Origin: Candidatus Beckwithbacteria bacterium CG10_big_fil_rev_8_21_14_0_10_34_10
GTDB taxonomy: Bacteria > Patescibacteriota > Microgenomatia > UBA1400
Length of the DNA: 64,000 bases
Direction of reading: 5' to 3'
Assembly: GCA_002773945.1 (NCBI GenBank)
Contig: PEZT01000010.1
Location: forward strand, 4,028 to 68,027
Shown: one piece after another, positions 1 to 64,000 of the stretch
Position numbering within the stretch: the first letter of the stretch is position 1
How the letters are laid out: each line of letters opens with the position of its first letter
Made by a program: the position numbers and the translations under genes
The notes under the pieces: model-generated
The model's database searches: none
The model's input: the letters and a program-made list of their open reading frames with translations, nothing else
What the model was told of the DNA's origin: nothing

Positions 1-1
1 A

Positions 2-757
2 GCTAGTAAAAATGATGCTGTTTTTAAAAACTTTAAAAGACATAAAGATTATCAAAGGGTTTTGGAACACGTCACTCAAAAACAAGGTCAGGCTTATTTA
101 AATGTGATTAAATCTGAAAATAAAAACTTATTAAAACATATTTCTAAGTTTCAAGAAAATGATCAATTAGGTAACCCATTAACTTTTTCATACAAAATAA
201 ATAAAAAAAATACTACTCTTTCTCCCACTACTCTAAGATATGTCAAAGTCTTATCGGATTTAAAAAATATTTTCTCTACTTTAAATAATTTTGAAATTAT
301 AGAAATCGGCGGCGGTTATGGCGGTCAAGGTAAAATAATTAGCTCCGTTTTTAAATTCAAATCATATACTATGGTTGATTTAGTTACTGTTCTTCCCTTG
401 GCAAGAAAATATTTAAGAATGTTAAAAGTAAAAAATGTTTTTTTTCTTAAACCAAGCAAAATCCCAGCTAAAAAAATATATGATCTAGTTATTAGTAATT
501 ATGCTTTTTCTGAATGCGGGAAAGAAATTCAAAATGAGTATATAGATAAAGTTTTAAAAACAACTAAAAAAGGCTATATTACTTATAACTATCAGAATGA
601 ATCAAAAAACAAATACCATCCTGTTTCCCCATATTCTAAAAAAGAAATAATAAGAATTTTGTCTAAATACCATCAGCTTAAAATTCTTCCAGAAAGACCT
701 AAAACCGGATCAGCTAACTTTATTATTGTCTGGGATGATATTGGGAAATTAAAATAG
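2..757 (+). CDS. class I SAM-dependent methyltransferase, 5-prime partial. The frame is open to the window edge; the ORF track starts at TTG 62.
   Basis: Glycine-rich SAM motif I IEIGGGYGGQG and a downstream acidic motif DLVISNYAF. There is no in-frame stop between nt 2 and 62 and no ATG, so the gene probably starts upstream of the window. Confidence 0.7.
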   Translation, partial: ASKNDAVFKNFKRHKDYQRVLEHVTQKQGQAYLNVIKSENKNLLKHISKFQENDQLGNPLTFSYKINKKNTTLSPTTLRYVKVLSDLKNIFSTLNNFEIIEIGGGYGGQGKIISSVFKFKSYTMVDLVTVLPLARKYLRMLKVKNVFFLKPSKIPAKKIYDLVISNYAFSECGKEIQNEYIDKVLKTTKKGYITYNYQNESKNKYHPVSPYSKKEIIRILSKYHQLKILPERPKTGSANFIIVWDDIGKLK

Positions 758-760
758 CCG

Positions 761-1537
761 TTATTTTCTTTGGACTTTTATCCTAAAACCAATTGATTCT
801 TTAAAATTGCTTTTTAATTTATCTTGTTTCCATTTTAAAAGTCTTTGATATAAAGGCAAAGAAAAACCACCAATTAAGTCAATAAAACCAGCCCAAGACG
901 TATCATAAACAACCGGCTCAATTTTCAAAATCTTAAAGCCATAATCCTCTAATATTTTTTTTATCCCTTTCTGTGAGTATTCAGTTTTGTGATCAGAATC
1001 AGAGTAAAAGTTTAAGCCAAATCTTTTCTGGATCTTTTTCCAGGAAGTGTTTTTGTTGGGAATTGAAATAAACACTTCTCCTTTTTTTTTCATAACTCTT
1101 TTTATTTCTTTTAAAAGCTGGTTTCTTTTATTTAAATGCTCTAAAACATCCAAACATAAAACCTTATCAAAATAGCTGTTTTTAAAAGGTAGTTTTTTCT
1201 CCAAATTTAAATGTAAAATCTTAGTATTTTTTATTCTTCCATCTAAAATTGTTTTTTTAGCAATTTGAAGTTCATTTTGATCATAGTCCACCCCAATTAC
1301 TTTGAGGCATCTCTTGGCTGTTTTTAAAGTATTTTGACCATTACCGCAACCTATATCTAAAACTAAATCTGTTTTTTTAATATCTTTTAAATACCAGCTT
1401 TGTCTTTTTTTGACTAAATGTTTGGGGTGAATCGGGTATTTGCTTTTTCCAGTTAGCTGGGTTAGGCGACAGGATAAAGCAGACAGATTCTTGCTTTTTT
1501 TTAGAAACCAGACAAAAGGAAATAAAACCTTAAACAT
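761..1537 (-). CDS. class I SAM-dependent methyltransferase
   Basis: Motif I VLDIGCGNGQNT and motif LDVLEHL (Methyltransf_11/23-like). Convergent with the plus-strand methyltransferase across a 3-nt gap. Confidence 0.8.
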   Translation of the reverse strand: MFKVLFPFVWFLKKSKNLSALSCRLTQLTGKSKYPIHPKHLVKKRQSWYLKDIKKTDLVLDIGCGNGQNTLKTAKRCLKVIGVDYDQNELQIAKKTILDGRIKNTKILHLNLEKKLPFKNSYFDKVLCLDVLEHLNKRNQLLKEIKRVMKKKGEVFISIPNKNTSWKKIQKRFGLNFYSDSDHKTEYSQKGIKKILEDYGFKILKIEPVVYDTSWAGFIDLIGGFSLPLYQRLLKWKQDKLKSNFKESIGFRIKVQRK

Positions 1538-2642
1538 TTTTTAAAATCTCTATCTCTTTAGCTAGAAGTTTTTGAATATTAAATTCTTGCTCGGCTTTTT
1601 TCCTAGCCTTTAAACCTAACTTTTTTCTAAGCCGATGGTTTTCAATTAAAGTTAATAAGTTGGCCCTAATTTCTTCAGGATTAAAGCCAGTTTTTAAAAT
1701 CTCTTTTTTATTTTCAAACTCTTCTACCCCACTATAATTCCCGACTAAGCAGGGGAGTCCTAAAGCCATTGCTTCAATTAAGGCTTTTGGCTGTCCCTCT
1801 TTATATGAAGGCAGACAAAAAATATCAGCCCCCTGATAATATCCAGAAAGTTTATTATGAACTACCCTGTCAATAATTTTTAAATTAACTTCTTTCTTCT
1901 TTGCCAATAAAATCAATTGGCTCCTTAGTTTACCTCTCCCTATAAAAAGCAAGTTAATTTTAGCCTTGTCTTTTATTAAAGCGGTTGCTTTTATAAGATT
2001 TTCTAAGTTTTTTTGCTTTTCTAGCCTGGCCACCGTCAAAACATTCACCCCTGAACCTTTAAGTAGTTTTTTTGCCTTTTCTGGTTTAAATTTCTTTGTA
2101 TCAACTCCATTAGGAACATAAAATATTTTAGCCCGAGGGTATTTACTTTGTAAATTCAGCTTGTTTTTTTTGTTCGTGACAATTACTCCAGAAGCAAAAT
2201 AAAAAGCAATTTTTTCTAAACCTTTTAAAAGAATTGGTCTTATTCTTTGGTTTTTAAATTTAGCAAAAGCATAATAATCATAACCATAGGTAAAAATAAA
2301 CGGCTTTTTAAAAAATATTCGACAAATTATAGCGGGTATTACTCCCGTTAACTGCATAACTCGAAAAACATCTATATTTTTAACCCGAGAAAGATGAACA
2401 AAGGGAATTAAAAACTGATAAAAAAACCGATGCCAATTATGCTTATTTTCTAAAACAAAACAGCTTTTAGGCAAACTAAGCTTTAGCTGATCATAGGTAA
2501 AAATGTAAACCTGATCAAACTTTTCTTTGTAATTACTAAGATAATAATTAAAAAAACGGCTGTCTTGTCCAGATTTCTTTAAAGAAGAAAAACTATCTCC
2601 CGGGCTTAAAAAAATTCCAAGGTTAGAATTTACTTTGTTCAT
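1530..2642 (-). CDS. GT4 family glycosyltransferase (retaining, GT-B fold)
   Basis: C-terminal E-X7-E type motif EGQPKALIEAMALGLPCLV. Length 370 aa. Confidence 0.8.
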   Translation of the reverse strand: MNKVNSNLGIFLSPGDSFSSLKKSGQDSRFFNYYLSNYKEKFDQVYIFTYDQLKLSLPKSCFVLENKHNWHRFFYQFLIPFVHLSRVKNIDVFRVMQLTGVIPAIICRIFFKKPFIFTYGYDYYAFAKFKNQRIRPILLKGLEKIAFYFASGVIVTNKKNKLNLQSKYPRAKIFYVPNGVDTKKFKPEKAKKLLKGSGVNVLTVARLEKQKNLENLIKATALIKDKAKINLLFIGRGKLRSQLILLAKKKEVNLKIIDRVVHNKLSGYYQGADIFCLPSYKEGQPKALIEAMALGLPCLVGNYSGVEEFENKKEILKTGFNPEEIRANLLTLIENHRLRKKLGLKARKKAEQEFNIQKLLAKEIEILKNV

Positions 2643-4108
2643 TTATAATTATTACATTTAATATTAGGGAATAACTCGGCTGACTGATGATAGTTTTGCT
2701 TAAAACTCTTCGCAAGAATACTTGTTTTAACACTGGGAACAATTAATTCTTTCTTAGAATAAATATTAAAATAATTATTAAATTCATCTTTAAGTTGATA
2801 AGAATAATTAAATTCTTCTTTGTTTAACTGATCATTAAACAATAAAGCATAATCACTGGTGGCTAAGTTTTTTTTATCTGGTAGGCCAGTATAAAATAGG
2901 GTTACAAAAGAATCGAGGTTGCTGAAAACTTGCTCCCTGCATAAAGCATTTTCTCGAACAATAAAGCCAGCGGCTTTAAATAGTTGAGGATTTTGATAAT
3001 ATCCTTTAATGCTATTGGTAAAATCTATTTTCTCAGGGAAATAAAACTTTTTTATAAAATTCAAGTTAATTAAGACCAAAAATAAGACTAAAAAAAATGA
3101 TCCTAATTTATTAAAGGACGCTAACTTTTTTAACCCAAAGCTTGCTCCAATAATAATTAAAGGGAAAAAATTTAGAAAATGAACTGTCGGTGCTCGATGA
3201 AAAGAAAAATAAAGCAAGGGAAATAAGAATATGAGGTTATATTTTTTCCCCCACTTATCAAAAAAGCTTGTAAAAAATAAAATCAACAAGCTTAAGCTAA
3301 ATAAAAAGTGATTATAAAGATTTAAAACCGTGATTGATTTTAAAACATTAAAGTTAAAACCCTCCCCTCCTCTGGCTAATATTCTAAAAAACCCAAATTC
3401 TTTTAAATCAGCTGGATTAATGTAATTTGTCTTGGCGGCCAAATAAGGAATAAAACTCCACAATCCAATGAACAGTAAAAATAAAACACCAAAAAGAAAA
3501 AAAGGGAGAATTATCTCTTTTTTTAAAACCTTTTTCTTGTATTTTAAAAAAAGGTTTAAACCCATTCCCGGCAAAAGAAAAATGCTGTCAATATAAAAAA
3601 GCAAACTGATAAACAGATAAATAAGACTCTTAGTTAAATCCCTATAATTCTCTTTTTTTAAAAAATTAAGGAAATAAAAAGCCGCTAAGCTGACAAACAA
3701 AAAAAACCCAGATACCCCATTGGTTAAACGAGATAAAATAACCACTCCGCTGGTGGCATAAAAAAGGAGAGTTAGAGTGACAATAAAATGACTATTAGTT
3801 AATAACTTAACCGTCTTTTTAACAACAAAAAAAGTGATTAAAGCCATAATTATACTAGGCAAGCGGAGTAAAAACTCATTTGGCCCTAAGAAAATAAAAG
3901 GAATTTCTATTAATCCCCTGGCCGGTTCATGACCATATAAAAAAATGCTCGGTAAAAACTTAATATTTAACCGGTAAAATAAAGCATAAAAAATTCCCGA
4001 AACTTCATTGCCATGTAAAACTCCATTGGCCTTGAAAAACAAAAAAAAGAAAAAAAGCAAAAAGATAAGATAGTCAAACCAAAACCAAGATAATTTCTTT
4101 TTAATCAT
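2639..4108 (-). CDS. polytopic integral membrane protein, possible GT-C-like glycosyltransferase
   Basis: More than 10 predicted hydrophobic helices. Family not recognised. Confidence 0.55.
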   Translation of the reverse strand: MIKKKLSWFWFDYLIFLLFFFFLFFKANGVLHGNEVSGIFYALFYRLNIKFLPSIFLYGHEPARGLIEIPFIFLGPNEFLLRLPSIIMALITFFVVKKTVKLLTNSHFIVTLTLLFYATSGVVILSRLTNGVSGFFLFVSLAAFYFLNFLKKENYRDLTKSLIYLFISLLFYIDSIFLLPGMGLNLFLKYKKKVLKKEIILPFFLFGVLFLLFIGLWSFIPYLAAKTNYINPADLKEFGFFRILARGGEGFNFNVLKSITVLNLYNHFLFSLSLLILFFTSFFDKWGKKYNLIFLFPLLYFSFHRAPTVHFLNFFPLIIIGASFGLKKLASFNKLGSFFLVLFLVLINLNFIKKFYFPEKIDFTNSIKGYYQNPQLFKAAGFIVRENALCREQVFSNLDSFVTLFYTGLPDKKNLATSDYALLFNDQLNKEEFNYSYQLKDEFNNYFNIYSKKELIVPSVKTSILAKSFKQNYHQSAELFPNIKCNNYK

Positions 4109-5039
4109 CCCTGCCTGATTTTAAATAATACAAAACATCTTCAGAAAGCTGGCGGTGCTTGGCTAAAATTTTACCCACTAAAGCAATCCCAAAAAACTGA
4201 ACGCCAGTTAAACATAAAAGGACGCCCAAAATTAAAGATTGAACATGACCTGAACCATTCCCCTCAAAATAGAAAATTAAAAACCTAATCAAAGGCACTA
4301 AACCAATAATAATAAAAATTGAAGCCAAAATAGAAAAAACTTTTAAAGGCTCATAAAGTAAATAAACCATTAAAATATTAACCACTGACTGCCTTAAATG
4401 AATCAAAGTATTTTTAGCTAACCGAGACCTTCTGGTTGGCCTATTGACCTTTATTTTTATAAAAGAAGCTTTCAGACCCTTTTTCCCCACCTGAATCAGA
4501 GTATCAATCACGTAGGAAAAGTTAGAAGTAGGATTGATTTCTAAAAGAGCCTGTCTTGAATAAGCCCTAAATCCGGAAGTAGCATCAGGTATTTTTATAC
4601 CGGCGGCCCGGGAAACTATTTTACTCCCAATGACTTGTAAAAACTTTTTAATCTGAGAAAAATGGCTGATTTTTTTTACCTGTCTATCGGCAATAACAAC
4701 TTCTGCTTTTCTTTGAACTATTGGTTTAACTAAATCAGGAATGTATTTTCCCGGATATTGATTATCGCCGTCAGTATTAACTAAAATATCATATCTTTTT
4801 TTAAGAGCAAATTTTAAACCTCTTTTAAAGGTATAACCTAATCCCCTATTGGTTTTGTTTCTTATAATATGATTAACTTTAAACTTTTGGGCTGTTTCAA
4901 AAGTTTTATCAGTCGAGCCATCATCAATTATTAAAACATCGATTGTCTGAATTCCTTTAATTTTTTTAGGAATTGCCTTTAAAACCAAAGGCAGGGTCTT
5001 TTCTTCATTAAAACATGGAATTTGAATTAGTAACTTCAT
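4101..5039 (-). CDS. GT2 polyprenyl-phosphate glycosyltransferase (GtrB/ArnC/Dpm1-like) with C-terminal transmembrane helices
   Basis: N-terminal IPCFNEE and IIDDGSTDKT motifs, DXD-like TDGD, and two C-terminal transmembrane segments (ILASIFIIIGLVPLIRF, LILGVLLCLTGVQFFGIAL). Confidence 0.8.
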   Translation of the reverse strand: MKLLIQIPCFNEEKTLPLVLKAIPKKIKGIQTIDVLIIDDGSTDKTFETAQKFKVNHIIRNKTNRGLGYTFKRGLKFALKKRYDILVNTDGDNQYPGKYIPDLVKPIVQRKAEVVIADRQVKKISHFSQIKKFLQVIGSKIVSRAAGIKIPDATSGFRAYSRQALLEINPTSNFSYVIDTLIQVGKKGLKASFIKIKVNRPTRRSRLAKNTLIHLRQSVVNILMVYLLYEPLKVFSILASIFIIIGLVPLIRFLIFYFEGNGSGHVQSLILGVLLCLTGVQFFGIALVGKILAKHRQLSEDVLYYLKSGRDD

Positions 5040-5040
5040 T

Positions 5041-5601
5041 TTACTTTCCTAGAACCATAAAATGGTTTAGGCCAAATTCAAAACTTTGATAATATTTAAC
5101 TTCTAAATCAGCTTCTTTTGCCAATTGGATAAGTTCTTTTTTAGAAAAATAGTGTTTATGATCTTTATTTTGGCGGGAAAATATTCTAATCTTAACCCCT
5201 AACTCTAATATGGTCTTGGCCTTTTTATCTGGAGTAGTAATAATTATTCTGCCCTTTTTATTCAAATGTTTGCTAAGATTTTTTACTATTTTAAAAGGTT
5301 CATCTAAGTGTTCTAAAACAGCCAGCATTAAGACTATATCTTGTTTAAAAAGCTCTAAAGAAGTAAAATTTTCAGTGTTGAAATATGAGTTAATAAACTT
5401 CTCCTCTCCATATTTTTGGCAAGCTTCTTGATAACGCTGTTTATTTCCTTCAATCCCAAAATAATCAGTTTTTTTTGGCAAATAATCAATCATTTCCCCT
5501 GAACCACAACCAATATCTAAAATCTTCTTCCCTTTTGGGATAAAAGAAATAGCTTTTTTAAATCTAAGATATCTTAATAATGGTGATAATAAACCATTCA
5601 T
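5041..5601 (-). CDS. class I SAM-dependent methyltransferase
   Basis: Motif I ILDIGCGSGEM and motif LAVLEHLDEP. Confidence 0.8.
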   Translation of the reverse strand: MNGLLSPLLRYLRFKKAISFIPKGKKILDIGCGSGEMIDYLPKKTDYFGIEGNKQRYQEACQKYGEEKFINSYFNTENFTSLELFKQDIVLMLAVLEHLDEPFKIVKNLSKHLNKKGRIIITTPDKKAKTILELGVKIRIFSRQNKDHKHYFSKKELIQLAKEADLEVKYYQSFEFGLNHFMVLGK

Positions 5602-6884
5602 TTCAAAGATTGATAAATTGATATAATTCTCTCAGTTATTTTCTTTTGATTAAATTTTTGTTTAACAAATTGGTAATGATTCTCTCCTATTTTAAGGCTT
5701 AAGCTTTTATCTCGCAATAGTTTTAAAATTACCTCAGCCAGCTGACTGGGGTTTTTTCTTGAAACAATAAACCCTGTTTTACCAGCTATTATTTGTTCTT
5801 TTAAACCGCCGCTTCTAGTTATTATTACCGCCTTTTTGAAAAGAGCTGCCTCAATTGGAACCCGTCCAAAGGGCTCAATCCCAGCTGTGGGAACAACTAC
5901 AAGATCTGCTAATTGATAGTATTTAAAAAGTTCTTCATGAGAAACTTCGGGAATAATTTTAAAATAAGATTGGGTTTTAACTTTTAGGCTTCCCTTGCCA
6001 ATCAAAAGAAAAACAACATTTTTTTCTCTTTGACAAACAATCTCCCCAGCTTTCAGTAAATCATAAACTCCTTTCCCTAAAGTGAGACGGCCAGCATAAA
6101 GAACTACTTTCTTGTTCCCAAGCTGGTGCTTCTTTCTAAGGCGGATTATTTCTTCATTATTTGTCTTTTTAACTCCCAATGGCGGCAAATTATAAACTAC
6201 CTTAATTTTATCTTTGCAAACCAAGTCTGCTTTTAAATAAATCTCCCTTAAACTATTGCTGATAGCGATTAATTTATCACAATTTTTTAATAACCTTCGC
6301 TTCATTAAGTTATCTATCCAGGAATAGAGTAAAGAGGCACGGGCATAAAGATATTTTATTTTAGATTTTGGTTTTAAATATAAATTAATATATTCAGGCA
6401 CGCATTGGTTCCAGAAATGAGAAAAGCTCGAGGATTCTCTTTTAATAGATTTTTTTTGCAAGCAAGTTCCTACTGGACAAAAAAGAACAAAATTTCTCAA
6501 AGTAAAAACTAATGGCTTTCTTAAAATATATTTTGCCAAGACAGCTGCTGGCAAGGAAAACCTTTCCTGAAGATGCAATAAATCAACTTTTTCTCTAATA
6601 CTGTAATAAACTATCCAAAAACCAAAATATAAATAATACAAAGGCTGGGAATTAAGAAAATAAGGCAGAGTCTGACTTTTATTTTTAAGTTTAAAAGGAA
6701 AAGGAAAACGGATAATTTTAAAACCTTTACTCTCCTCTGTTTTCGGGTTCTTCCCATAATTAGGCGTTAAAACAACCACTTCTTCCCCTTTTTTTGCTAA
6801 TCCTTGGGCTGAGTAATAACTACTCCATTCTGCTCCTCCAGGAGCAAAGGGAGGAAAATAGTCAGAGATAAAAAGAATTCTCAT
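5598..6884 (-). CDS. GT4 family glycosyltransferase
   Basis: Motif EPFGRVPIEAALFKKAVIITRSGG near the C-terminus. N-terminal GGAEWS resembles glycogen-synthase-like GT4 starts. Confidence 0.75.
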   Translation of the reverse strand: MRILFISDYFPPFAPGGAEWSSYYSAQGLAKKGEEVVVLTPNYGKNPKTEESKGFKIIRFPFPFKLKNKSQTLPYFLNSQPLYYLYFGFWIVYYSIREKVDLLHLQERFSLPAAVLAKYILRKPLVFTLRNFVLFCPVGTCLQKKSIKRESSSFSHFWNQCVPEYINLYLKPKSKIKYLYARASLLYSWIDNLMKRRLLKNCDKLIAISNSLREIYLKADLVCKDKIKVVYNLPPLGVKKTNNEEIIRLRKKHQLGNKKVVLYAGRLTLGKGVYDLLKAGEIVCQREKNVVFLLIGKGSLKVKTQSYFKIIPEVSHEELFKYYQLADLVVVPTAGIEPFGRVPIEAALFKKAVIITRSGGLKEQIIAGKTGFIVSRKNPSQLAEVILKLLRDKSLSLKIGENHYQFVKQKFNQKKITERIISIYQSLK

Positions 6885-6922
6885 AATTAAAAAACCTACT
6901 ATTAACTAACAATTAATAATTT

Positions 6923-8056
6923 CTAATTAAAATTAGTTTTAATTTTTTTATAAATCTCTATTTGCTTTCTAGCTGATATAGCCCAAGAAAATTGCTGACT
7001 ATATCCCCTCGCTGATTGCCCCATTTTTGCTCTTAGATTTTTATCTTTTAATAACCTCTTAATTTTTTCTCTCCAGTCACTAATATCATTAAACTTAGCT
7101 AAATAGCCTGTCTTACCATTTATAATGAGTTCTTTTAAAGAGCTCACGTCTGAAGCAATTGCCGGAATACCACAGCTACCGGCTTCAATAATAGGCATCC
7201 CAAAACCTTCTTTTTGTGAGGGAAAAAGAAAAATATCAGCTAGGTTATAATAGTCAATTTTTTCTTCTTCTTTAATAAAACCAGTAAAAATTACTTTATT
7301 TTTTAAACCTAATTTATTTTTTATCTTAATTAGCTTAGATTTTAACCTTCCTTCTCCTACAATCAACAATTTTATATTCTCCTCCTGTATCTTCGTCATA
7401 AGTCTTAAAAGAAAACCAATATTTTTCCTTGGCTTTAACCCTCCTAAAAATAAAAGCACTTTTTTGTTTTTAAGATTATATTTTTTTAATAAAAAGTCTT
7501 TTTTCATTTTAGGCTTGAATTTTTTATCCACTCCGGCATATATAATTTTGATTTTTTCTTTGTTTAGCTCATATTTTTCAACAATTTCATTTTTAGTAAA
7601 TTGGCTGTCAGCGGTAATTACATCCCATTTTTTGATAAACAACTTGTTAATTAAATCAAATAAAAAATTATCTTCAAGATGATGATAATGAACAACAAGA
7701 TTAATTTTGGAAGATAAAAAAAACTTAAAAATTAAAGCTCCTAAACCAACAAAATAAGGAGAGTGAACTCTTAAAATATTAAACTTATGGTTTTTTAAAA
7801 TCCCAAATAAATAAGGAAGAATTAACAAATTAAACAAATAAGGCGGCCACACAAAAGAAATAGGTAAATAGTAAACTATGAGATTCTGGTGTTTAAAGCA
7901 AGGCTTGTTTTTAGGTAGAATAACAATTACTTTAACTCCTAAATCACACAAATATTTTAGAGTTTCACGATCATAAACCTCTCCCCCCGAATTAGATTGA
8001 GAAGAGATACCCAGCTGGGGAGAACAAACAACTAGTTTCTTATTTATTTTTTTCAT
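6923..8056 (-). CDS. GT4 family glycosyltransferase
   Basis: Motif EGFGMPIIEAGSCGIPAIASDVSSLKE. Confidence 0.8.
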   Translation of the reverse strand: MKKINKKLVVCSPQLGISSQSNSGGEVYDRETLKYLCDLGVKVIVILPKNKPCFKHQNLIVYYLPISFVWPPYLFNLLILPYLFGILKNHKFNILRVHSPYFVGLGALIFKFFLSSKINLVVHYHHLEDNFLFDLINKLFIKKWDVITADSQFTKNEIVEKYELNKEKIKIIYAGVDKKFKPKMKKDFLLKKYNLKNKKVLLFLGGLKPRKNIGFLLRLMTKIQEENIKLLIVGEGRLKSKLIKIKNKLGLKNKVIFTGFIKEEEKIDYYNLADIFLFPSQKEGFGMPIIEAGSCGIPAIASDVSSLKELIINGKTGYLAKFNDISDWREKIKRLLKDKNLRAKMGQSARGYSQQFSWAISARKQIEIYKKIKTNFN

Positions 8057-8849
8057 TTAAGCATCTAAACTTACTCTGCCAATAAATTTCTTTTAATTTT
8101 AAGGGAATTAGGTAAAGCAAAAAAGGTTTAATTAACTTTATTATCTCCCCCCACGAATAATCACCATCTTTAATAGCCTTAAATCTAATTTTTAAAGCTA
8201 ATTTATTTTGTTGTTTTTGCTTTTTAAAATTTGGCAGCCAACGGAATTTTAATAAATATTCAGCTAAGTTAGCGCAAGCATATTTGGCAGCGATTCTTAA
8301 AAACAAATCATAATCCTGGCTATAAAATAATCCTTCATTATAACCTCCCCCAATTTTCTTGAATATTTCCTTTCTCATCATAACTGAAGAATGAACAAAA
8401 GGATTATAACTTAAAATATTATTTCTAATCACCTTATCCTCTGTAGGATATTTAAATTGGCCAATATTCCTACCCTGGCTATCAATAATCTTTGCCCAAC
8501 ATCCCAAGATTACTATCAACTTATTTTTATCTAAAAACTCTACCTGCTTTTTTAACCTATCTTTTAAACTAATATCATCTCCATCCATTCGAGCCAAATA
8601 TTCTCCCTTACTTTCCTTAATTAAAATATTAAGAGATTTTGCCAGTCCATTTCTTTTCTTATTCCTAAAAACCTTAATCCTTTTATCTTTAAAACTTTTA
8701 ACTATTTTAAAGCTATTGTCTTTTGAACCATCATCTAAAATAAGAAACTCAAAGTTATTAAAACTTTGTTTTAAAATGCTTTGAATGGCTTCATCTAAAA
8801 ATTCTTCCTGGTTGTAAACCGGCATTAAAACACTAATTTTTCTTTTCAT
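8040..8849 (-). CDS. GT2 family glycosyltransferase (cytoplasmic type)
   Basis: MPVYNQEEFL, LDDGSKDNS and DGDD motifs typical of Glycos_transf_2. Confidence 0.8.
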   Translation of the reverse strand: MKRKISVLMPVYNQEEFLDEAIQSILKQSFNNFEFLILDDGSKDNSFKIVKSFKDKRIKVFRNKKRNGLAKSLNILIKESKGEYLARMDGDDISLKDRLKKQVEFLDKNKLIVILGCWAKIIDSQGRNIGQFKYPTEDKVIRNNILSYNPFVHSSVMMRKEIFKKIGGGYNEGLFYSQDYDLFLRIAAKYACANLAEYLLKFRWLPNFKKQKQQNKLALKIRFKAIKDGDYSWGEIIKLIKPFLLYLIPLKLKEIYWQSKFRCLNEKNK

Positions 8850-10038
8850 AAGATTGAAATACCTCCCTTATAAACCAGAACAAACATAATAGCCAAACAA
8901 TATTGCTTGAAACAAAGTTATATTGTCTTAAAACTAATTGAACCGGGCTTTGAAAAAGATACAAGCTGCCAATTAAAGTATACCCTAAGAAAAACCAAGA
9001 ATAACTCAAAGCACCAATGGCTAGGGGTAAAACCAAATATTGATCAGACATTCCTGAAGTAAAGGTAAGAAAAAAAAGAAAATTAATTAAAACAGCCCGC
9101 ATGAGCTTCTTTGTCTTAAAAATAAAGGCAAAAGAAAAAAATAAAAGAATAAAAATCTTGCTGTAAACTGATACTAAATCCAGATTAATTTTTTCAAGAA
9201 AATAACTAATCCCATAACCTCCGGTCAAACTCTCATACTGGAATACGTTTTTAATAATTCCCCTTCTTCCTAATGACCAATAGGGAATAAAGGTGCCTAG
9301 AAAAATAAGAACTGATAAACCAAAGCTAAAAACAACCTTTTTCTTATCCTTAAAAATATGATTTAAAAAAACCAAAACTTGATTAAAAACAATGTGTTTT
9401 ATTATTCCTCCAAAAAGAAATAAAAGAGCCGGAAGTTTGCTTTTCCTATTTTTAAGATAAAAATATACTCCTAAAAGGATAAATAAAATACTTAAATTTT
9501 CAAACTGGCCATGATGACCAGTAATAATAATACTAATTGGGTTTAGGAAAAATCCAATTGCCACCGGAGGAAAGAAAATCTTTTTTAGTTTTGAGATTTT
9601 ATATAAAACCAGTAAAATCACCAGGTCAACTAAGGTTAAAAAGGCCCTGACAATAAAGAAAAAGGAAATTTTTGGAAATATCAAACTAATTTTGTAAAGA
9701 CTAAATAGGATAGTAAACCAGAAAGGAGAATAATTATATCGATGAGTATATAGATAGACATTTTTCCCCTCAGACAAAATCTTGGCTACAATCTCATAAG
9801 AAAAAAGGTCATAATTTCCTAGGGTGAAGCCTGCCAGACTTAGGCGACAGTAAAGCCCTAAGATAATCACTAATAAAATAGTTATTAAATTTAACCATCT
9901 GATTTTTTTAAGTCTGTCTTTATAAAAAAATACCAGTAAAAAATAGCCAATAAAGAAAACAAGAATTACTAAAAAAGCACCATGAAGGTGATAAATAAAC
10001 GGCTTTGCTAAAAGATAAAATAAACTTTCACTTTTCAT
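8833..10038 (-). CDS. polytopic membrane protein; candidate polymerase, ligase or GT-C enzyme
   Basis: About 12 hydrophobic helices. No recognisable soluble domain. Confidence 0.5.
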   Translation of the reverse strand: MKSESLFYLLAKPFIYHLHGAFLVILVFFIGYFLLVFFYKDRLKKIRWLNLITILLVIILGLYCRLSLAGFTLGNYDLFSYEIVAKILSEGKNVYLYTHRYNYSPFWFTILFSLYKISLIFPKISFFFIVRAFLTLVDLVILLVLYKISKLKKIFFPPVAIGFFLNPISIIITGHHGQFENLSILFILLGVYFYLKNRKSKLPALLFLFGGIIKHIVFNQVLVFLNHIFKDKKKVVFSFGLSVLIFLGTFIPYWSLGRRGIIKNVFQYESLTGGYGISYFLEKINLDLVSVYSKIFILLFFSFAFIFKTKKLMRAVLINFLFFLTFTSGMSDQYLVLPLAIGALSYSWFFLGYTLIGSLYLFQSPVQLVLRQYNFVSSNIVWLLCLFWFIREVFQSYEKKN

Positions 10039-11351
10039 TCTATTAGGCTCTTATTCTCCCCATAAACCTTGTAAATAACCTTTAAATCCTCATTCTGGCA
10101 AAATAGTTGCAGAGCCCTATCTTTTTGCAAAGTTATCATAAGCTCTTCAGCTAACCCTTCTTCCTCCATCAAAATATCTACCTTATTATTGCTATTATAA
10201 TAAGAACAATTTGTTCTGGTTCTGGTAATCCAGTCTTTAGCCAAACTAGCTCTTCTGGCTGTCCAATGAGTATGAGCAAGCAGCCTAACTGAAAAAAAAG
10301 ATATTATTATAGAAATAAATAAATAAAAGTAAAAAAACTTTTTATCAAGTATTTTTTCTAATAGAAACAAAAAGCCAATAAAACTAATAGAAAAATAGAT
10401 TGGATTTAAATGATAAGGCATAAAATAAAAAGGCAAAGCAGAGACAAAAATCCAAAGTAAGTACTTAAGAATTAATTTTAATTCTTTTTTAAATATCTCT
10501 TTTTTAGCTTGATACCATTTGTACAATCCAGCAGTTAATAAAGTTAATAGAATAAAAAATAGGGCATAAATAAGCCTTGTCTCCCATAAATAGCCGTTTT
10601 TAACTCCCTCGGGTAAACCAAATGCTCTTAAAATATACCATCTAAATACAGAAGGAAAAGAACTAAATTTAAAAGAAAAGGCTTGAGTTTCCGGTGCTCC
10701 TGCAAAAAAATAGTTAATCAATAAATTAGAAACAATTATTATTCCATAAGGAGTTATTCTTTTTAATTTGTTCTTATATTTAGAAAATAGAAATATTAAA
10801 ATTGGCAAACTAAAAGCAATTTCTGATGAAAAAATTGCTAAAATGAAAAATAGAAGCGATAAAAAGTAAAGCCAATTTCTCTTTTCATTTTCAAATCTTA
10901 GCCAAAGCCAAAAGGAAAGCAAAAAATATAAAATCCCAAATAAAACATAAGAACCAGTTAAAGAATAAAGACCCATATAAAAAATAGGAGAAATAACATA
11001 CATTAAACTAATTAATTTAGCCTTAATCCTCTCTTTTACAAAACACCTACCAATCTTATAAACCAACCAAGCGCTGAGAATATGAATTAGAAAAGTAAAA
11101 ATAAAGAATGGTAAAACCCTTAACCCAAAAATCCTTTGAAAAGTGAAGAAAAAAATCTGCTGACTTACCGGCCTAAAGGGAATCCCTAAAATAGGCTTAA
11201 AAAAAAGAAAAAATTCACGTAAATTAGCCGCTTTCGAAATTTGAAGAAAATAAAAGTCATCCATAAAAAACCAGCTGGAAAAAATAGGCGCGTAAACTAA
11301 TATAGCTAACAAAATAAGTAAAATTAAATCCAGCTTTAATAATTTCTTCAT
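10035..11351 (-). CDS. polytopic membrane protein
   Basis: Start refined to the internal ATG (MKKLLKLDLILL), which forms an ATGA overlap with the upstream stop at 11348-11350. The track start at 11438 would overlap the upstream gene by 91 nt. Confidence 0.55.
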   Translation of the reverse strand: MKKLLKLDLILLILLAILVYAPIFSSWFFMDDFYFLQISKAANLREFFLFFKPILGIPFRPVSQQIFFFTFQRIFGLRVLPFFIFTFLIHILSAWLVYKIGRCFVKERIKAKLISLMYVISPIFYMGLYSLTGSYVLFGILYFLLSFWLWLRFENEKRNWLYFLSLLFFILAIFSSEIAFSLPILIFLFSKYKNKLKRITPYGIIIVSNLLINYFFAGAPETQAFSFKFSSFPSVFRWYILRAFGLPEGVKNGYLWETRLIYALFFILLTLLTAGLYKWYQAKKEIFKKELKLILKYLLWIFVSALPFYFMPYHLNPIYFSISFIGFLFLLEKILDKKFFYFYLFISIIISFFSVRLLAHTHWTARRASLAKDWITRTRTNCSYYNSNNKVDILMEEEGLAEELMITLQKDRALQLFCQNEDLKVIYKVYGENKSLIE

Positions 11352-12469
11352 TTTTTTCTCTTTCCTAAAACAAACCCAATTAAAAAAACTATACTTGGTA
11401 GGCTGATTAAAGTAAAAGGAACATAATATATTCCCCAATAATCATGGTAAACTGTCATTAGGCCTGGTTTAATTTGAAAAATAAAAAACGGTAAAAAACA
11501 AGCTAAAAACAAAAGATAAGTTATTTTTCTTTTTCTCCAGTATAAATATATAAGCGAAAAAGTAGACCCTAATAAAGAAATTCTAAAAGGAAAAAACCTA
11601 ACTAAATAATAGTAATTAGCTGAATTAAAAGCTAATGTTTTTTGAATTCCTATTAAACTTATCTTTTTTACCTCCGCTCTAGTCCAATTGTTAAAATTAC
11701 TTAAGTTTTCATATCTGCCTACTTGAGGAATATGAACTAAAAGATAAAAACTAACAATTAAAAAAAAAGGAATTAAAATTGAAAAAATGGCTTTTTTGAT
11801 ATTTTTCTTTTCTAATGTTTTTTTTCTAAATAAAAAAACTAGTAAAAAGGAAAAAAGGTGGATACTGAATAATTCTCTAGAAAAAAGGCAAAAAGTAAAA
11901 AAGAGACCCGTCCAAAAAAATTTTTCTTTTAATAAAAAATAAAATCCCCATAAAAAGAAAATTAACCCCCACCATTCTACTTGTATAAACGTAATCTCTT
12001 TTAAGGGTAAAATAAAATAAGGCCACAGAAGAAAAGGAGACAAAAAAGCATATTTCTCTCCCATAAGCTTCTCTCCAATTAAAAAGGCGGCCAACGGTGT
12101 GGTAAAAACCAAGCTTAAAAACAACCAATAAACAGTCCGGCCATCAGTCCCTGGAAAAAGCTTCCAAAGATAAAATAAAAATGGCGTTTTCCAGCCCCAA
12201 ATTTCTCCAGGATAACTATCACTCCCGGAATCCCCTATCTCTCCTAAAGCATAAGCCTGATAAAAAGGAATTCCTTTTTCTATTAAATAATATGTTTTTA
12301 AATAACAATTCATATCAGTATTGTATTTTTCAACCATCGGCTCTTTTTTAACTAACTTAAGCACTGACTGACCCGCCTTAAAAGCAATTAACAAATATCC
12401 CAAAGAACAAATTAGTAAAAAAACTATATTAAGTTTCCTTTTCATTATTGGATTAAAATTTCTCTTCAT
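11348..12469 (-). CDS. polytopic membrane protein
   Basis: Multiple hydrophobic helices. Unknown family. Confidence 0.55.
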   Translation of the reverse strand: MKRNFNPIMKRKLNIVFLLICSLGYLLIAFKAGQSVLKLVKKEPMVEKYNTDMNCYLKTYYLIEKGIPFYQAYALGEIGDSGSDSYPGEIWGWKTPFLFYLWKLFPGTDGRTVYWLFLSLVFTTPLAAFLIGEKLMGEKYAFLSPFLLWPYFILPLKEITFIQVEWWGLIFFLWGFYFLLKEKFFWTGLFFTFCLFSRELFSIHLFSFLLVFLFRKKTLEKKNIKKAIFSILIPFFLIVSFYLLVHIPQVGRYENLSNFNNWTRAEVKKISLIGIQKTLAFNSANYYYLVRFFPFRISLLGSTFSLIYLYWRKRKITYLLFLACFLPFFIFQIKPGLMTVYHDYWGIYYVPFTLISLPSIVFLIGFVLGKRKK

Positions 12470-13821
12470 TTTTCCTTTAACCTAAATTCTACTGGCTGAT
12501 CCGCATAAAACTGAGTAAAAGGAGGACAAATACTAACATCTTCATAGCTCTCCAATTCAATTACTGGTTTTCTCAAACCTTTTTTAATTTCTTGACCCCA
12601 GATAACACATTTAACATGATGGTCCAAATTTCTAAGATCATGAAGAAATTGTTTTTTCTCTCCATAAATTAAAACTAAAATAACAGCTAAAATTAAAGGC
12701 TTGAGTCCGGGAGCATAACTATAAATCTTTTTTAACCCCAAAGAAGCAGTTAATAAAATAGGAGGAAACAAATAGTACAACATATAATCGTGATACCAAG
12801 CAATATTAGGAAATATAACAAGGTGTAAAAGTCCAAATATCAAAAATAAAATAAGAAAATGATCTTTTGAAGAGATTTTTTTTCTTTTTATTAATTCTTT
12901 AAAATAGTTTAATAACCAAAACAGAGATAAAAATAGAACTGTTGAAGTTAGAAATGACCTGGCCCTAGAAAGCTCTAGCCTAAATAACTGAAGCAAAGTA
13001 AATGGCTGGTGTCCACCAAGCCCTTTAACTCTTCGGACAAAAGAACTGGCTAAACCACCATATATTTCTCCGGTTAATAAATATTGATGACCGACAATTA
13101 ACAAAAAACTACCTGCTGAAAGAGCAAAAAGACATATCCCAAAAAAAATTCTTGATTTTTTTAAGGGAAAAATTAAATAATGACCGACTAAAATTAAGCT
13201 TAAGTAAAATCCCGGCCATTCTATCATTTGGCAAACAAAAAGGCTTAATAAAATTAAAACAAAATACTTTTTCTTTTGCTTTTTCCGCCATATAAAATAT
13301 AAATAAACTGTTAAAAGAATAAACGGGGCAATTATAGGTTCAAATACAGGCAAACGAGCATAATACAAAAATAGAGGGGTAAAAATGGCTAATAAAAGAT
13401 ATAAAAAGCCTTGTTTTATTTGATAAATATTTTTAAGGATTAAATTAACAAGAAAAAGAAATAAAAGGCTGAATATTATACTTAAAAGCCGGGCTGACCA
13501 TTCAAAAATTCCAAAAATTTTAAAAAATAATGCTAGTAAAATTGGATAGAGAGAAGGATGGTAAGTATGATAAGTAAAGTCTTTGGCGCTTACCACCCCA
13601 TAGTTGGTAACTTGCCCCAATTTAGTTTCTAAAAATCCATAGCGAAGATAATTTTTGGCAATATTACTATAAAAAACATTATTAAATTCATGCTGTCCCC
13701 AAAACGGCTCATTAATATCTTTTCCCAGTAAAAAAAAGGCTAGGAGCAGAATTAAAAATAGAAAAAAATTGTTTTTAAATTTTGACCAGTTGTTTATAAA
13801 TTTCATGGGTTTTTTGAGCAC
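12466..13821 (-). CDS. polytopic membrane protein, possible GT-C-like
   Basis: N-terminal transmembrane segment followed by the loop EPFWGQHEFNNVFYSNIAKNY, then about 10 further helices. The true start may be Met6 (MKFINN). Confidence 0.5.
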   Translation of the reverse strand: MLKKPMKFINNWSKFKNNFFLFLILLLAFFLLGKDINEPFWGQHEFNNVFYSNIAKNYLRYGFLETKLGQVTNYGVVSAKDFTYHTYHPSLYPILLALFFKIFGIFEWSARLLSIIFSLLFLFLVNLILKNIYQIKQGFLYLLLAIFTPLFLYYARLPVFEPIIAPFILLTVYLYFIWRKKQKKKYFVLILLSLFVCQMIEWPGFYLSLILVGHYLIFPLKKSRIFFGICLFALSAGSFLLIVGHQYLLTGEIYGGLASSFVRRVKGLGGHQPFTLLQLFRLELSRARSFLTSTVLFLSLFWLLNYFKELIKRKKISSKDHFLILFLIFGLLHLVIFPNIAWYHDYMLYYLFPPILLTASLGLKKIYSYAPGLKPLILAVILVLIYGEKKQFLHDLRNLDHHVKCVIWGQEIKKGLRKPVIELESYEDVSICPPFTQFYADQPVEFRLKEK

Positions 13822-14743
13822 ACTTTTGCCAAGAGTATTTTTCTTTAACTAAATTGTATCCTTTTTGCCCCAATATATCTCTATTTTTATCTTTTAAGAC
13901 TCTTAAAATCGCTTTACTTAAGCCACTTGAGTCTTTAGGCTTGACTAAATAACCATTAATTCCATTTTGCACCATTTTTGGATTTTCTCCCACTCGAGTA
14001 ACAATTACCGGCAGCTTAGCCGCCCAAGCCTCAAGCAGAGTTAAAGGCTGGCCTTCAGATAAAGAAGGAAGAACAAAAACATGGCTGGCCTTATACTCCC
14101 TAATTAAATCCTCATGTTTAATCCCACCGGTTATTATTATTAACCTTACATGGGGAAATTCTTTTCTCACTTTTTTCATCGCTTTTCTTAAATAATTTAT
14201 TCCTTTAACAGGATCATTTCTGCCAACAAATAAAATTTTAAAAGGTTTTTCTTTTTTAACCTTTACCTTATCAAAATTCTCTACTTCAACCCCATTGGAA
14301 ATAACAGTTATATTTTTATTAACATTTCTATATTGTAAATAATTAGAGCTAACAGAAATTACCTGATCATATTTAATTCGGGTCAAAACTATATTTTCTA
14401 AAAATGCCCTTAAGGATCGAACTTTTAAATCAAGTAAGTTACTGCCGTGAACCGTAAAAACTATTGGAATCTTTAAAATTAGGCTTAAAATTTTTCCCGG
14501 CACACCCGACCAATAAGCATGAGCATGAATTAAATCAAATTTTTCTTTTCTATTTAACCACCAAGCCTGCGGGATTACCCATAAACTCCACAAAAAACGA
14601 ATTATAATATTAGCCCTTGGACTATGAAGAAGATAATATTTAACTTTGGATTTCTTCTCTAGGATTCTTTCTAAATTTTCAATCTGAATTTGAGCTCCAC
14701 CAATAAAAGGATACCAAGCATCAATTAAAACCAATATTTTCAT
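13775..14743 (-). CDS. GT4 family glycosyltransferase
   Basis: Motif LSEGQPLTLLEAWAAKLPVIVTRVGEN. Confidence 0.8.
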   Translation of the reverse strand: MKILVLIDAWYPFIGGAQIQIENLERILEKKSKVKYYLLHSPRANIIIRFLWSLWVIPQAWWLNRKEKFDLIHAHAYWSGVPGKILSLILKIPIVFTVHGSNLLDLKVRSLRAFLENIVLTRIKYDQVISVSSNYLQYRNVNKNITVISNGVEVENFDKVKVKKEKPFKILFVGRNDPVKGINYLRKAMKKVRKEFPHVRLIIITGGIKHEDLIREYKASHVFVLPSLSEGQPLTLLEAWAAKLPVIVTRVGENPKMVQNGINGYLVKPKDSSGLSKAILRVLKDKNRDILGQKGYNLVKEKYSWQKCAQKTHEIYKQLVKI

Positions 14744-16002
14744 TTTATTAAAACAAATAAATTTTTTAAATAAATTTCCAAGCTTACCTGATCATAAGGC
14801 AAAATTCTCTGCCAATATTTAAACATATTAGTTAAGTTAAGGATAATAAAGAAAGATAAAAAGACCCAGGTTTTTTTATCTCCTATTTTCTCAACAATTC
14901 TTTCCAGTCCACTACCTAAAAAAAGACTTAAAATGGGGTAAATATCAATAAAGGCCCTATTCCCAAAACTAGCTCCAAAAGACCAGTCATACCACGATGA
15001 GATCAAATATATAAACAAAAAAATCACCCCTAAAAAAGGAAAAAACAAAGCTTTGAATTTTTCTTTTAAACCTTTTATTCCAAGTAATCCTAGGAAAAAA
15101 ACAGGCGCCCAGAAAAACAAGCCTTTTCTAACAGAAAACAAAGTTTTAAATATTTTAGGACTTAAAAAATTAAAACCCTCTCCTTTATAAGAAAAAAGAA
15201 AAAAACTACCCGAAACATAATGCCAGTATAAAAACTGGGGCAAACATACAATTAAAAAAGAAAATAAGATAAAAAGTAAAGATTTGAAGTTTTTCTTTTT
15301 AATCAAAGGAAACAAAAGCAAACCAATAATTAGATTACTATTTCTAACAAGAAAAATTAGTCCCAATAGAATTCCTCCAAGAATGGAGTTTTTCAAATTC
15401 AATTCTTTAGGGTTCTTCTTGTTCTTATTATCCAAAAAATATAAAAAGCCGCTTATTAAAGAAAAAGAAAAAACATGACTCATTAAACTATCAAAAGTGG
15501 CATAATGAAATAAATTAGTCGCCAGTAATAAACTAACTAAGGTTAAGACTACAACATTTTTTGAATAATATTTTTGATAAAGTTTTAGTAAAAAAAACAG
15601 TCCTAGAAGTAAATAGAAAATTGCTCCTAAACCAACAAAATGCTGATAAATCATCGTATAGCCGGTTAAGGGCAATGAAAAAGCCAAAGAAACAAGGTGG
15701 CCTAGGAGGAAAAAAGGTGAAATTAACAAAGCTACCCCCAAAGAATATTTATTAATATTTTTTCCGGTTTCATTTAAATAATAAATGGCTGGATATTTTA
15801 AAGATTTAGCATCAGGTAAATATAAATCAGTCTTACTTAAACCAAAGTCCTTATAAATAAAAAAAGCCGGCAGATAACTATAGTAACCGGCGGCATCAGC
15901 CCGAATAGGATTTTTAACAAACTTATTCTTATAAATTATAAAGTAACCAATTAATAAGGTTAAAAAAGCAAAGCTTAAAAAACAAAATACTTTTTTATTC
16001 AT
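14740..16002 (-). CDS. polytopic membrane protein
   Basis: About 12 hydrophobic helices. Unknown family. Confidence 0.5.
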   Translation of the reverse strand: MNKKVFCFLSFAFLTLLIGYFIIYKNKFVKNPIRADAAGYYSYLPAFFIYKDFGLSKTDLYLPDAKSLKYPAIYYLNETGKNINKYSLGVALLISPFFLLGHLVSLAFSLPLTGYTMIYQHFVGLGAIFYLLLGLFFLLKLYQKYYSKNVVVLTLVSLLLATNLFHYATFDSLMSHVFSFSLISGFLYFLDNKNKKNPKELNLKNSILGGILLGLIFLVRNSNLIIGLLLFPLIKKKNFKSLLFILFSFLIVCLPQFLYWHYVSGSFFLFSYKGEGFNFLSPKIFKTLFSVRKGLFFWAPVFFLGLLGIKGLKEKFKALFFPFLGVIFLFIYLISSWYDWSFGASFGNRAFIDIYPILSLFLGSGLERIVEKIGDKKTWVFLSFFIILNLTNMFKYWQRILPYDQVSLEIYLKNLFVLIK

Positions 16003-17116
16003 CTTGCTTAACAGACCTTATGGCTAAATTTAACTTTCTAAAAATATAACTAACATCTTCCCTGCTATAAGAAGCGCTAATTGGTAAATTAATGACTGTT
16101 TTGGATAATAATAGGGCTTTAGGACATTTTTTTAGAAAAGAGCTATATATTTTTTGAGCAATAGGAGCTTTGTACCATAATCTATCAACAATAATGTTTC
16201 CTCTTCTTAAAGAGGCAACTATTTTATCTCTCACTGGAGCAAATTCAGGTTTTAGCCGAATAATAAAATGATAATAAGAAAGACTGCTATTTTCCTCTGG
16301 TTTTTGGGCAATAAATAAGTTGTTTCTCTTTATTTCCTCATAATACCATCGAGCCACTTTTTTTCTCTGGGCTACTTCTTGACCCAACCTATTAAAACCC
16401 TTCTCAAATAGAAAAAGGCTTAACTTACTTGGTCGATAATTATTTAGTTTTTGCGTCTCAATTTTAGGCAGATACTGTCGTCTTTTGATATCCAAAATGT
16501 TTTGATGGAGACCAGCTGTTTTAATTAATAAGCGCTTGGGGTATTTAAGTTCATCCTCCCCACCTTGATTTTCAATAAATTTTTTCTTAGTCAAAAGCAA
16601 ACAACCATTAATATTAGGGATTTGCTTATAAAGACTGAAAAGAATGGCACTCCCCTTATTACCAACAAAGTTTTTTCCAACCTTGCTAAACAAGGCATGG
16701 GCACAATCTTCAATAATAAATACTTTCTTTACTTTTTTTCTAATTTGACTAATATCAACTGGATTACCAAAAGTATGAATCACTACCAAACACTGGGTAT
16801 TTATTGGAATTTTTTCAATATCAAGATTAAAAGTATCTAGATTTACTTCAGTTAAAATTATTTTTTTTCCTGCTTTTTCAGCTGATTTAACTAAAGTCGG
16901 ACAAGTAAAGCCGGGAAAAGTAATGGTTTTATATGGTAAAGACTGAAACAAATAATAAAGAGCATTTCTCCCCCAGTTGAAGTAACTTTCTTTCCAATTT
17001 GTACCCAATTTAAGTCTCTTTTTTAGCAAAAGATAGGGAGAAACGGTTTTTTTATTCAAAACCTCTTCTACTAGACTAGAGGGATGGATTTTAAGATTAA
17101 GATCAAATTTACTCAT
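15995..17116 (-). CDS. DegT/DnrJ/EryC1/StrS-family PLP-dependent sugar aminotransferase (or related dehydratase)
   Basis: Collinear with the family core: THTFGNPVDI corresponds to LYGQPADM, IIEDCAHALF to VIEDAAQAHG, and SAILFSLYKQIP to the PLP-lysine region. Confidence 0.6.
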   Translation of the reverse strand: MSKFDLNLKIHPSSLVEEVLNKKTVSPYLLLKKRLKLGTNWKESYFNWGRNALYYLFQSLPYKTITFPGFTCPTLVKSAEKAGKKIILTEVNLDTFNLDIEKIPINTQCLVVIHTFGNPVDISQIRKKVKKVFIIEDCAHALFSKVGKNFVGNKGSAILFSLYKQIPNINGCLLLTKKKFIENQGGEDELKYPKRLLIKTAGLHQNILDIKRRQYLPKIETQKLNNYRPSKLSLFLFEKGFNRLGQEVAQRKKVARWYYEEIKRNNLFIAQKPEENSSLSYYHFIIRLKPEFAPVRDKIVASLRRGNIIVDRLWYKAPIAQKIYSSFLKKCPKALLLSKTVINLPISASYSREDVSYIFRKLNLAIRSVKQDE

Positions 17117-18257
17117 GAATAACCTTATTATATCCTTTCTTAGTTTGGCCAGCTATTATTTTCCAATCATATTTTTGAGCCAGTTTAATTCCTTCTTTTT
17201 GTTTTATTCTGTAAGTTTTTTCATTTTTTAAAAGGATATCAATTTTTCTTTCTAGATCTACAGCATCTTTTTTCTTAAATAAAAACCCGCCTTCCCCATT
17301 ATTGGTTATCTCTTTATTAACTTCAATATCGGCAATAACATAAGGCACCCCGCAACTTAAAGCCTCAATCGTTACCAATCCAAAACCCTCAATTACTGAA
17401 GGCAAACAAAACACGTAGCTTTCAGCTAGCAACCTCAGTAATTTATCTCTGTCCAAATCTTTAAAAAACTTAACTTTTTTAAAAAGATTCTTTTTGTTAA
17501 CTAAATCTTTTAGTTTTTCTTCTTCTGGCCCTTGGCCAACGATAAATAGTTGAAACTGGGGATATTTTTTTAAAAGTTTTTCAAAAGCTAAAATTAAATC
17601 ACTCACTCGCTTGTATTTTACTAACCGGCTAATACAAATAATTCTTTTTTTCTTTTTTTCTATTCTTAGACTCATTTCTTTAAGCTTTTTAGACTCCACC
17701 CCGCCGTAAACAATTCTAATTTTACTTTTTAAAATTCCTTCTTTTAAAAGCTTATTTTGGGTAGATTTGCTTAAAGAAATTATTCCAGTCCAAGGAAGTT
17801 TTAAGCTAATTCTTTCAATAATCTCCCCAAATATGCCACTTAAACCAAAGTTTTGGAGCCATTTTCCTTTTAAAACATCAGGCCACCAGGAAATTTTAGG
17901 TTTGTTTTTAAAAACACCAAGAAAAAAAGCTGGTAAAAAACTAACCACATTAGAACCTTCAATTAAATCAAAATCTATTTTTAAACCTTTTGAAAAGGCA
18001 GTCAAAATAAACCCAATTCTCCCAAAGATTGAAAAAAAGCTGGCTTCTACCCTTGATGTTTTTGGACCACAAGGATAAACAACAATCTTATTAATCCTGG
18101 TTTTTTCTCTTAAGCTTTGGGTTTTCCGGCAAAGCACAATTACCTTGTTTTCTTTAGCCAGATTTTTAGCCATAAAATATGTTCTTGCTTCTACACCACC
18201 GGTAAATTTAAGCTGAGAAGAATCTGGAAAAAACTCAGTTAAAAGAAGAATTTTCAT
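17109..18257 (-). CDS. GT4 family glycosyltransferase
   Basis: Motif EGFGLVTIEALSCGVPYVIADIEVNKE. Confidence 0.8.
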   Translation of the reverse strand: MKILLLTEFFPDSSQLKFTGGVEARTYFMAKNLAKENKVIVLCRKTQSLREKTRINKIVVYPCGPKTSRVEASFFSIFGRIGFILTAFSKGLKIDFDLIEGSNVVSFLPAFFLGVFKNKPKISWWPDVLKGKWLQNFGLSGIFGEIIERISLKLPWTGIISLSKSTQNKLLKEGILKSKIRIVYGGVESKKLKEMSLRIEKKKKRIICISRLVKYKRVSDLILAFEKLLKKYPQFQLFIVGQGPEEEKLKDLVNKKNLFKKVKFFKDLDRDKLLRLLAESYVFCLPSVIEGFGLVTIEALSCGVPYVIADIEVNKEITNNGEGGFLFKKKDAVDLERKIDILLKNEKTYRIKQKEGIKLAQKYDWKIIAGQTKKGYNKVIHE

Positions 18258-18607
18258 TCCTTTTTCTTTTTTGGTTTATCTTTTAAGGCTATCTCTCTTA
18301 CCAATTGACTAATTTCTTCCCGAAGATTCTCTATTATTACATTAGTCCTAAAAACTAAATAAAACAAAAGAGCAATGGAAATATATATTATGGCGTCTAC
18401 TCCCCGACCAATCCCTAAAAGACTAGCCCAATAATTGCTAAAACCGGGATAAAAAATAGTAAACAAAGCGGCTAACCACAAAGCCAGCCAAAAAAGAAAA
18501 GACCCAAAATTAATTGTTCCCTCTTTAAAACGAAAGTAAACTCGGGAAACAGCAAAAAGCAAAAATAAACTTAATAGTATTTGAACTGGTAAAAAAATTA
18601 TATTCAT
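18254..18607 (-). CDS. DUF2304-family small membrane protein
   Basis: 117 aa with 3-4 transmembrane helices. Signature LGIGRGVDAIIYISIALLFYLVFRTNV followed by a C-terminal charged coiled-coil tail. This family characteristically accompanies Dpm1-like GT2 genes. Confidence 0.65.
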   Translation of the reverse strand: MNIIFLPVQILLSLFLLFAVSRVYFRFKEGTINFGSFLFWLALWLAALFTIFYPGFSNYWASLLGIGRGVDAIIYISIALLFYLVFRTNVIIENLREEISQLVREIALKDKPKKKKE

Positions 18608-19305
18608 CTTCCCAACCTTAAGACCAATTTTACCAAAACTTTTATCCCATTTAAATTAGATTGGCCTTTGGCTAGAGAATAAGGGGTGTAAATTACCCTT
18701 ATAGGAACTTCACAAAACTTCAGTTTATTTTTCCTAATCTGATCAAAAAATTCTGAAGAAACCTCCATTTGCTGAGTTCTTAACTTAATTTTATTAATTG
18801 CTTTCCTGGAAAAAGCCCGAAATCCAGACTGAGAATCAGTCGGATAAATCCCAAAGAATAAAAAAGTAACCAAATCACTTAACTTTAAAATAATTCTTCT
18901 TAATACGGGAATTTTATTTTTAACCTCTAAAAATCTACTTCCTATGACAACATCAGCTTTCTTTTTCATAATTGGCCCAATTATCTTTTCTATATCTTTA
19001 GAATCATGCTGACCATCGCTGTCCATTGTTACTACCACATCTACTTTTTTCTTTCTTCCATACTCCAATCCTGTCTGAAGAGCGCCACCCAAACCCCGAT
19101 TAATTACATGTTTTAAAACCGCTACTCCTTCTTTTTGAGCCTTCTTAGCAGTTTTATCAACGGATGCATCATCAATAACTACAATTTCTGAAGTTAATTT
19201 AAGGTTTTTTAATTCTTTTTTTAAACTTTTTAAAACTCCCTCAATTACTTTTTCTTCATTAAAGGCAGGCAAGACTACTAAAAGTTTTGTTTTTTTACTT
19301 TTCAT
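18604..19305 (-). CDS. GT2 polyprenyl-phosphate sugar synthase (Dpm1-like, soluble type without C-terminal transmembrane segments)
   Basis: LPAFNEE, VIDDASVDKT, DSDGQHD and SGFRAFS motifs. Confidence 0.75.
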   Translation of the reverse strand: MKSKKTKLLVVLPAFNEEKVIEGVLKSLKKELKNLKLTSEIVVIDDASVDKTAKKAQKEGVAVLKHVINRGLGGALQTGLEYGRKKKVDVVVTMDSDGQHDSKDIEKIIGPIMKKKADVVIGSRFLEVKNKIPVLRRIILKLSDLVTFLFFGIYPTDSQSGFRAFSRKAINKIKLRTQQMEVSSEFFDQIRKNKLKFCEVPIRVIYTPYSLAKGQSNLNGIKVLVKLVLRLGR

Positions 19306-19320
19306 TTATTTTCTAAACAC

Positions 19321-20487
19321 CTAAGCAATCCAAAACCCCCGAACAAAAAGAGCCGTATTAATAACCAGCAAAGTCCCGGAGACAACAAGAATAACTAATT
19401 TTAACCACTTGTTTTTAATCCCGTCTAAAATAAAATAAAGAGGAAAAATTAAACTTATGTATCTTGGCATAGACGATAAGTTACCTGTTAAAGTCGGTAG
19501 AAGGAAAGAACCAAAACTGTAAATTAAATATGGTTTTTTAATCTTTTTAATTACTCCCCAAATAAGCAGACCTAAAACTAACAAGGAAATAAAGAATTCT
19601 TGAGTAATAGTAAAAAACAAAGCCCCATTGCCCTTAATAGTAAACATCATTTTCAAGTACCGCCAAACAACTTGGTGAAAAAGAATTAATTTATCAGTCT
19701 GGCGGGAGGCGCCAAAGCCGCTTTGAACTTGAGCAAAAAAGAAAGGATCACTAAAGTGCTTGTTTAAATAAAAACAAAAAAGCATAAACCCGCTTATACT
19801 TAATAAGGTTAAAAATATAGACTTTAAGTATAAAATAATTTTACTTTTCTCCTTTTTTTCTCTTGATTGATAATATTCATATAAAATGGCTGGAGCGAGA
19901 AAAATTCCCACTAGCCTGGTAGCTGAGGCTAAAGAAGCGAATAAAACCGCCTTAAACCACTGCTTTTTATACAAACCCAAAAAACATAGAATTACAAAAA
20001 GAAAAAATAGTGATTCTGAATAAAGAGCCCCAAAATAAAAACTGGTTGGAAAAAGAAGTAAGGATAACAAAGTAAATTTACTCTCTTTTATCTTTTCTAA
20101 CTTAATTAACTGACGAAAATAATATAAAGCAAAAACAAAAACTAGGTTGCTAATAATTAAACCAGAATAAAGATAATTATCGAAAATTTTAGAAAACCAT
20201 CTTATTGTTAAAGGATATAAAGGGAAAAAAGCCTGAATTAAACCGGTTCCTACATAACCTTTTTCCGCAATAGTAATATAGTGAGGACCGTCAAAATTTG
20301 CCCACTGCCAAATAAACTGACTAGAAGAAAGATTTGATAGAATTGAATCCCAATAGGGAAAACTAGGCCTGAATGGCAGCCATCTTCCCGCTAAAAAGGC
20401 AACTACTAAAAGACCTATCCGCCAAACCAAAAACAACTTAACTGAAGGTAAAATATCTTTAACTAATTTTTTTACATCTTTCATCAA
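19321..20487 (-). CDS. PIG-V/GPI18-like mannosyltransferase family (GT76-like) membrane protein
   Basis: Loop motif NFDGPHYITIAEKGYVGTGLIQAFFPLYPL matches the conserved FDxxHYxxIAexGY...AFFP signature of the Mannosyl_trans2 family. About 9 helices. Confidence 0.6.
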   Translation of the reverse strand: MMKDVKKLVKDILPSVKLFLVWRIGLLVVAFLAGRWLPFRPSFPYWDSILSNLSSSQFIWQWANFDGPHYITIAEKGYVGTGLIQAFFPLYPLTIRWFSKIFDNYLYSGLIISNLVFVFALYYFRQLIKLEKIKESKFTLLSLLLFPTSFYFGALYSESLFFLFVILCFLGLYKKQWFKAVLFASLASATRLVGIFLAPAILYEYYQSREKKEKSKIILYLKSIFLTLLSISGFMLFCFYLNKHFSDPFFFAQVQSGFGASRQTDKLILFHQVVWRYLKMMFTIKGNGALFFTITQEFFISLLVLGLLIWGVIKKIKKPYLIYSFGSFLLPTLTGNLSSMPRYISLIFPLYFILDGIKNKWLKLVILVVSGTLLVINTALFVRGFWIA

Positions 20488-20495
20488 TTTTTTAA

Positions 20496-22244
20496 TTACT
20501 TTTTCTTTCTAGAAATTGACCAGCCCTTAACTGGTATTTTAGAAAACAATTTTATTATCCCTAAAACTAAAACTAGACTCATAACAGTTATTAAGTTTCC
20601 TATTATTCTCGCTGGAGTTCTCTCGGTAAACTTAACTACTATTTTATGTTTACCGGCTGGCACTCTTACACCTATTAAGCCCTGATTATCTGGCCTATCA
20701 TATTTTATTTCTGCTCTTTTCCCATCAATAAATACTTGCCAACCAGGAAAATAGGCAGTATGTTCCCAAATATTAGTTGCTTTGGGAACATCAACTTCAT
20801 AAATATGGCTATTAGTTTTCCAAAGCAACTCTTTAAAAACAACCAGGCCAGAATCACTGGTTAATCTTGATTTAAACTCAGAGATATTGTGTTCTGAAAA
20901 CCAACGAGGCGTATGCTCATGTTGAGTTGAAGTAGTAAAAAGAAAATCATAATAATACATATCTTGTTTTTTCTCCCATAAAAATGGTTTAGTAAACGGC
21001 TGGCAATAAACAAGAGAAACAAAAGCTAAAATAATTCCTATCCCTTTATACTTCTCGCTGACCACTACCGCTAAAACAGCCACTCCCAACATTACTACCC
21101 CTAAAAACCGCCAAGGAAACTGCAAATAGCCCAAAAGGGGGATTAACCTCCAAATAAATAAAGAAAAAGGAAGCATTAAGAAAACTCCACTTAAAAAAAC
21201 AGCTAAACCTCCTAATAAAAAAGCCAGATTTAATTTCTTGTCTTTCTTTTTTTTACCAAAAAAACGACTTAATCCCCATTTAATTAAAATCAATAACGCT
21301 AATAAAAATATTACTAAGTGAACCGGTCCTATTTGAAAAGACATTGTATCCCCATCTCCAAGAACAGAAAAACCATACTGCCATTTAGAATAAATTAATT
21401 GCTTTAAATAAACAAAGTGGTCAGGGAAAAAACTTTGCTGGTCAAAAGCCTCCAGCTTGATTGAATTTTGTTCAAAATAAGCTGGAATCCAAAAAAAGGA
21501 AGTTAATAAAAATCCCAATATTAAACCAATCAAACCTAAGTTTACAAATTTTAATTTTTCCTTCTGACCCTCCTTTTTATAAACATAAAAATAATAAAGA
21601 AAAATTAAAGGAGTAAAAAGCATTACCATAATATTGTGCGACAAAGAAAAAAGGGCAGTCACTACAACTAATCCTAAAAACCTTAACCTGGATTTTTTCT
21701 CAAATAAAAGATCAAGAAAATATAAAACCCCTGGAAACAAAGCAAAGGTTAAATTTTCCCCCACTATTCCCCTCACATAAATATCTAAAAACTGATAAGG
21801 AGCACTAAGATAGAAAATAGACCCCAGAAAGGCAGCTAAAGAAGAAAAATGCCTTTTTAACCAAAGATAGAAAAACAGACCAGAAAAAAGATAACTGGAA
21901 AAAATTATAATTTTTAGACTGTTCTCTACTCCGAATCCAACCACAATCAGAGGATAAGCTAATATGTTTGGCAGGGGATAAAGATAATTAAAAACCGGGT
22001 AGCCAAATTTGTGATTAAGATTTTTGGCCCATCGAGGCGGAATATGACTATCTTTAATAGATAAATAATAATTAGCAATCCTGGCTAAATGGTTTTCCAA
22101 ATCATGCCCCCTAAATATTCCCGGTTTAAAAAAAGCTCTAAGATTAAAAAAACAAATAACTAAAATTAGAACAATAAATAAATGCTTGATTTTAAATTTA
22201 AAGTTAATTTTAGATAAATTTAAATTAGTTAATAATTTTTTCAT
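20496..22244 (-). CDS. YfhO/PTPS-related-like GT-C-type membrane protein, paralog A
   Basis: N-terminal FRGHDLENHLARI...PPRWAKNLNHKFGYP motif and a C-terminal soluble domain with YFPGWQVFIDGKRAEIKY...VPAGKHKIVVKF, resembling the YfhO C-terminus. Confidence 0.55.
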   Translation of the reverse strand: MKKLLTNLNLSKINFKFKIKHLFIVLILVICFFNLRAFFKPGIFRGHDLENHLARIANYYLSIKDSHIPPRWAKNLNHKFGYPVFNYLYPLPNILAYPLIVVGFGVENSLKIIIFSSYLFSGLFFYLWLKRHFSSLAAFLGSIFYLSAPYQFLDIYVRGIVGENLTFALFPGVLYFLDLLFEKKSRLRFLGLVVVTALFSLSHNIMVMLFTPLIFLYYFYVYKKEGQKEKLKFVNLGLIGLILGFLLTSFFWIPAYFEQNSIKLEAFDQQSFFPDHFVYLKQLIYSKWQYGFSVLGDGDTMSFQIGPVHLVIFLLALLILIKWGLSRFFGKKKKDKKLNLAFLLGGLAVFLSGVFLMLPFSLFIWRLIPLLGYLQFPWRFLGVVMLGVAVLAVVVSEKYKGIGIILAFVSLVYCQPFTKPFLWEKKQDMYYYDFLFTTSTQHEHTPRWFSEHNISEFKSRLTSDSGLVVFKELLWKTNSHIYEVDVPKATNIWEHTAYFPGWQVFIDGKRAEIKYDRPDNQGLIGVRVPAGKHKIVVKFTERTPARIIGNLITVMSLVLVLGIIKLFSKIPVKGWSISRKKK

Positions 22245-23271
22245 AAATTCTCCTCGTTTCTTGGGCAGTTTTCTGCCAGGAAAATTGCTTGGACTGTTTT
22301 AAGCCTTTTTTGCTTAAACCTATTAATTTACTTTTATTATTCCATAAATCAATAATTTTTTTCTCCAATTCTCCTTTATTTTGAGGATTAAAATACTCAA
22401 CCGCTTGACCACCCACTTCAGGCAAACTGGCTTTATTAGAAGATAAAACCGGACAACCGGATTGCATTGCTTCTAAAACCGGCAAACCAAAACCTTCATA
22501 AAAAGAGGGCTGAATATACAATCTTGCCAGATTATATATTTTTACCAAATCATCTATGACTACAAATCCTAAAAGCTTAACTCTCTCTTTTAATTTAAGG
22601 TCTTTTATTAATCTTTTTATTTCTTTTAGCTCTGCTAAACTCTCATTCTCAAAAGCGCTGCCTGCTAAAACTAAATTAATATCATTAAACCTATTTTTAA
22701 CTTCTCCTAAAGCTCTAACTAATAAGCTGACATTTTTATTCCAATTCAAATCACCCACATAAAAAATAAAATTATCAGGCAGGCTATATTTCTTCCTTAT
22801 TTTTTCAAGTTTCTCCTTCTCCTTAAGTTGCCTGAATTCCTCTGAAGCAGCCAAATAAATAGAAAAAATTTTGTCCTTGGGAAAACCAATAATGTCTTCA
22901 ATATCTTTTTTTGAGTTTTCAGAGTCAGTCATGATTGCTGAAACTGATTTAACAATCCTTTTTTGGATTAACCATTTTAATTTTCCTCTTAATCCTGAAG
23001 GATAATTTTTAGAAAATTTTAAAGGAATAAGGTCGTGAATTGTCACCACTACTGGTTTCTTCCTAGGCCATGGCAAAGTGAAGAAAAAAGGGTCAAAATA
23101 TGGAAGATGAATTAAGTCAAAAGAAAATTCATCATTTTTATCTTTTTTTAAAAAATATTGATTATTTCCCTTTAATTCTTTTAAGGCTTTAAAAAGGTTT
23201 AAAGCATAAAACCCCACTCCTCTTTTTAGAGCCCCTGGATGAAGTCTTGAAATATCAAGTAGAACATTCAT
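22225..23271 (-). CDS. GT4 family glycosyltransferase
   Basis: Motif EGFGLPVLEAMQSGCPVLSSNKASLPEVGG. Confidence 0.8.
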   Translation of the reverse strand: MNVLLDISRLHPGALKRGVGFYALNLFKALKELKGNNQYFLKKDKNDEFSFDLIHLPYFDPFFFTLPWPRKKPVVVTIHDLIPLKFSKNYPSGLRGKLKWLIQKRIVKSVSAIMTDSENSKKDIEDIIGFPKDKIFSIYLAASEEFRQLKEKEKLEKIRKKYSLPDNFIFYVGDLNWNKNVSLLVRALGEVKNRFNDINLVLAGSAFENESLAELKEIKRLIKDLKLKERVKLLGFVVIDDLVKIYNLARLYIQPSFYEGFGLPVLEAMQSGCPVLSSNKASLPEVGGQAVEYFNPQNKGELEKKIIDLWNNKSKLIGLSKKGLKQSKQFSWQKTAQETRRIYEKIIN

Positions 23272-24824
23272 TATTTTGAACTATACCTCTCCGTAATTAT
23301 AATTCCAAACTCCCTTTGTTCCAAAAGCAGTTTATCCTTAACTAAAGACAAATACCACCCTTCAAATCTTTCTTTAAAACTGTCTGGCTCGTAAATTACA
23401 AAAAATTCATCAGAATTTTGGTTAAATTTCACTTCAGGTAAACCTAATTTCTTAGTTTTTAGATTAAAAAGGTATTCATAGGCTGTTGGTTGATTATTCG
23501 GCGGTCTAACCCAAATCTCCTCGCCGGGATTTAAGGCACCTAAAACATAATCCACTGTCTGATTTAATTGAAAAAGAGAATAGCCCCATTCCGAAGGCTT
23601 CAGAAAAACTATTTGCCTCCCTAAATTGGCCGAGAAAAATATTCCTAAAAAAAAGGCAGCAAATATCTGGCTGTTTTTACTGCCTTGAAAAAACTTTGCC
23701 AATAAATAACTAATCATTAAGAAAAATGGCAAAAACAAAGAAACTAAGTAGTAGTCAAAAAACAAACCATAGTTCCCTTTATAAAAAAGGTAAGAAATAC
23801 CTGGTATAAAAAGCCAAAGAAATACAAGCAACAATCCCTTTTTCTCTTCTTTCCTTTTTTGCATCATAAAGATTGATCCCAACACAACAATAACCAAAAA
23901 AACCAAATCAAAAAATAAAATAGTTTGAGACTTGGCAAATCTAAGCTTAACTCCCAAACTGTCAACCAACCATCGAAAGATAAAGGCCGGTCTTGTTTTC
24001 CAAACCGCTTCTAGACTAGTTTTGTTAGCATCATTGACAAAATTATTTATAACTGCCCTAGAGATTAAATGCTCATGACGAAAGTCAAATACTATTTGAG
24101 GAAAAAAGGTAATTAAAAATAAAACCGCTGTTAGAATTATTTGTTTAATGGTTATCTTTTTAAAAACAAAAATAAAACTGTAAATCGCCACCACTAAGGC
24201 AATAAAAAAAGCATTAGCTAATTCCGTTTGCAAACTTAAACCTACCAACAGACCCACCAAAGGAAAGTATTTAGTTTCACCTTTAAAACTTTTAAATAAA
24301 AATAAAAATATAAGCAAACTCATTGGGATTAAAGGCGTAATGTTAGAAAGCTGACGAGAAAAATTAATGGCATAACTTGAAAAACAAAGTAAAAAAGCGG
24401 CTATTTTCCCTGCTTTTTCGTTAAAAAGCTCTTTTCCTAAAAGATAAATAAACCAAATGCTTAAACTGGAAAAAAAAGCCAGAAATAAAGCGGGAATAGC
24501 TGGATTCCCTCTCCCTAAAAAATAAAAAGGTAAAATTAAGTAATAAAAAAATGGGCCTAGAAAAACCCCTTGAATACCGGTAGTTGGTCCAATTAAAAAG
24601 GGCTTACCATATTCGATTAATCCTTGAATAACTAAAGCATCTCTTCCTTGATCGTAAGCAAAATGTAAATTATTACCCAAATTCCAGCCTCTTAGAAAAA
24701 ATCCTACAAACACTAAGACAAAAATATAAAGAGGTGTTTTAAACCACGACTGGTTAATCTTTTTTAAGCAGAAAAAAAACTTTTGGCTTATTTTCTCAAA
24801 TATATTTTTGTCCATTTTATCCAT
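23271..24824 (-). CDS. polytopic membrane protein with C-terminal extracytoplasmic domain; paralog of 48394-50013
   Basis: Shared loop motif FAYDQGRDALVIQGLIEYGKPFLIGPTTG, compared with WFDQARDAVIVQELLHGDLKLQGPSASG in 48394-50013. About 12 helices. Confidence 0.55.
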   Translation of the reverse strand: MDKMDKNIFEKISQKFFFCLKKINQSWFKTPLYIFVLVFVGFFLRGWNLGNNLHFAYDQGRDALVIQGLIEYGKPFLIGPTTGIQGVFLGPFFYYLILPFYFLGRGNPAIPALFLAFFSSLSIWFIYLLGKELFNEKAGKIAAFLLCFSSYAINFSRQLSNITPLIPMSLLIFLFLFKSFKGETKYFPLVGLLVGLSLQTELANAFFIALVVAIYSFIFVFKKITIKQIILTAVLFLITFFPQIVFDFRHEHLISRAVINNFVNDANKTSLEAVWKTRPAFIFRWLVDSLGVKLRFAKSQTILFFDLVFLVIVVLGSIFMMQKRKEEKKGLLLVFLWLFIPGISYLFYKGNYGLFFDYYLVSLFLPFFLMISYLLAKFFQGSKNSQIFAAFFLGIFFSANLGRQIVFLKPSEWGYSLFQLNQTVDYVLGALNPGEEIWVRPPNNQPTAYEYLFNLKTKKLGLPEVKFNQNSDEFFVIYEPDSFKERFEGWYLSLVKDKLLLEQREFGIIITERYSSK

Positions 24825-24833
24825 CCTGATAAA

Positions 24834-26060
24834 TTATAAACTAAAAGCGATTCTTTTTCCCAGCCCAACCGCATAATTAACTGCTCTGTCCCAGGGATAA
24901 ATTTGGCTAGTATTGGCTAAATAAAAGTTTTTTATTGGTGTTTTAAAACTGGGAATATCCTTATAGCTGTCAACTTTAAATATTGGCTGAGTAAAAGGCT
25001 CTTTAATAATCTGATAATTTTTAATCCATGAAGAATTAAAATCCTTATTAATCCTTTTTAAATAAGACACCCACTTTTTGAATATTTCCTCATCTTTTTG
25101 TTTAAATAGTTTTGACTTTCTTGAAGTATAACTGACTAAATAAAGAGGATGAAGATTTTTATAATACTTTTTACTAACTAAATTAGTATGCTGAACACAC
25201 CCCACAAAAGGAATATTATTGTCATTAATATTCATCCAATAAGCCCAATTGCTTAAGGGTTTTTTTAGGGTCAACAAAACCAAAACCGTCCCAAAATATT
25301 CAATTTTTTCTAATTTATTTTTGTACTTTTCTGGTAAATCAGAAGCCAATTTAAGAAAAGCTGGATTAGCACCAGTAAAAATAGTTTTATCAAAAGACCC
25401 TAGTTCTTTCAGGGTCTTTACCTCTTCATTTAGAATAATCTTCCCTTTATTCCTTTTTATTTCTGAAACTAGCTTATTAATAATTATTTGGAAGCCTCCT
25501 TTTGGGTAGCCTAAAAATCTGGAACGGCGGTTAACTCTGGCCCACATCCAAGTCATGGAAATAAAAGAATAAAAATTTCCAAATTTTTTAATCATCAAGG
25601 GGCGCCAAATAACTTTCCAGCTTTCTTGACCCATATATTTTTTCAGCCAGAAAGCAGCTTTTTTACCTTCGAAAAAACGGTAATCTTTATTTAGCAAAAG
25701 ATACAAAGAAGTTAAACCCGTCCTTATTCGGTTTATAAAAGAAAGGGGAGAAAATTTAAGCAAATCTACTGGAGAAGAAAAAGGATGCATTTTTCCTTGA
25801 TAGAAAATAGGGGCCCCACAATCCTTCCATAACCAAATATTATTTAACCCTAAATCATCAGTTAACTGCTGGATATGTTTATCGTCTTTAAAAATATGAT
25901 GATAAAACCTTTCTAAATACCAATCACCAGCCCTAAATCCTGAAGCCAAACCACCAGCAAATTTATCTTTTTCAAAAATGTAAACCTTATGGCCCTTTTT
26001 ACTTAGATAATAAGCGGCTGTTAAACCAGTAATACCAGCTCCAACAATGGCTATTTTCAT
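24834..26060 (-). CDS. FAD/NAD(P)-binding oxidoreductase (amine-oxidase/phytoene-desaturase-like Rossmann fold)
   Basis: N-terminal dinucleotide-binding motif KIAIVGAGITGLTAAYYL...IFEKDKFAGGLASGF. Confidence 0.65.
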   Translation of the reverse strand: MKIAIVGAGITGLTAAYYLSKKGHKVYIFEKDKFAGGLASGFRAGDWYLERFYHHIFKDDKHIQQLTDDLGLNNIWLWKDCGAPIFYQGKMHPFSSPVDLLKFSPLSFINRIRTGLTSLYLLLNKDYRFFEGKKAAFWLKKYMGQESWKVIWRPLMIKKFGNFYSFISMTWMWARVNRRSRFLGYPKGGFQIIINKLVSEIKRNKGKIILNEEVKTLKELGSFDKTIFTGANPAFLKLASDLPEKYKNKLEKIEYFGTVLVLLTLKKPLSNWAYWMNINDNNIPFVGCVQHTNLVSKKYYKNLHPLYLVSYTSRKSKLFKQKDEEIFKKWVSYLKRINKDFNSSWIKNYQIIKEPFTQPIFKVDSYKDIPSFKTPIKNFYLANTSQIYPWDRAVNYAVGLGKRIAFSL

Positions 26061-26065
26061 TTTGA

Positions 26066-26845
26066 TTATTTAGTTTTCTTTCTGTCTAAATTCAAGTATT
26101 TAAAAAAAGCGAGGGGAAAGTGTAAGCTAGAAAAAAGGGCAAATAGAAAACCATAAATTCCATCAACAAAACCCTTGTGTCTAATAAAAAGAGAAAAAAA
26201 TGTAAAAATTGGTTTTACCAATAAATAGTCTCCGGCTTTAAGTAATTTATTGTCCCTCTTTTCAAGTAATTTTAAAGCAGTTTCCAAAGTGTAAATATTA
26301 GCTTTTTTTAAGTAAGAAGCTAGGTTTGGAGAAGCTAAATGAATTAAGGGATTTTTTAAATAATCTACTTCTCCTTCAACTCTAATCTGTTCATGAACCG
26401 TTTTACAGGGAAAGCTGGCTTTTCCTTTTTTAACCAAGCGAATAACATAATCAGGATATTGACCTCCCTTTTTCAACCACCTTCCAAAAAAATAGTTTTT
26501 TCTAGGAATATAATAGCCGTTAATATTCTCAATTCCCCCACTAATCTTTGTTTTTATTTCTTTTCCTAGTTCCTGACTCACTCTTTCATCAGCATCCAAC
26601 TGTAATATCCAAGAACCTGAAGCTTTTTCTAAAGCCATTTGTTTATTTTTATGAAACATTAACTTGTTAGAAGTTTTTATTATTCTCGCTCCTAGGTTCC
26701 TGGCAATTTCCCTGGTTTTGTCAGTTGAAGAACCATCAATAATTACTATTTCATTGGCCAGATCTTCAATTGAACTAAGACAATCCTTAATATTTTTTTC
26801 TTCATTGTGGGTAGCTAAAACAACTGAAAGTTTATTTTTTCTCAT
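26066..26845 (-). CDS. GT2 family glycosyltransferase (DADE-type)
   Basis: LSVVLATHNEEKNI, IIDGSSTDKT and QLDADERVS motifs. Paralog of 28387-29193. Confidence 0.75.
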   Translation of the reverse strand: MRKNKLSVVLATHNEEKNIKDCLSSIEDLANEIVIIDGSSTDKTREIARNLGARIIKTSNKLMFHKNKQMALEKASGSWILQLDADERVSQELGKEIKTKISGGIENINGYYIPRKNYFFGRWLKKGGQYPDYVIRLVKKGKASFPCKTVHEQIRVEGEVDYLKNPLIHLASPNLASYLKKANIYTLETALKLLEKRDNKLLKAGDYLLVKPIFTFFSLFIRHKGFVDGIYGFLFALFSSLHFPLAFFKYLNLDRKKTK

Positions 26846-26855
26846 CTTTTATTAA

Positions 26856-27539
26856 TCACCAATTAAAAAACCTATATTTTAGCAAGAAAAAAATGGCTTT
26901 AATTCCATCCAGCCAGGTTATTTTTTTTCCTTCATCATATTCTCTCCCAGAGTAAGAAATGGGAACTTCATAAATTCGCTTCTTTTTTCTAAGTATTTTA
27001 GCCGTTACCTCTGGTTCAAAACCAAAACAATTTTCTTTTAAATCTAGGGACAATAATAGTTTTCTAGGGATTACTTTATAGCCTACTTCCATATCAGAAA
27101 GCGTGGTGTTAAAAAGAACATTAGTACTAAAAGAAAGGAATTTATTTCCCAACATGTGCCAAAAAAACATATTTCTTCTTTCCCCCAAAAAACGAGAACC
27201 ATAAACCACCTCAGTTTTTTCTTCTAAAATCGGCTTTAAAAGCTTTTTATAATCTCTAGGATCATATTCTAAATCTGCATCCTGAATTAAGATATAATCA
27301 CCGGTAGCCGTTTTTATTCCCTGACGAATAGCATAACCTTTGCCTTGATTTTTCTCATAATCAACCAGTTTTATGCCTGGCATTTTCTTTAAAATATTTT
27401 TAGTTTTATCAGTTGATCCATCATTAACTATAATAATCTCTTTTTCTACTTCATTAATTTTTTCTTTTTTAACTCGCTTAATAATTTCTTCAATAGTATT
27501 TTCCTCATTAAAACTAGGAATAATAATGGAAAGCTTCAT
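26856..27539 (-). CDS. GT2 polyprenyl-phosphate sugar synthase (Dpm1-like)
   Basis: Start refined to [13 protein letters not shown], giving an ATGA overlap with the upstream stop. Motifs [10 protein letters not shown] and QDADLEYDP. Confidence 0.7.
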
Positions 27540-28387
27540 TTTAAATAATCTCCTTTTATTTCTGGCTTTTCCGCTACACAACAAATACAAGCAGAGTAAA
27601 ACCACCTCATCTTAAAAACATTATACAATAATTTTAGTCTTTGTCCTGGTCTGGTTAAAACAAAGTCTGCCTGGGAGTTTTTTCTAAATTGAGGAAAGTC
27701 TAACCATAAACCAATACTTTTTTGGGGATGTGAATCATCTTTATAAAAACATTCCCTGATATCAAAACCAGCCCTTCTAATAAAACCAATCAATTCTCTT
27801 CTGGAATAATGATGTTCATAAAAATTCATCTTTGTCATTTTCCTTTTTTCCTTTAATCCCAAGCCCTCAAATAATATTCTTAAGGGAGTTTTTAAAACAA
27901 CCTTCAGCTGATAAAGTGTTTGCAAAATAATTCTCTGCCAATTATTATAGGGAACTTCAATAATTGCTGTTCCTCTATCCTTTAACACCCTATATGCTTC
28001 CTTTAATACTGTTTCTGGCCCTTTTTCAAAATGCTCAATCACCCCCAAGGAAATGTAAGCATCAAAGCTATTATTTTTAAAAGGTAGTTTTTTAACATCA
28101 GCTAAATTAATCTTTATTAATGGAAAAAGCTTTTTCAACTTTAGGATTGCATATTTATTATTATCAACCCCAGTTATATTAAACCCTTTTTTGGTGAAAT
28201 AAATTACCCATTTACCTAAACCACAGCCGGCCTCTACTATTCGCTGTTTTTTTTGAAGATATTTTTCAAAGATGGGCAGCAAACCATCACTCTTACATAA
28301 TTCCAACTCCTTCTTATAGTTAGATTTCTGCCAATAACTTTTCCAGAGATTATTCTTAGAAACTGGAACAAAAACCTTGTAAGCCAT
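27536..28387 (-). CDS. class I SAM-dependent methyltransferase
   Basis: Motif [12 protein letters not shown] and motif [13 protein letters not shown]. Confidence 0.8.
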
Positions 28388-29193
28388 TAATATTCTTCTT
28401 TTTCTAATAACTGGCTATCAAGTTTTTTATATATCTTTTCCATTGACTCTTTCTTCTGCAACTGCCAAAGCTTGACGTAAATAATAAAAGCGTTAAAAAC
28501 TTGATAAACCACAGCAATAAAACCTTCCATCCCTTCCGTCAACCCCTGTTTAATTATTCCCCGCTGCCAAAATTCTCGGAAACCAGCAGTTATAAAATTC
28601 CACCATTTGACTTTTGAATGATTGGCTTGAAAAAGCAAAGCAGCTTCAAGATCAGTATAATTAATTGTTTTCCTAAGACACCAATTAATTCCCCTGTGAG
28701 TTAAATGAATTATGGATCCTTTAAGTTTACCCATTTTACCTTTTATTTTAGGATACTCATGGAGTTTTCCCTGCCATTTGATTAACTCATTTTTATTAAT
28801 TAATCTTGTTTGTAAATCTGGATACCAACCACCCTTTCTTAAGAATTTTCCCAAAATATAATTCTGGCGCTTAACTTGAAAAGCAAAAATATTTTTAGAC
28901 GGCCTTAAGTTATCGATTTCTTTTTTTAAAGACCTTGTCATCCTTTCATCAGCATCAAGATAAAAAATCCAATCAGAAGTAGCTTTTTTAGCGGCAAAGT
29001 TTCTTTGGGAAGAAAAACCTTGCCATTTGTTATGAAAAACCTTGCTCTTATAAAGTCGACAGATTTCCAGGGTTTTATCAATACTGCCACCATCAATAAT
29101 AACAATTTCACCAGCCCAACCACTAACTGACTTTAAACAATTAGTAATAAAGTTTTCATTATTTTGAGTTAAAATTAAAACGCTAACTTTCAT
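28387..29193 (-). CDS. GT2 family glycosyltransferase (DADE-type), paralog of 26066-26845
   Basis: VSVLILTQNNENFI, IIDGGSIDKT and YLDADERMT motifs. Confidence 0.75.
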   Translation of the reverse strand: MKVSVLILTQNNENFITNCLKSVSGWAGEIVIIDGGSIDKTLEICRLYKSKVFHNKWQGFSSQRNFAAKKATSDWIFYLDADERMTRSLKKEIDNLRPSKNIFAFQVKRQNYILGKFLRKGGWYPDLQTRLINKNELIKWQGKLHEYPKIKGKMGKLKGSIIHLTHRGINWCLRKTINYTDLEAALLFQANHSKVKWWNFITAGFREFWQRGIIKQGLTEGMEGFIAVVYQVFNAFIIYVKLWQLQKKESMEKIYKKLDSQLLEKEEY

Positions 29194-29936
29194 TTTTTAA
29201 ACAATCTCCCCTCTTTATTAAAAACATATAGAAATAAAGTCCATATAATTCCTAAGCCGTATTTAACTGAATTCCAAAAACTGGCTGAAGAAGCTTCGGG
29301 AAAATAGCGGACTGGAACGGGAATTTCACCTACTTTAAAATTATTAGCCACGGCTGAAATTAAAATCTCCTGATCAAAAACAAAACTATTAGACATTCTC
29401 ATAAAAGGAATTTTTTCTAAAGCTTTAGCTGAGTAAGCCCTAAATCCGGTATGATATTCAGATAAAGTCAAACCTAAAACCACATTCTCTAAAATTGTTA
29501 AAAAACGATTAGGAAAATATTTCCAACTAGGCATGCCTCCGTCAAAAGCTTCTTGCCGAGAACGAATCCTTGAACCCAGCATAATGTCAGCCCTGCCTTT
29601 AGTAATCGGATAAATTAACTCCCTGGTTAAAGTGGCATCATACTGATAATCAGGATGAATCATAACCACAATGTCTGGCTTTCTTTTTAAAGCCTCCCAA
29701 TAGCAAGTTTTTTGATTTCCCCCGTAACCTAAATTAGAAGAATGAAGAAAAACTTTTAACTTAAGCTTCTTAGCTATTCTAACCGTTTTGTCAGAAGAAC
29801 CATCATCAACTAAAATAACCTCATTAACCAAATCTTTTGGGATATCATTATATGTTTTTTCTAAGGTTTTAGCCGCGTTATAAGCCGGCATAATAACAAC
29901 TACTTTTGGTTTTTTTTTACCTTTTAATTCTGGCAT
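29190..29936 (-). CDS. GT2 polyprenyl-phosphate sugar synthase (Dpm1-like)
   Basis: IMPAYNAAKT, LVDDGSSDKT, HPDYQYD and HTGFRAYS motifs. Confidence 0.7.
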   Translation of the reverse strand: MPELKGKKKPKVVVIMPAYNAAKTLEKTYNDIPKDLVNEVILVDDGSSDKTVRIAKKLKLKVFLHSSNLGYGGNQKTCYWEALKRKPDIVVMIHPDYQYDATLTRELIYPITKGRADIMLGSRIRSRQEAFDGGMPSWKYFPNRFLTILENVVLGLTLSEYHTGFRAYSAKALEKIPFMRMSNSFVFDQEILISAVANNFKVGEIPVPVRYFPEASSASFWNSVKYGLGIIWTLFLYVFNKEGRLFKK

Positions 29937-31647
29937 ATTTTTTTATTCCCAAGCTAATAAAAACTATTAAAGTCAGGAATGATACTAAGTTGCTAACTAA
30001 TCTTAACTTTGTCTCTTTAAAAATTAACTCGACTAAATGATCTCCTTGGGTTAATTTTATCTTTATTCTACCATCATCTTGATAAGAAATCTCAGTTTTT
30101 TTACCATCAATAAACAATTGCCAACCCGGATAATATGCCAGCTTAGTGATAATCTCCGCCTTTTCAGACTCAACCTGACTCTTAAATTTAAAAAAATTAG
30201 ATTTTCTTTCTAAAAGATTATTGTGACTTTCCCCGCTTTCAGGATTAAGCTGGTCTTTCATTTTTTCATTGTTAGTATAGTTAAACCCCCTGGGAGCATA
30301 ATCATTATGTTCACTACTTGTTTCTTCACTCTGCCAATACTCAGAATCAGGAAAATAAGTATACTGATTCACTTTTAAGTGATTCCTGTTCCCATAAAAA
30401 GCTAAAACAAAAATAAAACCAATCAGTCCCCACTTAAAAAAATTATTTTTTAACCCAACCGCCAGGCTGCCAAACAAAATACTGGCGCAAAAAACCGCTA
30501 CCCCTAAAAACCGCCAAGGTATATCGACCATTAAAAACCTATTAATATAAACATAAAGCCAATTGGAATTAGCCAGCATTAAATAAATAGAAAAAAAGAA
30601 AGTTAAAAGAAAAAAAATTATTTTTGAATAAACTACTTTAATAATTTTTTTATTAAATTTAGTAAAAGTAAAAAATAACAAAAGCAAGCTTGTTAAAACA
30701 ACCAGCCACTGGGCAATTCCTACTTGAAAAGACATCATGTCATCTTTCACTCCAGGCATAGAAAAACCATAGCCCCATTTAGAATAAAGCAGTTGTTTTA
30801 AAGTCACAAAATGGGCTTGATAATAACCACCCAGGCCGCCAAAAACATCAGCCACAATCGTATTCTTTCTTTCTAAAGCGGCAGGAAGCCAATAATAAGT
30901 AGTTAAAAGGAGACTTATTAAGCCTGATAAAAAACTAGAAATAAGGTATTTTATCCGCTCTTTGGTTTTAACTAAGTTAAAACCAAACCAGCTAATTAAA
31001 GGAATTAACCATAAAAACAAAGTAATCGCATGAGAAAGAATTACTCCCGCTAAAGAAAAGGCAGTTAAGTTTAACCAAAAGAATTTCTTTTTTGAATTTT
31101 TTCTTAAATTTAATAAACCTAAAAAAACTAAAGGGATAAAGACAAAAGTAACTGCTTCTCCTAAAGCCGCCCTAACAAAAATATTAAGAAATCTGTATGG
31201 CGCCCAAAGATATAAAAATCCACTTAAGAACCCAGCTAACTTTGATGACCAAAGCTTTTTACTAAACCAATACATACTTAAACCAGAGGCAAGATAAGTA
31301 ATAATAAAAACAAACTTTATTGCCCCTCCAAGATTTCCACTAACAAGATACCAACCCTCAGCCAGCCAAAAGGGCAATCTATAGGTAAAAACAAAAAGGG
31401 GATAACCAAATCCAGCCAACGCATTTCCAGCCCATCTTACTGGTAACTGGCCATCAAGTAAACCTTGATGGAAATGTTTTAACCTAATTATTTGATGCCG
31501 ACCGTCATGGCTGGTATAAAAACCCGAATGAAATAAGGATTTTATTCCTAGTAATCCCAAGAGCAACAAAATAACAATATAAATTTTACCTTTCATAAAA
31601 ACCAATTTGTTTAAAAGTTTAAAAATATTTTTATTAGAAATTAGCAC
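29917..31647 (-). CDS. YfhO/PTPS-related-like GT-C-type membrane protein, paralog B
   Basis: FYTSHDGRHQIIRLKHF...PVRWAGNALAGFGYP N-terminal motif and C-terminal YYPGWQLFIDGKKTEISY...GDHLVELIF. Confidence 0.55.
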   Translation of the reverse strand: MLISNKNIFKLLNKLVFMKGKIYIVILLLLGLLGIKSLFHSGFYTSHDGRHQIIRLKHFHQGLLDGQLPVRWAGNALAGFGYPLFVFTYRLPFWLAEGWYLVSGNLGGAIKFVFIITYLASGLSMYWFSKKLWSSKLAGFLSGFLYLWAPYRFLNIFVRAALGEAVTFVFIPLVFLGLLNLRKNSKKKFFWLNLTAFSLAGVILSHAITLFLWLIPLISWFGFNLVKTKERIKYLISSFLSGLISLLLTTYYWLPAALERKNTIVADVFGGLGGYYQAHFVTLKQLLYSKWGYGFSMPGVKDDMMSFQVGIAQWLVVLTSLLLLFFTFTKFNKKIIKVVYSKIIFFLLTFFFSIYLMLANSNWLYVYINRFLMVDIPWRFLGVAVFCASILFGSLAVGLKNNFFKWGLIGFIFVLAFYGNRNHLKVNQYTYFPDSEYWQSEETSSEHNDYAPRGFNYTNNEKMKDQLNPESGESHNNLLERKSNFFKFKSQVESEKAEIITKLAYYPGWQLFIDGKKTEISYQDDGRIKIKLTQGDHLVELIFKETKLRLVSNLVSFLTLIVFISLGIKKYARIKR

Positions 31648-33331
31648 TCAAGGTATAATAAACTTCATTATTAAACTTACTCTTTATTTTAGTAATGACT
31701 CTCTTGTCTAAGGTTTTATCTCCTTTTAAAACATATATCTGCTTTAATTTATCGTTTGGCAGGGGATTATCAACAAAAATATATTTATCAAACTTCTCTA
31801 CCCATTCTAATCCAACCGGATAGCCTGAATATCTTTTTACTTCTTGACTGAATTCTAACGGTGGATATGCCCGGTAAAAAAGCAAATAAGCATAAGCCCC
31901 ATCAGAAGAGATATTAAAAACAATCTCTTCTGCCTCGGTTTCATATCCCTTAAGATAAACCAAAGCTTCTTTTAATCCCGGCTGAAGCTCCGATGGTGGG
32001 TTTTTCCGGTAGTCAATAAAATAGGATTTAGTGAACTGAAAAAAGTTTACCAATAAAACAAACAGCGCTATATAGCCTAAAAATTTAACTTTTCTAAGCA
32101 AAAAGGTTAAGCCTAGGGCAGACAAAAAAATCAAAATTAAAAACATATTTAAAAGTCTAGTGGCATGGGGAGCATCAACAGTCAAAGCTGAAGCTATGGG
32201 AGTCAGAATAAAAAACACCGTCAGAAAAAATTTATTTTCTTTTTTAATCTCCTTGCTTTTTATAAATAACATTAATCCAACCAAGGATAGAAAACCAAGA
32301 ATGAGATAAAAATGAGGCGTTTGGGGAATTTTATGCCAGGGGTGAGTCCCTCCCCCACCAAAAAGAAAATTAGGTGAAAAAGATTTCAAATAATTTTGTA
32401 AAAATATTTTTCCGTAAGCAAGATATTGGTTATAAAAAAGCTTTGCTTTTAAAGAACTTTCAGCCGCCATTTTTAATTGCTTATCATATATATTTAAAGC
32501 AATCTGGGGGTCTCCAAAAATAGTGACTCTCTTTTTCTGCTTGCTAACAGCACTTTGACTTAAAAGAACTAACCCGAAAACAATAAGAATAACTATTAAA
32601 CCAATAATTTGTTTACCAAAGAATCCTTTTTTCTTTTGAAAAAAGTTTATTAAAATAAAAAATCCCCAGGCAATAACAAAGATAGGCCAGATAACTAAAG
32701 AACTTGAATAGGTAAAAAAAGTTAATAAGAAAAAAAGAATAATTAATAAATTTATTTTTCTAAAGCGGTTCTTTACCAGTAAAAAAAGAATTAGAACATT
32801 AAAAAACAAGGCTAAAATGGCTTCAAATGAAAAGCGGGAAAAGAAAATATGCCAAGGAGAAATAGCCAGAAGAAAACTAGCCATTAAGCCGGTTAGTTTC
32901 CCCAACCTAAAACTTTTTTCTGATGACTTAAATAATTCTTTTGTCAGAAAATAAACCATCAAGACCGTTAATCCACCAGTAAAAGCAGCCCAGAAACGAA
33001 CACTAAATTCATTAAGGCCGAAAACAGCAATCGCCATACTGGTAAAATAAATATAAAGAGGTGACTTGTAATCCCCAAATGATTTAAAGCTTAAAGGAAA
33101 CCTTTTCCCCCACTCATCTCTCCCCGTCTTTAAAATACTGTAAGCATTATAGCCGATGGCTGGCTCATCTCTATTAAAAGAAGCTGGAACACTACCTAGG
33201 TTGTAAAAACGAACTATAAATCCTAAAGTAAAAATAAACAATAAAATAAGATCAGTTTTTTTAAACCTTTTTAAAATGAATCCTCTTAAAGCGGTTCCAA
33301 AAGCTTTTAATTTAATTAGTAATTTTTCCAT
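31634..33331 (-). CDS. PMT_2/GT39-GT83-like GT-C glycosyltransferase, tandem paralog 1
   Basis: Loop-1 motif FNRDEPAIGYNAYSILKTGRDEWGKRFPL after TM1, and a PWHIFFSRFSFE motif. Confidence 0.65.
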   Translation of the reverse strand: MEKLLIKLKAFGTALRGFILKRFKKTDLILLFIFTLGFIVRFYNLGSVPASFNRDEPAIGYNAYSILKTGRDEWGKRFPLSFKSFGDYKSPLYIYFTSMAIAVFGLNEFSVRFWAAFTGGLTVLMVYFLTKELFKSSEKSFRLGKLTGLMASFLLAISPWHIFFSRFSFEAILALFFNVLILFLLVKNRFRKINLLIILFFLLTFFTYSSSLVIWPIFVIAWGFFILINFFQKKKGFFGKQIIGLIVILIVFGLVLLSQSAVSKQKKRVTIFGDPQIALNIYDKQLKMAAESSLKAKLFYNQYLAYGKIFLQNYLKSFSPNFLFGGGGTHPWHKIPQTPHFYLILGFLSLVGLMLFIKSKEIKKENKFFLTVFFILTPIASALTVDAPHATRLLNMFLILIFLSALGLTFLLRKVKFLGYIALFVLLVNFFQFTKSYFIDYRKNPPSELQPGLKEALVYLKGYETEAEEIVFNISSDGAYAYLLFYRAYPPLEFSQEVKRYSGYPVGLEWVEKFDKYIFVDNPLPNDKLKQIYVLKGDKTLDKRVITKIKSKFNNEVYYTLSANF

Positions 33332-34992
33332 GAGACAAATGTTTCCATATTTTTTATTTGGCTCCCTTTATAAATTTCTTTTCTGGTACCAATCAATAAA
33401 ACATTCTCAATCTCTTTATCTTTTTCAAAATTTATTGGCCTAAATTCTATTTTACCAACTTCTTTAGTTTCTGAGTAATTCAAAGGCTGATTAGCTAAAA
33501 TCTCTTGCCTTTGATTCTGAAATTCCTCTAGAGAATAATTAGAGTATAAAAGGTAATATAAATAGGGCCGGGCATAAAAATCAGTAAAAACCACTTTCTC
33601 TGCCCTTTTATAATTTTGATTAAGAAAATCAATTGCTTCTCTATAGCCTCCCTGCCAAGCAATAAATGAACGGCTAGAATAATGAACATAGTAATCGTGA
33701 AGATAAAAGAAAAACTGGAAAAATAATAAACAGGAGCCAGCTATTAGAAATATTTTTCTATTTTTAACCACTTTAATTAATTGAAATAATCCAAAACCAC
33801 TAATTATATTTATAAATAAAACTCCATTTAAAGACCTCAAGGCATGAGGAATTTCATAAGGAACACAAGCTGGCAAAAAAGAAACTAATAAAGCTAAGTT
33901 TAAATAAATAAAAAGCTTTTTACTTTTTAAAAACAAATAATATTCTCCATAAATAAAACCTAAAAATGCAATTAGAAACAAAACTCCTACCCTGCCAGAA
34001 GAATGGCGGAGATTAGAATCGCCGGAAAGCAATAGAAACTGTCCAGAAAAATGATCAAAAAAGTGAATTCCTAATTGCTTTCCCTGATACAAAAAACGAT
34101 GATGAATTTTTTTGGCTAAAAAAGAACTACCGTCTTCCTGAATTAATCTATTAGAATATTGAATTAAAAGAATATCTGAAAGAATATTTTTAGTACTTAA
34201 TCTGAATTGGTCTGCTTTAGCGGCCAAAGAAGTATTTTTTAAAGACAGAAAAGACAAATATACTACCATTAAGATAAAAAGAAAAATAGCAATATTTTTA
34301 AAAGATTTTTTCCAAAAGACAAAAAAAGTTAAAACCAGTAGAATTGGTAAAACAATTCTGGCTGAGTAATAAGTATAAATTCCAAAAATAGCAAAAATGG
34401 CTGTTAATCCCAGTAAACCCTTTTTATTTCTCGCTTTTAGAAAAAACAGTAAAGCCAAACTATTAAAAAGCAAGGCTAAATTTCCTTCAAAAGCAGCTCT
34501 GGAAAACTGTAAATGCCAAGGACTAATGGCAAGTAGTAATGAAGCTATTAATGATAAGTATTTAGAATTTAGGCTTGAATATTTAATTTTATCTTTATTA
34601 ATATTTTTATTCTTAAATAGTTCTTGGGTAAGAAAGTAAACTACTAAAACTGTTAAAGTTCCGGCTAAAACTGAAGGAAGACGAATAGCTATCTCCGGAC
34701 TAGTCTTAATCAGTTTAAAAAATGGGACGGCCATTAAAATATAACCAGGCAGTTTATAATCACCCCAAGAAGGATAAATTGGCTGCCACCATGAATTTCC
34801 ATGATGATCTTTACCCGTTAAACTAATTGATTTAGCGTCTAAAGCCATGGCCGCTTCATCCCAATATAATCCAGGAGGTATTTGATTAACTTTATAAACC
34901 CTTAAAATAAAGGCTAATAAAATTACTAGGAATAATAATATTTTATTATTTACTCTTAATTTTAAGTATTTATTTTTAAATTTAAATTTCAT
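33316..34992 (-). CDS. PMT_2/GT39-GT83-like GT-C glycosyltransferase, tandem paralog 2
   Basis: LYWDEAAMALDAKSISLTGKDHHGNSW and PWHLQFSRAAFE motifs. Confidence 0.65.
   Translation of the reverse strand: MKFKFKNKYLKLRVNNKILLFLVILLAFILRVYKVNQIPPGLYWDEAAMALDAKSISLTGKDHHGNSWWQPIYPSWGDYKLPGYILMAVPFFKLIKTSPEIAIRLPSVLAGTLTVLVVYFLTQELFKNKNINKDKIKYSSLNSKYLSLIASLLLAISPWHLQFSRAAFEGNLALLFNSLALLFFLKARNKKGLLGLTAIFAIFGIYTYYSARIVLPILLVLTFFVFWKKSFKNIAIFLFILMVVYLSFLSLKNTSLAAKADQFRLSTKNILSDILLIQYSNRLIQEDGSSFLAKKIHHRFLYQGKQLGIHFFDHFSGQFLLLSGDSNLRHSSGRVGVLFLIAFLGFIYGEYYLFLKSKKLFIYLNLALLVSFLPACVPYEIPHALRSLNGVLFINIISGFGLFQLIKVVKNRKIFLIAGSCLLFFQFFFYLHDYYVHYSSRSFIAWQGGYREAIDFLNQNYKRAEKVVFTDFYARPYLYYLLYSNYSLEEFQNQRQEILANQPLNYSETKEVGKIEFRPINFEKDKEIENVLLIGTRKEIYKGSQIKNMETFVSWKNY
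34486..34524. repeat. 39-nt segment nearly identical (1 mismatch) to 36196-36234 in the neighbouring PMT_2 paralog
   Basis: ttcaaaagcAgctctggaaaactgtaaatgccaaggact compared with ttcaaaagcCgctctggaaaactgtaaatgccaaggact. A second similar block is at 34628-34659 versus 36351-36383. Confidence 0.7.
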
Positions 34993-36695
34993 TGTTCTCT
35001 TATTTCAAAAGCAACATTTTCATCTAAAAAATTAATTGTTTTCAAAAGTCTTCCGGCTGGTATTTCTCCAGCTGATCCCACCATTAGATTCTTTGACCCT
35101 TCTTTTTTTAGACTATCTTCTTCTAAATTAAAAAATACTTTACCTAATCTTGGAATATCAGGTGTTGACTTATATGGTTCAACCAAATCTTGAGCTTTTA
35201 ATGGATCCATTTGAGTGTAAAAAAGATAGTACATATAAGCCCTGCCATAAGCATTAGTTAAATAAATGCTTTCATATTTATTCTCATTTTCCTTAATAAA
35301 GCCGACCGCCTCTTTTAAACCGTATTGCCAATAAGCTGAATAAAGCTTGGGATAATGATGGTAATAAAAATGAAGGTAAAATATAAATTCTATTAAAATT
35401 ATAAAACCAACGGTTAAAAACAATGGTTTTTTATTTATTAACCGTTTTCTTATATAAATAGGAGACTTACTTATAGCAGTAAATAACCCAACTAAGCCCA
35501 AGCTGGAAATAATCATAAAAATTGGAAGGGAAAAAATTGTTCTTAAACTATGAGGGGCGGCTTTAGTAATCGCTCCCGGAACTGGCCCAATTAATAACCA
35601 AGCTAAGATAAGCTGAGCTTGTTTTCTCTTGAAATTCTTTAAAAGAAAAACTACCCCTAAAATTAAAGTAACTATTTCCCAATGATAAAGCTGGCCAAAT
35701 TCTTGGATAGAATGACGAGGGTTTATATCTCCAGACAAAAATAGAAAAGAACCGGAAAAATGGGTAAAGTATTGGTTTAAAAACAAACGGCTATATTCCC
35801 AAAAACGATGATGGATGACTTTTGCCATTACTCCACTCCTATCTTTCTCTATTTTTTTATTTGATTCTAAAACTGGATCTAGGGTAGCAAAAACACTCGT
35901 CTCTTGAAAACGCTGCTGAACCTGGCCGCTTTTTAATGAACTTATTAAAGGAAAAGATAAAACCAAACCTAAAGCTAAAGCCATAATTAAAATTATTTTT
36001 TTTATCTTTAAAGTTCTTTTAAGAAAAACAAAAGTTAAAATCAGAACCAATAAAAAGCTAAAAACCCTCGCTCCGTGATAAGCATATAAAGAAAGACCAA
36101 AACAACCAGCTGAAAATATTAATAAATAGTTCTTTTTAAATGACTTTAGAAAAAGAAAGGCTCCAGTAGAGGTTAAAAACAAGGCTAGATTAGCTTCAAA
36201 AGCCGCTCTGGAAAACTGTAAATGCCAAGGACTTATCGCCAATAATAAGACAGCTATTAGAGGTAAATATTTAAAATTTAAAATTGAATATTTTGAATAT
36301 CTATTTTTATCTTTATAAATATCTATATTTTTACTTTTAAATAGCTCTTTTGTAAGAAAGTAAACCACTAGAACTGTTAGAGTACCAAAGAGGGCTGAGG
36401 GAAAGCGAACGCTAAATTCATTTAAACCAAAGACCGCGATTGAAGGAATTAAAGTATAAACATATAAAGGCGGTTTAAAATCCATAAAAGACTCCAAATA
36501 AACAATTGGCCAGGAGTTTCCCCGATGATCTCTACCTGTTTTTAAAAGTGAATAAGCATCATAACCTAAAGCGGCTTCTTCCCAATATAAAGAAGATGGG
36601 AACTGACTGAGTTTATAAAAACGCAAGAAAACAGCCAATAAAAGCACTAATCCTAAAACCAACCAAACCAAACGACTGTTTTTAATCTTTTTCAT
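34989..36695 (-). CDS. PMT_2/GT39-GT83-like GT-C glycosyltransferase, tandem paralog 3
   Basis: LYWEEAALGYDAYSLLKTGRDHRGNSW and PWHLQFSRAAFE motifs. Closest relative of paralog 2, with shared DNA segments. Confidence 0.65.
   Translation of the reverse strand: MKKIKNSRLVWLVLGLVLLLAVFLRFYKLSQFPSSLYWEEAALGYDAYSLLKTGRDHRGNSWPIVYLESFMDFKPPLYVYTLIPSIAVFGLNEFSVRFPSALFGTLTVLVVYFLTKELFKSKNIDIYKDKNRYSKYSILNFKYLPLIAVLLLAISPWHLQFSRAAFEANLALFLTSTGAFLFLKSFKKNYLLIFSAGCFGLSLYAYHGARVFSFLLVLILTFVFLKRTLKIKKIILIMALALGLVLSFPLISSLKSGQVQQRFQETSVFATLDPVLESNKKIEKDRSGVMAKVIHHRFWEYSRLFLNQYFTHFSGSFLFLSGDINPRHSIQEFGQLYHWEIVTLILGVVFLLKNFKRKQAQLILAWLLIGPVPGAITKAAPHSLRTIFSLPIFMIISSLGLVGLFTAISKSPIYIRKRLINKKPLFLTVGFIILIEFIFYLHFYYHHYPKLYSAYWQYGLKEAVGFIKENENKYESIYLTNAYGRAYMYYLFYTQMDPLKAQDLVEPYKSTPDIPRLGKVFFNLEEDSLKKEGSKNLMVGSAGEIPAGRLLKTINFLDENVAFEIREQ
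36196..36234. repeat. partner copy of the 34486-34524 inter-paralog repeat
   Basis: Direct comparison of the two stretches in the sequence. Confidence 0.7.
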
Positions 36696-38358
36696 TTTCT
36701 GGCTTTAACATTAATCTAACCTGATCAATATCATAAATATTAAAAGCTCCTTCATTATTAGGATATGTTATTTTATCCATTGGCTTAGGAAACCCTTTTA
36801 CTGTTTGAGGATCAACCACTAGAAGAGACTTTTCTGGATAGTTTTTTAAACTCTCCACATTATCAATAAACTCAAACTTACCTAACTTTCTCACCCAAGC
36901 CCAGCCTCCATCTTCAACCTCAACATCTTTTTCTAAGGCAAAATATTCTGCCGGCTTAATCTTAAAGTAAAAAAGGTAGAAAATGTACTGCCGGGCGTCA
37001 TGATTAGCCCTGGAAATATAAATATGATTATAATTAGACTCAACTTCTTTTAAATATTGAAACAGGGGCTTATATTCATAATGACTATACCTTGCTTGCC
37101 TTAAAGGAAAGTAAGTAAAATAGCTAATCAAAAATTCAAATCCAAAAAAGCAGTAAACTAAAATTGGTAGAAGAATAAGAAAAGATAATTTAATTTTCTT
37201 AAGAAAATTAAAAAAATAGACCATTCCCAAGGCGATAAAAATTACTATTGGTAAGACTAAGGGAAAAGCTCTGGTAAAATTTCCCCTGCCCGTTAAAGCA
37301 CTCCCAAATGGGGAAATTAATAGTAAAAAATATAGTATTCTTTTTTTCTCGTTCCTGGCAGAAGCGATTATTCCAATAATAAAAAATAAAATACTAAAGG
37401 AATAGAAATAGGGATAATGGGGTAAAATTGAATAAGCTTTTTCAAAAGCGGGGAAAAATAAAAACTGCGGGCTTAAATGACTAGTGTAGTTAAACAATAA
37501 ATGTTTGGTCCAAAAAACAGGCTTATTAAAAAATAATCGGCAAAATGAAAAAGGGAACTTGGTTAAACAGGCTCCTCTAAATTCATTTAGCTCATCAACA
37601 ATTCCTGTATTTGAAAAAAGACTTAATTGGTAAAACCTTACCAAAAACTTTCCCTGAGTAAAAATAAAGAGAAAAATAGCCGAAATAATTGAAGCTAAAA
37701 ATATCTTAACCGCTAATTTCTTTCTCTGTTTTCTTTCCCTATTAATAAAATAAAGATAAATAAAGGTTAAAGGAAGTAAAATTCTGTAACTATGATATGA
37801 AAAAAAACAAATAAGAGCAATAATTAAACCAAAAAAAAGATAAGCCTTTTTTAACTTGTTCTCTAAAAATAATTTAAAAAAATATAAAGCACCGATAAAG
37901 AAAAATAAACCAATATTAACTTCAGAGGCAGTCCGACTTAAACCAATATGCCAGGGATTAAAGACCAATATAAGTGAAGACAATAAAGCAACTGAATGCT
38001 TTTGCTTCTCCTTATCCAAAAAAAGCAAAACAAAATAGTAAAGTAAAACAACAGTTAAACTCCCTAATAAAACAGAAATTATTTTAGTCCAAAATATTGA
38101 TAAAGGAAAAAACTTAAAAACAATACTTAAAAGATAAATATACACTGGCAACTTCCAATCTCCAAAAGACCTAAACTGAATTGGTAAAAAACTCCCCCAC
38201 TCATCTTTGCCAGTCTGAGAAATTAAATAAGCATTATAGCTTATCGCCGCTTCATCATCAGTTAAGCCAACTGGAACACTCTCCAAAAATAGAACTCTTA
38301 AGAAAAAAGCCACTATAAAAACTAGAAAAAGGATTAGTTTTTGTTTCTTATTAGTCAT
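36682..38358 (-). CDS. PMT_2/GT39-GT83-like GT-C glycosyltransferase, tandem paralog 4
   Basis: GLTDDEAAISYNAYLISQTGKDEWGSFLP and PWHIGLSRTASE motifs. Confidence 0.65.
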   Translation of the reverse strand: MTNKKQKLILFLVFIVAFFLRVLFLESVPVGLTDDEAAISYNAYLISQTGKDEWGSFLPIQFRSFGDWKLPVYIYLLSIVFKFFPLSIFWTKIISVLLGSLTVVLLYYFVLLFLDKEKQKHSVALLSSLILVFNPWHIGLSRTASEVNIGLFFFIGALYFFKLFLENKLKKAYLFFGLIIALICFFSYHSYRILLPLTFIYLYFINRERKQRKKLAVKIFLASIISAIFLFIFTQGKFLVRFYQLSLFSNTGIVDELNEFRGACLTKFPFSFCRLFFNKPVFWTKHLLFNYTSHLSPQFLFFPAFEKAYSILPHYPYFYSFSILFFIIGIIASARNEKKRILYFLLLISPFGSALTGRGNFTRAFPLVLPIVIFIALGMVYFFNFLKKIKLSFLILLPILVYCFFGFEFLISYFTYFPLRQARYSHYEYKPLFQYLKEVESNYNHIYISRANHDARQYIFYLFYFKIKPAEYFALEKDVEVEDGGWAWVRKLGKFEFIDNVESLKNYPEKSLLVVDPQTVKGFPKPMDKITYPNNEGAFNIYDIDQVRLMLKPENEKD

Positions 38359-38409
38359 TTTAAACTTTTTAATTTACATTTTATTAATATTTGTCTTTAT
38401 TTAAAATTA

Positions 38410-39945
38410 TTAGAGTTTAATAATCCTAAAAGATACTGAACCATCTGGAAAATATATCTCCTTCTCTATTTTAGCCCGTGGGGGAATAGATTCCAATGGA
38501 ACTTCTTTAGGAGTGGCAACCAGCAGGACTTTACTAAGGTTTTTATCTTTTTGCCAATTAATCTCTCTAAACTGATACTTGCCTAATTTCTCCTGCCAAA
38601 TCTCTAAAGGTTTTAACTTTTGATAAAACTGAATAAAAATATGAGGCTGACCATACTCTAAAGTAATAATAATCTTTTCCACTTCATTTTCTTTAGTTTC
38701 TACATATTGAACCATTTCTTTATAGCCATATTGCCAATCAGGGGCGGCATAAACCGGCAAACGAACATAATAGGAATATAAATAGTAGCCGATGTTTGTA
38801 ATATAAAAAAGAAAAAATAAAACATAAAAAACCTTCTTATATCTTTTACTTTCAAAAAAATTAAATAGCCTTTTTATTCCTAAACTAATAACAATCATTA
38901 AGGGGATTAATAAATTAGAAGCTCTCAAGCTATGAGGAGCCTCAATAGTAATTATGGCTGGTATTGGCGCTAGAAAAATCCAAGTTAATAATAATTTGGC
39001 CCACTTTTCTTTCTTTTGTTTAAGTAAAAACCAAAATCCAATTAATAAAAACGGGGCTTCAATAAAATAAAATAAGCCATTGCTTTTCATTTTATTGCGA
39101 AAATTGTCATTATTCCCAAAAAATAAAAATTGGGGGGAAAAGTGAACCAAATAACTTTTTCCAATTTCGCCTATTAACTTAAAATCAAATGGTTTTTTCC
39201 CACCTTCCTTAGTGTAAAAAATACCTGTGCTGGTAAATCTGGCCCCTGCTTCTCCGCCTAAATGGATTTTTAATAAAGGCAGGCTCAATAACAAGGCTAA
39301 AAAAAAGCTTAAGCTTAAATATCTTATATTCTCTTTTTTAAATATTTTATGCCAATAAATAATTCCTAAACCAACTAAAAAGAAAGGCAGAAAAAGTTTA
39401 GGGCTATGATAAGAATACATTGCCAGCATAAAACTTAAACTAGACAGAATAAAAAACATGGGTTTTTTTAAACCTTTTAAAAACATTAAAACCCCCGTTG
39501 TTACCCAGAAAAAAGCTAGATTTGGTTCAAAAGCAGGCCTGGAAAACTGAAGATGCCAGGGACTTATAGCCATTAAAAAACCAGTAATTAGGGAAATTTT
39601 ATTATTTTTAAATAACTCTTTTACTAATAAATAAACCACGATAGCTGTAAAAAAACTAATTAGAGCCGAAGGAAAACGAACCGCCCATTCATTTAAACCA
39701 AAAATGCCGACAAAAGGAACGGTCAAATAAACTAAAAGAGGCGATTTATAATCACCAAAAGACTTAAAAGCAAAGGGAAGCCTAAAACCAAACTCATCTT
39801 TTCCGGTTTTCCAAATGGAATAAGCATTGTAACCAATAGCAGTTTCATCCCAACTTAAGCTAGGAGGAACTTTATTTAAACGATAAAAGCGGAGAAAAAA
39901 AGCCAAAATTAAAATAACTAATAGAAAAATCTTTTCCTTTTTCAT
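38410..39945 (-). CDS. PMT_2/GT39-GT83-like GT-C glycosyltransferase, tandem paralog 5
   Basis: LSWDETAIGYNAYSIWKTGKDEFGFRLP and PWHLQFSRPAFE motifs. Confidence 0.65.
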   Translation of the reverse strand: MKKEKIFLLVILILAFFLRFYRLNKVPPSLSWDETAIGYNAYSIWKTGKDEFGFRLPFAFKSFGDYKSPLLVYLTVPFVGIFGLNEWAVRFPSALISFFTAIVVYLLVKELFKNNKISLITGFLMAISPWHLQFSRPAFEPNLAFFWVTTGVLMFLKGLKKPMFFILSSLSFMLAMYSYHSPKLFLPFFLVGLGIIYWHKIFKKENIRYLSLSFFLALLLSLPLLKIHLGGEAGARFTSTGIFYTKEGGKKPFDFKLIGEIGKSYLVHFSPQFLFFGNNDNFRNKMKSNGLFYFIEAPFLLIGFWFLLKQKKEKWAKLLLTWIFLAPIPAIITIEAPHSLRASNLLIPLMIVISLGIKRLFNFFESKRYKKVFYVLFFLFYITNIGYYLYSYYVRLPVYAAPDWQYGYKEMVQYVETKENEVEKIIITLEYGQPHIFIQFYQKLKPLEIWQEKLGKYQFREINWQKDKNLSKVLLVATPKEVPLESIPPRAKIEKEIYFPDGSVSFRIIKL

Positions 39946-40715
39946 GACGAGAATCTACCTAATCTTATTACTAATTTAAAAGCAATTAAAATAGGCTCAA
40001 AAAAATCTTTCCAGGATAGCTTAGATTTACCGGCTCTCCGATCAACAAACACAATCGGCATTTCCTTAACTTTAAACCCGGCTTTAAGAACTCTAAAAAT
40101 TGACTCCATGGAAATGGCCAAACCTTTTTTGGAAAAAAACTGATTAACTTTAATCTTTTCTAAAACATTGCCTTTATAAACTTTATATCCTGAACCCATA
40201 TCTTTAAGCTTAATTCCTAAAACTAACCTTAAAAAAACTCCAGAAAGCTTGGAAACAAAGGTCCTAAAAGGATCTCGGTTCGCATCAGACCCCCCCTTAA
40301 TAAAACGGGAGCCTAAAATTACATCACTCTCCCCTTTTTCTAATTCCCGTAAAAATTGAGGAATATATTTAGGTTGATGAGAAAAATCAGCATCCATTTC
40401 AATAATAACATCAGCTTTTTTATTTAAACAAAATCTAAAACCATCTTTTCCCGCTAAAGCCCTTCCCCTGGGCGGCTGACGGTGAACCACCTTAACATTT
40501 TTATATTTTCCAGCCAAAGCATCAGCTATTTTGCTCGTTTTATCTAAAGAAGCATCATTAATAATAACAATATGAAGATGAGAAACCTTTAATCCTAAAA
40601 TCTTCCTAACTAAAGGCTCTAAATTCTCCTCTTCATTATGACATGGTAAAAACAACCAGATATTTTTAAAAATATACTTTTTTGTTAAACCCTGACTATA
40701 TTTTCCTTTTTTCAT
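39942..40715 (-). CDS. GT2 polyprenyl-phosphate sugar synthase (Dpm1-like), translationally coupled to the heptose pathway
   Basis: LPCHNEEENL, IINDASLDKT, EMDADFSHQP and SGYKVY motifs. Overlaps the upstream nucleotidyltransferase by 20 nt. Confidence 0.7.
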   Translation of the reverse strand: MKKGKYSQGLTKKYIFKNIWLFLPCHNEEENLEPLVRKILGLKVSHLHIVIINDASLDKTSKIADALAGKYKNVKVVHRQPPRGRALAGKDGFRFCLNKKADVIIEMDADFSHQPKYIPQFLRELEKGESDVILGSRFIKGGSDANRDPFRTFVSKLSGVFLRLVLGIKLKDMGSGYKVYKGNVLEKIKVNQFFSKKGLAISMESIFRVLKAGFKVKEMPIVFVDRRAGKSKLSWKDFFEPILIAFKLVIRLGRFSS

Positions 40716-41403
40716 AATCCTCTCTTACCTTTTTTAATCTTTCCGGTGTCCCCATATCCTTAGAATACTCATTGGAATAATAAACATAAAGTTTTTTGTT
40801 TTTTTTTAAAAGATCAGGAATTAATTCTTTTTCTAATGAATATTTAATATTCTGAGGAATATATTTTAAAACTTTAGGTTCAAATATATGGGTTCCACTT
40901 TTAGAAACTGGTTTAAACTTATCTCCCATTTTAGGCCTAAAGAACTTTAAAACTTTAAAGTTCTTATCATATGAAACTAAATCAGAATCATAAGGATGAT
41001 CAGTCTGGTGAACAATAAAAGTTCCGAGACCTCCATTTTTTTTATGAAACTTAGCCATTTTTCTTAAGTTTAAACTAGTCATGACATCTCCGTTTAAAAC
41101 AAAAAAAGTTTCATTTAAATATTTTTCCGCTACTTTTAAAGCTCCTGCTCCACCCATAATGGTCTTTTCATAAGAATAAACAATCTTTACTCCCCACTTT
41201 TTTCCATCCCCAAAGTATTCTCTGACTTTGTTCGGAAAATGGTGAAGATTAATAATAATATCCTTAAAGCCATACTGAGAACATAAAATCACTAAATGTT
41301 CTAAAACAGGCTTATCACCAATTTTAACTAAAACTTTAGGAATTTTATTAGTTAATGGCCTTAATCTCGTTCCTAGGCCAGCCGAAAGGATAAAGACTTT
41401 CAT
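40696..41403 (-). CDS. hddC: sugar-1-phosphate nucleotidyltransferase, HddC-like (D-glycero-alpha-D-manno-heptose-1-phosphate guanylyltransferase candidate)
   Basis: N-terminal MKVFILSAGLGTRLRPLTNKIPKVLVKIGDKPVLEHL. Short (235 aa) NTP_transferase without a beta-helix tail. Sits in an operon with gmhA, hddA and gmhB. Confidence 0.6.
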   Translation of the reverse strand: MKVFILSAGLGTRLRPLTNKIPKVLVKIGDKPVLEHLVILCSQYGFKDIIINLHHFPNKVREYFGDGKKWGVKIVYSYEKTIMGGAGALKVAEKYLNETFFVLNGDVMTSLNLRKMAKFHKKNGGLGTFIVHQTDHPYDSDLVSYDKNFKVLKFFRPKMGDKFKPVSKSGTHIFEPKVLKYIPQNIKYSLEKELIPDLLKKNKKLYVYYSNEYSKDMGTPERLKKVREDYEKRKI

Positions 41404-42011
41404 AACTTCTCCTTTTTAATAATAAAATCAACGGCTTTTTTTAAATCTTTTAAAACAAAGTCTGGCTTAGCCTGATAAACTTCATCTTTGCCCGCATGGC
41501 CAGTTTTAACCAAAATTGTCTTGGCTCCAACTGCTTGACCCATTAATATATCTCTGGCCGCATCCCCAACTACATAAGACTTTTTTAAGTTTAACCCAAA
41601 CAGCTTTTTAACATAATTAAGCATCCCCGCTTTAGGCTTTCTCCAAGAACAATTAAGAATCATTTTTTTATCATAAGCTGTTGGATGATGAGGGCAAAAT
41701 AAAATAACATCTAAAAAGGCCCCTTTTTTATCTAACTGACTCTTTAAATATTCATTTATCTTTATGACTTTTTTAACTGAACAAATCCCTCGGGCAATTA
41801 CTGAAGCATTGTGATGAATAATGATTGGAATATTATACTGATTTAATATTTTAATGGCTTTAAAAACAAAAGGATAAATTTTAAAATCTTTGATTTTATA
41901 AACTAAATGTCTTTCCTCATTAATAACTCCATCTCTATCAATAAAAACACCCCAGTCTCGTTGAGGTTTAAAACCTTTTCTTATATCAACCGGGTGAGAA
42001 GAATTTTTCAT
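41400..42011 (-). CDS. gmhB: D-glycero-D-manno-heptose-1,7-bisphosphate phosphatase (HAD IIIA, GmhB-like)
   Basis: HAD motif I FIDRDGVIN and the GmhB zinc-site signature CPHHP...C.WRKPKAGM. Confidence 0.7.
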   Translation of the reverse strand: MKNSSHPVDIRKGFKPQRDWGVFIDRDGVINEERHLVYKIKDFKIYPFVFKAIKILNQYNIPIIIHHNASVIARGICSVKKVIKINEYLKSQLDKKGAFLDVILFCPHHPTAYDKKMILNCSWRKPKAGMLNYVKKLFGLNLKKSYVVGDAARDILMGQAVGAKTILVKTGHAGKDEVYQAKPDFVLKDLKKAVDFIIKKEKL

Positions 42012-42015
42012 ACTT

Positions 42016-43023
42016 TTATTTTTCCCAAACTTTTAAACCATTAAAATCAAACTCAAAGTCTATCTTTTTAACATCCTCTTTTCTTAAAACTTTTTCTAAT
42101 TTATCTTGTTTTTCCGGTGGGCAGAAAAAAAACATATGGCCACCTTCACCAGCCCCCATTATTTTCCCCCCTCGAGACCCGTTTTTCTTAGCTAATTCAT
42201 AAAGGTCATTGACCCTTGAGTTGGCAATCTTAGGATTACTTCTTTTCTTAAAATCCCAGGCTTCATCTAATATTTCCCCAATTAAATTAAAATCCTCCTT
42301 CTTCCAGGCTTTAATCATTTTATTAACTCCTCTTTTTAAACCTTTTAAAGCCTCAATTTTTTCCTCCTCTTTCATTCCCGCGCTTAGATTTTTTTGCAGC
42401 TTACCAGAATGACGCTTGCCACCAATATAGAAAAGAATCATCCATTTTCTAATCCGTTTAATTAAATCTTTGGGGAAAAACAGGGGAATAACCCCAATCG
42501 ATTCTTTAGCCCCAAAAGTTAAAAGATTAATTCCTCCAAAAGCAGCGGCTAGTTGATCTTGCTTTCCGCCTGACCATTTAAGCTCCTGGGTCTCCATTCT
42601 CCAGGCTAGATAAGCCATTTCCATCCGGCTTAAACCCCGCTTTAACCAATGACTAAAGACAGCAATCATGGCTACTCCGGCACTGCCAGAACTACCCAAT
42701 CCTCCCAAACTTTCTCCTTGAAACTCTACTTTTAATTTAAAGCCTGATTTTATTAAAGGTTTAAAATAATTAATAATGGCATAAACCAAATCAAAATCTT
42801 TTTCTTTACCATAAATTAAATCTTTTTTTAAATCTTTTTCTATAGTTTTCCCTAAAGCTTCAATATATATCTTTTCTTCCTTTATGGGTTTTAAACTAAC
42901 CTGATGATATAAATTTATCGCCAGAGAAAAAACCTTACCACCAAAGTCAGCCGCAAAAGGATTAACATCAGTTCCTCCGCCAATCAATCCAATTCTAACG
43001 GGCGTTTGAGAAAATATTTTCAT
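42016..43023 (-). CDS. hddA: GHMP-family sugar kinase, HddA-like D-glycero-alpha-D-manno-heptose-7-phosphate kinase
   Basis: N-terminal PVRIGLIGGGTDVNPFAADFGG and GHMP ATP-binding motif GLGSSGSAGVAMIA. Confidence 0.65.
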   Translation of the reverse strand: MKIFSQTPVRIGLIGGGTDVNPFAADFGGKVFSLAINLYHQVSLKPIKEEKIYIEALGKTIEKDLKKDLIYGKEKDFDLVYAIINYFKPLIKSGFKLKVEFQGESLGGLGSSGSAGVAMIAVFSHWLKRGLSRMEMAYLAWRMETQELKWSGGKQDQLAAAFGGINLLTFGAKESIGVIPLFFPKDLIKRIRKWMILFYIGGKRHSGKLQKNLSAGMKEEEKIEALKGLKRGVNKMIKAWKKEDFNLIGEILDEAWDFKKRSNPKIANSRVNDLYELAKKNGSRGGKIMGAGEGGHMFFFCPPEKQDKLEKVLRKEDVKKIDFEFDFNGLKVWEK

Positions 43024-43640
43024 TTAATCTCCAATCCTTTATCAGAAAAAAGGAGCTGTTCCATGACATCACAAATGGCATGAAAAGCAGCTACATGCCC
43101 TTCTTGAATGTGAGTAACATCTTGGGCTGGGATATTAACAATAATATCAGCTAATTTTTGTTTAATAATCACTCCTCCGCTACCTCCTAAAAAAGCAATT
43201 GACTTAACCCCTCTTTTTTTAGCTAACTTAAATCCATTAACAATATCTGGTGAATTACCACTGGTAGTAATGCCAATGACTAAATCCTCTGGCTTAGCTA
43301 AAGCTTCCAGTTGACGGGAAAAAATATGCTCAAAACCCAGATCATTAGAAACAGCGGTTAAAACAGAACTATCAGTTGTTAAAGCATGAGCTGGTAGCGG
43401 GAAACGGTATTCAAACCTATGATTAGTTCGAAGCATACATAAAAGCTCTCCTGCTATATGCTGAGCATCAGCCGCACTCCCGCCATTCCCAAAGGTGTAA
43501 ACCACTCCACCTTTTTTATAATAGGTTTCCACAATTGCCAAAGCGGCTTGTTTTATTACTTCTACATTTTTCTTAACCATTTCTTCTTTAGTTTTAATAC
43601 TCATTCTTAAATGATTTTTTATTCTGTCGTTAATATTCAT
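43020..43640 (-). CDS. gmhA: phosphoheptose isomerase (SIS domain, GmhA-like)
   Basis: Motif TFGNGGSAADAQHIAGEL and SIS-domain architecture (206 aa). Confidence 0.75.
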   Translation of the reverse strand: MNINDRIKNHLRMSIKTKEEMVKKNVEVIKQAALAIVETYYKKGGVVYTFGNGGSAADAQHIAGELLCMLRTNHRFEYRFPLPAHALTTDSSVLTAVSNDLGFEHIFSRQLEALAKPEDLVIGITTSGNSPDIVNGFKLAKKRGVKSIAFLGGSGGVIIKQKLADIIVNIPAQDVTHIQEGHVAAFHAICDVMEQLLFSDKGLEIK

Positions 43641-44341
43641 TTTCCCTCCATTCTCTTTAAAACTTGAATCGCCTTTTTATATGATTCAGGTGAACCAATA
43701 TCCAAATAGTCCTTAATTGGGTAACCTACTAACTTGTATTTCTTCTCAATTAAAAGGGGAAATAAATCTTTTTCCAAAGAGGCTCGCTCCCCTTTTTTTA
43801 AAAACTTTAAAACAGAAGGCTTGAAAATATAAGCGCCGGCATTATTATAACCCTTTCCTTTTTGATGACCAATAATTTCCTTAAATTCTTTAACTGTTTT
43901 GTCTTTATTCAAAACAATCAGGCCACCCCTACCTTGAAACTTTTTAGCAACCGCAATAGTCACATCCGCCTTTTTTTCCTGATGATATTTTAAAAAATCA
44001 AAAAAGTCTAAATCAATAAAAGTATCCCCATTTAAGACCAAAAAATCCTCATTAAAAAAGCTCTGGGCATACTTAATTGTCCCGGCTGTTCCTAAAGGTC
44101 GGTTATCAATTGAATAAGCAATATTAACTCTCAAGTTTTTCCCATCACCAAAATAATCAACAATATAATCTGATAAATAACCAACAGCCAAAACAATATC
44201 TTTAACTCCTTTTTTCTTAAGATTATTAATTAAGTGTTCTAAAAAGGGTTTACCGGCAATTGGCGCCATTGGTTTTGGTCGACCATGAATCATCTCCCGA
44301 AGTCTAACTCCAAAACCAGCGGCTAAAATTAATGCTTTCAT
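43637..44341 (-). CDS. second sugar-1-phosphate nucleotidyltransferase (HddC/ManC-like), first gene of the heptose operon
   Basis: MKALILAAGFGVRLREMIHGRPKPMAPIAGKPFLEHL. Paralogous to 40696-41403. Confidence 0.6.
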   Translation of the reverse strand: MKALILAAGFGVRLREMIHGRPKPMAPIAGKPFLEHLINNLKKKGVKDIVLAVGYLSDYIVDYFGDGKNLRVNIAYSIDNRPLGTAGTIKYAQSFFNEDFLVLNGDTFIDLDFFDFLKYHQEKKADVTIAVAKKFQGRGGLIVLNKDKTVKEFKEIIGHQKGKGYNNAGAYIFKPSVLKFLKKGERASLEKDLFPLLIEKKYKLVGYPIKDYLDIGSPESYKKAIQVLKRMEGK

Positions 44342-44374
44342 ATATTCCTCCTTTATATTTTTAAAAAAATAGGT

Positions 44375-45238
44375 CTAAATTCTTCTTTTCCTAAAAAATA
44401 ATTTAGGCAAAGAAGACAAAGCCCATAAAAATCCTATAAAAAACATTCCTTTTGATCTTATAGTAGTAAAAATTAAATGATATGGCAGCCACATAAAATG
44501 CTCTAAAAGTTTAACTCCTCTAATATTTTTCCAAACAAAAAGAATCTGATTTTTATAAGCGGCTATCTCCATTCGTATTTTCCCCAACTCTTTAAGATTA
44601 GTGGTTTCATGATTGTGATAAACTACTGATTTTGGTTCAAACAAAATCTTAAAGCCCTTTTTCCTGGCTCTAAAGCAAAGGTCAATATCCTCCCAATAAG
44701 CTGGTTTAAATATAGAGTCCATTCCTCCTAGCTTAAAATACTTCTCTCTGTCAACCGCCATACTGCCTCCAAAAGTCCAATAAGTGTCCTTTTTAGTTTG
44801 GTCTTTGGATCTTTTGTGAACCAAAAAGCCTCTTTTAAACTCCGCCTCATTTCTCCCGGAAATTACTTTTTTCCCTTCCTTTTCTTCTATTTCCTGACAA
44901 CCAACTGAAAAAACAATTTTATCTTTAAAATTCTCAATTAAGGGTTTTAAAAAGTCCTTTTCTGGAGAAACATCATTATTTAAAAGAATAACAATCTTCC
45001 CCTCGGCTTTTTTAAACCCAGAATTACAAACTCTGGCAAAACGAAGATTTTTTTTGTGTTCAACTAATTTAATCTGGGGAAATTTTGCTTTTAAGAAATT
45101 TACGCTCTCATCAGTCGAGCCATCATCAACCACAATAATCTCACAACCTGGACAAGCTAAAATAACCTGAGGCAGGTTTTTTTCTAAAAGATCTTTACCA
45201 TTAAAGCTAGGAATAACAACTGATATTTCTTTCATCAT
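44375..45238 (-). CDS. GT2 family glycosyltransferase
   Basis: ISVVIPSFNGKDLL, VVDDGSTDES and LLNNDV motifs. Confidence 0.75.
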   Translation of the reverse strand: MMKEISVVIPSFNGKDLLEKNLPQVILACPGCEIIVVDDGSTDESVNFLKAKFPQIKLVEHKKNLRFARVCNSGFKKAEGKIVILLNNDVSPEKDFLKPLIENFKDKIVFSVGCQEIEEKEGKKVISGRNEAEFKRGFLVHKRSKDQTKKDTYWTFGGSMAVDREKYFKLGGMDSIFKPAYWEDIDLCFRARKKGFKILFEPKSVVYHNHETTNLKELGKIRMEIAAYKNQILFVWKNIRGVKLLEHFMWLPYHLIFTTIRSKGMFFIGFLWALSSLPKLFFRKRRI

Positions 45239-46902
45239 TTAATTCTAAAAAATCCCAATTTCTCCCATTCTAACCACTGATTTTGGGAAATCTCCTTTAC
45301 TTTTTCTTTCTTTATATAAAGATTTTGTTCCACCTTAATCATTTTACCCTCTTCTTCTTGAAATCTCATTACCTGAGAGTAATTTTCTGCCATAGCTTTC
45401 TCCATTAAAGGTGAATAACGAGACGGCCCTACCTGGGGAAAATTATAATACAAAAACTCAGGCGGATCTTTTATAAAAACTTGATCCATTTCTTTTTTAA
45501 TGACTGGCACACCATAGCTCCAATCATAATAAACAATCTGCCTGCTAGCTGGCTTAAGACCTGATTGCCAATAGATTAAAGATTCATGAGGAAAAACAGC
45601 CAATCTATCACCCGGTGAAGCTATTGCCTTAGAAGCTATTCCCATTAAATAATAGGGATAATAGTTAATATTATGTTCTCTATTCTTATCTATTTTTTGT
45701 CTATAAGGCATATTAGAATTCAGTAAAAGACAAATTCCGGAAACTCCTAAAATTAAAACCGATAAAAATTTTCCAATACCTTTAATCTTTTTAAAAATTA
45801 ATTCAACCATTAACAAATCAAAAAATATTAAGGCTCCATACCAAGGTAAAAGATGAAAACCTTCATAATACATTTTACCAACTGTTAAAACCCGATTATT
45901 TAAAAGCAAAACTGAAACTAAAATTAAAAAATAAAAGAGGTAATTTTTTTTCTGACTAATTTTTTTTCCTTTATTATTAAAAAAATAGATAATAAAACAT
46001 CCAATTAGTAGAATTGAGAAAAACTTAATAAATGAACTTAAAACTGAAACTTCAGATTTAAAAAAAGATATTATTGGAAAAAGAAAAAGAATAAAATAGT
46101 CAGTTTTATTCTTTATAGAACTTAAAACCGGAACAACATACTTAAAATTGTAAAAAACTGTTTCTCTAAACCAATCTAAAGGAGAAATAAAAAGAAACAA
46201 AACAAAAGTTGGAACAATAAAACCAACTAAAGCCCTTTTTAATTCCTTGGTTTTAATAAAATATATAAGATTTAAAATAATTAAACTGGGAATTAAGGGC
46301 AAAAGATTAAAAACTACTAAAAAATTAGCCAAACCAAAAATTAAACTCTGCCATTTTTTCGGCTTAAAAGCATAAAAAACAACTCTAAAAGTTTGACCTA
46401 ATATAAAAAGCAAGGGATAAACTGCTAAAGACTCCATTAAAAGCAAATTGCCAAAAAGAAAAAACTTAGTTAATTCAAAAAACAAAGAAAACAATAAGAA
46501 AACCGGTCCAAAAACAAAAAATAAAACCAAGCTCCATGAAAAAGAATAAAGGAAGACCGCTTCTCTAGTCCTTTTAATTAAAAGAAATAAATTATCAGGT
46601 TTAAAGAATTTCTGGGTAAAACTACTGAAAAAATAAACTAAAGGCTGGTGATTAGAAGAAAGATCATCATAAAGTTTATAGCCTTTATTCATAAAATGAG
46701 CCAAAACTATGTGATCTTCTTCATCAACAAAATGAAAAGACTGACTAAATTTTTCAGTTAAAAAAAAGCTAAATAAAAATAATCCAATAAAAAGGATAAA
46801 ACTAAAAAGTTTTACTTTTCCAACTTTAATTTCTTTAATTCTATTTATAATTGTTATCATTAAAAACTTGGCTATTAGTGACCAAAATAATAGCTTTCCC
46901 AT
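45235..46902 (-). CDS. polytopic membrane protein with C-terminal soluble domain
   Basis: About 12 helices followed by a roughly 170-aa hydrophilic tail (YWQSGLKPASRQIVYYDWSYG...). Confidence 0.5.
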   Translation of the reverse strand: MGKLLFWSLIAKFLMITIINRIKEIKVGKVKLFSFILFIGLFLFSFFLTEKFSQSFHFVDEEDHIVLAHFMNKGYKLYDDLSSNHQPLVYFFSSFTQKFFKPDNLFLLIKRTREAVFLYSFSWSLVLFFVFGPVFLLFSLFFELTKFFLFGNLLLMESLAVYPLLFILGQTFRVVFYAFKPKKWQSLIFGLANFLVVFNLLPLIPSLIILNLIYFIKTKELKRALVGFIVPTFVLFLFISPLDWFRETVFYNFKYVVPVLSSIKNKTDYFILFLFPIISFFKSEVSVLSSFIKFFSILLIGCFIIYFFNNKGKKISQKKNYLFYFLILVSVLLLNNRVLTVGKMYYEGFHLLPWYGALIFFDLLMVELIFKKIKGIGKFLSVLILGVSGICLLLNSNMPYRQKIDKNREHNINYYPYYLMGIASKAIASPGDRLAVFPHESLIYWQSGLKPASRQIVYYDWSYGVPVIKKEMDQVFIKDPPEFLYYNFPQVGPSRYSPLMEKAMAENYSQVMRFQEEEGKMIKVEQNLYIKKEKVKEISQNQWLEWEKLGFFRIK

Positions 46903-48404
46903 AAACCAGTTGATAAAAGAATATTATTTCCTGTGTTTTCGTCATAGCCATAAATAGGAGGACAGTTAAGGTGATTCCACTTGCAAGAACCGGCAGAGGC
47001 CGCATAAATAGCGTGAAGACGGCAAACAAAACCACCTTCATCTTCTCCGGTATTATAAAGAACTTCACCATTTTGAGCCCAACTTACATACTTTTCTAAC
47101 GATTTAGCTGGCTGACCTGGTATTTTATTAAAACAAGCGTCGGCCGCATGATTACTTGGAAGATATAAAGCCGCTAGATTATATCGATAAACTTTAAAAT
47201 GATGAAAAACAACTAATAGCAAGGCAAACATAATCAAAATTCTGAGGAAAAAAAAGCTTAAAAGACTTTTTTTTCTTATCTTAGAAAAAGAGGGAATAAC
47301 ATAATTCCAAGCTAAAATATAAAGAGTGTAAAATGAAGCTAGAACCCCGGCAGAGCGCCTGATTCCCGGTAAATCACCAGAAAAATTTCCCACCAGTAAA
47401 CTAGTTAAACCTAGAAGCAAACTTAATAAAATAGGTAGCCTTGTTTTCTTAATCTTAATAAACATCCAAACGCTTAAAAATAAAACTAATAAAACTGTTA
47501 ATAACAATATTTTGTGGGAAAACTCTACCCGGGAAATATCAGATTCAAAATAAAAACTACCAGGATAAAGAAATAAATCTTTGCCTACCTGCTTGGTTCC
47601 GGAAATAATATTATTTAGTAAATCAGATATATTTTTTGGCATCTGCCCACCCCCACCACCTCTAAAAATACCCGACCTAGCTTGATGATCATAAATAAGT
47701 TTCTGGGGATTCTTAAGATAATTTAAAACAATCAACATCGGTAAAACAAAGCTAAACAAAAGAATAATTCCATTTCTTAAAATTATTTTAAAATTAAGAT
47801 CCTTTATATTTTTCCATAAAAGAAAAATATAAATAATGAGTAAAATAGGAATGTACGCTAAAAAAGTTGGGTAAGACATAGCCGCCAACATAATTAAAAA
47901 ACCAAGGCTAAATTGCTTTATCCCCGCCATTAATGGCCGGGAAAAATCTAAACTTAACAATAAATAAAGACAAATTGGAAAATATTGCAAATCAATCCCA
48001 AAGCTTGTCTGGAGGGTGTTGAAATACAAAAGAGTCGGCGATAAACCAATCGCCAGTAAAGGCAACCAGCTTATTCTTCTTTTAAAATACTTATTAAAAA
48101 TAGCCCCGAGACTTAAAAGAGAAAAAAAATGAACTGCCAGGCGAAAATACTTGGCTGTAAATAAAGTAAATCCAAATAAATTGTAAACCACTAAAAGAGT
48201 TCCATACCAACCAACATTGCTGGAAATACCATCATAGATAGTTCTATTCTGAAGCCAGAAGACATTCCGAACAGATTCAGCTAATTCTTCTAAGCGGATT
48301 TTATTAGTAGAATTAAGGGTATAAACAAGCTGAAATAACCAAATAAAAACTACTAACAATAAATCCCAAAGTCTAGATAATTTATTTAATTTTTTAATTT
48401 TCAT
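46875..48404 (-). CDS. polytopic membrane protein with cysteine-rich C-terminal extracytoplasmic tail
   Basis: The C-terminus ADACFNKIPG...GFVCRLHAIYAASAGSCKWNHLNCPPIYGYDE has 5 Cys in about 60 aa. Confidence 0.5.
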   Translation of the reverse strand: MKIKKLNKLSRLWDLLLVVFIWLFQLVYTLNSTNKIRLEELAESVRNVFWLQNRTIYDGISSNVGWYGTLLVVYNLFGFTLFTAKYFRLAVHFFSLLSLGAIFNKYFKRRISWLPLLAIGLSPTLLYFNTLQTSFGIDLQYFPICLYLLLSLDFSRPLMAGIKQFSLGFLIMLAAMSYPTFLAYIPILLIIYIFLLWKNIKDLNFKIILRNGIILLFSFVLPMLIVLNYLKNPQKLIYDHQARSGIFRGGGGGQMPKNISDLLNNIISGTKQVGKDLFLYPGSFYFESDISRVEFSHKILLLTVLLVLFLSVWMFIKIKKTRLPILLSLLLGLTSLLVGNFSGDLPGIRRSAGVLASFYTLYILAWNYVIPSFSKIRKKSLLSFFFLRILIMFALLLVVFHHFKVYRYNLAALYLPSNHAADACFNKIPGQPAKSLEKYVSWAQNGEVLYNTGEDEGGFVCRLHAIYAASAGSCKWNHLNCPPIYGYDENTGNNILLSTGLWESYYFGH

Positions 48405-50013
48405 AAAGATAGTTATCTTTATAGGAATTAGGCCGACGTTCTTCTAAAACTATTCCCCCAAATTGGTACTGTTCTTTTACAAAACTAAATTCATTTTGCC
48501 TATTAACAAAGTCTGTATAAACAATATTTTTTAATAAATCTGGCTCATAAATTGTAAAATGATTTGGGGTTATTTGAGCAGCCATTTTCAAAAGTTTGCC
48601 TCCAAAAAATCCCTCTTGCTCGGGCCCAAAAAACTGAGGAACATATCCATGTCTACTTTCTCCATACCACTTAAAAAGATAAGCCCAGGTAGTATTATAA
48701 CTATATGGATTGGTAAAACTAGAAAAAGTAAAAGGCCCATAATCAGCCAACTCATACATTTTATCAATTACAGCTAACTCATCACTAAAAGTCGCTCCCT
48801 GTTGGACACCATATAAATAGTAATTATCTTTTTTGTAGATCTGCATTTGTCTAAAATGTAATAATACAAATAAAACTGCTAAAAAGATTCCTAATATTCT
48901 CCATCTTTTTTGTTTTATAAGCTTGCCAATTATGTAAGAAAAAGGTAATAAAATCACTATTTCCATTCCAATTAGTAAATGAACAGAACCATGAGGTTTA
49001 ATAAGTAAAAACATCCCGATAGCACTAAACCAAATCAATAAAAAATACTTTAGTTTTTGGTTTAATTGGCGCCAAAAATATACCAAAGATGTAATAAAAA
49101 TTAATAAGGAAATTGTTGTTTGTTTTTTCCAAAAAAGACGAGTGACTTTCTCAATGTACAAATTAATTACTTGTTTAAATAAATGGAAATTGTTCTGACT
49201 ATGTTCCATCAATAATTTACTGTCTTTGAAATTAAAAATTCCCAAACGCCACAATTTCCATTGGGTTAAAATCATCGAAAAAACTAAAATTAAATATAAA
49301 ACTCCTGCCATAAAAAATTGATTGGCAGAAAATAGAAATAATTTTTTTTTCTTCAAGGCCAGATAAAAATAAGATAAGCCCAAAGGAATAAACAAGTACA
49401 ATGTCCAAACCGCCGCTTGGTTAGATAAAGCAAGACTTACAATTAAAAAAAATAAGTACTGTTTTTTCTCTTGAAAAAACACATACCATAAAAATAAGTA
49501 AAAACAGGGAATTGTAATAAGGGTAATAATTGGGTTTGACAACCATACCCCCAAAGAAAGATTTTCAATGTTAAAACTAATAAAAATTGTGCTTAATAAG
49601 GCTATTCTTTTATCTTTCATCAAAGACTTAACCAGAAAATAAATGGGAAAAACAAATGCAAAAGAAACAATACTGCTCAAAACCAAAGTCACCAAAAAAG
49701 GATTACCTTGTAATAACCAATAAAAAGACGCTAATAAATAATAGTACATCACTCCATGATAAATTTGGTCGTTCGTACCGCTTGCCGATGGCCCCTGTAG
49801 TTTAAGATCACCATGTAATAACTCTTGAACAATAACTGCATCACGAGCCTGATCAAACCAAAAATAATTTTTATTAGGGATAAGAAAGCAGGCTTTAATC
49901 AAAGCTGAAATCAAAGCAATTAGAAACAAAAATTTAATTTCCTTGAATGGGGGTAACATTTTCTTTACTTTATAAATCATCTTAAAAATAGGAAAACCCT
50001 TATTCATCTTCAA
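48394..50013 (-). CDS. polytopic membrane protein, paralog of 23271-24824
   Basis: Shared FDQARDAVIVQELLHG loop motif and similar C-terminal domain (TIYEPDLLKN, compared with VIYEPDSFKE). Confidence 0.55.
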   Translation of the reverse strand: MKMNKGFPIFKMIYKVKKMLPPFKEIKFLFLIALISALIKACFLIPNKNYFWFDQARDAVIVQELLHGDLKLQGPSASGTNDQIYHGVMYYYLLASFYWLLQGNPFLVTLVLSSIVSFAFVFPIYFLVKSLMKDKRIALLSTIFISFNIENLSLGVWLSNPIITLITIPCFYLFLWYVFFQEKKQYLFFLIVSLALSNQAAVWTLYLFIPLGLSYFYLALKKKKLFLFSANQFFMAGVLYLILVFSMILTQWKLWRLGIFNFKDSKLLMEHSQNNFHLFKQVINLYIEKVTRLFWKKQTTISLLIFITSLVYFWRQLNQKLKYFLLIWFSAIGMFLLIKPHGSVHLLIGMEIVILLPFSYIIGKLIKQKRWRILGIFLAVLFVLLHFRQMQIYKKDNYYLYGVQQGATFSDELAVIDKMYELADYGPFTFSSFTNPYSYNTTWAYLFKWYGESRHGYVPQFFGPEQEGFFGGKLLKMAAQITPNHFTIYEPDLLKNIVYTDFVNRQNEFSFVKEQYQFGGIVLEERRPNSYKDNYLYEN

Positions 50014-50956
50014 TCACTTTCAACCCAATATCATTAATGTCATAAAGGTAGGTTTGCCTTTTTAACTTAGAATAAGCAACTAATTTTTTATTTCCCAGGG
50101 AATCAACAAATATACCCTTAATCTCAATTAAATTATCTGGTGTTGGTTTTAAATAAATGTAGTGCCAAAGATAAGAAGAAAAATCAATAATGTAAGCCAT
50201 ATCTTTTGTTTTAATTTCGTAGATTATTTTCTCTGTTTTTTCATCAAAAAAATTTAAACTGACAACCATAATATTTTTCTCATTAGTTTCATCAACTATA
50301 GAGATACTATTTTTTGTTCCCTTAGCTAAATCAAAAACCACAAAATGACAATTAGGATCACATTCCGGATAAACAATTTTCTCACTGATTGGTTCTATTG
50401 ATGTAGTTAATTTATCTCCTTTAAAGTTAATCTTTTCTACTAAGGGCTTAATTTTTTCACTTAAATCGTTTTCTTCAATCATAATAAGGTTAAATATACC
50501 AATATTCCAAAAATCCTCTTCGTCCAGGTAAGCTAAATAAAGCCTATTATTATCTTTGTCCCACTGAATAATATTTAATTTCTTTAAAGAGTTAAAAACT
50601 ATCTCCTTAGTCTTATTTTCTCCGCCCTGGGAAATACTTAAAATAAAGTCATTATTATCTTCTCTTATTAAAGCTGCCTTGTCTTTATTGGGAGAAAGAA
50701 AAACAAGAGAAGTAAAAATGTTTTTGTTTTTTAGTTCTTCCCAGGAATTAACCTCCAACTCCCGGTTACCCTTTAATAATCCTTTTAAAAATTGAGGCTG
50801 AAGAAATTTTTTTGGGTTTAAAAAGCGATAATTTTTATCGACAAAAAGTTGGTAAAAGACTATAATTAAAACAGCTAAGGTAGTCAAAAAAAACAAAATG
50901 AGATTAAGTAAACTAGGTGAAATTTTTTTAATTTGGTTAATTATCTTCTTTGGCAT
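50000..50956 (-). CDS. membrane-anchored protein with extracytoplasmic soluble domain (function unknown)
   Basis: A single N-terminal transmembrane helix (LLNLILFFLTTLAVLIIVFYQLF) followed by about 280 hydrophilic residues. Confidence 0.5.
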   Translation of the reverse strand: MPKKIINQIKKISPSLLNLILFFLTTLAVLIIVFYQLFVDKNYRFLNPKKFLQPQFLKGLLKGNRELEVNSWEELKNKNIFTSLVFLSPNKDKAALIREDNNDFILSISQGGENKTKEIVFNSLKKLNIIQWDKDNNRLYLAYLDEEDFWNIGIFNLIMIEENDLSEKIKPLVEKINFKGDKLTTSIEPISEKIVYPECDPNCHFVVFDLAKGTKNSISIVDETNEKNIMVVSLNFFDEKTEKIIYEIKTKDMAYIIDFSSYLWHYIYLKPTPDNLIEIKGIFVDSLGNKKLVAYSKLKRQTYLYDINDIGLKVIEDE

Positions 50957-52292
50957 GATCCTCCGAACTTATAAGGCTGACTTTTATCCAATTCATAATA
51001 ATGACGATAGTTTATTTCATGTCTGGGCTGGTACCAGTTCTTTTAAAAATATTATAAAACCCGCTAGTCTTTCTATTTTTACTCAAAATAATAAGTCTCT
51101 TTTCTGGTACTCTCAATATAATCATTTTGACACTATCAGACGTTTTAGTTTCCGTCTAACTCAGCCCTATTTTGACCAGCCGCCATTAGCAATGTTCTTT
51201 ATAGCTCTCCCTGCCAAAATTTTAGGATTCAATGACTTTGTCCAGGTTCCTCATCTTCTAGTCCGCCTCCCTGCTCTTTTAATGTCTATTTTTAGTCTTT
51301 ATCTTACCTATATTTTAGCAAAAAAAACCTTCAATCAGAAGACTGCCTTTTTTTCCCTCTTGGTTTATACCTTAACACCCATCTTTGTTTTTAGTCATAG
51401 ACTAGCTTACCTAGAAAACTTCTTAACCCCAATATTTTTATTTAGCTTAATTAAGCTAAAAGATTATCTTAAAAAGCCTTCAAAATTTAATTTATCAGTA
51501 TTGATTTTTTTGGGGTTTATAAGCGGCTTTGTAAAAATTATTGGTTTTGGTTTACCCTTTATCCTCGCTTTTTGGCTTTTTAAAAACAAAAAAACAAAAC
51601 AAACTTTTTATCTTGTCTTAACCGGCTTTCTTTCTTTTTTAAGCTATCTTTTATATGGATTTTTAGTAAACTGGCAGCAATTTAAATTTACTCTCCAAGC
51701 TCAATCTGGCCGAGGGATGTATCTAACTTCATTTTTTCACATCTTAAACCGAGTTGAATTTTATGAGCCTTTTAACGATGGCATTTATATTCTAGGTTTT
51801 ATTATGGCTTTATTCCTTTTAATTAAAAGTTTAAAAAATAAAAAACTGGAGTTTTTTTCTCTTAATTTTCTTTTCTGGTTAGTTTTAATTATTATTACTT
51901 CAGGAGTTAATAATAATTCATACTGGTACCGCTACCCTCTTTTCCCCTTCTTAAGCATGGCTTTAGGTTATTATCTTAATCTTATCTTAAAAAAGCCGAC
52001 TATTATTTCTGTTTTTCCCCTTCTCCTTCTTGGTTTTACCAGCCCTGATCTTTTAGAACTCAATCCCAATACTTTATTTTTAAGAATAAGCTATTTGCTT
52101 TTTTTAAGCCCGTTTTTAGTCAAATATCTTTTTCCTCATTCTAAAAAAATAAAATGGCTCTGCCATAGACTAACCATCGCTTTGATAATTCTGATGTTTT
52201 TAATCAATGCCCTTGTTCCCCTAAAATATCTTTCTAAAAAATGCCAGAAAGATGACTGTTTAATTCCGACAAAAATTATTGTCTCTCCTTAA
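50898..52292 (+). CDS. polytopic membrane protein, GT-C-like candidate
   Basis: TM1 then the loop YPIHNNDDSLFHVWAGTSS, then about 11 helices. Its start region overlaps the divergent gene 50000-50956 by up to 59 nt. Confidence 0.55.
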   Translation: MRLSKLGEIFLIWLIIFFGMILRTYKADFYPIHNNDDSLFHVWAGTSSFKNIIKPASLSIFTQNNKSLFWYSQYNHFDTIRRFSFRLTQPYFDQPPLAMFFIALPAKILGFNDFVQVPHLLVRLPALLMSIFSLYLTYILAKKTFNQKTAFFSLLVYTLTPIFVFSHRLAYLENFLTPIFLFSLIKLKDYLKKPSKFNLSVLIFLGFISGFVKIIGFGLPFILAFWLFKNKKTKQTFYLVLTGFLSFLSYLLYGFLVNWQQFKFTLQAQSGRGMYLTSFFHILNRVEFYEPFNDGIYILGFIMALFLLIKSLKNKKLEFFSLNFLFWLVLIIITSGVNNNSYWYRYPLFPFLSMALGYYLNLILKKPTIISVFPLLLLGFTSPDLLELNPNTLFLRISYLLFLSPFLVKYLFPHSKKIKWLCHRLTIALIILMFLINALVPLKYLSKKCQKDDCLIPTKIIVSP

Positions 52293-53365
52293 AGAAGTTT
52301 ATTTAAAGCAGAAAACATCCTTTGTTTGGTAAAAAATCTTCCTCTTTTAATTGAGTCTTTCCTTAAATCAGCCATTAATGAATCATTTTTAATTACTTTA
52401 TTTGTTTTTTTATTAAGTTCTTCTAAAGACTCCCAAAGAAATTGCTCTTTTCTAACAATTTCTGAAACTCCCCCGCCTTTGAAAACTAAAGGAACTGCTC
52501 CGCTAACCATTGCTTCAACAACACTAATCCCAAAATGTTCGGCTCTTTCCGGATGAACCTCAAGGTTATTACTAAAGCCAGCTGCATGCCAGTATATTTT
52601 CGCTTTTTTATAATAATCAAAAAGAGTCTTAAAACTTACATTTGGAACAATCTTAACTGGATAACCTTTAGTTAACTGCTTTAACTTCTTAAAATATTGA
52701 TTCTCTTCCATTAAGCCGCCCAGTAAAACTAAAGACCAATCTTTTAAACCATCATCAACCAGTTTTTTGAATGCTTTAACTAAAACATCTTGTTTTTTGG
52801 CATTTAAAATCTGGTCAAAGCGGCCGACAGATAAAATAATATTTTCTTTATCCTTTATTTTATTTAACTCAAAAAAATTGCTAGAAACAGTTGGATAAAT
52901 CACTTGACTGCAAACCTTAAATTCTTCATCTATAAATTTTTTGACAAAATTAGAATAACTAATAACCTGATTTATTTTCTTTAACTTTCCTTGATTAAAA
53001 ATTGATCGGCCCTGAATATTAATAAAAGGAGATTGAAAAAGAAGCCAATTATTTTTAGCAAACAAAAGGGGAATGCTCCCATCAGATACAAAAAAAATTA
53101 ACTGATAATCTTTAGTTAATAAATATTTTTGCACTAAATTGCCTTTTTTCTTTAAAACAGAAAAGGCTTTTTTATTAACTTTTATTCTATCTTCAAAATC
53201 TAAACTAAATCTTAAATAAATCTTTTCTAAAATTGATTTTTCCGGCCAGGCAATCTCAACTGAAAATTTTTGCTGGAAAAGAAATTCTCCTACCAGTAAA
53301 CTATAGAATTCCCCTCCTCCTAGGGTATCTAAATAGGGATTAAAAATCAGGGCTTTTTTTATCAT
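52289..53365 (-). CDS. GT4-like glycosyltransferase
   Basis: C-terminal motif EHFGISVVEAMVSGAVPLVFKGGGVSEIV. Confidence 0.65.
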   Translation of the reverse strand: MIKKALIFNPYLDTLGGGEFYSLLVGEFLFQQKFSVEIAWPEKSILEKIYLRFSLDFEDRIKVNKKAFSVLKKKGNLVQKYLLTKDYQLIFFVSDGSIPLLFAKNNWLLFQSPFINIQGRSIFNQGKLKKINQVISYSNFVKKFIDEEFKVCSQVIYPTVSSNFFELNKIKDKENIILSVGRFDQILNAKKQDVLVKAFKKLVDDGLKDWSLVLLGGLMEENQYFKKLKQLTKGYPVKIVPNVSFKTLFDYYKKAKIYWHAAGFSNNLEVHPERAEHFGISVVEAMVSGAVPLVFKGGGVSEIVRKEQFLWESLEELNKKTNKVIKNDSLMADLRKDSIKRGRFFTKQRMFSALNKLL

Positions 53366-53423
53366 TGTTTTCCTTCTTTTTACTATTATATAATAAATTC
53401 ATTGTAAATAATCTAATCTTTTT
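53366..53423. promoter_or_regulatory. divergent intergenic region between the minus-strand GT4 gene and the plus-strand membrane-protein pair; candidate bidirectional promoter
   Basis: 58-nt AT-rich spacer containing TATAAT at 53389-53394 and a second TAAATA-like element at 53405-53410 upstream of ATG 53424. Such hexamers are common by chance in this AT-rich DNA. Confidence 0.25.
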
Positions 53424-54617
53424 ATGATTGCTTTAATAATCCTAGTTTCGCTTTTTATTGCCAGCCGGGTCATTATTTTTGTTTTTCCCCCTCATTTTTC
53501 TGATGTCATGTATAGTTATTATCATTATGCTAGGATCTGGACTGAAGGCTATCCTGCTTATTTAGTCCATTTGTTTGAATACCCACCGGCCAATATAATT
53601 TTGTTTTATCTTCCTTGGATATTGGATCGGGCTTCTATCCTCGGTTACCCTGATTTTTACCGTTTTTTTGTCTTTTTAGCTGATGTAATTATCTTTATTG
53701 TCTCTTTTAAAGTCTTAAAAAAACTAAAACTTAAAAAGGGGATTATTTTTATTGCTCTTCTCTACTACATTTTAGCTTTAACCAAAGCCAAAGATTTTGT
53801 TTATGACAGCATGGACCTTGTTTTTATCAGCGGTTTTTTCTTATCCCTGGCTTTATTAAAATTAAAAAAACAAACTCCTAAAATCCGCTTTTTTTCCTGG
53901 TTTTTTTTCTGGCTTTCAACTGCTTTTAAATATATTACGGCGCCTTTATTTATCCCTTATCTTTTATTAATGAGAAAGGGCAGAGATCTTAAAAAAGAAA
54001 TCCTTATAAGTTTTATGGCCTTTGTGGCTGTTTGGGGTCTGCCTTTAATTATTTTCCGCTCCTCTTTATCAGTTACCTTTGTTTACCATCTTAAAAGAGG
54101 TTTTCAAGTAGAATCAATGCCCGCTAATGTTATCCGGCTGGTTAACCGCTGGACTCAATCAGACAGTTTTGTTGAAGTATATAAAAACTACGATATTATA
54201 GGTCCTGTAACCGCTAAACTTCAACCTTACTTATCTATTATATTCCCTTTAACTATGCTCGCCTTCTTTATTTATAGTTTAAAAAAATCCCTTGATTTAT
54301 CAAAGCCAACAGGAAAAAGCTTTGACGAGTATAAAGAAAAGTTAAAATTAGGCTTAATCTATCTTTTCCTTTTTATGGCCACTGGTAAAGTTTTTTCTAC
54401 TCCTTTCCATCTCTGGCTACCACCACTATTAACCATTTATCCTTTTAAATCAGTTAAACAACAGTTAAAAGTCCTTTTTGTCTCCTTTTTTATGATTGCC
54501 ATTTCTATGACCCCTATTCCTAACCTGACTTATCAGGGTTTTGAACTTCACAATGCCATTGGTCTTATGCGGCCTATTTGTCTTTTATATATGCTTATTA
54601 AGATAAAAAAAACTTGA
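53424..54617 (+). CDS. polytopic membrane protein, tandem paralog a
   Basis: Shares LFEYPPANI and FRSSLSVTFVYHLKRG motifs with the following gene. Confidence 0.55.
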   Translation: MIALIILVSLFIASRVIIFVFPPHFSDVMYSYYHYARIWTEGYPAYLVHLFEYPPANIILFYLPWILDRASILGYPDFYRFFVFLADVIIFIVSFKVLKKLKLKKGIIFIALLYYILALTKAKDFVYDSMDLVFISGFFLSLALLKLKKQTPKIRFFSWFFFWLSTAFKYITAPLFIPYLLLMRKGRDLKKEILISFMAFVAVWGLPLIIFRSSLSVTFVYHLKRGFQVESMPANVIRLVNRWTQSDSFVEVYKNYDIIGPVTAKLQPYLSIIFPLTMLAFFIYSLKKSLDLSKPTGKSFDEYKEKLKLGLIYLFLFMATGKVFSTPFHLWLPPLLTIYPFKSVKQQLKVLFVSFFMIAISMTPIPNLTYQGFELHNAIGLMRPICLLYMLIKIKKT

Positions 54618-54624
54618 TGAAAAG

Positions 54625-55908
54625 ATGAAAAAAATTATTAACTGGAAATCAATCATTATCTGGGTAAAGAAAAACAAGTTTATTCTTCTAAGTTTGATAT
54701 TATTCCTTTTAGTAAGAACTTTTATTCTTTTAAATCCTCCAGCTGATTATCTTGGAGTTCCCCGGGAAGGTTATTCTGATGTCACTCATTTTTATGAAGG
54801 CTACGCTAATATGTGGTGGTATGGCCTGACACCTTATTTAGAACATCTTTTTGAATATCCCCCGGCGGCCATTCCTTTAATTGCTCTTCCTTTAGCGGTT
54901 GATCTAGCTGGAGTAGGTTTTTATTATCTTAATTATAGAGTCCAAATTTTCTTAATAGAACTAGTCATCTATTTTTTTATCTTAAAGACTCTTAAAAAGA
55001 CTTTTTCCAACCCGTTTCAAAGATATGCTTCAATCATTTTCTATAACCTGGCCCCCATTATTGCCAATGGCTTCTGGTATGACGGCATAGATCTTGCTTT
55101 TAGCGGCAGTCTAATTCTGGCTTTAATCTCTTATCTCTTCTTAAACAAACAAAAATTTATTCACAAAGTTGTCTTTTGGTCTTTATTCTGGCTTTCAGTA
55201 GCCATAAAGTTTGTTACTTTTCCCCTTTTCTTCCTTTTTTTTATCATTAAGAATAAAAACTTTAAAAAATCATTTAAAGAAGAATTTATTGCCTTAGTGA
55301 CTGGCTTTTTAATTATCTGGGCTGTGCCTTTAGCTGTTTTCCGCTCCTCTTTATCAGTGGCTCTGTTTTTCCATGCTAAAAGACCGCTACATGCTTCTTC
55401 CTTTCCTGCTTTTATTATTTATACTATTAATCACTTTACTAATAGTGAAGTTTTTAGAAACTTAGAATGGTTTGGCCCTTTAACCCAAAAAGCTCTTTTT
55501 TTATCATTTATTTTCTTAGGAGTAACTACTGTTCTAGTTTCTTTTTGGGCCATAATGAAAAAAATAAAAGACAAACAGATTAACCCCTACACTCTTATGT
55601 TAAAAACCAGCCTTATCTACCTTTTGGCTTTTATGATGACGAGTAAGATTATTTCTCCCCCTTTTCATATTTGGACTACTCTTCTTTTAACAGTTTTTCC
55701 TTATAAAAATAGAAAAACCCAGTTCGCTTTTTTATTACTGGGTCTCTGGACCTTAATCCTTAATACAACTAATATTGTCAAACTGCCGGAAACAATAATG
55801 ATCTACCCTTTTACCTGGCAATATTTAAGACACATCCTCCGCTTCCCACCCCTTATCCTAATCGCCTTTTTAATGATGAAAAAACAAGAGAAGTTTATTA
55901 AGTCGTAA
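54625..55908 (+). CDS. polytopic membrane protein, tandem paralog b
   Basis: LFEYPPAAI and FRSSLSVALFFHAKRP motifs. Its 3-prime end overlaps the convergent minus-strand gene by 11 nt. Confidence 0.55.
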   Translation: MKKIINWKSIIIWVKKNKFILLSLILFLLVRTFILLNPPADYLGVPREGYSDVTHFYEGYANMWWYGLTPYLEHLFEYPPAAIPLIALPLAVDLAGVGFYYLNYRVQIFLIELVIYFFILKTLKKTFSNPFQRYASIIFYNLAPIIANGFWYDGIDLAFSGSLILALISYLFLNKQKFIHKVVFWSLFWLSVAIKFVTFPLFFLFFIIKNKNFKKSFKEEFIALVTGFLIIWAVPLAVFRSSLSVALFFHAKRPLHASSFPAFIIYTINHFTNSEVFRNLEWFGPLTQKALFLSFIFLGVTTVLVSFWAIMKKIKDKQINPYTLMLKTSLIYLLAFMMTSKIISPPFHIWTTLLLTVFPYKNRKTQFAFLLLGLWTLILNTTNIVKLPETIMIYPFTWQYLRHILRFPPLILIAFLMMKKQEKFIKS

Positions 55909-57583
55909 TCTTTGTCAGTTGCCAGATTGGTTCACCTAAAAAATTATAGATTAAAAAATTATTTCCCTCTTTTGTTGGTCTAGATCCGGGAACAACTTTT
56001 TCCACTAATAAAATTGATTTTCCCCTTTCAATTTTCTGTTTTAAACTATCTGGATGTTTCCATTCAGCTAAATTTTCATTAAAGCGGTATTTGTCATAAA
56101 TGACTACCCTATCCATTCCCACAAGTTCTCTTTCTGCTTTTAACTGAAAATCAGCTGGTTCAAAAGGTAAATAAAAAGCCAAAAAAATATAACTGACTTC
56201 AACATTAGGATCAAAAAGAATTAAGTCATATTTTTCCTCATCGGTCTTTATCTTTTGACAAACTTCCTTTATCCCCGGCAGCCAAAATTTATCCTGAATC
56301 TGGGGAAAAATAATAAAATAGGCCAGCAAATAATCGACAATGGAAAAAAGAAGAACAGCGCTAACAACAATATTTTTATATTTCCCCTTTTTTACCTGCC
56401 AAGCCCAAAATTCTTCTAAACCTAAAGCGGCAAATAGAACCAAAATTAAGTGAAAAAACAATAATCTAGTTAGAATAGGTGAATCAATAGTAAAACCATT
56501 GGCTAAAGGAGAAATAAAAAAACATCCTAAAAGAAACAGGTTTTCTTTTTTCTCTAGGTTTTTAACTACCTTTAAAAAACCAATCAGAATAAAAGGAAAA
56601 AACACCACTAAAATATTGCCAAAATTTAAGCTCCCTAAACTGTGCCAGGAATTATTATCACTTTCAAAAAATATAAATTTGGGATTAAAAGCCGCTAAAT
56701 AGTTTTTTGAAAAATCCTTGAATAATAAAACCGGTTGATTATAAAAAACTCTGGCTAAAAATATTGGTATTTCTTTCTTATCCATTAAAAACGTATTCTT
56801 GCTTATTCTCTCTTTTAATTCTTCTTGGTTAAAAATAGTCGTATTAGCCCGACCCTGATTTCCTTCTTTAGCTAAATGCCAATAACTAAACCAGCCTAAA
56901 CTTAATAAAACAACAAATAAAAAAACAAGCAGGTTCTTTTTTGGTTTTGATTTTTTTTCTACAGTTTTAAAATAGTCCTTTCTAAAAAACAAAAAACATA
57001 AAATTATTAATGGGGGAGTAATAAACAAGGGGGTATTGTAAATAAAAAAAGAAACAATAAATAAGGGTAAAGCGACAAAAAGTAATCCTAATTTTTTTCT
57101 GGCTTTTAAAACATAAGTTAAGCCAGTTAAAGTAAAAAATAGAGCCATCGTGGCTTCAAACTGCTGACGGCTATAATGTAAGTGAAAAGGAGAAACACTC
57201 AAAAGAAAAATAAAAAGCAGGGCTAAATTTTTCCTCTTGGGAAAAATCTCTTTAACAAAAAAATAGCCGCTAATTACGGTCAACCAGCCAAATAAAGCCG
57301 CCGGCAACCTCACAGCAAAAGCATTTAAACCAAAGATCTTTATTAAAGGAGCCGTTAAATAAATATATCCAGGGATTTTATTATCTCCAAAAGCTCGAAA
57401 AACTAACGGCCATAATCTACCATGTTCATCTTTTTGAGTCTTTAAAATTGAATAAGCATTAAAACCAACTGAAACTTCATCTCGGTTTAACTCTGAAGGA
57501 ATTTTGCTTAAAAAAACAAAACGAAGAATAAAGGCTAAAACAATTATTATTAAAAAGATAAAATTCCGTCTGTATTTTTTCAT
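55898..57583 (-). CDS. PMT_2/GT39-GT83-like GT-C glycosyltransferase, paralog 6
   Basis: LNRDEVSVGFNAYSILKTQKDEHGRLWPL and PFHLHYSRQQFE motifs. Confidence 0.65.
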   Translation of the reverse strand: MKKYRRNFIFLIIIVLAFILRFVFLSKIPSELNRDEVSVGFNAYSILKTQKDEHGRLWPLVFRAFGDNKIPGYIYLTAPLIKIFGLNAFAVRLPAALFGWLTVISGYFFVKEIFPKRKNLALLFIFLLSVSPFHLHYSRQQFEATMALFFTLTGLTYVLKARKKLGLLFVALPLFIVSFFIYNTPLFITPPLIILCFLFFRKDYFKTVEKKSKPKKNLLVFLFVVLLSLGWFSYWHLAKEGNQGRANTTIFNQEELKERISKNTFLMDKKEIPIFLARVFYNQPVLLFKDFSKNYLAAFNPKFIFFESDNNSWHSLGSLNFGNILVVFFPFILIGFLKVVKNLEKKENLFLLGCFFISPLANGFTIDSPILTRLLFFHLILVLFAALGLEEFWAWQVKKGKYKNIVVSAVLLFSIVDYLLAYFIIFPQIQDKFWLPGIKEVCQKIKTDEEKYDLILFDPNVEVSYIFLAFYLPFEPADFQLKAERELVGMDRVVIYDKYRFNENLAEWKHPDSLKQKIERGKSILLVEKVVPGSRPTKEGNNFLIYNFLGEPIWQLTKITT

Positions 57584-58491
57584 AAGTTAGCTTTAGAAAA
57601 CTTCAATGCCAAAAAATCTTTAACTGCTTTTTGCTGGTATTTATTTCCTTTTACTTTAAATAAATATTTTAAACCTTCTTTTAAAACTGACAGTTTAGCT
57701 TTTAAAGAAGCATATTTAAAAGCAAAAAACAATCTATTTCTTGTTTGGTAATAGACTGAAGTTTTATTTCCAGCTCCACCGCTAGCAGAAGCATTTTTAT
57801 GCCAAAGAAAAGGATTAGGATCATAAAAAACTTCAAAACCTGCTTTTTTGGCTCTTAAAGAAAAATCAATATCCTCCCAATACATAAAGTACTTTTCATT
57901 TAAAAGCCCAATTTTTTCTAAACAGCTGGCTCTAATTAACATACAACAGCCGGTCGAAAAATCAGTTTTAGAAAAACTGTTATACCGGCCAATATCAACC
58001 TCATCTATTCCTCTATGGGAAGCTAGAATATTTTTCCAGTCAATTCTACCGCCAGCATACCAAATAACTTTTCCCCTCTCTTTTTCTTTGTATCTTTCTT
58101 TATGAAACTCAAAACCTTTGGCAAAATATATTTTAGGAGAAACTAAGGCAATCTTATCCCTTTCCTTAACTCCTTTAATTAAATCTACTAGTAAATTCTT
58201 ATCCACTAAAGTATCGTTGTTTAAAAGGAGTAAAAAATCCGGTTTAAATTTCAAAGCATAACGAATACCCGCATTATTCCCTGCCCCAAAACCTAAGTTT
58301 TCTTTACTCTCAATCACCTTAATTTGAAAAAACTTCTTTTTTATTGCTTTGATACTGCCGTCATTAGAAGCATTATCAACCACTATAGTTTTTAGATCTA
58401 TTTTTCCTACTTCCAATTTTTCCAAACTCCCAAGGCATTCAAGGGTGTTCTTTTTACCATTGTAGTTTAGAATAATAATAAAGATTTTCAT
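57580..58491 (-). CDS. GT2 family glycosyltransferase (WbbL/rhamnosyltransferase-like)
   Basis: IIILNYNGKKNTLECL and VVDNASNDGS motifs. Confidence 0.75.
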   Translation of the reverse strand: MKIFIIILNYNGKKNTLECLGSLEKLEVGKIDLKTIVVDNASNDGSIKAIKKKFFQIKVIESKENLGFGAGNNAGIRYALKFKPDFLLLLNNDTLVDKNLLVDLIKGVKERDKIALVSPKIYFAKGFEFHKERYKEKERGKVIWYAGGRIDWKNILASHRGIDEVDIGRYNSFSKTDFSTGCCMLIRASCLEKIGLLNEKYFMYWEDIDFSLRAKKAGFEVFYDPNPFLWHKNASASGGAGNKTSVYYQTRNRLFFAFKYASLKAKLSVLKEGLKYLFKVKGNKYQQKAVKDFLALKFSKANL

Positions 58492-58498
58492 TTTTCCT

Positions 58499-59956
58499 TT
58501 AAGACTTAAGCTCTTTATATAAAAAACCCGCTTCTTCTTTTAGTTTTCTTTTATTGACTAAAATAATTATTCCCATATATATAAAAATACTTAAAATAAT
58601 AATAATAATAATAGTAGTAGCCAAGTTTAAAATTAAATATTTTTTAAGCCAGCTTATTAAAACAAACATCACTAGAGAAGCGCTTAAGGGTCCCAAAACT
58701 TGAGAAGAAAAATTAAATTTAACATACTTTTTAACAATAAAGATGGCTATAAATGAGCTTAAATTAACTAGGACTGTCCCTACAGCCACTCCCAAAAAAC
58801 CAAATTTAACCGCTAAATATGGAGTAAACAGCCAGGTTAGAACTGTCCAGAGAACCATTAGTTTAAAAGTGGTTTTTATTCTTCCAATAGCATTAAAAAT
58901 TGTTGTTAAAAAGACTGCTAATGCTCCCCAGGCTGAGGCAAAACAATAAAGAAAAAGAGGAATTAAAGCTGGCTGCCATTTAAGATAACGAGGAATAATT
59001 TCTATTAAAGGCTTGGCGATAATCACTATCCCCGTTAAACTTGGAATAATAAGAAAACTTAAGAAGTAAAGAACTTTTTCAATGGCTATTTTTAATTTTT
59101 CCTTATCATGCTGAAGTCTGGCAAAAGAGGGAAAAGCAACCTTAATCGTGTTGTCAAGAAAATATCGTAAAGGCATTGTCGCCCATTTCTCTGCCCAACC
59201 AACCAACGCTACCCCTTCACTACCAATAATTCTGGCTAAAAGTAGAATCATAAACTTATCTTTAACAACCGCTAAAAAAGTGTTCATTTGGTAAGGCACA
59301 CCAAACTTTAGTAATCTTTTTAAAACCTTAAAAGAAAAGTTTAAACCAATCTTCCAAGGAGCAATAAAATAAAGAACAGCCGTTCCCAAAAAACTTCTTG
59401 CTAAAACTGCTAAGGTATAACTCTTTATCCCCCAGCCTTTCCATGCCAGAATAATAATAATTAAATTAAAACTAATAGTTTCGACAAATTGAGGAATAAT
59501 AATTTTATTAAATTGCAATTTTCTTTCCAATAAAACACTAGGAATTGTTTTTAAAGAAGACAAAAAGAAAGCTAAACTAAAGCTATAAACCAGCATCATT
59601 CCTGCTTTATCCAAATTGTAAAACTGTTTAATAAGAGGAGATAGAATAAATATGAGAACTAGTAATAACAAAACTAATATTTGCTGGATGGTAAAAGTCG
59701 AACGGATTTCTTTTGTGGTTGGCTCTTCTTTTTTTTGAACTAGAGCAGCCGCTAAACCCACATCAGAAAAGTAGGCTAAAATGTCAATCATGGCAGAAAC
59801 TAAAATGAAAAGGCCAAACTCTTTTTTTCCTAAAAAAACAGTAATAAAGAAATAGCCAATAAAGTTAATTAACTGTAAAAAAACAGTCCTGGTGCTTAAG
59901 GCTAAAACGCTTTTAATAGAACGCTTTTTTATAGATTTTAAATCAAAATTATCCAT
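58499..59956 (-). CDS. wzx: Wzx-type oligosaccharide flippase (MOP superfamily, polysaccharide biosynthesis protein)
   Basis: 485 aa, about 12-14 helices. N-terminal SIKSVLALSTRTVFLQLINFIGYFFITVFLGKKEFGLF is typical of Polysacc_synt. Confidence 0.65.
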   Translation of the reverse strand: MDNFDLKSIKKRSIKSVLALSTRTVFLQLINFIGYFFITVFLGKKEFGLFILVSAMIDILAYFSDVGLAAALVQKKEEPTTKEIRSTFTIQQILVLLLLVLIFILSPLIKQFYNLDKAGMMLVYSFSLAFFLSSLKTIPSVLLERKLQFNKIIIPQFVETISFNLIIIILAWKGWGIKSYTLAVLARSFLGTAVLYFIAPWKIGLNFSFKVLKRLLKFGVPYQMNTFLAVVKDKFMILLLARIIGSEGVALVGWAEKWATMPLRYFLDNTIKVAFPSFARLQHDKEKLKIAIEKVLYFLSFLIIPSLTGIVIIAKPLIEIIPRYLKWQPALIPLFLYCFASAWGALAVFLTTIFNAIGRIKTTFKLMVLWTVLTWLFTPYLAVKFGFLGVAVGTVLVNLSSFIAIFIVKKYVKFNFSSQVLGPLSASLVMFVLISWLKKYLILNLATTIIIIIILSIFIYMGIIILVNKRKLKEEAGFLYKELKS

Positions 59957-61653
59957 AGAATCGCTATTCCACTTATAACAGAAATTAATTCTGCCATTTT
60001 TCTTATTAAAGTGGCTTTAAAAACCAGCATCACTTCATGTTCTCCAGGTGGAATAATTGTTTTAATTATCCCATTATTATCCTGATATTCAAAATCCCAT
60101 TTTTTCCCATCAAGATAAAGAGTCCAACCGGGAAAATAAAAGCGGTTTAACTGCAACTGACTCTCCTCATCTGAATCAACCATTAATCCTAGTTTCTGGG
60201 TTTTAGATTCTAAAACTTTAACTTTAGGATGACCATTAATAACTTTAAAATCTTCTAAGGCTACTTCCGGCTCTTCTCTGACCCAGGTCGGAATATAGTC
60301 AGGAATAACTCCACTCATAGACATCCTGATCATTTTCTCATCCGAATAATATAAATCCTTAGGGTCAATATATTCTTGGGGTTTAAAATATTGAAGATTA
60401 ACTTTTAAAATTAAAGCGCTAACTAAAAATAAAAGAGCTCCAGGCAAAACTGACTTGTTTAAAAACTTAGTTTTAAGTTTTAAATCCTTTAAATAAGATA
60501 ACCAACCACCAGCTAAAAAAGCTACTAAAACAATAATAATCGAATTAAAACGCCAGGGAAATTGAATATAGGAGAAAATAGGAATCGCATCCCAGATTGA
60601 CTTCGCTTTATAAGTGGCTAAAAAAGCTAAACCCAAACCTGAAATGATAAAAAAGAAAATTAACTTTAATCTCAAACTTAATTTTCTTTTCCAACCCATC
60701 TCCACTAAACCTAAAAGCAAAGTTATTAACCCTAATCCCAAATGGACTCTCCCTAAGTGAAATGACATCCCGTCATTAGGACCATCAACTGAACCGGCAA
60801 ATCCCCATCGACCCCAGTAATATTGTCGAAAATATAAAAAATGATGAGCATAATGACTATACCCGCCGGTTAATTCTGCCACCCGAGTAAAACCCTTTTC
60901 AAAAAAAGCCGGTATTAAAAAGAAACTACTTAAACCAATCCCCAAAAGAAAACTTACAAAAACTCTTTTAAGCTTTTTTTTATCAATCTTTTTTATCAAT
61001 AAATAGAAAATGGCGAATATAATAAAAAAGGGGAGAATGATTAAGTCTAGAATTGTATGGGATAAAAGAAAAAAAGCCAATAATAAAGAATTTAACCCGA
61101 TTATTTTCTTATTCTTTTTATCAATTACTTCACTAATTCCCCACATAACCCAGGGAATTAAACTAATAGCAAACAACTCACTTAAAGCCCCTCTAACATA
61201 AAAATCAACTGCCCTATAAGGAGAATAAACAAAAGCTAAAGCCGCTAAAAACCCAGCCATTTTCCCCCAAAACTTACGAGCTAAAAAAAACATCCCAGAA
61301 AACCCTATAAAAAAAGTCAGCATAAAAACAAGTTTAATAGAATTAATAAAACTAAAAAATAAACTAAATAATACTCCAACAAAATATGGTAAAGAGCCAT
61401 AGAAACTAAATAAAGGCATCCCATAGCCCCAACCCAAATTCCTCGACCAATATGGCGGAAAATGACCATCCTTTAAAGCCCGACTCAACTCAACTAACCT
61501 AGCAACATGGGTATAATCATGCATCCTAAAAAATTTAGGATTAAAAAGAGGCCAACATGAAGGTAAAATAATCAAAATAATTAAAGCTATGAAAAGCAAT
61601 CTTTTTTTTTCAAGCTTTATTCTGGGTTTAATTTTTGTAAAATATTTTTTCAT
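59938..61653 (-). CDS. YfhO/PTPS-related-like GT-C-type membrane protein, paralog C
   Basis: FRMHDYTHVARLVELS...PPYWSRNLGWGYGMP N-terminal motif and C-terminal YFPGWTLYLDGKKWDFEY...PPGEHEVMLVFK. Confidence 0.55.
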   Translation of the reverse strand: MKKYFTKIKPRIKLEKKRLLFIALIILIILPSCWPLFNPKFFRMHDYTHVARLVELSRALKDGHFPPYWSRNLGWGYGMPLFSFYGSLPYFVGVLFSLFFSFINSIKLVFMLTFFIGFSGMFFLARKFWGKMAGFLAALAFVYSPYRAVDFYVRGALSELFAISLIPWVMWGISEVIDKKNKKIIGLNSLLLAFFLLSHTILDLIILPFFIIFAIFYLLIKKIDKKKLKRVFVSFLLGIGLSSFFLIPAFFEKGFTRVAELTGGYSHYAHHFLYFRQYYWGRWGFAGSVDGPNDGMSFHLGRVHLGLGLITLLLGLVEMGWKRKLSLRLKLIFFFIISGLGLAFLATYKAKSIWDAIPIFSYIQFPWRFNSIIIVLVAFLAGGWLSYLKDLKLKTKFLNKSVLPGALLFLVSALILKVNLQYFKPQEYIDPKDLYYSDEKMIRMSMSGVIPDYIPTWVREEPEVALEDFKVINGHPKVKVLESKTQKLGLMVDSDEESQLQLNRFYFPGWTLYLDGKKWDFEYQDNNGIIKTIIPPGEHEVMLVFKATLIRKMAELISVISGIAILWIILI

Positions 61654-62867
61654 TTTTTAATCTTTAATAACTTAAACCCTTTATAAAAAAAATAACAAAT
61701 AACAGTTAATAAAGGAATAATAAAATAAATATATTGTCTAAAAATGGGAACCGGCGGGTTCCAATTACCATACCATATATAGGGTAAATACCTTAATAAG
61801 GCCATAAAAGAGATTAAAACAAAAAACTTGACCGCCTTAATATTTTTGGCAAGGATTGCCCAAGTTAAAGGCCAAATAAAATACCAAGAGTGCATTAGGC
61901 CAAACCGACTAAACTGAATTCCAAATAAGATTACTGCTCCCCAAAAACCCAGATCAAACTTTGGTTTAAAATACCAAAGAAGAAAAAGAGGTAGTAAAAC
62001 TACCGTTGCGTACTTAATCGAAACAGAAAAAAGAAAGAAAAAGACAAAAAACAAAAACAATTTCAACTTCTCTTTGGTTATCCTTTCCTTTTTAATTTTA
62101 TTTAAAAAATAAAAGCTTAGTAAAGCCGGAGCCATCATTGAAAAATCATTATGCCCCACACCAATGGCTTCAATTAAAATCAACGGGTTTAATAAAAACA
62201 AAACTAATCTTAACTTCCTATCTTTAAGTTTTAGGTCTTTAAATAGTTTTCTCAATATTAAAAAAGTAAACCAATAAAACAAAAAAGAAAAAGCTTTAAA
62301 ACTTAAAATCTCAGTAAAAATTCTATTTAATCCCAAGATAAAAGGAATTAAAGAAATAACAGTCCAACCATAAAAATAAGGGGCGGCCGTATGAATATTT
62401 CTCATAAAACCCAACATTGGGTCTGGAAACTCCATTGCTACATGCTTATGGGGATCAGCTCCATAAACGACTATCATCTTGGCATTAAAAATATAGTTAA
62501 AAATATCATGGGAAAAAGCTGGATAAGCAAAAACAAAAATTCCTCCCACTCCTAAAGATAAAATAATTACTTCCTTTAATAAAATCTTTTTACTCTTAAC
62601 AGCTTTAGAAACTAAAAAATAAAACAAATAAGTCAGCAAGCTAATTAAAACAAAATATAGGGTTGATCGGGGACGGTTAAAATATCCAAACCAACGCATT
62701 TTCCGTTGAAACTCTAAAAAAGGCTGAAATGAAGTCAGAGTTAAACCAATGTCTAAAAAAGAATAACTATAAACAGCAAAAAGTAATGAAAATAGAGCAA
62801 AACAAAATAGCCATATTTTAGGTGAAAATGATTTAAACTTTACTTCCATATTTACCCAATAAGTCAT
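61650..62867 (-). CDS. polytopic membrane protein
   Basis: About 11 helices. Unknown family. Confidence 0.5.
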   Translation of the reverse strand: MTYWVNMEVKFKSFSPKIWLFCFALFSLLFAVYSYSFLDIGLTLTSFQPFLEFQRKMRWFGYFNRPRSTLYFVLISLLTYLFYFLVSKAVKSKKILLKEVIILSLGVGGIFVFAYPAFSHDIFNYIFNAKMIVVYGADPHKHVAMEFPDPMLGFMRNIHTAAPYFYGWTVISLIPFILGLNRIFTEILSFKAFSFLFYWFTFLILRKLFKDLKLKDRKLRLVLFLLNPLILIEAIGVGHNDFSMMAPALLSFYFLNKIKKERITKEKLKLFLFFVFFFLFSVSIKYATVVLLPLFLLWYFKPKFDLGFWGAVILFGIQFSRFGLMHSWYFIWPLTWAILAKNIKAVKFFVLISFMALLRYLPYIWYGNWNPPVPIFRQYIYFIIPLLTVICYFFYKGFKLLKIKK

Positions 62868-63594
62868 TCAATTTAATTCTTAAAACATCCAAAAACATTC
62901 TTATTGAATCTTTTATAAAACTAACCCTCTTAGTTTTATAATGCTGCCAAAAGACTGGCACTTCAGCAATTTTATAACCCATTTTCTGGCCTAAAAACAG
63001 AAGCTCAACGTCAAAAGCACCAGTATAAGCTCTTTTTGTTTCTAAATGCTTTACTTTTAGTTTTGAAAAAATATCTTTAGCGGCTTTGGTTTTTAAAAGC
63101 TTAAAACCACACTGAGTATCGTGAATTCCCGGTAAAGCAATCAGCTGAACAACTAAATTAAAAACTTTTCCCATCAAATGACGGTAAAAAGGTTCTTTTT
63201 CTCTTCTAGCTCCTTTTATTTCCCGAGAACCAATAATAATATCATAGCCTTTTTTTAAAAAAGGAAATAACTTCTCTACTTCTGAAAGGGGAGTCGCCTG
63301 ATCAAAATCAGTAAACAAAATATTTTCTCCTAAAGCTTCTACCACTCCCATAGAGACTGCCGCCGCTTTTCCCTGATGAGAATTTTTAATTAAACGCCAA
63401 TTACTCCTGCTTCTAATAAATTCCTCTATTAATTTCCTGCTTTTATCCAAAGATCCATCATCAACAATTATTACCTCATAAGAATAGGGAAATTTTTTAA
63501 GATAATCCGTCACTTTATCTAGGGCCCCTTTTTTATAGTTATCCTCTTCATTAAAACTGGGAACAATTATGGAAAGAAATATTCTATTTTTCAT
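62833..63594 (-). CDS. GT2 polyprenyl-phosphate sugar synthase (Dpm1/Alg5-like)
   Basis: IVPSFNEED, IIVDDGSLDKS, TDFDQATP and QCGFKLL motifs. Confidence 0.7.
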   Translation of the reverse strand: MKNRIFLSIIVPSFNEEDNYKKGALDKVTDYLKKFPYSYEVIIVDDGSLDKSRKLIEEFIRSRSNWRLIKNSHQGKAAAVSMGVVEALGENILFTDFDQATPLSEVEKLFPFLKKGYDIIIGSREIKGARREKEPFYRHLMGKVFNLVVQLIALPGIHDTQCGFKLLKTKAAKDIFSKLKVKHLETKRAYTGAFDVELLFLGQKMGYKIAEVPVFWQHYKTKRVSFIKDSIRMFLDVLRIKLNDLLGKYGSKV

Positions 63595-63660
63595 CTATAT
63601 AATCTATTTTACAATTTTGCTCTCTTTAATGAAATCTTAAAAAACTTCCTTATTCTTTAT

Positions 63661-63972
63661 TTAAATACTCTTCTTAAAAATGTAAATATAAAAATCTTTA
63701 TATCTTATCTCTTCTTTTTTATTTTCAGAAAAATAACTATAATCTATTTTCTGCCTTACCTGTTCAGGCATCCCCTTTTTTTCATCTTCAAGATAACTAG
63801 TTAAACAATCTTTTTCCTGATAGCAAACTTTAATGGCTAATTCTGCCTTACTAGAACCTACTGATTCCAAATTATTATAAGCCAATAAATATCTAACAGG
63901 AGCGTTGTAAAGTCTGGATGGAATCTCTAAAACATAAGGTTTATTTTCCGTTAAACTAACTATTTTATCCAT
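63661..63972 (-). CDS. small hypothetical protein (103 aa, acidic, no transmembrane segment)
   Basis: ORF only. No recognisable motif. Confidence 0.35.
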   Translation of the reverse strand: MDKIVSLTENKPYVLEIPSRLYNAPVRYLLAYNNLESVGSSKAELAIKVCYQEKDCLTSYLEDEKKGMPEQVRQKIDYSYFSENKKEEIRYKDFYIYIFKKSI

Positions 63973-64000
63973 TAATTCTTCTTTCTCCTGTAAACTCCGA

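Follow-up and report, generated by a model that had tools for sequence, protein, structure and literature searches.

Two dozen GT-C-type membrane transferases in an envelope-glycan locus from Candidatus Beckwithbacteria: a probable large transmembrane glycosylation system

What kind of surface glycan assembly would call for some 24 GT-C membrane transferases in one locus? The question is raised by DNA from Candidatus Beckwithbacteria (Microgenomates, CPR), a groundwater dweller with a tiny genome. The window (the whole stretch analysed, 64,000 nucleotides; genes are named here by their first coordinate) is the mid-portion of a larger envelope-glycan locus. The interval 761-63594 contains 55 ORFs at about 100% coding density, the largest intergenic gap being at most 58 nt; 52 lie on the minus strand, in keeping with an earlier sequence-only reading (about 50), and three (50898, 53424 and 54625) on the plus strand. 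The same reading described almost all junctions as ATGA-type. The exact ATGA overlap occurs at 16 of the 50 same-strand junctions, with other overlaps at 22 and small gaps at 12. It also took 761-63594 as the bounds of an island; the locus runs at least 10 kb past both ends of the window, for a total of at least ~83 kb with flanks. Three genes are listed apart from those below, the first two crossing the window ends:

62..757, plus, weak methyltransferase-like, 3' part of a 305-aa ORF (in full at L002 10781-11698 of the flank sequence); Methyltransf_12 E 0.0022, below cutoff
63661..64000, minus, C-terminal part of a 513-aa PMT_2 GT-C gene (L001 8393-9934, flank)
50000..50956, minus, protein without family match (0 Pfam, 0 NCBIfam), single N-terminal TM helix and extracytoplasmic domain

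Every polytopic protein in the window other than Wzx (24/24) is GT-C or GT-C-like, so that the earlier count of at least ten was correct but a large underestimate. Pfam identifies 13 of them; 11 more come from profile comparison (8) and from predicted fold or paralogy (3). With the flanks the total is 27, in at least eight sequence families. The hhalign GT-C probabilities are 94-100%, against ~0% for Wzx as a control, and thin alignments lie behind three assignments (11348, 46875, 61650).

2639..4108, minus, GT-C (PMT_2), ~9 TM; PMT_2 30.6 bits, above cutoff; hhalign 98.5% against family A
8833..10038, minus, GT-C, GT87/PimE/Gpi18-like; own sequence without Pfam match, family-level evidence
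10035..11438, minus, GT-C without Pfam match, ~10 TM; hhalign 98.1%, 284 columns
11348..12469, minus, probable GT-C without Pfam match; hhalign 95%, 168 columns
12466..13821, minus, GT-C (PMT_2); E 9.4e-10
14740..16002, minus, GT-C fold, ALG12/ALG9/ArnT-like, widespread family without Pfam model; AF2 pLDDT 94.6, Foldseek
19321..20487, minus, GT-C without Pfam match, Microgenomates core member; hhalign 96.2%, 288 columns; orthologs in 8 loci
20496..22244, minus, GT-C family B (PTPS_related/YfhO); Pfam, paralogy
23271..24824, minus, GT-C (PMT_2); Pfam
29917..31647, minus, GT-C family B, YfhO-like; Pfam, paralogy
31634..33331, minus, GT-C family A (PMT_2); Pfam, paralogy
33316..34992, minus, GT-C family A; Pfam search, paralogy
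34989..36695, minus, GT-C family A (PMT/PMT_2); Pfam, paralogy
36682..38358, minus, GT-C family A; Pfam search, paralogy
38410..39945, minus, GT-C family A, relatives in Microgenomates; PMT_2 E 6.1e-11
45235..46902, minus, GT-C, family without Pfam model; profile A5 95.9% against family A, 374 columns
46875..48404, minus, probable GT-C; hhalign 94%, 275 columns
48394..50013, minus, GT-C (PMT_2 superfamily); hhalign 100%, E 8.5e-74; BLASTP match to 23271
50898..52292, plus, GT-C (PMT_2); E 7.6e-11
53424..54617, plus, GT-C fold, paralog of 54625 (38% identity)
54625..55908, plus, GT-C fold, ALG6/PIG-M/PimE/ALG3-like, family without Pfam model; AF2 pLDDT 92.3, Foldseek
55898..57583, minus, GT-C family A; Pfam search, paralogy
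59938..61653, minus, GT-C family B; PTPS_related E 6.7e-14, paralogy
61650..62867, minus, probable GT-C; hhalign 95% against family A, 85% against the 8833 family

In deep family alignments an Asp right after TM1 is invariant or near-invariant for 14740 (D36, invariant), 45235 (D60, invariant, followed by near-invariant E61) and 8833. In the 54625 family, whose members in this search are almost exclusively Patescibacteria, E58 in the region of the first loop is near-invariant. Pfam GT87 is matched by 4 of 50 members of the 8833 family, and the family profile aligns with PMT_2 profiles at 96% over 200 columns. The top Foldseek matches of 14740 are ALG12, AglB, ALG9, STT3, ArnT and PglB; Foldseek E-values are modest (~1e-3 to 1e-4) and TM-scores 0.5-0.6, with top matches that are consistently GT-C. 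Some of these proteins could take lipid-PP-oligosaccharide donors, as ligases or OSTs do, rather than monosaccharide donors.

The synthases that would supply monosaccharide donors are also encoded. Six GT2 genes, already picked out as Dpm1-like in the sequence-only reading, do form a single paralog group (nine such genes are counted with the flanks), and their joint profile finds in the PDB, at the top, the Pyrococcus Dol-P-Man synthase 5mlz (6.6e-40), GtrB 5ekp and ArnC. The best NCBIfam matches are AglJ, PpgS, ArnC, dolichyl-phosphate hexose transferase and PgfS; like all NCBIfam matches here they fall short of equivalog cutoffs, so that sugar identities are not assignable.

4101..5039, minus, polyprenyl-P-sugar synthase-like GT2, ArnC/GtrB type, 2 C-terminal TM helices; 8-nt overlap with GT-C gene 2639
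18254..18607, minus, small DUF2304 protein with 3 TM helices, of the GacJ/Rv3632 family, paired with adjoining synthase 18604; E 2.2e-22
18604..19305, minus, GT2 of PpgS-like polyprenyl-P-HexNAc synthase type; E 2.5e-51 against the PpgS model, short of the equivalog cutoff
26856..27605, minus, AglJ-like GT2, polyprenyl-P-sugar synthase-like; AglJ model E 4.6e-36
29190..29936, minus, polyprenyl-P-sugar synthase-like GT2, strongly conserved core gene; orthologs ~E 1e-108
39942..40715, minus, polyprenyl-P-sugar synthase-like GT2; ATGA overlap with GT-C gene 38410
62833..63594, minus, PgfS/ArnC-like GT2, polyprenyl-P-sugar synthase-like, weakest of the six; NCBIfam, PDB profile

Five of the six adjoin a GT-C gene (4101/2639, 18604/19321, 29190/29917, 39942/38410 and 62833/61650), and the pairing of 18604 with DUF2304 is the arrangement of PpgS/Rv3632 and GacI/GacJ. 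Homology, folds, this adjacency and this pairing all favor the central idea of the sequence-only reading; the use by many extracytoplasmic GT-C enzymes of lipid-P-monosaccharide donors made by Dpm1-like GT2 is, as a prediction from sequence and modeled structure, well supported.

A putative cytoplasmic stage is also represented. The window holds 12 Leloir transferases (7 GT4 and 5 non-Dpm1 GT2) against 24 GT-C, with methyltransferases and genes for nucleotide sugars:

1530..2642, minus, GT4 (GT-B) glycosyltransferase; Glycos_transf_1 E 1.1e-30
5598..6884, minus, GT4; Pfam
6923..8056, minus, GT4; Glycos_transf_1 E 1.3e-46
13775..14743, minus, GT4; Pfam
17109..18257, minus, GT4; Pfam
22225..23271, minus, GT4, conserved core; Pfam, conservation
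52289..53365, minus, GT4; Pfam
8040..8849, minus, GT2 Leloir transferase, EpsE/TuaG-like, not Dpm1-like; Pfam, NCBIfam
26066..26845, minus, GT2, non-Dpm1 group, conserved core; Pfam, NCBIfam
28387..29193, minus, GT2, non-Dpm1 group; Pfam, NCBIfam
44375..45238, minus, GT2 Leloir transferase; Pfam, NCBIfam
57580..58491, minus, GT2 Leloir transferase, rhamnosyltransferase-like; Pfam, NCBIfam
761..1537, minus, SAM-dependent methyltransferase; Methyltransf_11 E 5.6e-22
5041..5601, minus, SAM-dependent methyltransferase; Methyltransf_23 E 2.4e-19
27536..28387, minus, SAM-dependent methyltransferase; Pfam
15995..17116, minus, divergent DegT/PseC/ArnB-like PLP aminotransferase; DegT_DnrJ_EryC1 E 3.5e-24, best matches PseC/ArnB
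24834..26060, minus, FAD-dependent oxidoreductase, amine-oxidase fold, PRK07233 family; NF005560 428 bits, above cutoff
40696..41403, minus, sugar-1-phosphate nucleotidyltransferase; NTP_transferase E 1.1e-33
41400..42011, minus, heptose bisphosphate phosphatase, GmhB-like; E 1.7e-40
42016..43023, minus, heptose-7-phosphate kinase, HddA-like; E 1.8e-61
43020..43640, minus, sedoheptulose-7-phosphate isomerase, GmhA-like; E 1e-51
43637..44341, minus, heptose-1-phosphate guanylyltransferase, HddC-like; E 1.1e-41
58499..59956, minus, Wzx/MOP-family flippase; Polysacc_synt_3 E 2.4e-50, MOP flippase E 4.5e-39

The earlier inventory, largely real, thus overlooked Wzx, the GDP-heptose pathway, the DegT-like aminotransferase and the three plus-strand genes. 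Its statement that nucleotide-sugar-modifying genes are lacking does not hold, given the GDP-heptose set and second nucleotidyltransferase at 40696-44341 and the DegT-like gene at 15995. To set the system apart from a classical locus was too strong, in view of the 12 Leloir transferases, Wzx and the GDP-heptose genes. Its other absences are borne out in the window, where a Pfam scan gives no match to Bac_transf, Glycos_transf_4, Wzy_C, Wzz, Epimerase/SDR or ABC models and no phosphoglycosyltransferase motif is seen. Classification of every polytopic protein in the window leaves no candidate for Wzy, Wzz or WaaL. There is no GtrA-type flippase in the window (the sole GtrA domain is a GT2 fusion in the flank); one Wzx would have to handle several lipid-sugars.

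The flanks (up to 10 kb outside) contribute five SDR enzymes, a UDP-glucose dehydrogenase (Ugd), NeuB/DegT/PseG-like nonulosonic-acid genes, an ABC2_membrane/ABC_tran pair (Wzm/Wzt-like), three further GT-C and three further Dpm1-like GT2. An ordinary locus had been expected to reveal itself there by an initiating transferase, Wzy/Wzz and sugar-modification genes. The SDR, Ugd, ABC and NeuB genes are present, and WbaP/WecA, Wzy and Wzz are absent from the window, 20 kb of flanks and 21 related loci, a combination that argues for a hybrid and not an alternative to classical assembly. Part of the island is a core conserved across Microgenomates. Loci of Gottesman-, Chisholm- and Woesebacteria share a core gene order, with Wzx, GT2, GT4, GT-C family A arrays, a PimE-like GT-C, GT-C family B, a 19321-like GT-C and the PpgS-like + DUF2304 pair.

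Probably, then, a lipid-linked glycan is made in the cytoplasm, exported, and extended outside by GT-C enzymes from lipid-phosphate sugars. Which genes are present, to which families and folds they belong, how they adjoin and how they are conserved is established here; from this we infer substrates, topology and order of steps as follows. The 7 GT4 and 5 non-Dpm1 GT2 would assemble a polyprenyl-linked glycan on the cytoplasmic face, beginning with a priming enzyme encoded outside the locus; the lipid carrier is assumed, since no priming phosphoglycosyltransferase occurs within ~83 kb or the 21 related loci. Nucleotide sugars may include GDP-heptose (window genes) and UDP-GlcA, SDR products and nonulosonic acid (flank genes), and three or four methyltransferases could alter the glycan before its export via Wzx and/or the flanking ABC transporter. 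In a second stage, the six Dpm1/PpgS/ArnC-like GT2 (nine with flanks), 18604 working jointly with the DUF2304 protein in the manner of GacI and GacJ, would charge polyprenyl phosphate with single sugars. These would be flipped and added singly outside the membrane by ~24 GT-C (27 with flanks), perhaps lengthening and branching the glycan as in mycobacterial arabinogalactan/LAM or streptococcal side chains. The number of predicted extracytoplasmic GT-C in the locus suggests a surface coat made largely outside the cytoplasm; candidates for the final acceptor are a wall polysaccharide, a lipoglycan and a surface protein.

Protein O-glycosylation of the PMT or streptococcal Pgf type, with polyprenyl-P sugars passed to Ser/Thr residues on surface proteins (S-layer, pilin or others) and the O-glycans then elongated, would fit the PMT/PMT_2 matches of family A (PF02366 in 34989 and 38410), PgfS as best match of 62833 and others, and the Gram-positive-like envelopes and abundant pili reported for CPR cells (PMC6744442). 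However, those PF02366 matches are weak (E ~1e-7), no MIR domain is found, and the window offers no Ser/Thr-rich substrate gene candidate. Elsewhere, YfhO-, PimE/GT87- and ALG-like enzymes are known on polymers or lipids, and the 12 Leloir transferases, Wzx and ABC pair indicate a lipid-linked glycan; this explanation appears rather unlikely.

Less credit still is due to two others. With an ER-like line, a Pol-PP-oligosaccharide begun in the cytoplasm would be flipped by Wzx, extended on the outer face by ALG-like GT-C using Pol-P-sugars and then handed over in one piece by a GT-C ligase or OST. The GT4, flippase and Dpm1-like synthases fit ALG pathway logic, and the predicted folds of 14740 (nearest ALG12/ALG9) and 54625 (nearest ALG6, PIG-M, PimE and ALG3) point the same way, but such likeness is generic across GT-C classes, proteins of STT3/PglB/AglB type carrying a C-terminal domain are missing (14740 has just 420 aa) and an ALG7-like initiator was not found; we hold it to be improbable. 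Equally doubtful is a large locus of the ordinary kind for O-antigen, capsule or S-layer glycan, in which a Wzx/Wzy or ABC route makes the backbone and GT-C only attach side-chain decorations. Wzx and the flank genes named above speak for it, and its initiator and polymerase could lie elsewhere; the wecA gene of E. coli sits outside the O-antigen cluster. But GT-C outnumber Leloir enzymes about twofold and are a conserved core in many Microgenomates loci, the lack of Wzy, Wzz and WaaL candidates counts against it, and 447 kb of related loci contain no phosphoglycosyltransferase motif.

The hybrid pathway is best read as a new and very large form of the known multi-component transmembrane glycosylation systems (PMC8035078, PMC11127046). 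The eukaryotic ER ALG and archaeal Agl (AglJ, AglR, AglS) pathways share its logic of GT4-type steps, flippase, Dpm1/AglJ-like synthases and outside GT-C, but include an oligosaccharyltransferase (STT3/AglB) and ALG7-type initiator not found here, and the predicted folds are nearest ALG12/ALG9 and ALG6/ALG3, at only 12-15% sequence identity to the ALG enzymes. Mycobacterial arabinogalactan/LAM/PIM synthesis (Emb, Aft, PimE, Mpt) likewise builds a branched glycan outside the membrane with many GT-C and polyprenyl-phosphate sugars, and, of PpgS/Rv3632/Rv3779, the first two have their counterpart in the PpgS-like + DUF2304 pair, as PimE has in the PimE/GT87-like 8833, 53424 and 54625. The CPR host is unrelated, the UbiA/DprE arabinose-donor pathway is absent, and the genes are packed together, whereas mycobacterial GT-C genes are dispersed over a ~4.4 Mb genome.

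In the three-component CsbB/GtrB - GtcA/GtrA - YfhO/GtrC systems (LTA, WTA and O-antigen glucosylation), the Pol-P-sugar synthase also lies beside its GT-C. Family B (20496, 29917, 59938) is YfhO-like, and the C-terminal TM pair of 4101 is of the CsbB/GtrB/ArnC type; the other five synthases here lack TM helices, a GtrA-family flippase is missing from the window and the scale is very different. The Streptococcus pyogenes GacI/GacJ/GacK/GacL system (PMC8035078, bioRxiv 10.1101/180810) has the same DUF2304 3-TM partner and soluble GT2 synthase (here 18254 and 18604), a Wzx-type flippase (here 58499) and a PMT_2-type GT-C, beside an ABC-exported polysaccharide pathway (here in the flank). Unlike Gac, this locus is without rhamnan genes. 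Where Gac adds a single side-chain sugar with one synthase and one GT-C, the present locus has 6-9 synthases and 24-27 GT-C of at least eight families.

Of the 55 ORFs in the island at 761-63594, 52 lie on the minus strand and three on the plus strand, in a window of about 30% GC. Three of the window's proteins are 100% identical to the hypothetical proteins COT75_01655, COT75_01680 and COT75_01855 of Candidatus Beckwithbacteria, which places the source in the Microgenomates of the CPR. The sequence-only reading described tight gene packing, and this is borne out: the largest intergenic gap is no more than 58 nt. Its description of almost all junctions as ATGA overlaps was too generous, since only 16 of the 50 same-strand junctions are exact ATGA overlaps; another 22 overlap differently, and at the remaining 12 the genes are 1-51 nt apart. 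There are no tRNA genes in the window. Gene families were called with Pfam and NCBIfam, and genes are named by their start coordinates in the window.

Gene families in the window
Seven genes: GT4 glycosyltransferases
Eleven genes: GT2 glycosyltransferases (six Dpm1-like, five others)
Three genes and a partial fourth: SAM methyltransferases
13 genes: GT-C transferases recognised by Pfam (PMT_2, PMT, YfhO, PTPS_related)
15995: DegT-like aminotransferase (one gene)
18254: DUF2304 protein (one gene)
24834: FAD oxidoreductase, PRK07233 (one gene)
40696-44341: heptose cassette of five genes (GmhA, HddA, GmhB, HddC-like and a second nucleotidyltransferase)
58499: Wzx/MOP flippase (one gene; Polysacc_synt_3, E 2.4e-50)

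The FAD oxidoreductase (24834-26060, amine-oxidase fold) matches PRK07233, a model titled 'hypothetical protein', above cutoff and may modify a sugar or a lipid-linked sugar. Its more distant relatives adjoin a synthase like 29190 in the conserved core of other Microgenomates. The 318-aa protein encoded at 50000-50956, with one N-terminal TM helix and an extracytoplasmic domain, has no family match; a weak homolog in related locus L020 adjoins a GT-C gene like 50898, and the protein might serve as an accessory subunit or bind the acceptor. The GT4 at 13775-14743 is short (322 aa) and matches Glycos_transf_1 in two separate stretches; it may have lost an internal segment, or the enzyme may be divergent. 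A 103-aa plus-strand ORF (17767-18078) lies wholly within the GT4 gene 17109-18257 and is most likely spurious.

GT-C enzymes dominate the locus. By hydropathy there are 25 polytopic membrane proteins in the window: the flippase, the 13 GT-C proteins recognised by Pfam, and 11 lacking a Pfam match, ten of which were searched with no match even at E≤10. BLASTP groups many of the recognised proteins into two paralogous families. Family A, of the PMT_2 type, includes 31634, 33316, 34989, 36682, 38410 and 55898 (27-38% identity), and family B, PTPS_related/YfhO-like, includes 20496, 29917 and 59938 (29-33% identity). The other 11 were assigned by profile comparison, predicted fold or paralogy. The flippase went through the same hhalign comparisons as a negative control and came out at approximately 0%.

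GT-C assignment of polytopic proteins lacking a Pfam match
48394: hhalign 100% against GT-C profiles
10035: hhalign 98% against GT-C profiles
19321: hhalign 96% against GT-C profiles
11348: hhalign 95%, thin alignment
61650: hhalign 95%, thin alignment
46875: hhalign 94%, thin alignment
8833: deeper family profile 96% over 200 columns; Pfam GT87 in 4 of 50 members; a homolog is named 'Gpi18-like mannosyltransferase'
45235: deeper family profile 95.9% over 374 columns; D60 invariant and E61 near-invariant, after TM1
14740: AF2 pLDDT 94.6; top Foldseek matches ALG12, AglB, ALG9, STT3, ArnT and PglB
54625: AF2 pLDDT 92.3; top matches ALG6, PIG-M, ArnT, PimE and ALG3, with TM-scores of 0.5-0.6
53424: 38% identity to 54625

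The window therefore holds 24 complete GT-C or GT-C-like genes (13 from Pfam, eight from profile comparison, three from predicted fold or paralogy) and, at 63661-64000, the end of one more. The enrichment reported in the sequence-only reading is confirmed, although its count of at least ten was far too low. Sequence-profile searches of the PDB, run for the families of 54625, 8833 and 45235, produced no meaningful match. The locus contributes no fewer than four GT-C families that lack a Pfam model, several with predicted folds like ALG12/ALG9 or ALG6/ALG3/PIG-M/PimE. The 14740 family, one of those with no Pfam model, is also widespread outside the CPR (in Anaerolineales, Methanothrix soehngenii, Bacteroidales and Saprospirales), and some members carry the extra C-terminal domains PF25490 and PF06229. 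The 14740 protein itself was weighed as an oligosaccharyltransferase, with AglB, STT3 and PglB among its fold matches, and set aside: at 420 aa it lacks a C-terminal domain, and its best match is ALG12.

In multi-component transmembrane glycosylation systems the GT-C transferase is usually encoded beside the synthase, and a GT-C gene directly adjoins five of the six Dpm1-like GT2 genes (4101, 18604, 26856, 29190, 39942 and 62833). The proposal of six Dpm1-like synthases stands: the six form one BLASTP cluster, and the top solved relatives of their joint profile are the Pyrococcus Dol-P-Man synthase (5mlz, 6.6e-40), GtrB (5ekp, 2.5e-28) and ArnC. By homology they are candidate GT-A fold enzymes making polyprenyl-phosphate monosaccharides. 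Their best NCBIfam matches are AglJ, PpgS, ArnC, dolichyl-phosphate hexose transferase and PgfS, all with scores below the equivalog cutoffs, so that no sugar is assigned. For the other five GT2 proteins the best models are EpsE, EpsD, MftF-like, SunS-like or rhamnosyltransferase. Only 4101 among the six has a C-terminal TM pair. The TM-less 18604 matches the PpgS model (E 2.5e-51), and its gene has an ATGA overlap with 18254, which encodes a 3-TM DUF2304 protein (E 2.2e-22). This is the arrangement of PpgS/Rv3632 and GacI/GacJ, and the pair is kept in four related loci (L007-L010). GacJ is a DUF2304 protein that enhances the activity of GacI, and PpgS is stimulated by Rv3632, the mycobacterial GacJ homolog (bioRxiv 10.1101/180810; PMC8035078).

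The locus also encodes a putative cytoplasmic route. The Wzx flippase, overlooked in the sequence-only reading, is found together with Leloir-type transferases (the seven GT4 and five non-Dpm1 GT2 genes). Nor are nucleotide-sugar genes lacking, as had been stated, given the heptose cassette and the DegT-like gene. The best NCBIfam models are GmhA isomerase for 43020 (E 1e-51), HddA kinase for 42016 (E 1.8e-61) and GmhB phosphatase for 41400 (E 1.7e-40); for 43637, mannose-1-phosphate guanylyltransferase ranks first (2.8e-47) and HddC second (1.1e-41). Together these make up a predicted set for GDP-D-glycero-alpha-D-manno-heptose, with the anomer and nucleotide of the product uncertain because all four scores are below equivalog cutoffs. 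No part of the window is richer in GC than the cassette (0.35 vs approximately 0.30), which may be a recently acquired module.

The inventory of absent genes was, in turn, correct for the window, which has no SDR/Epimerase or ABC match. Bac_transf and Glycos_transf_4 (WbaP/PglC and WecA/MraY) have no match in the window or the 10-kb flanks, and the diagnostic phosphoglycosyltransferase motif does not occur in the window plus 26 loci (447 kb in total); the initiating gene could lie elsewhere in the genome. Wzy_C and Wzz have no match even at E≤10. Six polytopic proteins of about 400 aa (8833, 14740, 19321, 53424, 54625 and 61650) were considered as Wzy or O-antigen ligase, but their folds and profiles are those of GT-C. 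With every polytopic protein other than Wzx classed as GT-C, no Wzy or ligase candidate is left. Wzy proteins are very divergent, so that absence of the polymerase is probable, not proven.

The flanks extend the island. Past the window end (locus record L001) come the remainder of the 63661 PMT_2 gene, another PMT gene, a Dpm1-like GT2-PMT_2 fusion, a GT2 with a GtrA_DPMS_TM domain, two SDR epimerases and UDP-glucose dehydrogenase, followed by trmD, a housekeeping gene; the island edge on this side appears to be approximately 9.7 kb out. The 717-aa fusion (L001 4694-6847), which adjoins the GT2-GtrA_DPMS_TM gene, joins synthase and GT-C transferase domains in one polypeptide. Past the window start (L002) come, in this order, a Dpm1-like GT2, an SDR, an ABC2_membrane and ABC_tran pair, an SDR dehydratase, DegT, PseG-like, ATP-grasp and NeuB genes, and the island is unbroken up to the 10-kb limit. 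The permease and ATPase (L002 13485-14336 and 15141-15899), 3.5-5 kb before the window start, are the components of an ABC-transporter-dependent pathway (Wzm/Wzt, TagGH), located in the flank. Candidates for flipping lipid-phosphate sugars are the one Wzx/MOP protein and the GtrA_DPMS_TM domain fused to GT2 in L001; the window itself has no GtrA gene. The island measures no less than 64 kb and probably reaches about 83 kb or more, with approximately 27 GT-C and nine Dpm1-like genes when the flanks are included. A metagenome scan aimed at more sequence on the downstream side yielded just one contig, of 1.8 kb.

Relatives of one GT-C gene are found in Gottesman-, Chisholm- and Woesebacteria and other Patescibacteria MAGs. 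When the gene order of 13 related loci was compared, a recurring core emerged whose pieces are not all present in any single locus. The Wzx end is seen in L018, L022 and L023 and the PpgS end in L006-L010 and L015; stitched from these partial loci in the window's own gene order, the reconstructed core begins with Wzx, GT-C family B, GT2 genes, GT4, GT2 and GT-C family A arrays. It continues with a PimE-like GT-C on the opposite strand, GT2 (26066), GT4 (22225) and GT-C family B, and ends with GT-C (19321), PpgS-like and DUF2304 genes. In a variant, an FAD oxidoreductase is followed by a 29190-like synthase. The closest locus, L005, has 56% identity to GT-C 38410 and is syntenic with 34989-59956. 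It lacks two blocks, 39942 with the heptose cassette and 46875-52292, which argues for a modular island of conserved core and variable additions. Several MAGs with close homologs bear the label 'uncultured Pseudomonadales/Gammaproteobacteria' (binchicken assemblies), and one 2.6-kb contig with 71% identity is labelled Hermodarchaeota (P0003); these look like placeholder or mis-binned labels, not real taxonomic spread.

The most likely mechanism has two stages, with substrates, order of steps and acceptor that we infer. Leloir transferases would make a lipid-linked glycan in the cytoplasm from putative substrates, Wzx and/or the ABC transporter would export it, and many GT-C enzymes, with polyprenyl-phosphate sugars as donors, would then lengthen and branch it on the outer side of the membrane. 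The non-classical lipid-phosphate-sugar system proposed earlier is thus partly supported, but as a hybrid pathway. Three less likely explanations, not fully exclusive of one another, bear on the same genes. An ordinary locus with side-chain decoration would accommodate Wzx and the Leloir enzymes. A conventional gene set just outside the window would have refuted the sequence-only reading, and half of this picture is seen: sugar-modifying and ABC genes lie there, but no WbaP/WecA, Wzy or Wzz was found in the 10-kb flanks. A second alternative is protein O-glycosylation, for which an O-mannosyltransferase of the GT39 PMT type would have a PMT domain, luminal MIR and a DE motif. MIR is absent, the PF02366 matches are weak (E 1.3e-7 and 7.6e-7), and PMT_2 is the model of the ArnT-like superfamily, not of GT39.

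The third explanation is an ER-like oligosaccharide line, to which the ALG-like predicted folds are relevant. It seems unlikely, though worth stating, that the main envelope glycan of Microgenomates is built through a bacterial analogue of the ER pathway that needs no Wzy polymerase. A short lipid-linked primer from the cytoplasm would be flipped by Wzx, and nearly all elongation and branching would occur outside the membrane by two dozen GT-C enzymes, supplied by six to nine polyprenyl-phosphate-sugar synthases. In that case the GT-C families with ALG-like folds and no Pfam model might be bacterial relatives of eukaryotic ALG/PIG enzymes that had gone unrecognised.

CPR/Patescibacteria genomes are very small, and to our knowledge the composition of the cell envelope is essentially unknown. 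A large GT-C-dominated locus with a core kept across Microgenomates hints at a major surface glycoconjugate that is typical of the lineage and assembled mostly outside the cytoplasm. Mycobacterium tuberculosis has approximately 15-20 GT-C genes at scattered positions, and E. coli or B. subtilis has 2-4; we know of no denser clustering than that described here. The glycan could bear on episymbiotic host attachment or phage recognition, and the locus is a source of defined synthase/GT-C gene pairs suited to heterologous expression. No relevant paper came up when the literature was searched for GT-C arrays, mannosyltransferases or glycosylation in CPR, Patescibacteria or Gottesmanbacteria. What the locus encodes agrees with known multi-component transmembrane glycosylation systems (PMC8035078, PMC11127046), but at a scale for which those searches turned up no description.

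Follow-up and report, generated by a model that had tools for sequence, protein, structure and literature searches.

A putative GacI/GacJ-type lipid-sugar synthase and an adjoining PIG-V-like GT-C protein encoded in a Candidatus Beckwithbacteria genome

Within the 64,000-nt stretch of Candidatus Beckwithbacteria DNA analysed here (hereafter the window), a lipid-phosphate-sugar synthase and a GT-C transferase are encoded together at positions 18254-20487. The three genes concerned, which encode a small DUF2304 membrane protein, a GT2 glycosyltransferase and a polytopic membrane protein (Table 1), are a fresh example of a known system, the GacI/GacJ-type lipid-sugar synthase combined with a GT-C enzyme, and the mechanism itself is not new. 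We lean, if modestly, toward the reading that the trio works as a transmembrane glycosylation module of several components, on the pattern of GacI/GacJ/GacL. The families, folds, gene order and conserved linkage were established in this analysis; complex formation, stimulation, a lipid-P-HexNAc product and its use by the GT-C would follow what the literature describes for homologues. We believe that the functional annotation of the DUF2304 gene and its two neighbours in this CPR genome is now confident.

Table 1. Genes of the trio, its neighbours and the candidate flippase in the window
Feature	Coordinates	Strand	Length and supporting matches
GT4 glycosyltransferase, conserved downstream neighbour	17109..18257	-	382 aa; PF00534 E 1.1e-40
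DUF2304 / GacJ-WpsB-Rv3632-type small membrane protein	18254..18607	-	117 aa; PF10066
TM-less GT2, PpgS/GacI/WpsA-like polyprenyl-phosphate glycosyltransferase	18604..19305	-	233 aa; PF00535, PpgS profile
Polytopic GT-C-fold glycosyltransferase, family closest to PIG-V/Gpi18 (PF04188, GT76)	19321..20487	-	388 aa
PTPS_related/YfhO-like polytopic protein	20496..22244	-	582 aa; PF10131 E 1.7e-12; YfhO C-terminal region E 5.4e-06
GT4 glycosyltransferase, upstream neighbour of GT-C	22225..23271	-	348 aa; PF00534 E 4.8e-32
Wzx-type flippase	58499..59956	-	485 aa; PF13440 E 2.4e-50, PF01943 E 1e-24

The three genes and their products

The three ORFs lie on the minus strand where a first-pass annotation of this DNA had placed them, and with the spacing it had described: 15 nt separate the membrane protein gene from the GT2 gene, whose stop is overlapped by 4 nt by the DUF2304 gene. 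The GT2 protein matches PF00535 with an E value of 5.8e-26. A hydropathy scan over its 233 residues found zero hydrophobic segments, whereas the 312-aa paralogue at 4101-5039 has two, at approximately residues 225 and 265; the earlier description of the synthase as TM-less, unlike that copy, was therefore correct. Amphipathic helices lie at approximately residues 133-153 and 215-233. The protein carries a D95-x-D97 motif (DSDGQH), both aspartates of which are invariant in an alignment of 29 orthologues, and for the orthologues found upstream of DUF2304 genes the median length is 227 aa.

The best NCBIfam match of the GT2 is PpgS (NF058614; E 2.5e-51, 174.3 bits), and the alignment is full length (GT2 residues 10-230, profile positions 4-222 of 226). 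Judged by sequence, PpgS is the closest curated family, but the score misses the equivalog cut-off of 370 bits and the protein does not have PpgS equivalog status; the other GT2 paralogues of the window reach only 47-71 bits against the same profile. The nearest solved structures are PfDPMS (5mlz), GtrB (5ekp) and ArnC, all of them polyprenyl-phosphate glycosyltransferases, and the closest of these by sequence is the Dol-P-Man synthase PfDPMS (57.7 bits, E 1.2e-14).

The product of the DUF2304 gene contains LGIGRGVDAIIYISIALLFYLVFR plus the tail KDKPKKKKE, and NCBI names the identical protein "DUF2304 domain-containing protein". Its match to PF10066 (79.7 bits, where the cut-off is 25.5; E 2.2e-22) covers residues 8-111 and profile positions 2-105 of 106, and no other Pfam family matches at E<=0.01. 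The hydropathy scan shows segments beginning at residues 1, 31 and 63, and an AF2 model (pLDDT 76.6) has helices at 7-29, 34-52, 54-64 and 70-109. The predicted layout has three TM helices along with a short lateral one, and its long fourth helix leads into a conserved charged cytoplasmic tail; size and layout agree with what is described for WpsB (PMC10821137) and GacJ (10.1101/180810).

The first-pass annotation suggested that such a protein may serve as the membrane anchor or partner of the soluble synthase. The partnership is well founded and already published. GacJ, one of the DUF2304 proteins, co-purifies with GacI, whose catalytic efficiency it increases, and the GacJ homologue Rv3632 is co-transcribed with PpgS and stimulates it (bioRxiv 10.1101/180810). 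WpsA is likewise activated by WpsB, and in the published AF2 complex the long fourth helix of WpsB contacts WpsA (PMC10821137). By analogy with these homologues, and with the strong linkage described below, we predict that the DUF2304 protein is the activating partner of the adjacent GT2. The role of simple anchor fares less well: because GacI is found at the membrane without GacJ (10.1101/180810) and WpsA without WpsB (PMC10821137), we read the role of DUF2304 as activation and orientation. The analogies that had been drawn with other small subunits also need revision. GtrA is a poor comparison because it is a flippase, and the DUF2304 protein has no Pfam match to GtrA; nor does it match DPM2 or DPM3 in Pfam, which leaves the analogy with these subunits unsupported at the level of sequence. 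Compared as profiles, the DUF2304 protein and the TM tail of the 4101-5039 paralogue likewise gave no match (probability 0.1%).

The membrane protein gene starts with TTG, followed at once by ATG, and in the JGI annotation (P0121) its product has 387 aa. Both NFDGPHYITIAEKGY and AFFPLYPL occur in this protein, for which the hydropathy scan indicates about 7 TM segments or more. The predicted structure has a clear GT-C fold (pLDDT 93.6), and the first extracytoplasmic loop carries an invariant F65-D66-G67-x-H69-Y70, that is, a conserved acidic residue. The earlier assignment of this protein to the PIG-V type held for its family rather than for the protein itself, which has zero matches in Pfam even at E<=10, PF04188 included, although 35 of its 55 aligned homologues (40-68% identical) match PF04188, with a best E value of 2.2e-12. 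The same 55 homologues include 25 that also match PMT_2 and 12 that match GT87. Because of the PF04188 matches among the homologues and the clear GT-C fold of the model, we consider "divergent PIG-V-like GT-C" to be a fair label. The fold and the PIG-V-nearest family likewise make it reasonable to suppose, as had been proposed, that the enzyme may use a lipid-P-sugar on the outer face of the membrane. The Pfam scans of window proteins turned up no genes of a GPI pathway.

Conserved linkage and the wider cluster

The three-gene arrangement recurs in dozens of independent genomes, far above chance. In 72 of 75 genome loci DUF2304 has a PpgS-like GT2 upstream (67 directly adjacent, 5 more within 2.3 kb). 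In the other direction, 53 of 70 metagenome loci with the GT2 have DUF2304 downstream of it, and a relaxed search recovered 7 more (~60/70). The co-occurrence anticipated between DUF2304 and TM-less Dpm1-like GT2 genes is therefore strong in both directions, but it is specific to the PpgS/GacI-like clade and does not extend to TM-less GT2s generally, since three other TM-less AglJ/PpgS-like GT2s in the window are without DUF2304.

Although the trio is real, the conserved unit is bigger than the three-gene module first described, and takes in a flanking GT4 gene and, in relatives, epimerase or EamA-type genes. The DUF2304 stop lies within a 4-nt overlap with the downstream GT4 gene, an orthologue of which directly follows DUF2304 in 36 of 70 loci, with another glycosyltransferase there in ~15 more; this GT4 probably acts in the same pathway as the GT2 and DUF2304 proteins. 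On the other side, 8 nt upstream of the PIG-V-like gene, sits the YfhO-like gene, whose product is by its sequence a probable second GT-C and whose orthologues occupy the same position in some relatives only (five loci). An orthologue of the upstream GT4 precedes the PIG-V-like GT-C in most Microgenomates loci.

Between the GT-C and the GT2, relatives encode a GalE-like epimerase or one to two small EamA/SMR-like 4-TM proteins, and most relatives of the Beckwithbacteria locus have GalE-like genes within the cluster. Both kinds of neighbour fit a route from UDP-sugar to lipid-P-sugar, flipping and GT-C transfer. The 64-kb window has no epimerase, and a tblastn search of it with the relatives' EamA/SMR-like proteins gave no significant match. 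No flippase gene of the GtrA, Wzx or SMR/EamA type adjoins the trio; the DUF2304 gene is the window's one ORF of 110-180 aa, and a GtrA-sized gene is therefore not evident. The sole recognisable candidate for a lipid-linked-sugar flippase in the window is the Wzx-type protein encoded ~38 kb from the trio, and its membership of the GT2/DUF2304/GT-C module is speculative.

Upstream on the same strand, the PIG-V-like GT-C family recurs in 35 of 57 loci, in an unvarying order and across several Microgenomates lineages. This linkage is restricted to Microgenomates-type loci, and at other loci different membrane proteins, such as DUF2142 at one of them, take its place. It could be argued that the adjacency reflects nothing but dense packing, and that the GT2/DUF2304 pair is a shared supplier feeding several GT-Cs of the island, YfhO-like and PMT_2-like ones among them. 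The window encodes at least 20 other polytopic proteins, mostly GT-C-like, including five PMT_2 matches and three YfhO/PTPS_related paralogues; each of these could use the lipid-P-sugar product, a point against the module view. Three GT-A/GT-C pairs are served by one flippase in L. lactis (PMC8035078), and in the remaining 22 of the 57 loci the PIG-V-like family is missing within reach and other membrane proteins are there instead. We nevertheless judge a shared supplier to be unlikely, as the fixed same-strand order exceeds the expectation from packing, and other GT-C genes of the window have adjoining short GT2s of their own (29190-29936 by 29917-31647, and 39942-40715 by 38410-39945).

Donor sugar, proposed route and significance

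Taken literally, the first-pass annotation described a polyprenyl-P-mannose synthase with DUF2304 as a DPM2/DPM3-style anchor and a true PIG-V-type mannosyltransferase. The Dol-P-Man synthase 5mlz is indeed the closest solved structure of the GT2 by sequence, and the PIG-V mannosyltransferase family is the closest Pfam family of the GT-C's relatives. Mannose as the loaded sugar is unsupported, however, because the GT2 scores 174 bits against PpgS, a GalNAc enzyme, and 57.7 bits against PfDPMS, and because the characterised DUF2304-partnered synthases all use UDP-GlcNAc or UDP-GalNAc (10.1101/180810; PMC10821137). Relatives conserve a GalE-like epimerase as neighbour and not a GDP-mannose enzyme, and the Pfam results for the DUF2304 protein and for the GT-C itself run the same way, so that we regard the mannose scheme as very improbable. 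A HexNAc donor, UDP-GlcNAc or UDP-GalNAc, is the more likely, given the closest families and the GalE-like genes that relatives carry nearby, but with 174 bits far under the PpgS cut-off this assignment is tentative.

In the route that we propose, the TM-less GT2 would be held on the cytoplasmic face of the membrane by its own amphipathic helices and by the long C-terminal helix of DUF2304, which would orient and activate it while having no catalysis of its own. The complex would move one sugar, most likely GlcNAc or GalNAc, or such a 4-epimer pair, from its UDP-sugar onto polyprenyl phosphate. A presumed flippase would then carry the polyprenyl-P-sugar across the membrane, where the PIG-V-like GT-C may take it as outer-face donor, with the invariant Asp66 of the first external loop as the likely catalytic base. 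The acceptor could be a surface glycoconjugate made by the flanking GT4 enzymes.

The order of the later steps could differ, as in the Lactococcal Wps system, where the product of WpsA/WpsB, GlcNAc-P-C55, is elongated by the cytoplasmic enzyme WpsC (encoded directly downstream), flipped by a Wzx and then used by the GT-C WpsJ (PMC10821137). On such a scheme the polyprenyl-P-HexNAc would be a primer and not a donor, elongated by GT4s in the cytoplasm and flipped by Wzx before the GT-C transfers the whole unit, and both the GT4 gene that overlaps the DUF2304 stop, conserved in that position, and the Wzx gene of the window would find a place in it. That GT4 could equally make the acceptor glycan, however, and the Wzx gene lies far from the trio. 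Furthermore, the small EamA/SMR-like genes beside the GT2 of relatives suggest flipping of a monosaccharide-lipid, and monosaccharide-P-lipids are the usual donors for the nearest structural relatives of the GT-C. We therefore hold the Wps-like order to be possible but doubtful.

Genes for a two-subunit lipid-sugar synthase of the GacI/GacJ type are common among CPR bacteria and in DPANN archaea, and are not confined to Firmicutes and Actinobacteria. The cell-envelope glycans of CPR bacteria are almost unstudied, and the conserved cluster is a tractable way in because the pair could be assayed in E. coli membranes, as GacI/GacJ and WpsA/WpsB have been. A bolder interpretation, which we put forward as a long shot, is that in Microgenomates a synthase of the GacI/GacJ type became linked to a prokaryotic PIG-V/GT76 branch in a 6-8-gene cluster (in the order GT2, GT4, GT-C, epimerase or EamA-like gene, GT2, DUF2304, GT4) for a surface glycoconjugate shared across the lineage, whose members are ultra-small episymbionts. 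DPANN archaea would have the synthase with other partner genes; a lipid anchor for the glycoconjugate and polyprenyl-P-HexNAc as the GT-C donor are conceivable. If true, a bacterial GT76-like enzyme would have been given a function for the first time, with implications for the origin of the eukaryotic GPI mannosyltransferases.

Comparison with known systems

The eukaryotic DPM1/DPM2/DPM3 synthase and PIG-V (GPI mannosyltransferase II) resemble the trio in combining a TM-less GT2, small membrane subunits and a far-side GT-C, and the PF04188 signature of PIG-V is common in the GT-C family, the window protein itself being unmatched. They differ in that DUF2304 has no detected homology to DPM2 or DPM3, the donor sugar here is probably not mannose, and there is no GPI context.

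Among bacteria, the products of GacI, PpgS and WpsA are polyprenyl-P-GlcNAc or polyprenyl-P-GalNAc, and the later-acting GT-Cs are GacL, Rv3779 and WpsJ, respectively; a review treats this architecture as a variant of a three-component system (PMC8035078). In Mycobacterium tuberculosis, PpgS (Rv3631), Rv3632 and Rv3779 provide the GalN substituent of arabinogalactan. PpgS is the best curated match of our GT2, and the UDP-Gal/GalNAc 4-epimerase Rv3634c is encoded near ppgS (PMC5389812), just as GalE-like genes lie in the clusters of relatives. The sub-equivalog score of the GT2 and the epimerase-free window set our locus apart, as does the position of the GT-C gene, which adjoins the GT2 gene here whereas Rv3779 is encoded far from ppgS.

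The WpsA/WpsB/WpsC/WpsJ system of the Lactococcus polysaccharide pellicle likewise has a GT2 and DUF2304 bicistron followed by a cytoplasmic glycosyltransferase, and there the lipid-P-GlcNAc is the primer for the repeat unit. The AF2 model of WpsB, compared by its published description (hairpin, short lateral helix, long fourth helix), matches our model of the DUF2304 protein (PMC10821137).

The GacI/GacJ/GacL system differs in that the Beckwithbacteria trio has no adjoining Wzx and its host is a CPR bacterium, and in that GacL is reported to be PMT_2-like (PMC8035078) whereas the family of our GT-C is closest to PIG-V/GT76. GacL is a GT-C that uses GlcNAc-P-Und (10.1101/180810). Common to both systems is a TM-less GT2 with a DUF2304 protein of ~113-117 aa and three TM helices encoded directly after it. 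The GacI/GacJ pair makes a polyprenyl-monophosphate sugar for a GT-C that is encoded in the same cluster and acts outside the membrane, and by analogy the Beckwithbacteria pair would do the same.

Pairing of the glycosyltransferase with the DUF2304 gene

The three ORFs that make up the trio, encoding a PIG-V-like membrane protein, a short GT2 glycosyltransferase and a DUF2304 protein, lie exactly where the first-pass annotation had placed them and contain the motifs that it quoted. They are tightly packed: the GT2 and DUF2304 genes overlap by 4 nt, the DUF2304 gene overlaps the following GT4 gene (17109-18257) by another 4 nt, and 15 nt separate the end of the membrane protein gene from the GT2 gene. 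Plus-strand ORFs around the trio are short and antisense (64-103 aa). A promoter and terminator scan of positions 13000-26500 gave about as many matches as chance predicts (50 promoter-like sites, with 47.9 expected) and marked no operon boundary, which is consistent with the compact array being co-transcribed.

As had been proposed, the GT2 lacks the transmembrane (TM) helices of its 312-aa paralogue at 4101-5039; it has no hydrophobic segment, whereas two occur in the paralogue, near residues 225 and 265. Its top curated match is the NCBIfam family PpgS, polyprenyl-phospho-N-acetylgalactosaminyl synthase (E 2.5e-51). This alignment runs end to end, pairing residues 10-230 with positions 4-222 of the 226-position profile, and scores 174 bits, well below the equivalog cut-off of 370. 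AglJ (haloarchaeal dolichyl-P-hexose transferase), PgfS and ArnC are the next curated matches. The nearest solved proteins, Pyrococcus Dol-P-Man synthase (5mlz, E 1.2e-14, 57.7 bits), GtrB and ArnC, are all polyprenyl-phosphate glycosyltransferases. The alignment to 5mlz stops at residue 235 of the 374-residue chain, so that the GT2 has no counterpart of the C-terminal ~140 residues, which we take to be the TM domain of that enzyme.

The linkage check that the first-pass annotation had suggested was carried out from both genes. A genome scan from DUF2304 yielded 260 relatives, the best 80 of which were examined as loci; these are mostly Microgenomates-group CPR, with WWE3, Uhrbacteria, Portnoybacteria and DPANN archaea. 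Upstream sequence of 700 bp or more was available for 75 loci. In 67 of these a same-strand GT2 (median length 227 aa) lies directly upstream of DUF2304, and every complete ORF matches the window GT2 at E 1e-43 or better; in five more, one or two other genes intervene and the GT2 lies no more than 2.3 kb away. An upstream PpgS-like GT2 was absent from the sequence searched in only three: 3.1 kb in L046 (a Methanocaldococcus MAG), 893 bp in L075 and 5.0 kb in L078 (a Woesearchaeota MAG). The reverse survey covered 80 of the GT2's metagenome matches, which number at least 588; of these 80, 70 had a complete GT2 and enough downstream sequence. DUF2304 follows directly in 49 and further downstream in 4, and 7 of the remaining 17 have a DUF2304 gene missed by the first filter. 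The resulting linkage, 72/75 in one direction and about 60/70 in the other, comes from samples biased toward the query's relatives and does not represent unbiased genome-wide frequencies. Apparent GT2-DUF2304 fusions in two loci (L127 and L133) are not claimed as real, since we attribute them to the way longest ORFs were called where reading frames overlap.

Three more short TM-less GT2s in the window resemble lipid-P-sugar synthases, and none of them has a DUF2304 neighbour. DUF2304 therefore belongs with one clade of these enzymes, and the broader linkage to TM-less Dpm1-like GT2s in general did not hold.

Features of the window and of related loci (L numbers denote the related loci, in their own coordinates)
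Feature	Position	Strand	Match or remark
DUF2304 protein, 117 aa	18254-18607	-	PF10066 E 2.2e-22
GT2, 233 aa	18604-19305	-	PF00535 E 5.8e-26
PIG-V-like membrane protein, 388 aa	19321-20487	-	
Short TM-less GT2s	26856-27605, 29190-29936, 39942-40715		top match AglJ; about 52-72 bits against PpgS
420-aa polytopic protein, next after the aminotransferase	14740-16002	-	no Pfam match
DegT/DnrJ/EryC1-family aminotransferase homologue, downstream of GT4 17109-18257	15995-17116	-	E 3.5e-24
Three PTPS_related/YfhO-like paralogues	20496-22244, 29917-31647, 59938-61653	-	30-33% identical
Flavin amine-oxidase-like FAD protein, among glycosyltransferase genes	24834-26060	-	PF01593 E 8.6e-24
Six paralogous polytopic proteins, ~510-570 aa, five in tandem	31634-39945, 55898-57583	-	pairwise 27-38% identity
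NTP_transferase, HAD-like phosphatase, GHMP kinase, SIS isomerase, NTP_transferase (five successive genes)	40696-44341	-	
Wzx/Polysacc_synt_3 flippase	58499-59956	-	E 2.4e-50; sole recognisable flippase found in the window
GalE-like NAD-dependent epimerase, between PIG-V-like GT-C and GT2	L001 3331-4317; L014 3388-4305; most Microgenomates loci		PF01370 E ~1e-58
EamA/SMR-like 4-TM protein(s), 114-132 aa, directly upstream of GT2-DUF2304	L029 3804-4172; L038 3607-3969, 3906-4304; L054 2735-3088, 3085-3429		

The two membrane proteins of the trio

The DUF2304 protein already appears at NCBI, in a Candidatus Beckwithbacteria (CPR, Microgenomates) MAG, as an identical sequence named "DUF2304 domain-containing protein". 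In its AF2 model (pLDDT 76.6), a helical hairpin (7-29 and 34-52) is followed by a short helix (54-64) and a long helix (70-109) that leaves the membrane into a charged conserved stretch, NVIIENLREEISQLVREIALKDK; this helix layout agrees with that published for WpsB. The DUF2304 profile matched nothing in the PDB at E<=10, indicating that the family has no solved structure. A comparison with the C-terminal TM helices of the GT2 at 4101-5039 gave an hhalign probability of 0.1%, which ruled out that the protein is a stand-alone copy of them.

The upstream membrane protein had been likened to PIG-V, with a search against PF04188 as the check, and here the outcome was divided. The protein itself has no Pfam match at E<=0.01 or even at E<=10. 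Because this direct test failed, we turned to a family-level Pfam scan and a fold search. There are 2,461 homologues at E<=0.001, several named "Gpi18-like mannosyltransferase" by JGI and many with precomputed PF04188 matches; among 55 aligned homologues (40-68% identical), 35 match PF04188 (best E 2.2e-12), 25 PMT_2 and 12 GT87. The AF2 model is of high confidence (pLDDT 93.6, pTM 0.93), and its fold is plainly GT-C. After TM1 come four invariant residues, F65, D66, G67 and Y70, and the nearly invariant H69; the catalytic acid of GT-C enzymes lies in this region. Against PDB sequences, the GT-C family profile gave only a chance match (DosC, E 0.12). We have filed the protein as a GT-C enzyme whose family is nearest to PIG-V/GT76, rather than as a demonstrated PIG-V member.

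A larger conserved cluster in a glycosylation island

The trio belongs to a unit of more than three genes. The order that recurs in Microgenomates is a short GT2 like 26066-26845, a GT4 like 22225-23271, the PIG-V-like GT-C, a GalE-like epimerase (~305 aa, most loci) or a 122-aa EamA/SMR-like 4-TM protein (Curtissbacteria and WWE3), the GT2 of the trio's type, DUF2304, a GT4 like 17109-18257, and further GT4s. Of the loci with 3.5 kb or more of sequence upstream, 57 in all, 35 carry the PIG-V-like family there on the same strand. The 17109-like GT4 comes after DUF2304 in 36/70. The small EamA/SMR-like genes occur in WWE3/Curtissbacteria and DPANN loci, and their products are candidate lipid-P-sugar flippases; two DPANN loci (L038 and L054) have two in tandem immediately before the GT2, an arrangement that we take to resemble ArnE/ArnF-type flippase pairs. 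Other loci carry different upstream membrane proteins, such as DUF2142 in L005. When the relatives' EamA/SMR-like, GalE-like and DUF2142 proteins were searched against the whole window by tblastn, nothing significant was found. In the window the PIG-V-like gene is preceded by an inserted YfhO-like GT-C, a feature shared with a few Beckwithbacteria relatives.

Glycosylation machinery makes up most of the annotated part of the 64-kb window, which has ~30% G+C and carries nearly every gene on the minus strand. It includes at least 20 polytopic membrane proteins, several matching PMT_2 or PTPS_related/YfhO, many GT4 and GT2 genes, and a sugar-nucleotide gene block. The five-gene set at 40696-44341 presumably represents an NDP-heptose (GmhA/HddA/GmhB/HddC-type) pathway, which to our knowledge would be unusual in a CPR genome. 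The six paralogous polytopic proteins look like an expanded GT-C-like family. The GT2-DUF2304 pair could supply several of the island's many GT-C enzymes, although we regard this as improbable. One of the AglJ-like GT2s (29190-29936) comes directly after a YfhO-like gene, which suggests that there are further GT-C/GT2 pairs without DUF2304. The aminotransferase homologue near the GT4 at 17109-18257 hints that an amino sugar is involved.

Proposed route of sugar transfer and comparison with characterised systems

The GT2-DUF2304 complex very probably makes a polyprenyl-P-sugar at the inner face of the membrane. This product would then be flipped across the membrane and taken as donor by the adjacent GT-C; for the chain as a whole, our confidence is only slightly on the favourable side. 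Mannose, the lipid-linked sugar that had first been proposed, is less likely than a HexNAc, because PpgS is the nearest curated family of the GT2, because every characterised enzyme with a DUF2304 partner uses UDP-GlcNAc or UDP-GalNAc, and because relatives carry a GalE-type epimerase as the conserved neighbour. In M. tuberculosis, a GalE-type epimerase (Rv3634c) is likewise encoded near ppgS. The main rival is the lactococcal scheme, in which lipid-P-HexNAc serves as a primer: the cytoplasmic glycosyltransferase encoded downstream extends it, a Wzx flips it and a GT-C transfers it. The overlapping, conserved GT4 after DUF2304 renders this scheme plausible, and we hold it to be a possible but distinctly less probable alternative to direct donation by the flipped lipid-P-sugar.

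Much of this is established biology. Rush et al. (bioRxiv 10.1101/180810) state that GacJ is a DUF2304 protein; gacJ lies directly downstream of gacI, and across bacteria the two genes frequently sit side by side or form a fusion. In CHAPS the two proteins are purified together, and GacI, whose product is beta-GlcNAc-P-undecaprenol, is catalytically more efficient with GacJ; in a mutant of gacL (GT-C) this lipid builds up and GlcNAc side chains are lost. The same report describes M. tuberculosis Rv3632 as a GacJ homologue that is co-transcribed with PpgS and stimulates it. In the published AF2 complex, residues 93-115 of WpsB, its long fourth helix, touch residues 58-87 of WpsA, and fusing WpsB to WpsA gives an active protein (PMC10821137). 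In the window GT2, the segment around 58-87 contains the invariant H66, N69, G71 and G73; if its numbering corresponds to that of WpsA, this segment would be expected to face DUF2304 residues ~89-111. Reviews treat epaI-epaJ and wpsA-wpsB as the same gene pair (PMC8327497) and "cytoplasmic GT-A plus separate TM protein, flippase, GT-C" as an accepted form of three-component glycosylation (PMC8035078). The proposal that DUF2304 partners a soluble synthase thus stands as a principle, through GacI/GacJ, PpgS/Rv3632 and WpsA/WpsB, and as an idea it rediscovers what that literature contains; taken as a whole, the first-pass interpretation is partly supported and was in principle already known. What we add to these systems is modest: the GT2-DUF2304 system is widespread in CPR and DPANN genomes, where it is coupled to a PIG-V-like GT-C as part of a larger conserved cluster, and the DUF2304 linkage is restricted to one GT2 clade.

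Follow-up and report, generated by a model that had tools for sequence, protein, structure and literature searches.

Three paralogous short-form PTPS_related/YfhO-like GT-C proteins in a glycosyltransferase-rich gene island of a Patescibacterium

The window (that is, the whole 64,000-nucleotide stretch of DNA that was analysed, from Candidatus Beckwithbacteria, a groundwater bacterium not in culture) carries three ORFs, here copies 1 to 3, all on the minus strand and at exactly the coordinates given in the initial annotation, which had described them as membrane paralogs of 571 to 582 aa (Table 1). In pairwise BLASTP comparisons, copies 1 and 2 share 33% identity over 586 columns (E 1.8e-66), copies 1 and 3 share 30% over 554 columns (E 3.7e-55), and copies 2 and 3 share 29% over 546 columns (E 3.2e-44); the three proteins are homologous end to end, with a similarity far above chance. 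The start of copy 2 is ambiguous, with NCBI giving 576 aa from the GTG at 31647 and JGI giving 559 aa from the ATG at 31596. The public UniRef names of all three are those of PTPS-related domain proteins, and the copies are unremarkable members of a family that is very large and has already been catalogued (PF10131; 35,132 cluster representatives at 50% identity).

Table 1. Coordinates of the three paralogs, of elements within copy 1 and of neighbouring genes in the window.
Feature	Coordinates	Strand	Remarks
Copy 1	20496..22244	-	582 aa; short-form PTPS_related/YfhO-like GT-C glycosyltransferase; PIS09374.1, COT75_01710
Codons for H47-D48 of copy 1	22101..22106	-	first extracytoplasmic loop; Asp invariant (60/60), putative catalytic residue
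Copy 1 residues 461-539	20628..20864	-	extracytoplasmic eight-strand beta-sandwich with YFPGW...DGK motif
Copy 1 residues 544-569	20538..20615	-	last TM helix; C-terminus (SRKKK) back in the cytoplasm by positive-inside count
GT4 glycosyltransferase	22225..23271	-	directly upstream of copy 1, 20-bp overlap; Glycos_transf_1, 111 bits
Polytopic protein	19321..20487	-	388 aa; downstream of copy 1; PIG-V/Gpi18-like GT-C, second GT-C of the module
Soluble GT2, PpgS/GacI-like	18604..19305	-	233 aa; Glycos_transf_2, 91.8 bits; no TM segment
DUF2304 membrane protein (GacJ/Rv3632 family)	18254..18607	-	117 aa; 4-bp overlap with the GT2; PF10066, 79.7 bits
Copy 2	29917..31647	-	576 aa from GTG; paralog of copy 1; PIS09383.1, COT75_01755
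Soluble GT2, AglJ/PpgS/DPM-synthase-like	29190..29936	-	248 aa; overlaps copy 2 end by 20 bp; Pfam
Five tandem PMT_2-like GT-C paralogs (31634, 33316, 34989, 36682, 38410)	31634..39945	-	directly upstream of copy 2; PMT_2 matches
Copy 3	59938..61653	-	571 aa; paralog; PIS09407.1, COT75_01875
Polytopic protein, RgtA-D-like GT-C (PF26314)	61650..62867	-	405 aa; upstream of copy 3, 4-bp overlap
Soluble GT2	62833..63594	-	253 aa; two genes upstream of copy 3; best NCBIfam matches PgfS, ArnC
Wzx-family flippase	58499..59956	-	485 aa; directly downstream of copy 3, 19-bp overlap; Polysacc_synt_3, 171.9 bits

The family assignment was examined by Pfam profile search, with gathering thresholds of 26.4 bits for PTPS_related (PF10131) and 28.5 bits for YfhO (PF09586). 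Copy 1 (47.1 bits) and copy 3 (51.7 bits) score above the PF10131 threshold, the alignments covering profile positions 27-325 and 1-313, respectively, of a model of 621 positions; copy 2 has no direct match to this profile at E ≤ 0.1. Against PF09586, copies 1 and 2 score 25.5 and 26.8 bits, respectively (E 2-5e-6), just under the threshold, with the match confined to the C-terminal part (profile positions 739-829 of 835), and copy 3 has no YfhO match in the Pfam search. Copy 3 alone shows a weak match to Pfam GT-C_AftD (18.2 bits, cut-off 26). Among 60 family members, PTPS_related is matched by 49 and YfhO by 11, and all 6 relatives scanned (31-34% identical to copy 1) exceed the YfhO threshold (33.9-61.2 bits), the best match lying in the TM core (profile positions ~67-397) in 3 of them and in the C-terminal domain (755-827) in the other 3. 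No NCBIfam model matches any of the copies, a PDB sequence search with copy 1 returned nothing meaningful (best E 1.2), and tblastn against plasmids yielded marginal matches only, with no annotated YfhO among them. Judged by their profile scores, the copies are members of PTPS_related with YfhO-like character rather than members of YfhO; the YfhO/PTPS-related identity proposed initially thus holds in its PTPS_related part and as a likeness to YfhO, but not as YfhO membership, since no copy reaches the YfhO gathering score. The evidence supports their description as shortened (~550-580 aa) paralogs within the YfhO/PTPS_related superfamily, namely integral-membrane GT-C glycosyltransferases of a class A-like type. 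Of the two outcomes named initially as refuting this identity, the lack of a significant profile match and a C-terminal domain of some unrelated kind, neither occurred.

The N- and C-terminal motifs by which the copies had been recognized are real and common to all three, although their original wording was slightly too strict. Toward the N-terminus, H47-D48, R55, P69, W72, N75, G81 and P83 are identical in the three copies, with PP.W replaced by PV.W in copy 2, GYP by GMP in copy 3, and the H..R spacing off by one residue; toward the C-terminus, the identical residues are Y498, P500-G501-W502, D507-G508-K509, Y515, G522, G531, H533 and F539, and the element first written as (P/Q)(A/G).H is actually (A/Q/P)G.H. 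Invariant in all 60 aligned family members are D48, K111, R158, E163, H203, P254, P377, R379 and G501-W502. In the structural model, D48 lies 13 residues past TM1, directly before a surface helix (residues 49-64); no DxD motif or pair is conserved in the copies, which share this single invariant Asp. The model has 12 membrane spans, two of them kinked, and short surface helices, in place of the approximately 13 helices counted at first, and it bears out the soluble C-terminal domain as a beta-sandwich that carries the motif and precedes the last TM helix. The loop between the last two TM helices of copy 1 comprises ~125 aa (residues 419-543). Short inner loops contain 22 Lys/Arg in 60 residues and short outer loops 1 in 24, and because of this bias loop 1, loop 4 and the beta-domain are placed outside the membrane.

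The modelled fold resembles those of solved GT-C enzymes, the best Foldseek matches among solved structures being STT3, AglB and PglB, with TM-scores of only 0.3-0.4; no solved structure is close. These matches, together with the translational coupling of copy 3 to the Wzx flippase gene, would be in line with an oligosaccharyltransferase- or ligase-like activity, in which a preassembled oligosaccharide is transferred en bloc from a polyprenyl-diphosphate carrier flipped by the neighbouring Wzx. However, the WWDxG signature of STT3, PglB and AglB is absent, with no WW or WWD in any copy, and the scanned window ORFs include no initiating phosphoglycosyltransferase of the Bac_transf or Glycos_transf_4 family; on these two grounds, we reject an identity as oligosaccharyltransferases. 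Furthermore, these genes recur with DPM/PpgS-like monophosphate-sugar synthases and with a DUF2304 protein as partners (see below), and Wzx-family proteins can also flip monophosphate-linked sugars, as exemplified by GacK (10.1101/180810). We consider en bloc transfer improbable. That the copies are GT-C-fold proteins with a non-catalytic or other role, such as scaffolding in the manner of PIG-U, flipping of lipid-linked sugars, or export or anchoring of a polymer, is highly improbable in our assessment.

Each copy has, within two genes, a short soluble GT2 resembling polyprenyl-phosphate-sugar synthases. The best matches of these three enzymes are PpgS, AglJ, dolichyl-P-hexose transferase, PgfS, ArnC and the DPMS structure 5mlz; because their scores lie far under every NCBIfam equivalog cut-off, the lipid-phosphate acceptor of the GT2s is presumptive. 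The GT2 of the copy 1 module matches the PpgS model over profile positions 4-222 of 226 (174 bits, E 2.5e-51; equivalog cut-off 370) and is a putative polyprenyl-phosphate-HexNAc synthase, which would supply the donor of the module. The DUF2304 protein encoded beside it belongs to the GacJ/Rv3632 family, in which GacJ stimulates GacI (bioRxiv 10.1101/180810) and Rv3632 stimulates PpgS (PMC9671496). Copies 2 and 3 have no DUF2304 ORF beside them, as the window holds no other intergenic gap. The 388-aa protein has no Pfam match of its own; most of its homologs carry PF04188 (Mannosyl_trans2), and JGI gives these homologs the name Gpi18-like mannosyltransferase. Both this gene and the upstream GT4 gene are recurrent neighbours, each adjoining copy-1-type genes in at least 13 loci.

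The GT2 that overlaps copy 2 scores 79.5 bits against the NCBIfam AglJ model and 64 bits against PpgS, and its best PDB sequence match is the Pyrococcus dolichol-P-mannose synthase 5mlz (E 2.4e-5). The five PMT_2-like proteins encoded on the other side of copy 2 are related to one another with pairwise E values of 1e-27 to 1e-99. In four other loci, too, runs of such paralogs directly precede a PTPS_related gene on whose far side lies a DPM-like GT2; there the PTPS_related genes are copy-1- and copy-3-like by best match. Next to copy 3, the 405-aa protein has no match in the Pfam copy searched; its homologs carry PF26314 and some also PF09594 (GT87), and a 63%-identical homolog bears the UniRef name [quoted passage not shown]. 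Genes for Wzx are also found near copy-3-type genes in two other loci. The GT4 and GT2 neighbours and the abutting Wzx noted initially are all present, but copy 3 precedes wzx in transcription order rather than following it. No flippase gene lies immediately alongside copy 1 or copy 2. The 388-aa and 405-aa neighbours were considered as the missing flippases and rejected, given the GT-C domains of their homologs. On a contig from another sample with an identical window-end GT2, a GT2-GtrA_DPMS_TM fusion is encoded ~6 kb beyond the window end.

The gene island to which the copies belong runs past both ends of the window and, within these 64 gap-free kilobases, encodes 16 or more GT-C-type proteins and 5 or more GT2s that resemble polyprenyl-P-sugar synthases, along with many GT4 and GT2 genes and a heptose-nucleotide cassette; Wzm/Wzt-like ABC transporter genes lie just outside, and teichoic acid genes are not evident in the window. 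This content bears on the nature of the acceptor. The same enzymology could serve O-glycosylation of Ser/Thr-rich surface or membrane proteins (S-layer, pili, lipoproteins), given that Ser/Thr-rich disordered regions are glycosylated by YfhO-family GT-Cs working with GT2 synthases (GtrB/PgtC2, PgfS/PgfM1; PMC12041528), that the GT2 near copy 3 matches PgfS best in NCBIfam, albeit weakly (67.9 bits; cut-off 500), and that the top structural matches include the protein glycosyltransferases PMT and STT3. The last point loses weight, however, since those matches are no better than that of AftD, which acts on a polysaccharide, or ArnT, which modifies lipid A; moreover, the window holds no candidate gene for a Ser/Thr-rich substrate, and the island, with its Wzx, numerous GT4 and GT2 enzymes, heptose-nucleotide cassette and external Wzm/Wzt-like genes, is of the polysaccharide type. 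A protein acceptor therefore appears rather unlikely, and we favour a growing cell-surface glycan built by the surrounding island.

The gene contexts of the copies recur across the Microgenomates loci sampled, and recurrent modules were found in other Patescibacteria. A co-occurrence with Dpm1-like GT2 genes had been proposed as a check and is borne out, although the partner is of the short, TM-less PpgS/GacI/AglJ type and not of the CsbB/GtrB type. Of the 31 short-form genes flanked by 3 kb or more of sequence, 25 have a DPM/PpgS-like GT2 gene within 3 kb and 10 have it adjacent; these are raw counts, from a set of 62 loci that are not phylogenetically independent and, having been gathered with a narrow copy-1-centred alignment, are biased to copy-1-type genes. 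GT2 genes are dense in such islands, with 11 in the window, so that proximity to a GT2 by itself is weak evidence. Among the Chloroflexota homologs (21-26% identity), which are long (760-1236 aa) and mostly solitary, a DPM-like GT2 gene lies within 3 kb in 2 of 12.

With homology, fold, topology, conserved residues and gene pairing as the observed basis, the copies probably move single sugars from polyprenyl-P-sugar to an acceptor outside the membrane. The scheme that follows goes beyond these observations in its donor type, acceptor, transfer direction and residue roles, which we infer, and would comprise three steps. First, the cytoplasmic short GT2 would transfer a single sugar from its nucleotide-activated form to polyprenyl phosphate, in the case of copy 1 by a PpgS/GacI-like enzyme aided by a DUF2304 GacJ/Rv3632-like subunit. 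Second, the polyprenyl-P-sugar would be flipped, with the Wzx beside copy 3 and the GT2-GtrA fusion just outside the window as candidates. Third, the outward-facing active site of the GT-C would hand the sugar to the extracytoplasmic acceptor; this site may consist of the invariant Asp48 in loop 1 with K111, R158, E163, H203 and R379, which lie at the outer membrane boundary, and the C-terminal beta-sandwich would probably help to keep the acceptor in place. The three copies represent separate lineages, and since genes of the copy-1 and copy-3 types are each found repeatedly, in a gene context of their own, across the Microgenomates loci sampled, their donor sugar and/or acceptor position most likely differ. 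More tentatively, the copies might represent dedicated steps of a glycan assembly line in this CPR bacterium that is unusually rich in GT-C enzymes, runs largely outside the cytoplasm and functionally parallels the assembly of mycobacterial arabinogalactan/LAM, with each paralog served by its own donor synthase; the short form with its beta-sandwich might then be a minimal, experimentally tractable representative of PF10131.

In itself, the finding adds little, the proteins being already public as PTPS-related and conforming to expectation for GT-C enzymes. Its use lies in pointing to PF10131: the searchable literature holds no biochemical or genetic datum for any member of this very large family and no solved structure, one paper listing it in a table as "function unknown". 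The short form found in Patescibacteria is compact, consisting of a 12-TM core and one beta-sandwich, and has an obvious donor-synthase partner (a PpgS-like GT2 with a DUF2304 protein); it is thus well suited as a starting point for biochemical and cryo-EM work on the YfhO/PTPS_related superfamily. It also bears on the composition of the cell surface of CPR bacteria, a subject on which a literature search combining CPR or Patescibacteria with GT-C or glycosylation retrieved nothing.

Among known systems, YfhO proteins act in GlcNAcylation of LTA in Bacillus subtilis and Staphylococcus aureus and in glycosylation of WTA in Listeria monocytogenes. The copies share with this family the layout of an N-terminal polytopic GT-C core and an extracytoplasmic domain before the last TM helix, the C-terminal beta-sandwich with the YxPGW...DG motif and, as seen in close relatives, the TM core, as well as a partner GT2 predicted to make a lipid-phosphate sugar. 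Teichoic acid glycosylation, initially put forward as the precedent, is not the only one, given that the streptococcal YfhO-family proteins PgtC2 and PgfM1/M2 function in protein O-glycosylation (PMC12041528), and the GtcA/GtlA pair, invoked alongside CsbB/YfhO, is an inexact parallel: GtcA is a flippase and GtlA a GT-A, and the corresponding GT-C is GtlB, of the PMT_2 type (PMC8035078). The copies further differ from YfhO in their host, a Patescibacterium, in their partner GT2, which is short and soluble whereas that of the CsbB/GtrB type has two C-terminal TM helices, and in the extracytoplasmic loop, which measures 389 aa in B. subtilis YfhO (PMC5836110) and ~125 aa in copy 1; because this loop is so much shorter, the copies lack YfhO profile positions 400-750. 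With PTPS_related, a family of the GT-C clan, the likeness lies in the scores of copies 1 and 3 and in the PF10131 match of most relatives, whereas the alignment is limited to profile positions 1-325 of 621, the remainder of the model being absent from the copies.

Closest in logic are the GacI/GacJ/GacK(Wzx)/GacL system, which adds the GlcNAc side chain of the group A carbohydrate (bioRxiv 10.1101/180810), and PpgS/Rv3632/Rv3779, responsible for GalN on mycobacterial arabinogalactan (PMC9671496). In both, a short GT2 with a DUF2304 helper forms polyprenyl-P-HexNAc, a flippase (of the Wzx family in GAS) follows, and a GT-C acts outside; the copy 1 module similarly joins a PpgS-like GT2, a DUF2304 protein and a GT-C in one tightly coupled run. 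Unlike the copies, GacL is a PMT_2-type GT-C and not a YfhO/PTPS_related protein, and the copy 1 module differs from both systems in having two GT-C genes (PTPS_related and PIG-V-like) and a GT4. The mycobacterial arabinofuranosyltransferase AftD (PDB 6wbx), the best structural match, shares only 12-14% sequence identity with the copies and, at 1,264-1,400 aa, contains several carbohydrate-binding modules and has an acyl carrier protein partner. The class A GT-C enzymes ArnT, PMT and STT3/PglB are 8-12% identical to the copies, which differ from them in having neither WWDxG nor a DE/DxD pair.

The initial annotation had called three YfhO/PTPS-related-like membrane paralogs, and all three ORFs were present at exactly the coordinates in the table below. 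When the 55 ORFs of 150 aa or more were compared with one another by BLASTP, these three emerged as full-length paralogs, with copy 1 being 33% identical to copy 2 (E 1.8e-66) and 30% to copy 3 (E 3.7e-55), and copies 2 and 3 sharing 29% identity (E 3.2e-44). All three are deposited in NCBI as hypothetical proteins, copy 1 showing 100% identity to the COT75_01710 product of a Candidatus Beckwithbacteria bacterium CG10 metagenome-assembled genome; the host belongs to the Microgenomates group of the Patescibacteria (Candidate Phyla Radiation, CPR). In a three-way alignment, the core of both proposed motifs held, namely H47-D48, R55, P69, W72, N75, G81 and P83 (copy 1 numbering) at the N-terminus and Y498, P500-G501-W502, D507-G508-K509, Y515, G522, G531, H533 and F539 at the C-terminus. 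The strict N-terminal pattern did not, copy 2 having PV.W, copy 3 GMP, and H..R being shifted by one residue, and the C-terminal motif ends in (A/Q/P)G.H, unlike the expression originally given. Copy 2 has two possible starts: the GTG at 31647 used by NCBI creates a 14-bp overlap with the upstream gene, and the alternative ATG at 31596 (JGI), 17 codons downstream, gives 559 aa and leaves a 37-bp gap.

Features of the glycosylation island, with each module listed in the direction of transcription (window coordinates; single values are left ends)
Position	Strand	Module	Feature	Matches
62833		copy 3	GT2	PgfS and ArnC, below equivalog cut-offs
61650		copy 3	405-aa membrane protein
59938-61653	-	copy 3	copy 3, 571 aa, PIS09407.1	PF10131 51.7 bits (profile 1-313 of 621); PF09586 no hit
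58499		copy 3	Wzx
57580		copy 3	GT2
55898-57583	-	copy 3	PMT_2-like
31634-39945	-	copy 2	five tandem PMT_2-like (left ends 38410 to 31634)
29917-31647	-	copy 2	copy 2, 576 aa (GTG start), PIS09383.1	PF10131 no hit; PF09586 26.8 bits
29190		copy 2	GT2	AglJ and PpgS, below equivalog cut-offs
22225		copy 1	GT4
20496-22244	-	copy 1	copy 1, 582 aa, PIS09374.1 (COT75_01710)	PF10131 47.1 bits (profile 27-325 of 621); PF09586 25.5 bits
19321		copy 1	388-aa membrane protein
18604		copy 1	GT2	PpgS, 174 bits, E 2.5e-51, full profile length, below equivalog cut-off
18254-18607		copy 1	117-aa ORF	DUF2304, 79.7 bits
17109		copy 1	GT4
26856; 39942			short GT2s
24834-26060	-		FAD-dependent amine-oxidase-like protein	Amino_oxidase 85 bits; NAD_binding_8
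40696-44341	-		GDP-D-glycero-D-manno-heptose pathway gene set	NTP_transferase, HAD phosphatase, GHMP kinase, SIS isomerase, second NTP_transferase
8833-12469; 14740-16002; 45235-48404	-		proteins without Pfam match
53424-55908	+		proteins without Pfam match

The Pfam cut-offs are 26.4 bits for PTPS_related (PF10131) and 28.5 bits for YfhO (PF09586). The PTPS_related matches of copies 1 and 3 cover the TM core only, and the YfhO matches of copies 1 and 2 are confined to profile positions 739-829 of 835, which correspond to the beta domain immediately preceding the last helix. Of the 60 family members in the alignment, 49 match PTPS_related, 11 YfhO and 7 PMT_2; six relatives sharing 31-34% identity with copy 1 exceed the YfhO threshold, with the best match falling in the TM core (profile ~67-397) in three and in the C-terminal domain (755-827) in the other three. 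Thus, with members matching PTPS_related and/or YfhO, the clade bridges both Pfam models. Unlike YfhO, the short-form clade (~550-580 aa) lacks YfhO profile positions ~400-750, corresponding to the big extracytoplasmic loop, which in Bacillus subtilis YfhO comprises 389 aa (PMC5836110). On sequence grounds, copies 1-3 are assigned to PF10131, two passing the threshold directly and copy 2 by homology, and are YfhO-like, yet do not reach the Pfam threshold for YfhO membership. No NCBIfam model matches them, and a PDB sequence search returned no relative. They are new members of a known, biochemically uncharacterised family, already auto-annotated in UniRef. The results support the original interpretation; the precedents it cited need minor correction.

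In a whole-library profile search, 35,132 cluster representatives passed E ≤ 1e-3 and 9,480 passed the stricter E ≤ 1e-30. Almost all of the top 150 were ~550 aa long, which shows that metagenomes are rich in the short form. Scanning one genome per species, seeded from copy-1 relatives, yielded 62 loci in two groups, one from Patescibacteria (Beckwith-, Pace-, Levy-, Gottesman- and Woesebacteria; 28-41% identity) and the other, made up of long forms (760-1236 aa), from Chloroflexota/Anaerolineae (21-26% identity). Metagenomic proteins P0241-P0244 (1,093-3,329 aa) contain 2-6 tandem full-length PTPS_related short-form units and could be genuine fusions or the product of merged gene calls. Many binned MAG records with these genes (loci L005, L006, L018, L019, L025, L027 and others) are titled 'uncultured Pseudomonadales' or 'Gammaproteobacteria'; gene content and similarity typical of Patescibacteria suggest that these titles are wrong.

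An AlphaFold2 model built from the 60-sequence alignment (pLDDT 92.4, pTM 0.92) matched AftD (score 15.1, 414 residues aligned), STT3B (14.9), Pmt4, ArnT and PglB (14.8), AglB (14.7) and AftA (13.8), with lower scores, down to 8.1, for ALG12, ALG9, DPY19, PIG-M, AftB, PIG-U, ALG6 and ALG3. Judging by the model, AftD is the structure that copies 1-3 resemble most. Foldseek concurs with the GT-C matches at TM-scores of just 0.3-0.4; none of the solved structures is close. The DSSP string of the model gives 12 predicted membrane spans, TM3 and TM7 being kinked. Lysine and arginine account for 22 of 60 residues in the short loops assigned to the cytoplasm and 1 of 24 in the short outer loops. Both termini are accordingly assigned to the inside of the membrane, and loop 1 (35-105), loop 4 (258-306) and residues 419-543 to the outside. 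Residues D48, G81, P83, K111, R158, E163, H203, P254, P377, R379, G501, W502, G522 and G531 are invariant in all 60 sequences; the charged ones all map to the outer membrane boundary and, from topology rather than superposition, would sit where a GT-C active site is expected. A conserved DxD motif is absent from copies 1-3.

The genes of the copy 1 module are joined by overlaps of 4-20 bp or gaps of 8-15 bp, and its 117-aa ORF encodes a protein of the GacJ and Rv3632 family. The best NCBIfam matches of the short GT2s 18604, 29190 and 62833 are polyprenyl-phosphate-sugar synthases, and the top PDB sequence match of 29190 is the Pyrococcus dolichol-P-mannose synthase; no TM segment is predicted in these three, 26856 or 39942. 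The membrane-protein neighbours of copies 1 and 3 were considered as flippases and rejected, homologs of the former having a PIG-V/Gpi18 (PF04188) GT-C domain and those of the latter RgtA-D-like/GT87 (PF26314, PF09594) GT-C domains. Six of the PMT_2-like proteins (~510-570 aa) form a second paralog family (pairwise E 1e-27 to 1e-99), with five in an uninterrupted tandem run; runs of 2-4 also occur in related Patescibacteria loci.

We mapped the neighbourhoods of 63 related loci with HMMs from the window's own gene families, assigning each PTPS_related gene to its best-matching copy. The copy-1-type order GT2 / GT4 / gene / 388-aa GT-C / PpgS-like GT2 recurs in at least 13 loci (e.g., L001), and copy-3-type genes are directly preceded by a DPM-like GT2 or lie near wzx. 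At L018, L029, L030 and L032, runs of PMT_2-like paralogs abut copy-1- and copy-3-like genes (by best hit), with a DPM-like GT2 beyond; copy-2-like loci are few and their context is variable. A DPM/PpgS-like GT2 lies within 3 kb of 25 of the 31 short-form genes having at least 3 kb of flank (directly adjacent in 10), compared with only 2 of 12 lower-scoring, mostly long-form Chloroflexota-type homologs, counts that derive from a scan seeded from copy-1 relatives, with non-independent loci and GT2 genes dense in such islands.

A single gap-free glycosylation island fills the whole 64-kb window, which is ~30% G+C and coding almost throughout on the minus strand, its single intergenic gap above 60 bp being itself an ORF. 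The island encodes at least 16 GT-C-type membrane proteins (3 PTPS-related, 11 PMT_2-like, 1 PIG-V-like and 1 RgtA-D-like), 11 GT2, 7 GT4, 3 methyltransferases, one DegT aminotransferase and one Wzx, and with this GT-C complement is more remarkable than the three copies. The two NTP_transferases of the heptose cassette are 37% identical. Eight proteins of 373-555 aa without Pfam match, including the 38% identical plus-strand paralogs 53424 and 54625, could represent additional, diverged GT-C, Wzy or ligase-like proteins; all five of those checked have 7-11 predicted TM segments. The amine-oxidase-like protein, encoded among glycosyltransferases, may be a sugar-modifying flavoenzyme, e.g., mutase- or oxidase-like. 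On an other-sample contig encoding the identical window-end GT2 (L064), which extends past window position 63594, the island runs ~10 kb further, to trmD, with genes for UDP-glucose dehydrogenase, two epimerases, a GT2-GtrA_DPMS_TM fusion (374 aa), PMT, PMT_2 and a 717-aa GT2-PMT_2 fusion, i.e., GT-A and GT-C in one polypeptide. Another such contig, encoding identical window-start proteins (L065), extends beyond window position 1 and carries island genes for a GT2, epimerases, an ABC2_membrane and ABC_tran pair (Wzm/Wzt-like), DegT, an ATP-grasp protein and NeuB (nonulosonic acid synthase-like).

GacJ binds or stimulates the GlcNAc-P-Und synthase GacI, as does Rv3632 the polyprenyl-P-GalNAc synthase PpgS; extracellular transfer of the sugar then falls to the GT-C GacL or Rv3779, and the Wzx-family GacK is the proposed flippase in group A Streptococcus (bioRxiv 10.1101/180810; PMC9671496). 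In the window, a cytoplasmic GT2, with the DUF2304 helper in the copy 1 module, would produce a polyprenyl-P-sugar; a flippase, possibly the Wzx beside copy 3 or the GT2-GtrA_DPMS_TM fusion ~6 kb past the window end on the L064 contig, would carry it across the membrane, and the outward-facing copies would then transfer the sugar. OST-like en bloc transfer is unlikely, because copies 1-3 lack the WWDxG motif, an initiating phosphoglycosyltransferase was found neither in the window nor in the L064 and L065 flanks, and the partner GT2s resemble monophosphate-sugar synthases. As the acceptor, we favour a surface glycan made by the island, which contains Wzx and the GDP-heptose-type cassette, with the Wzm/Wzt-like ABC genes shortly beyond the window. 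A viable alternative is protein O-glycosylation, since YfhO-family enzymes perform it in streptococci (PMC12041528). By analogy, the GacI/J/K/L and PpgS/Rv3632/Rv3779 systems would be the closest functional counterparts of the three copies.
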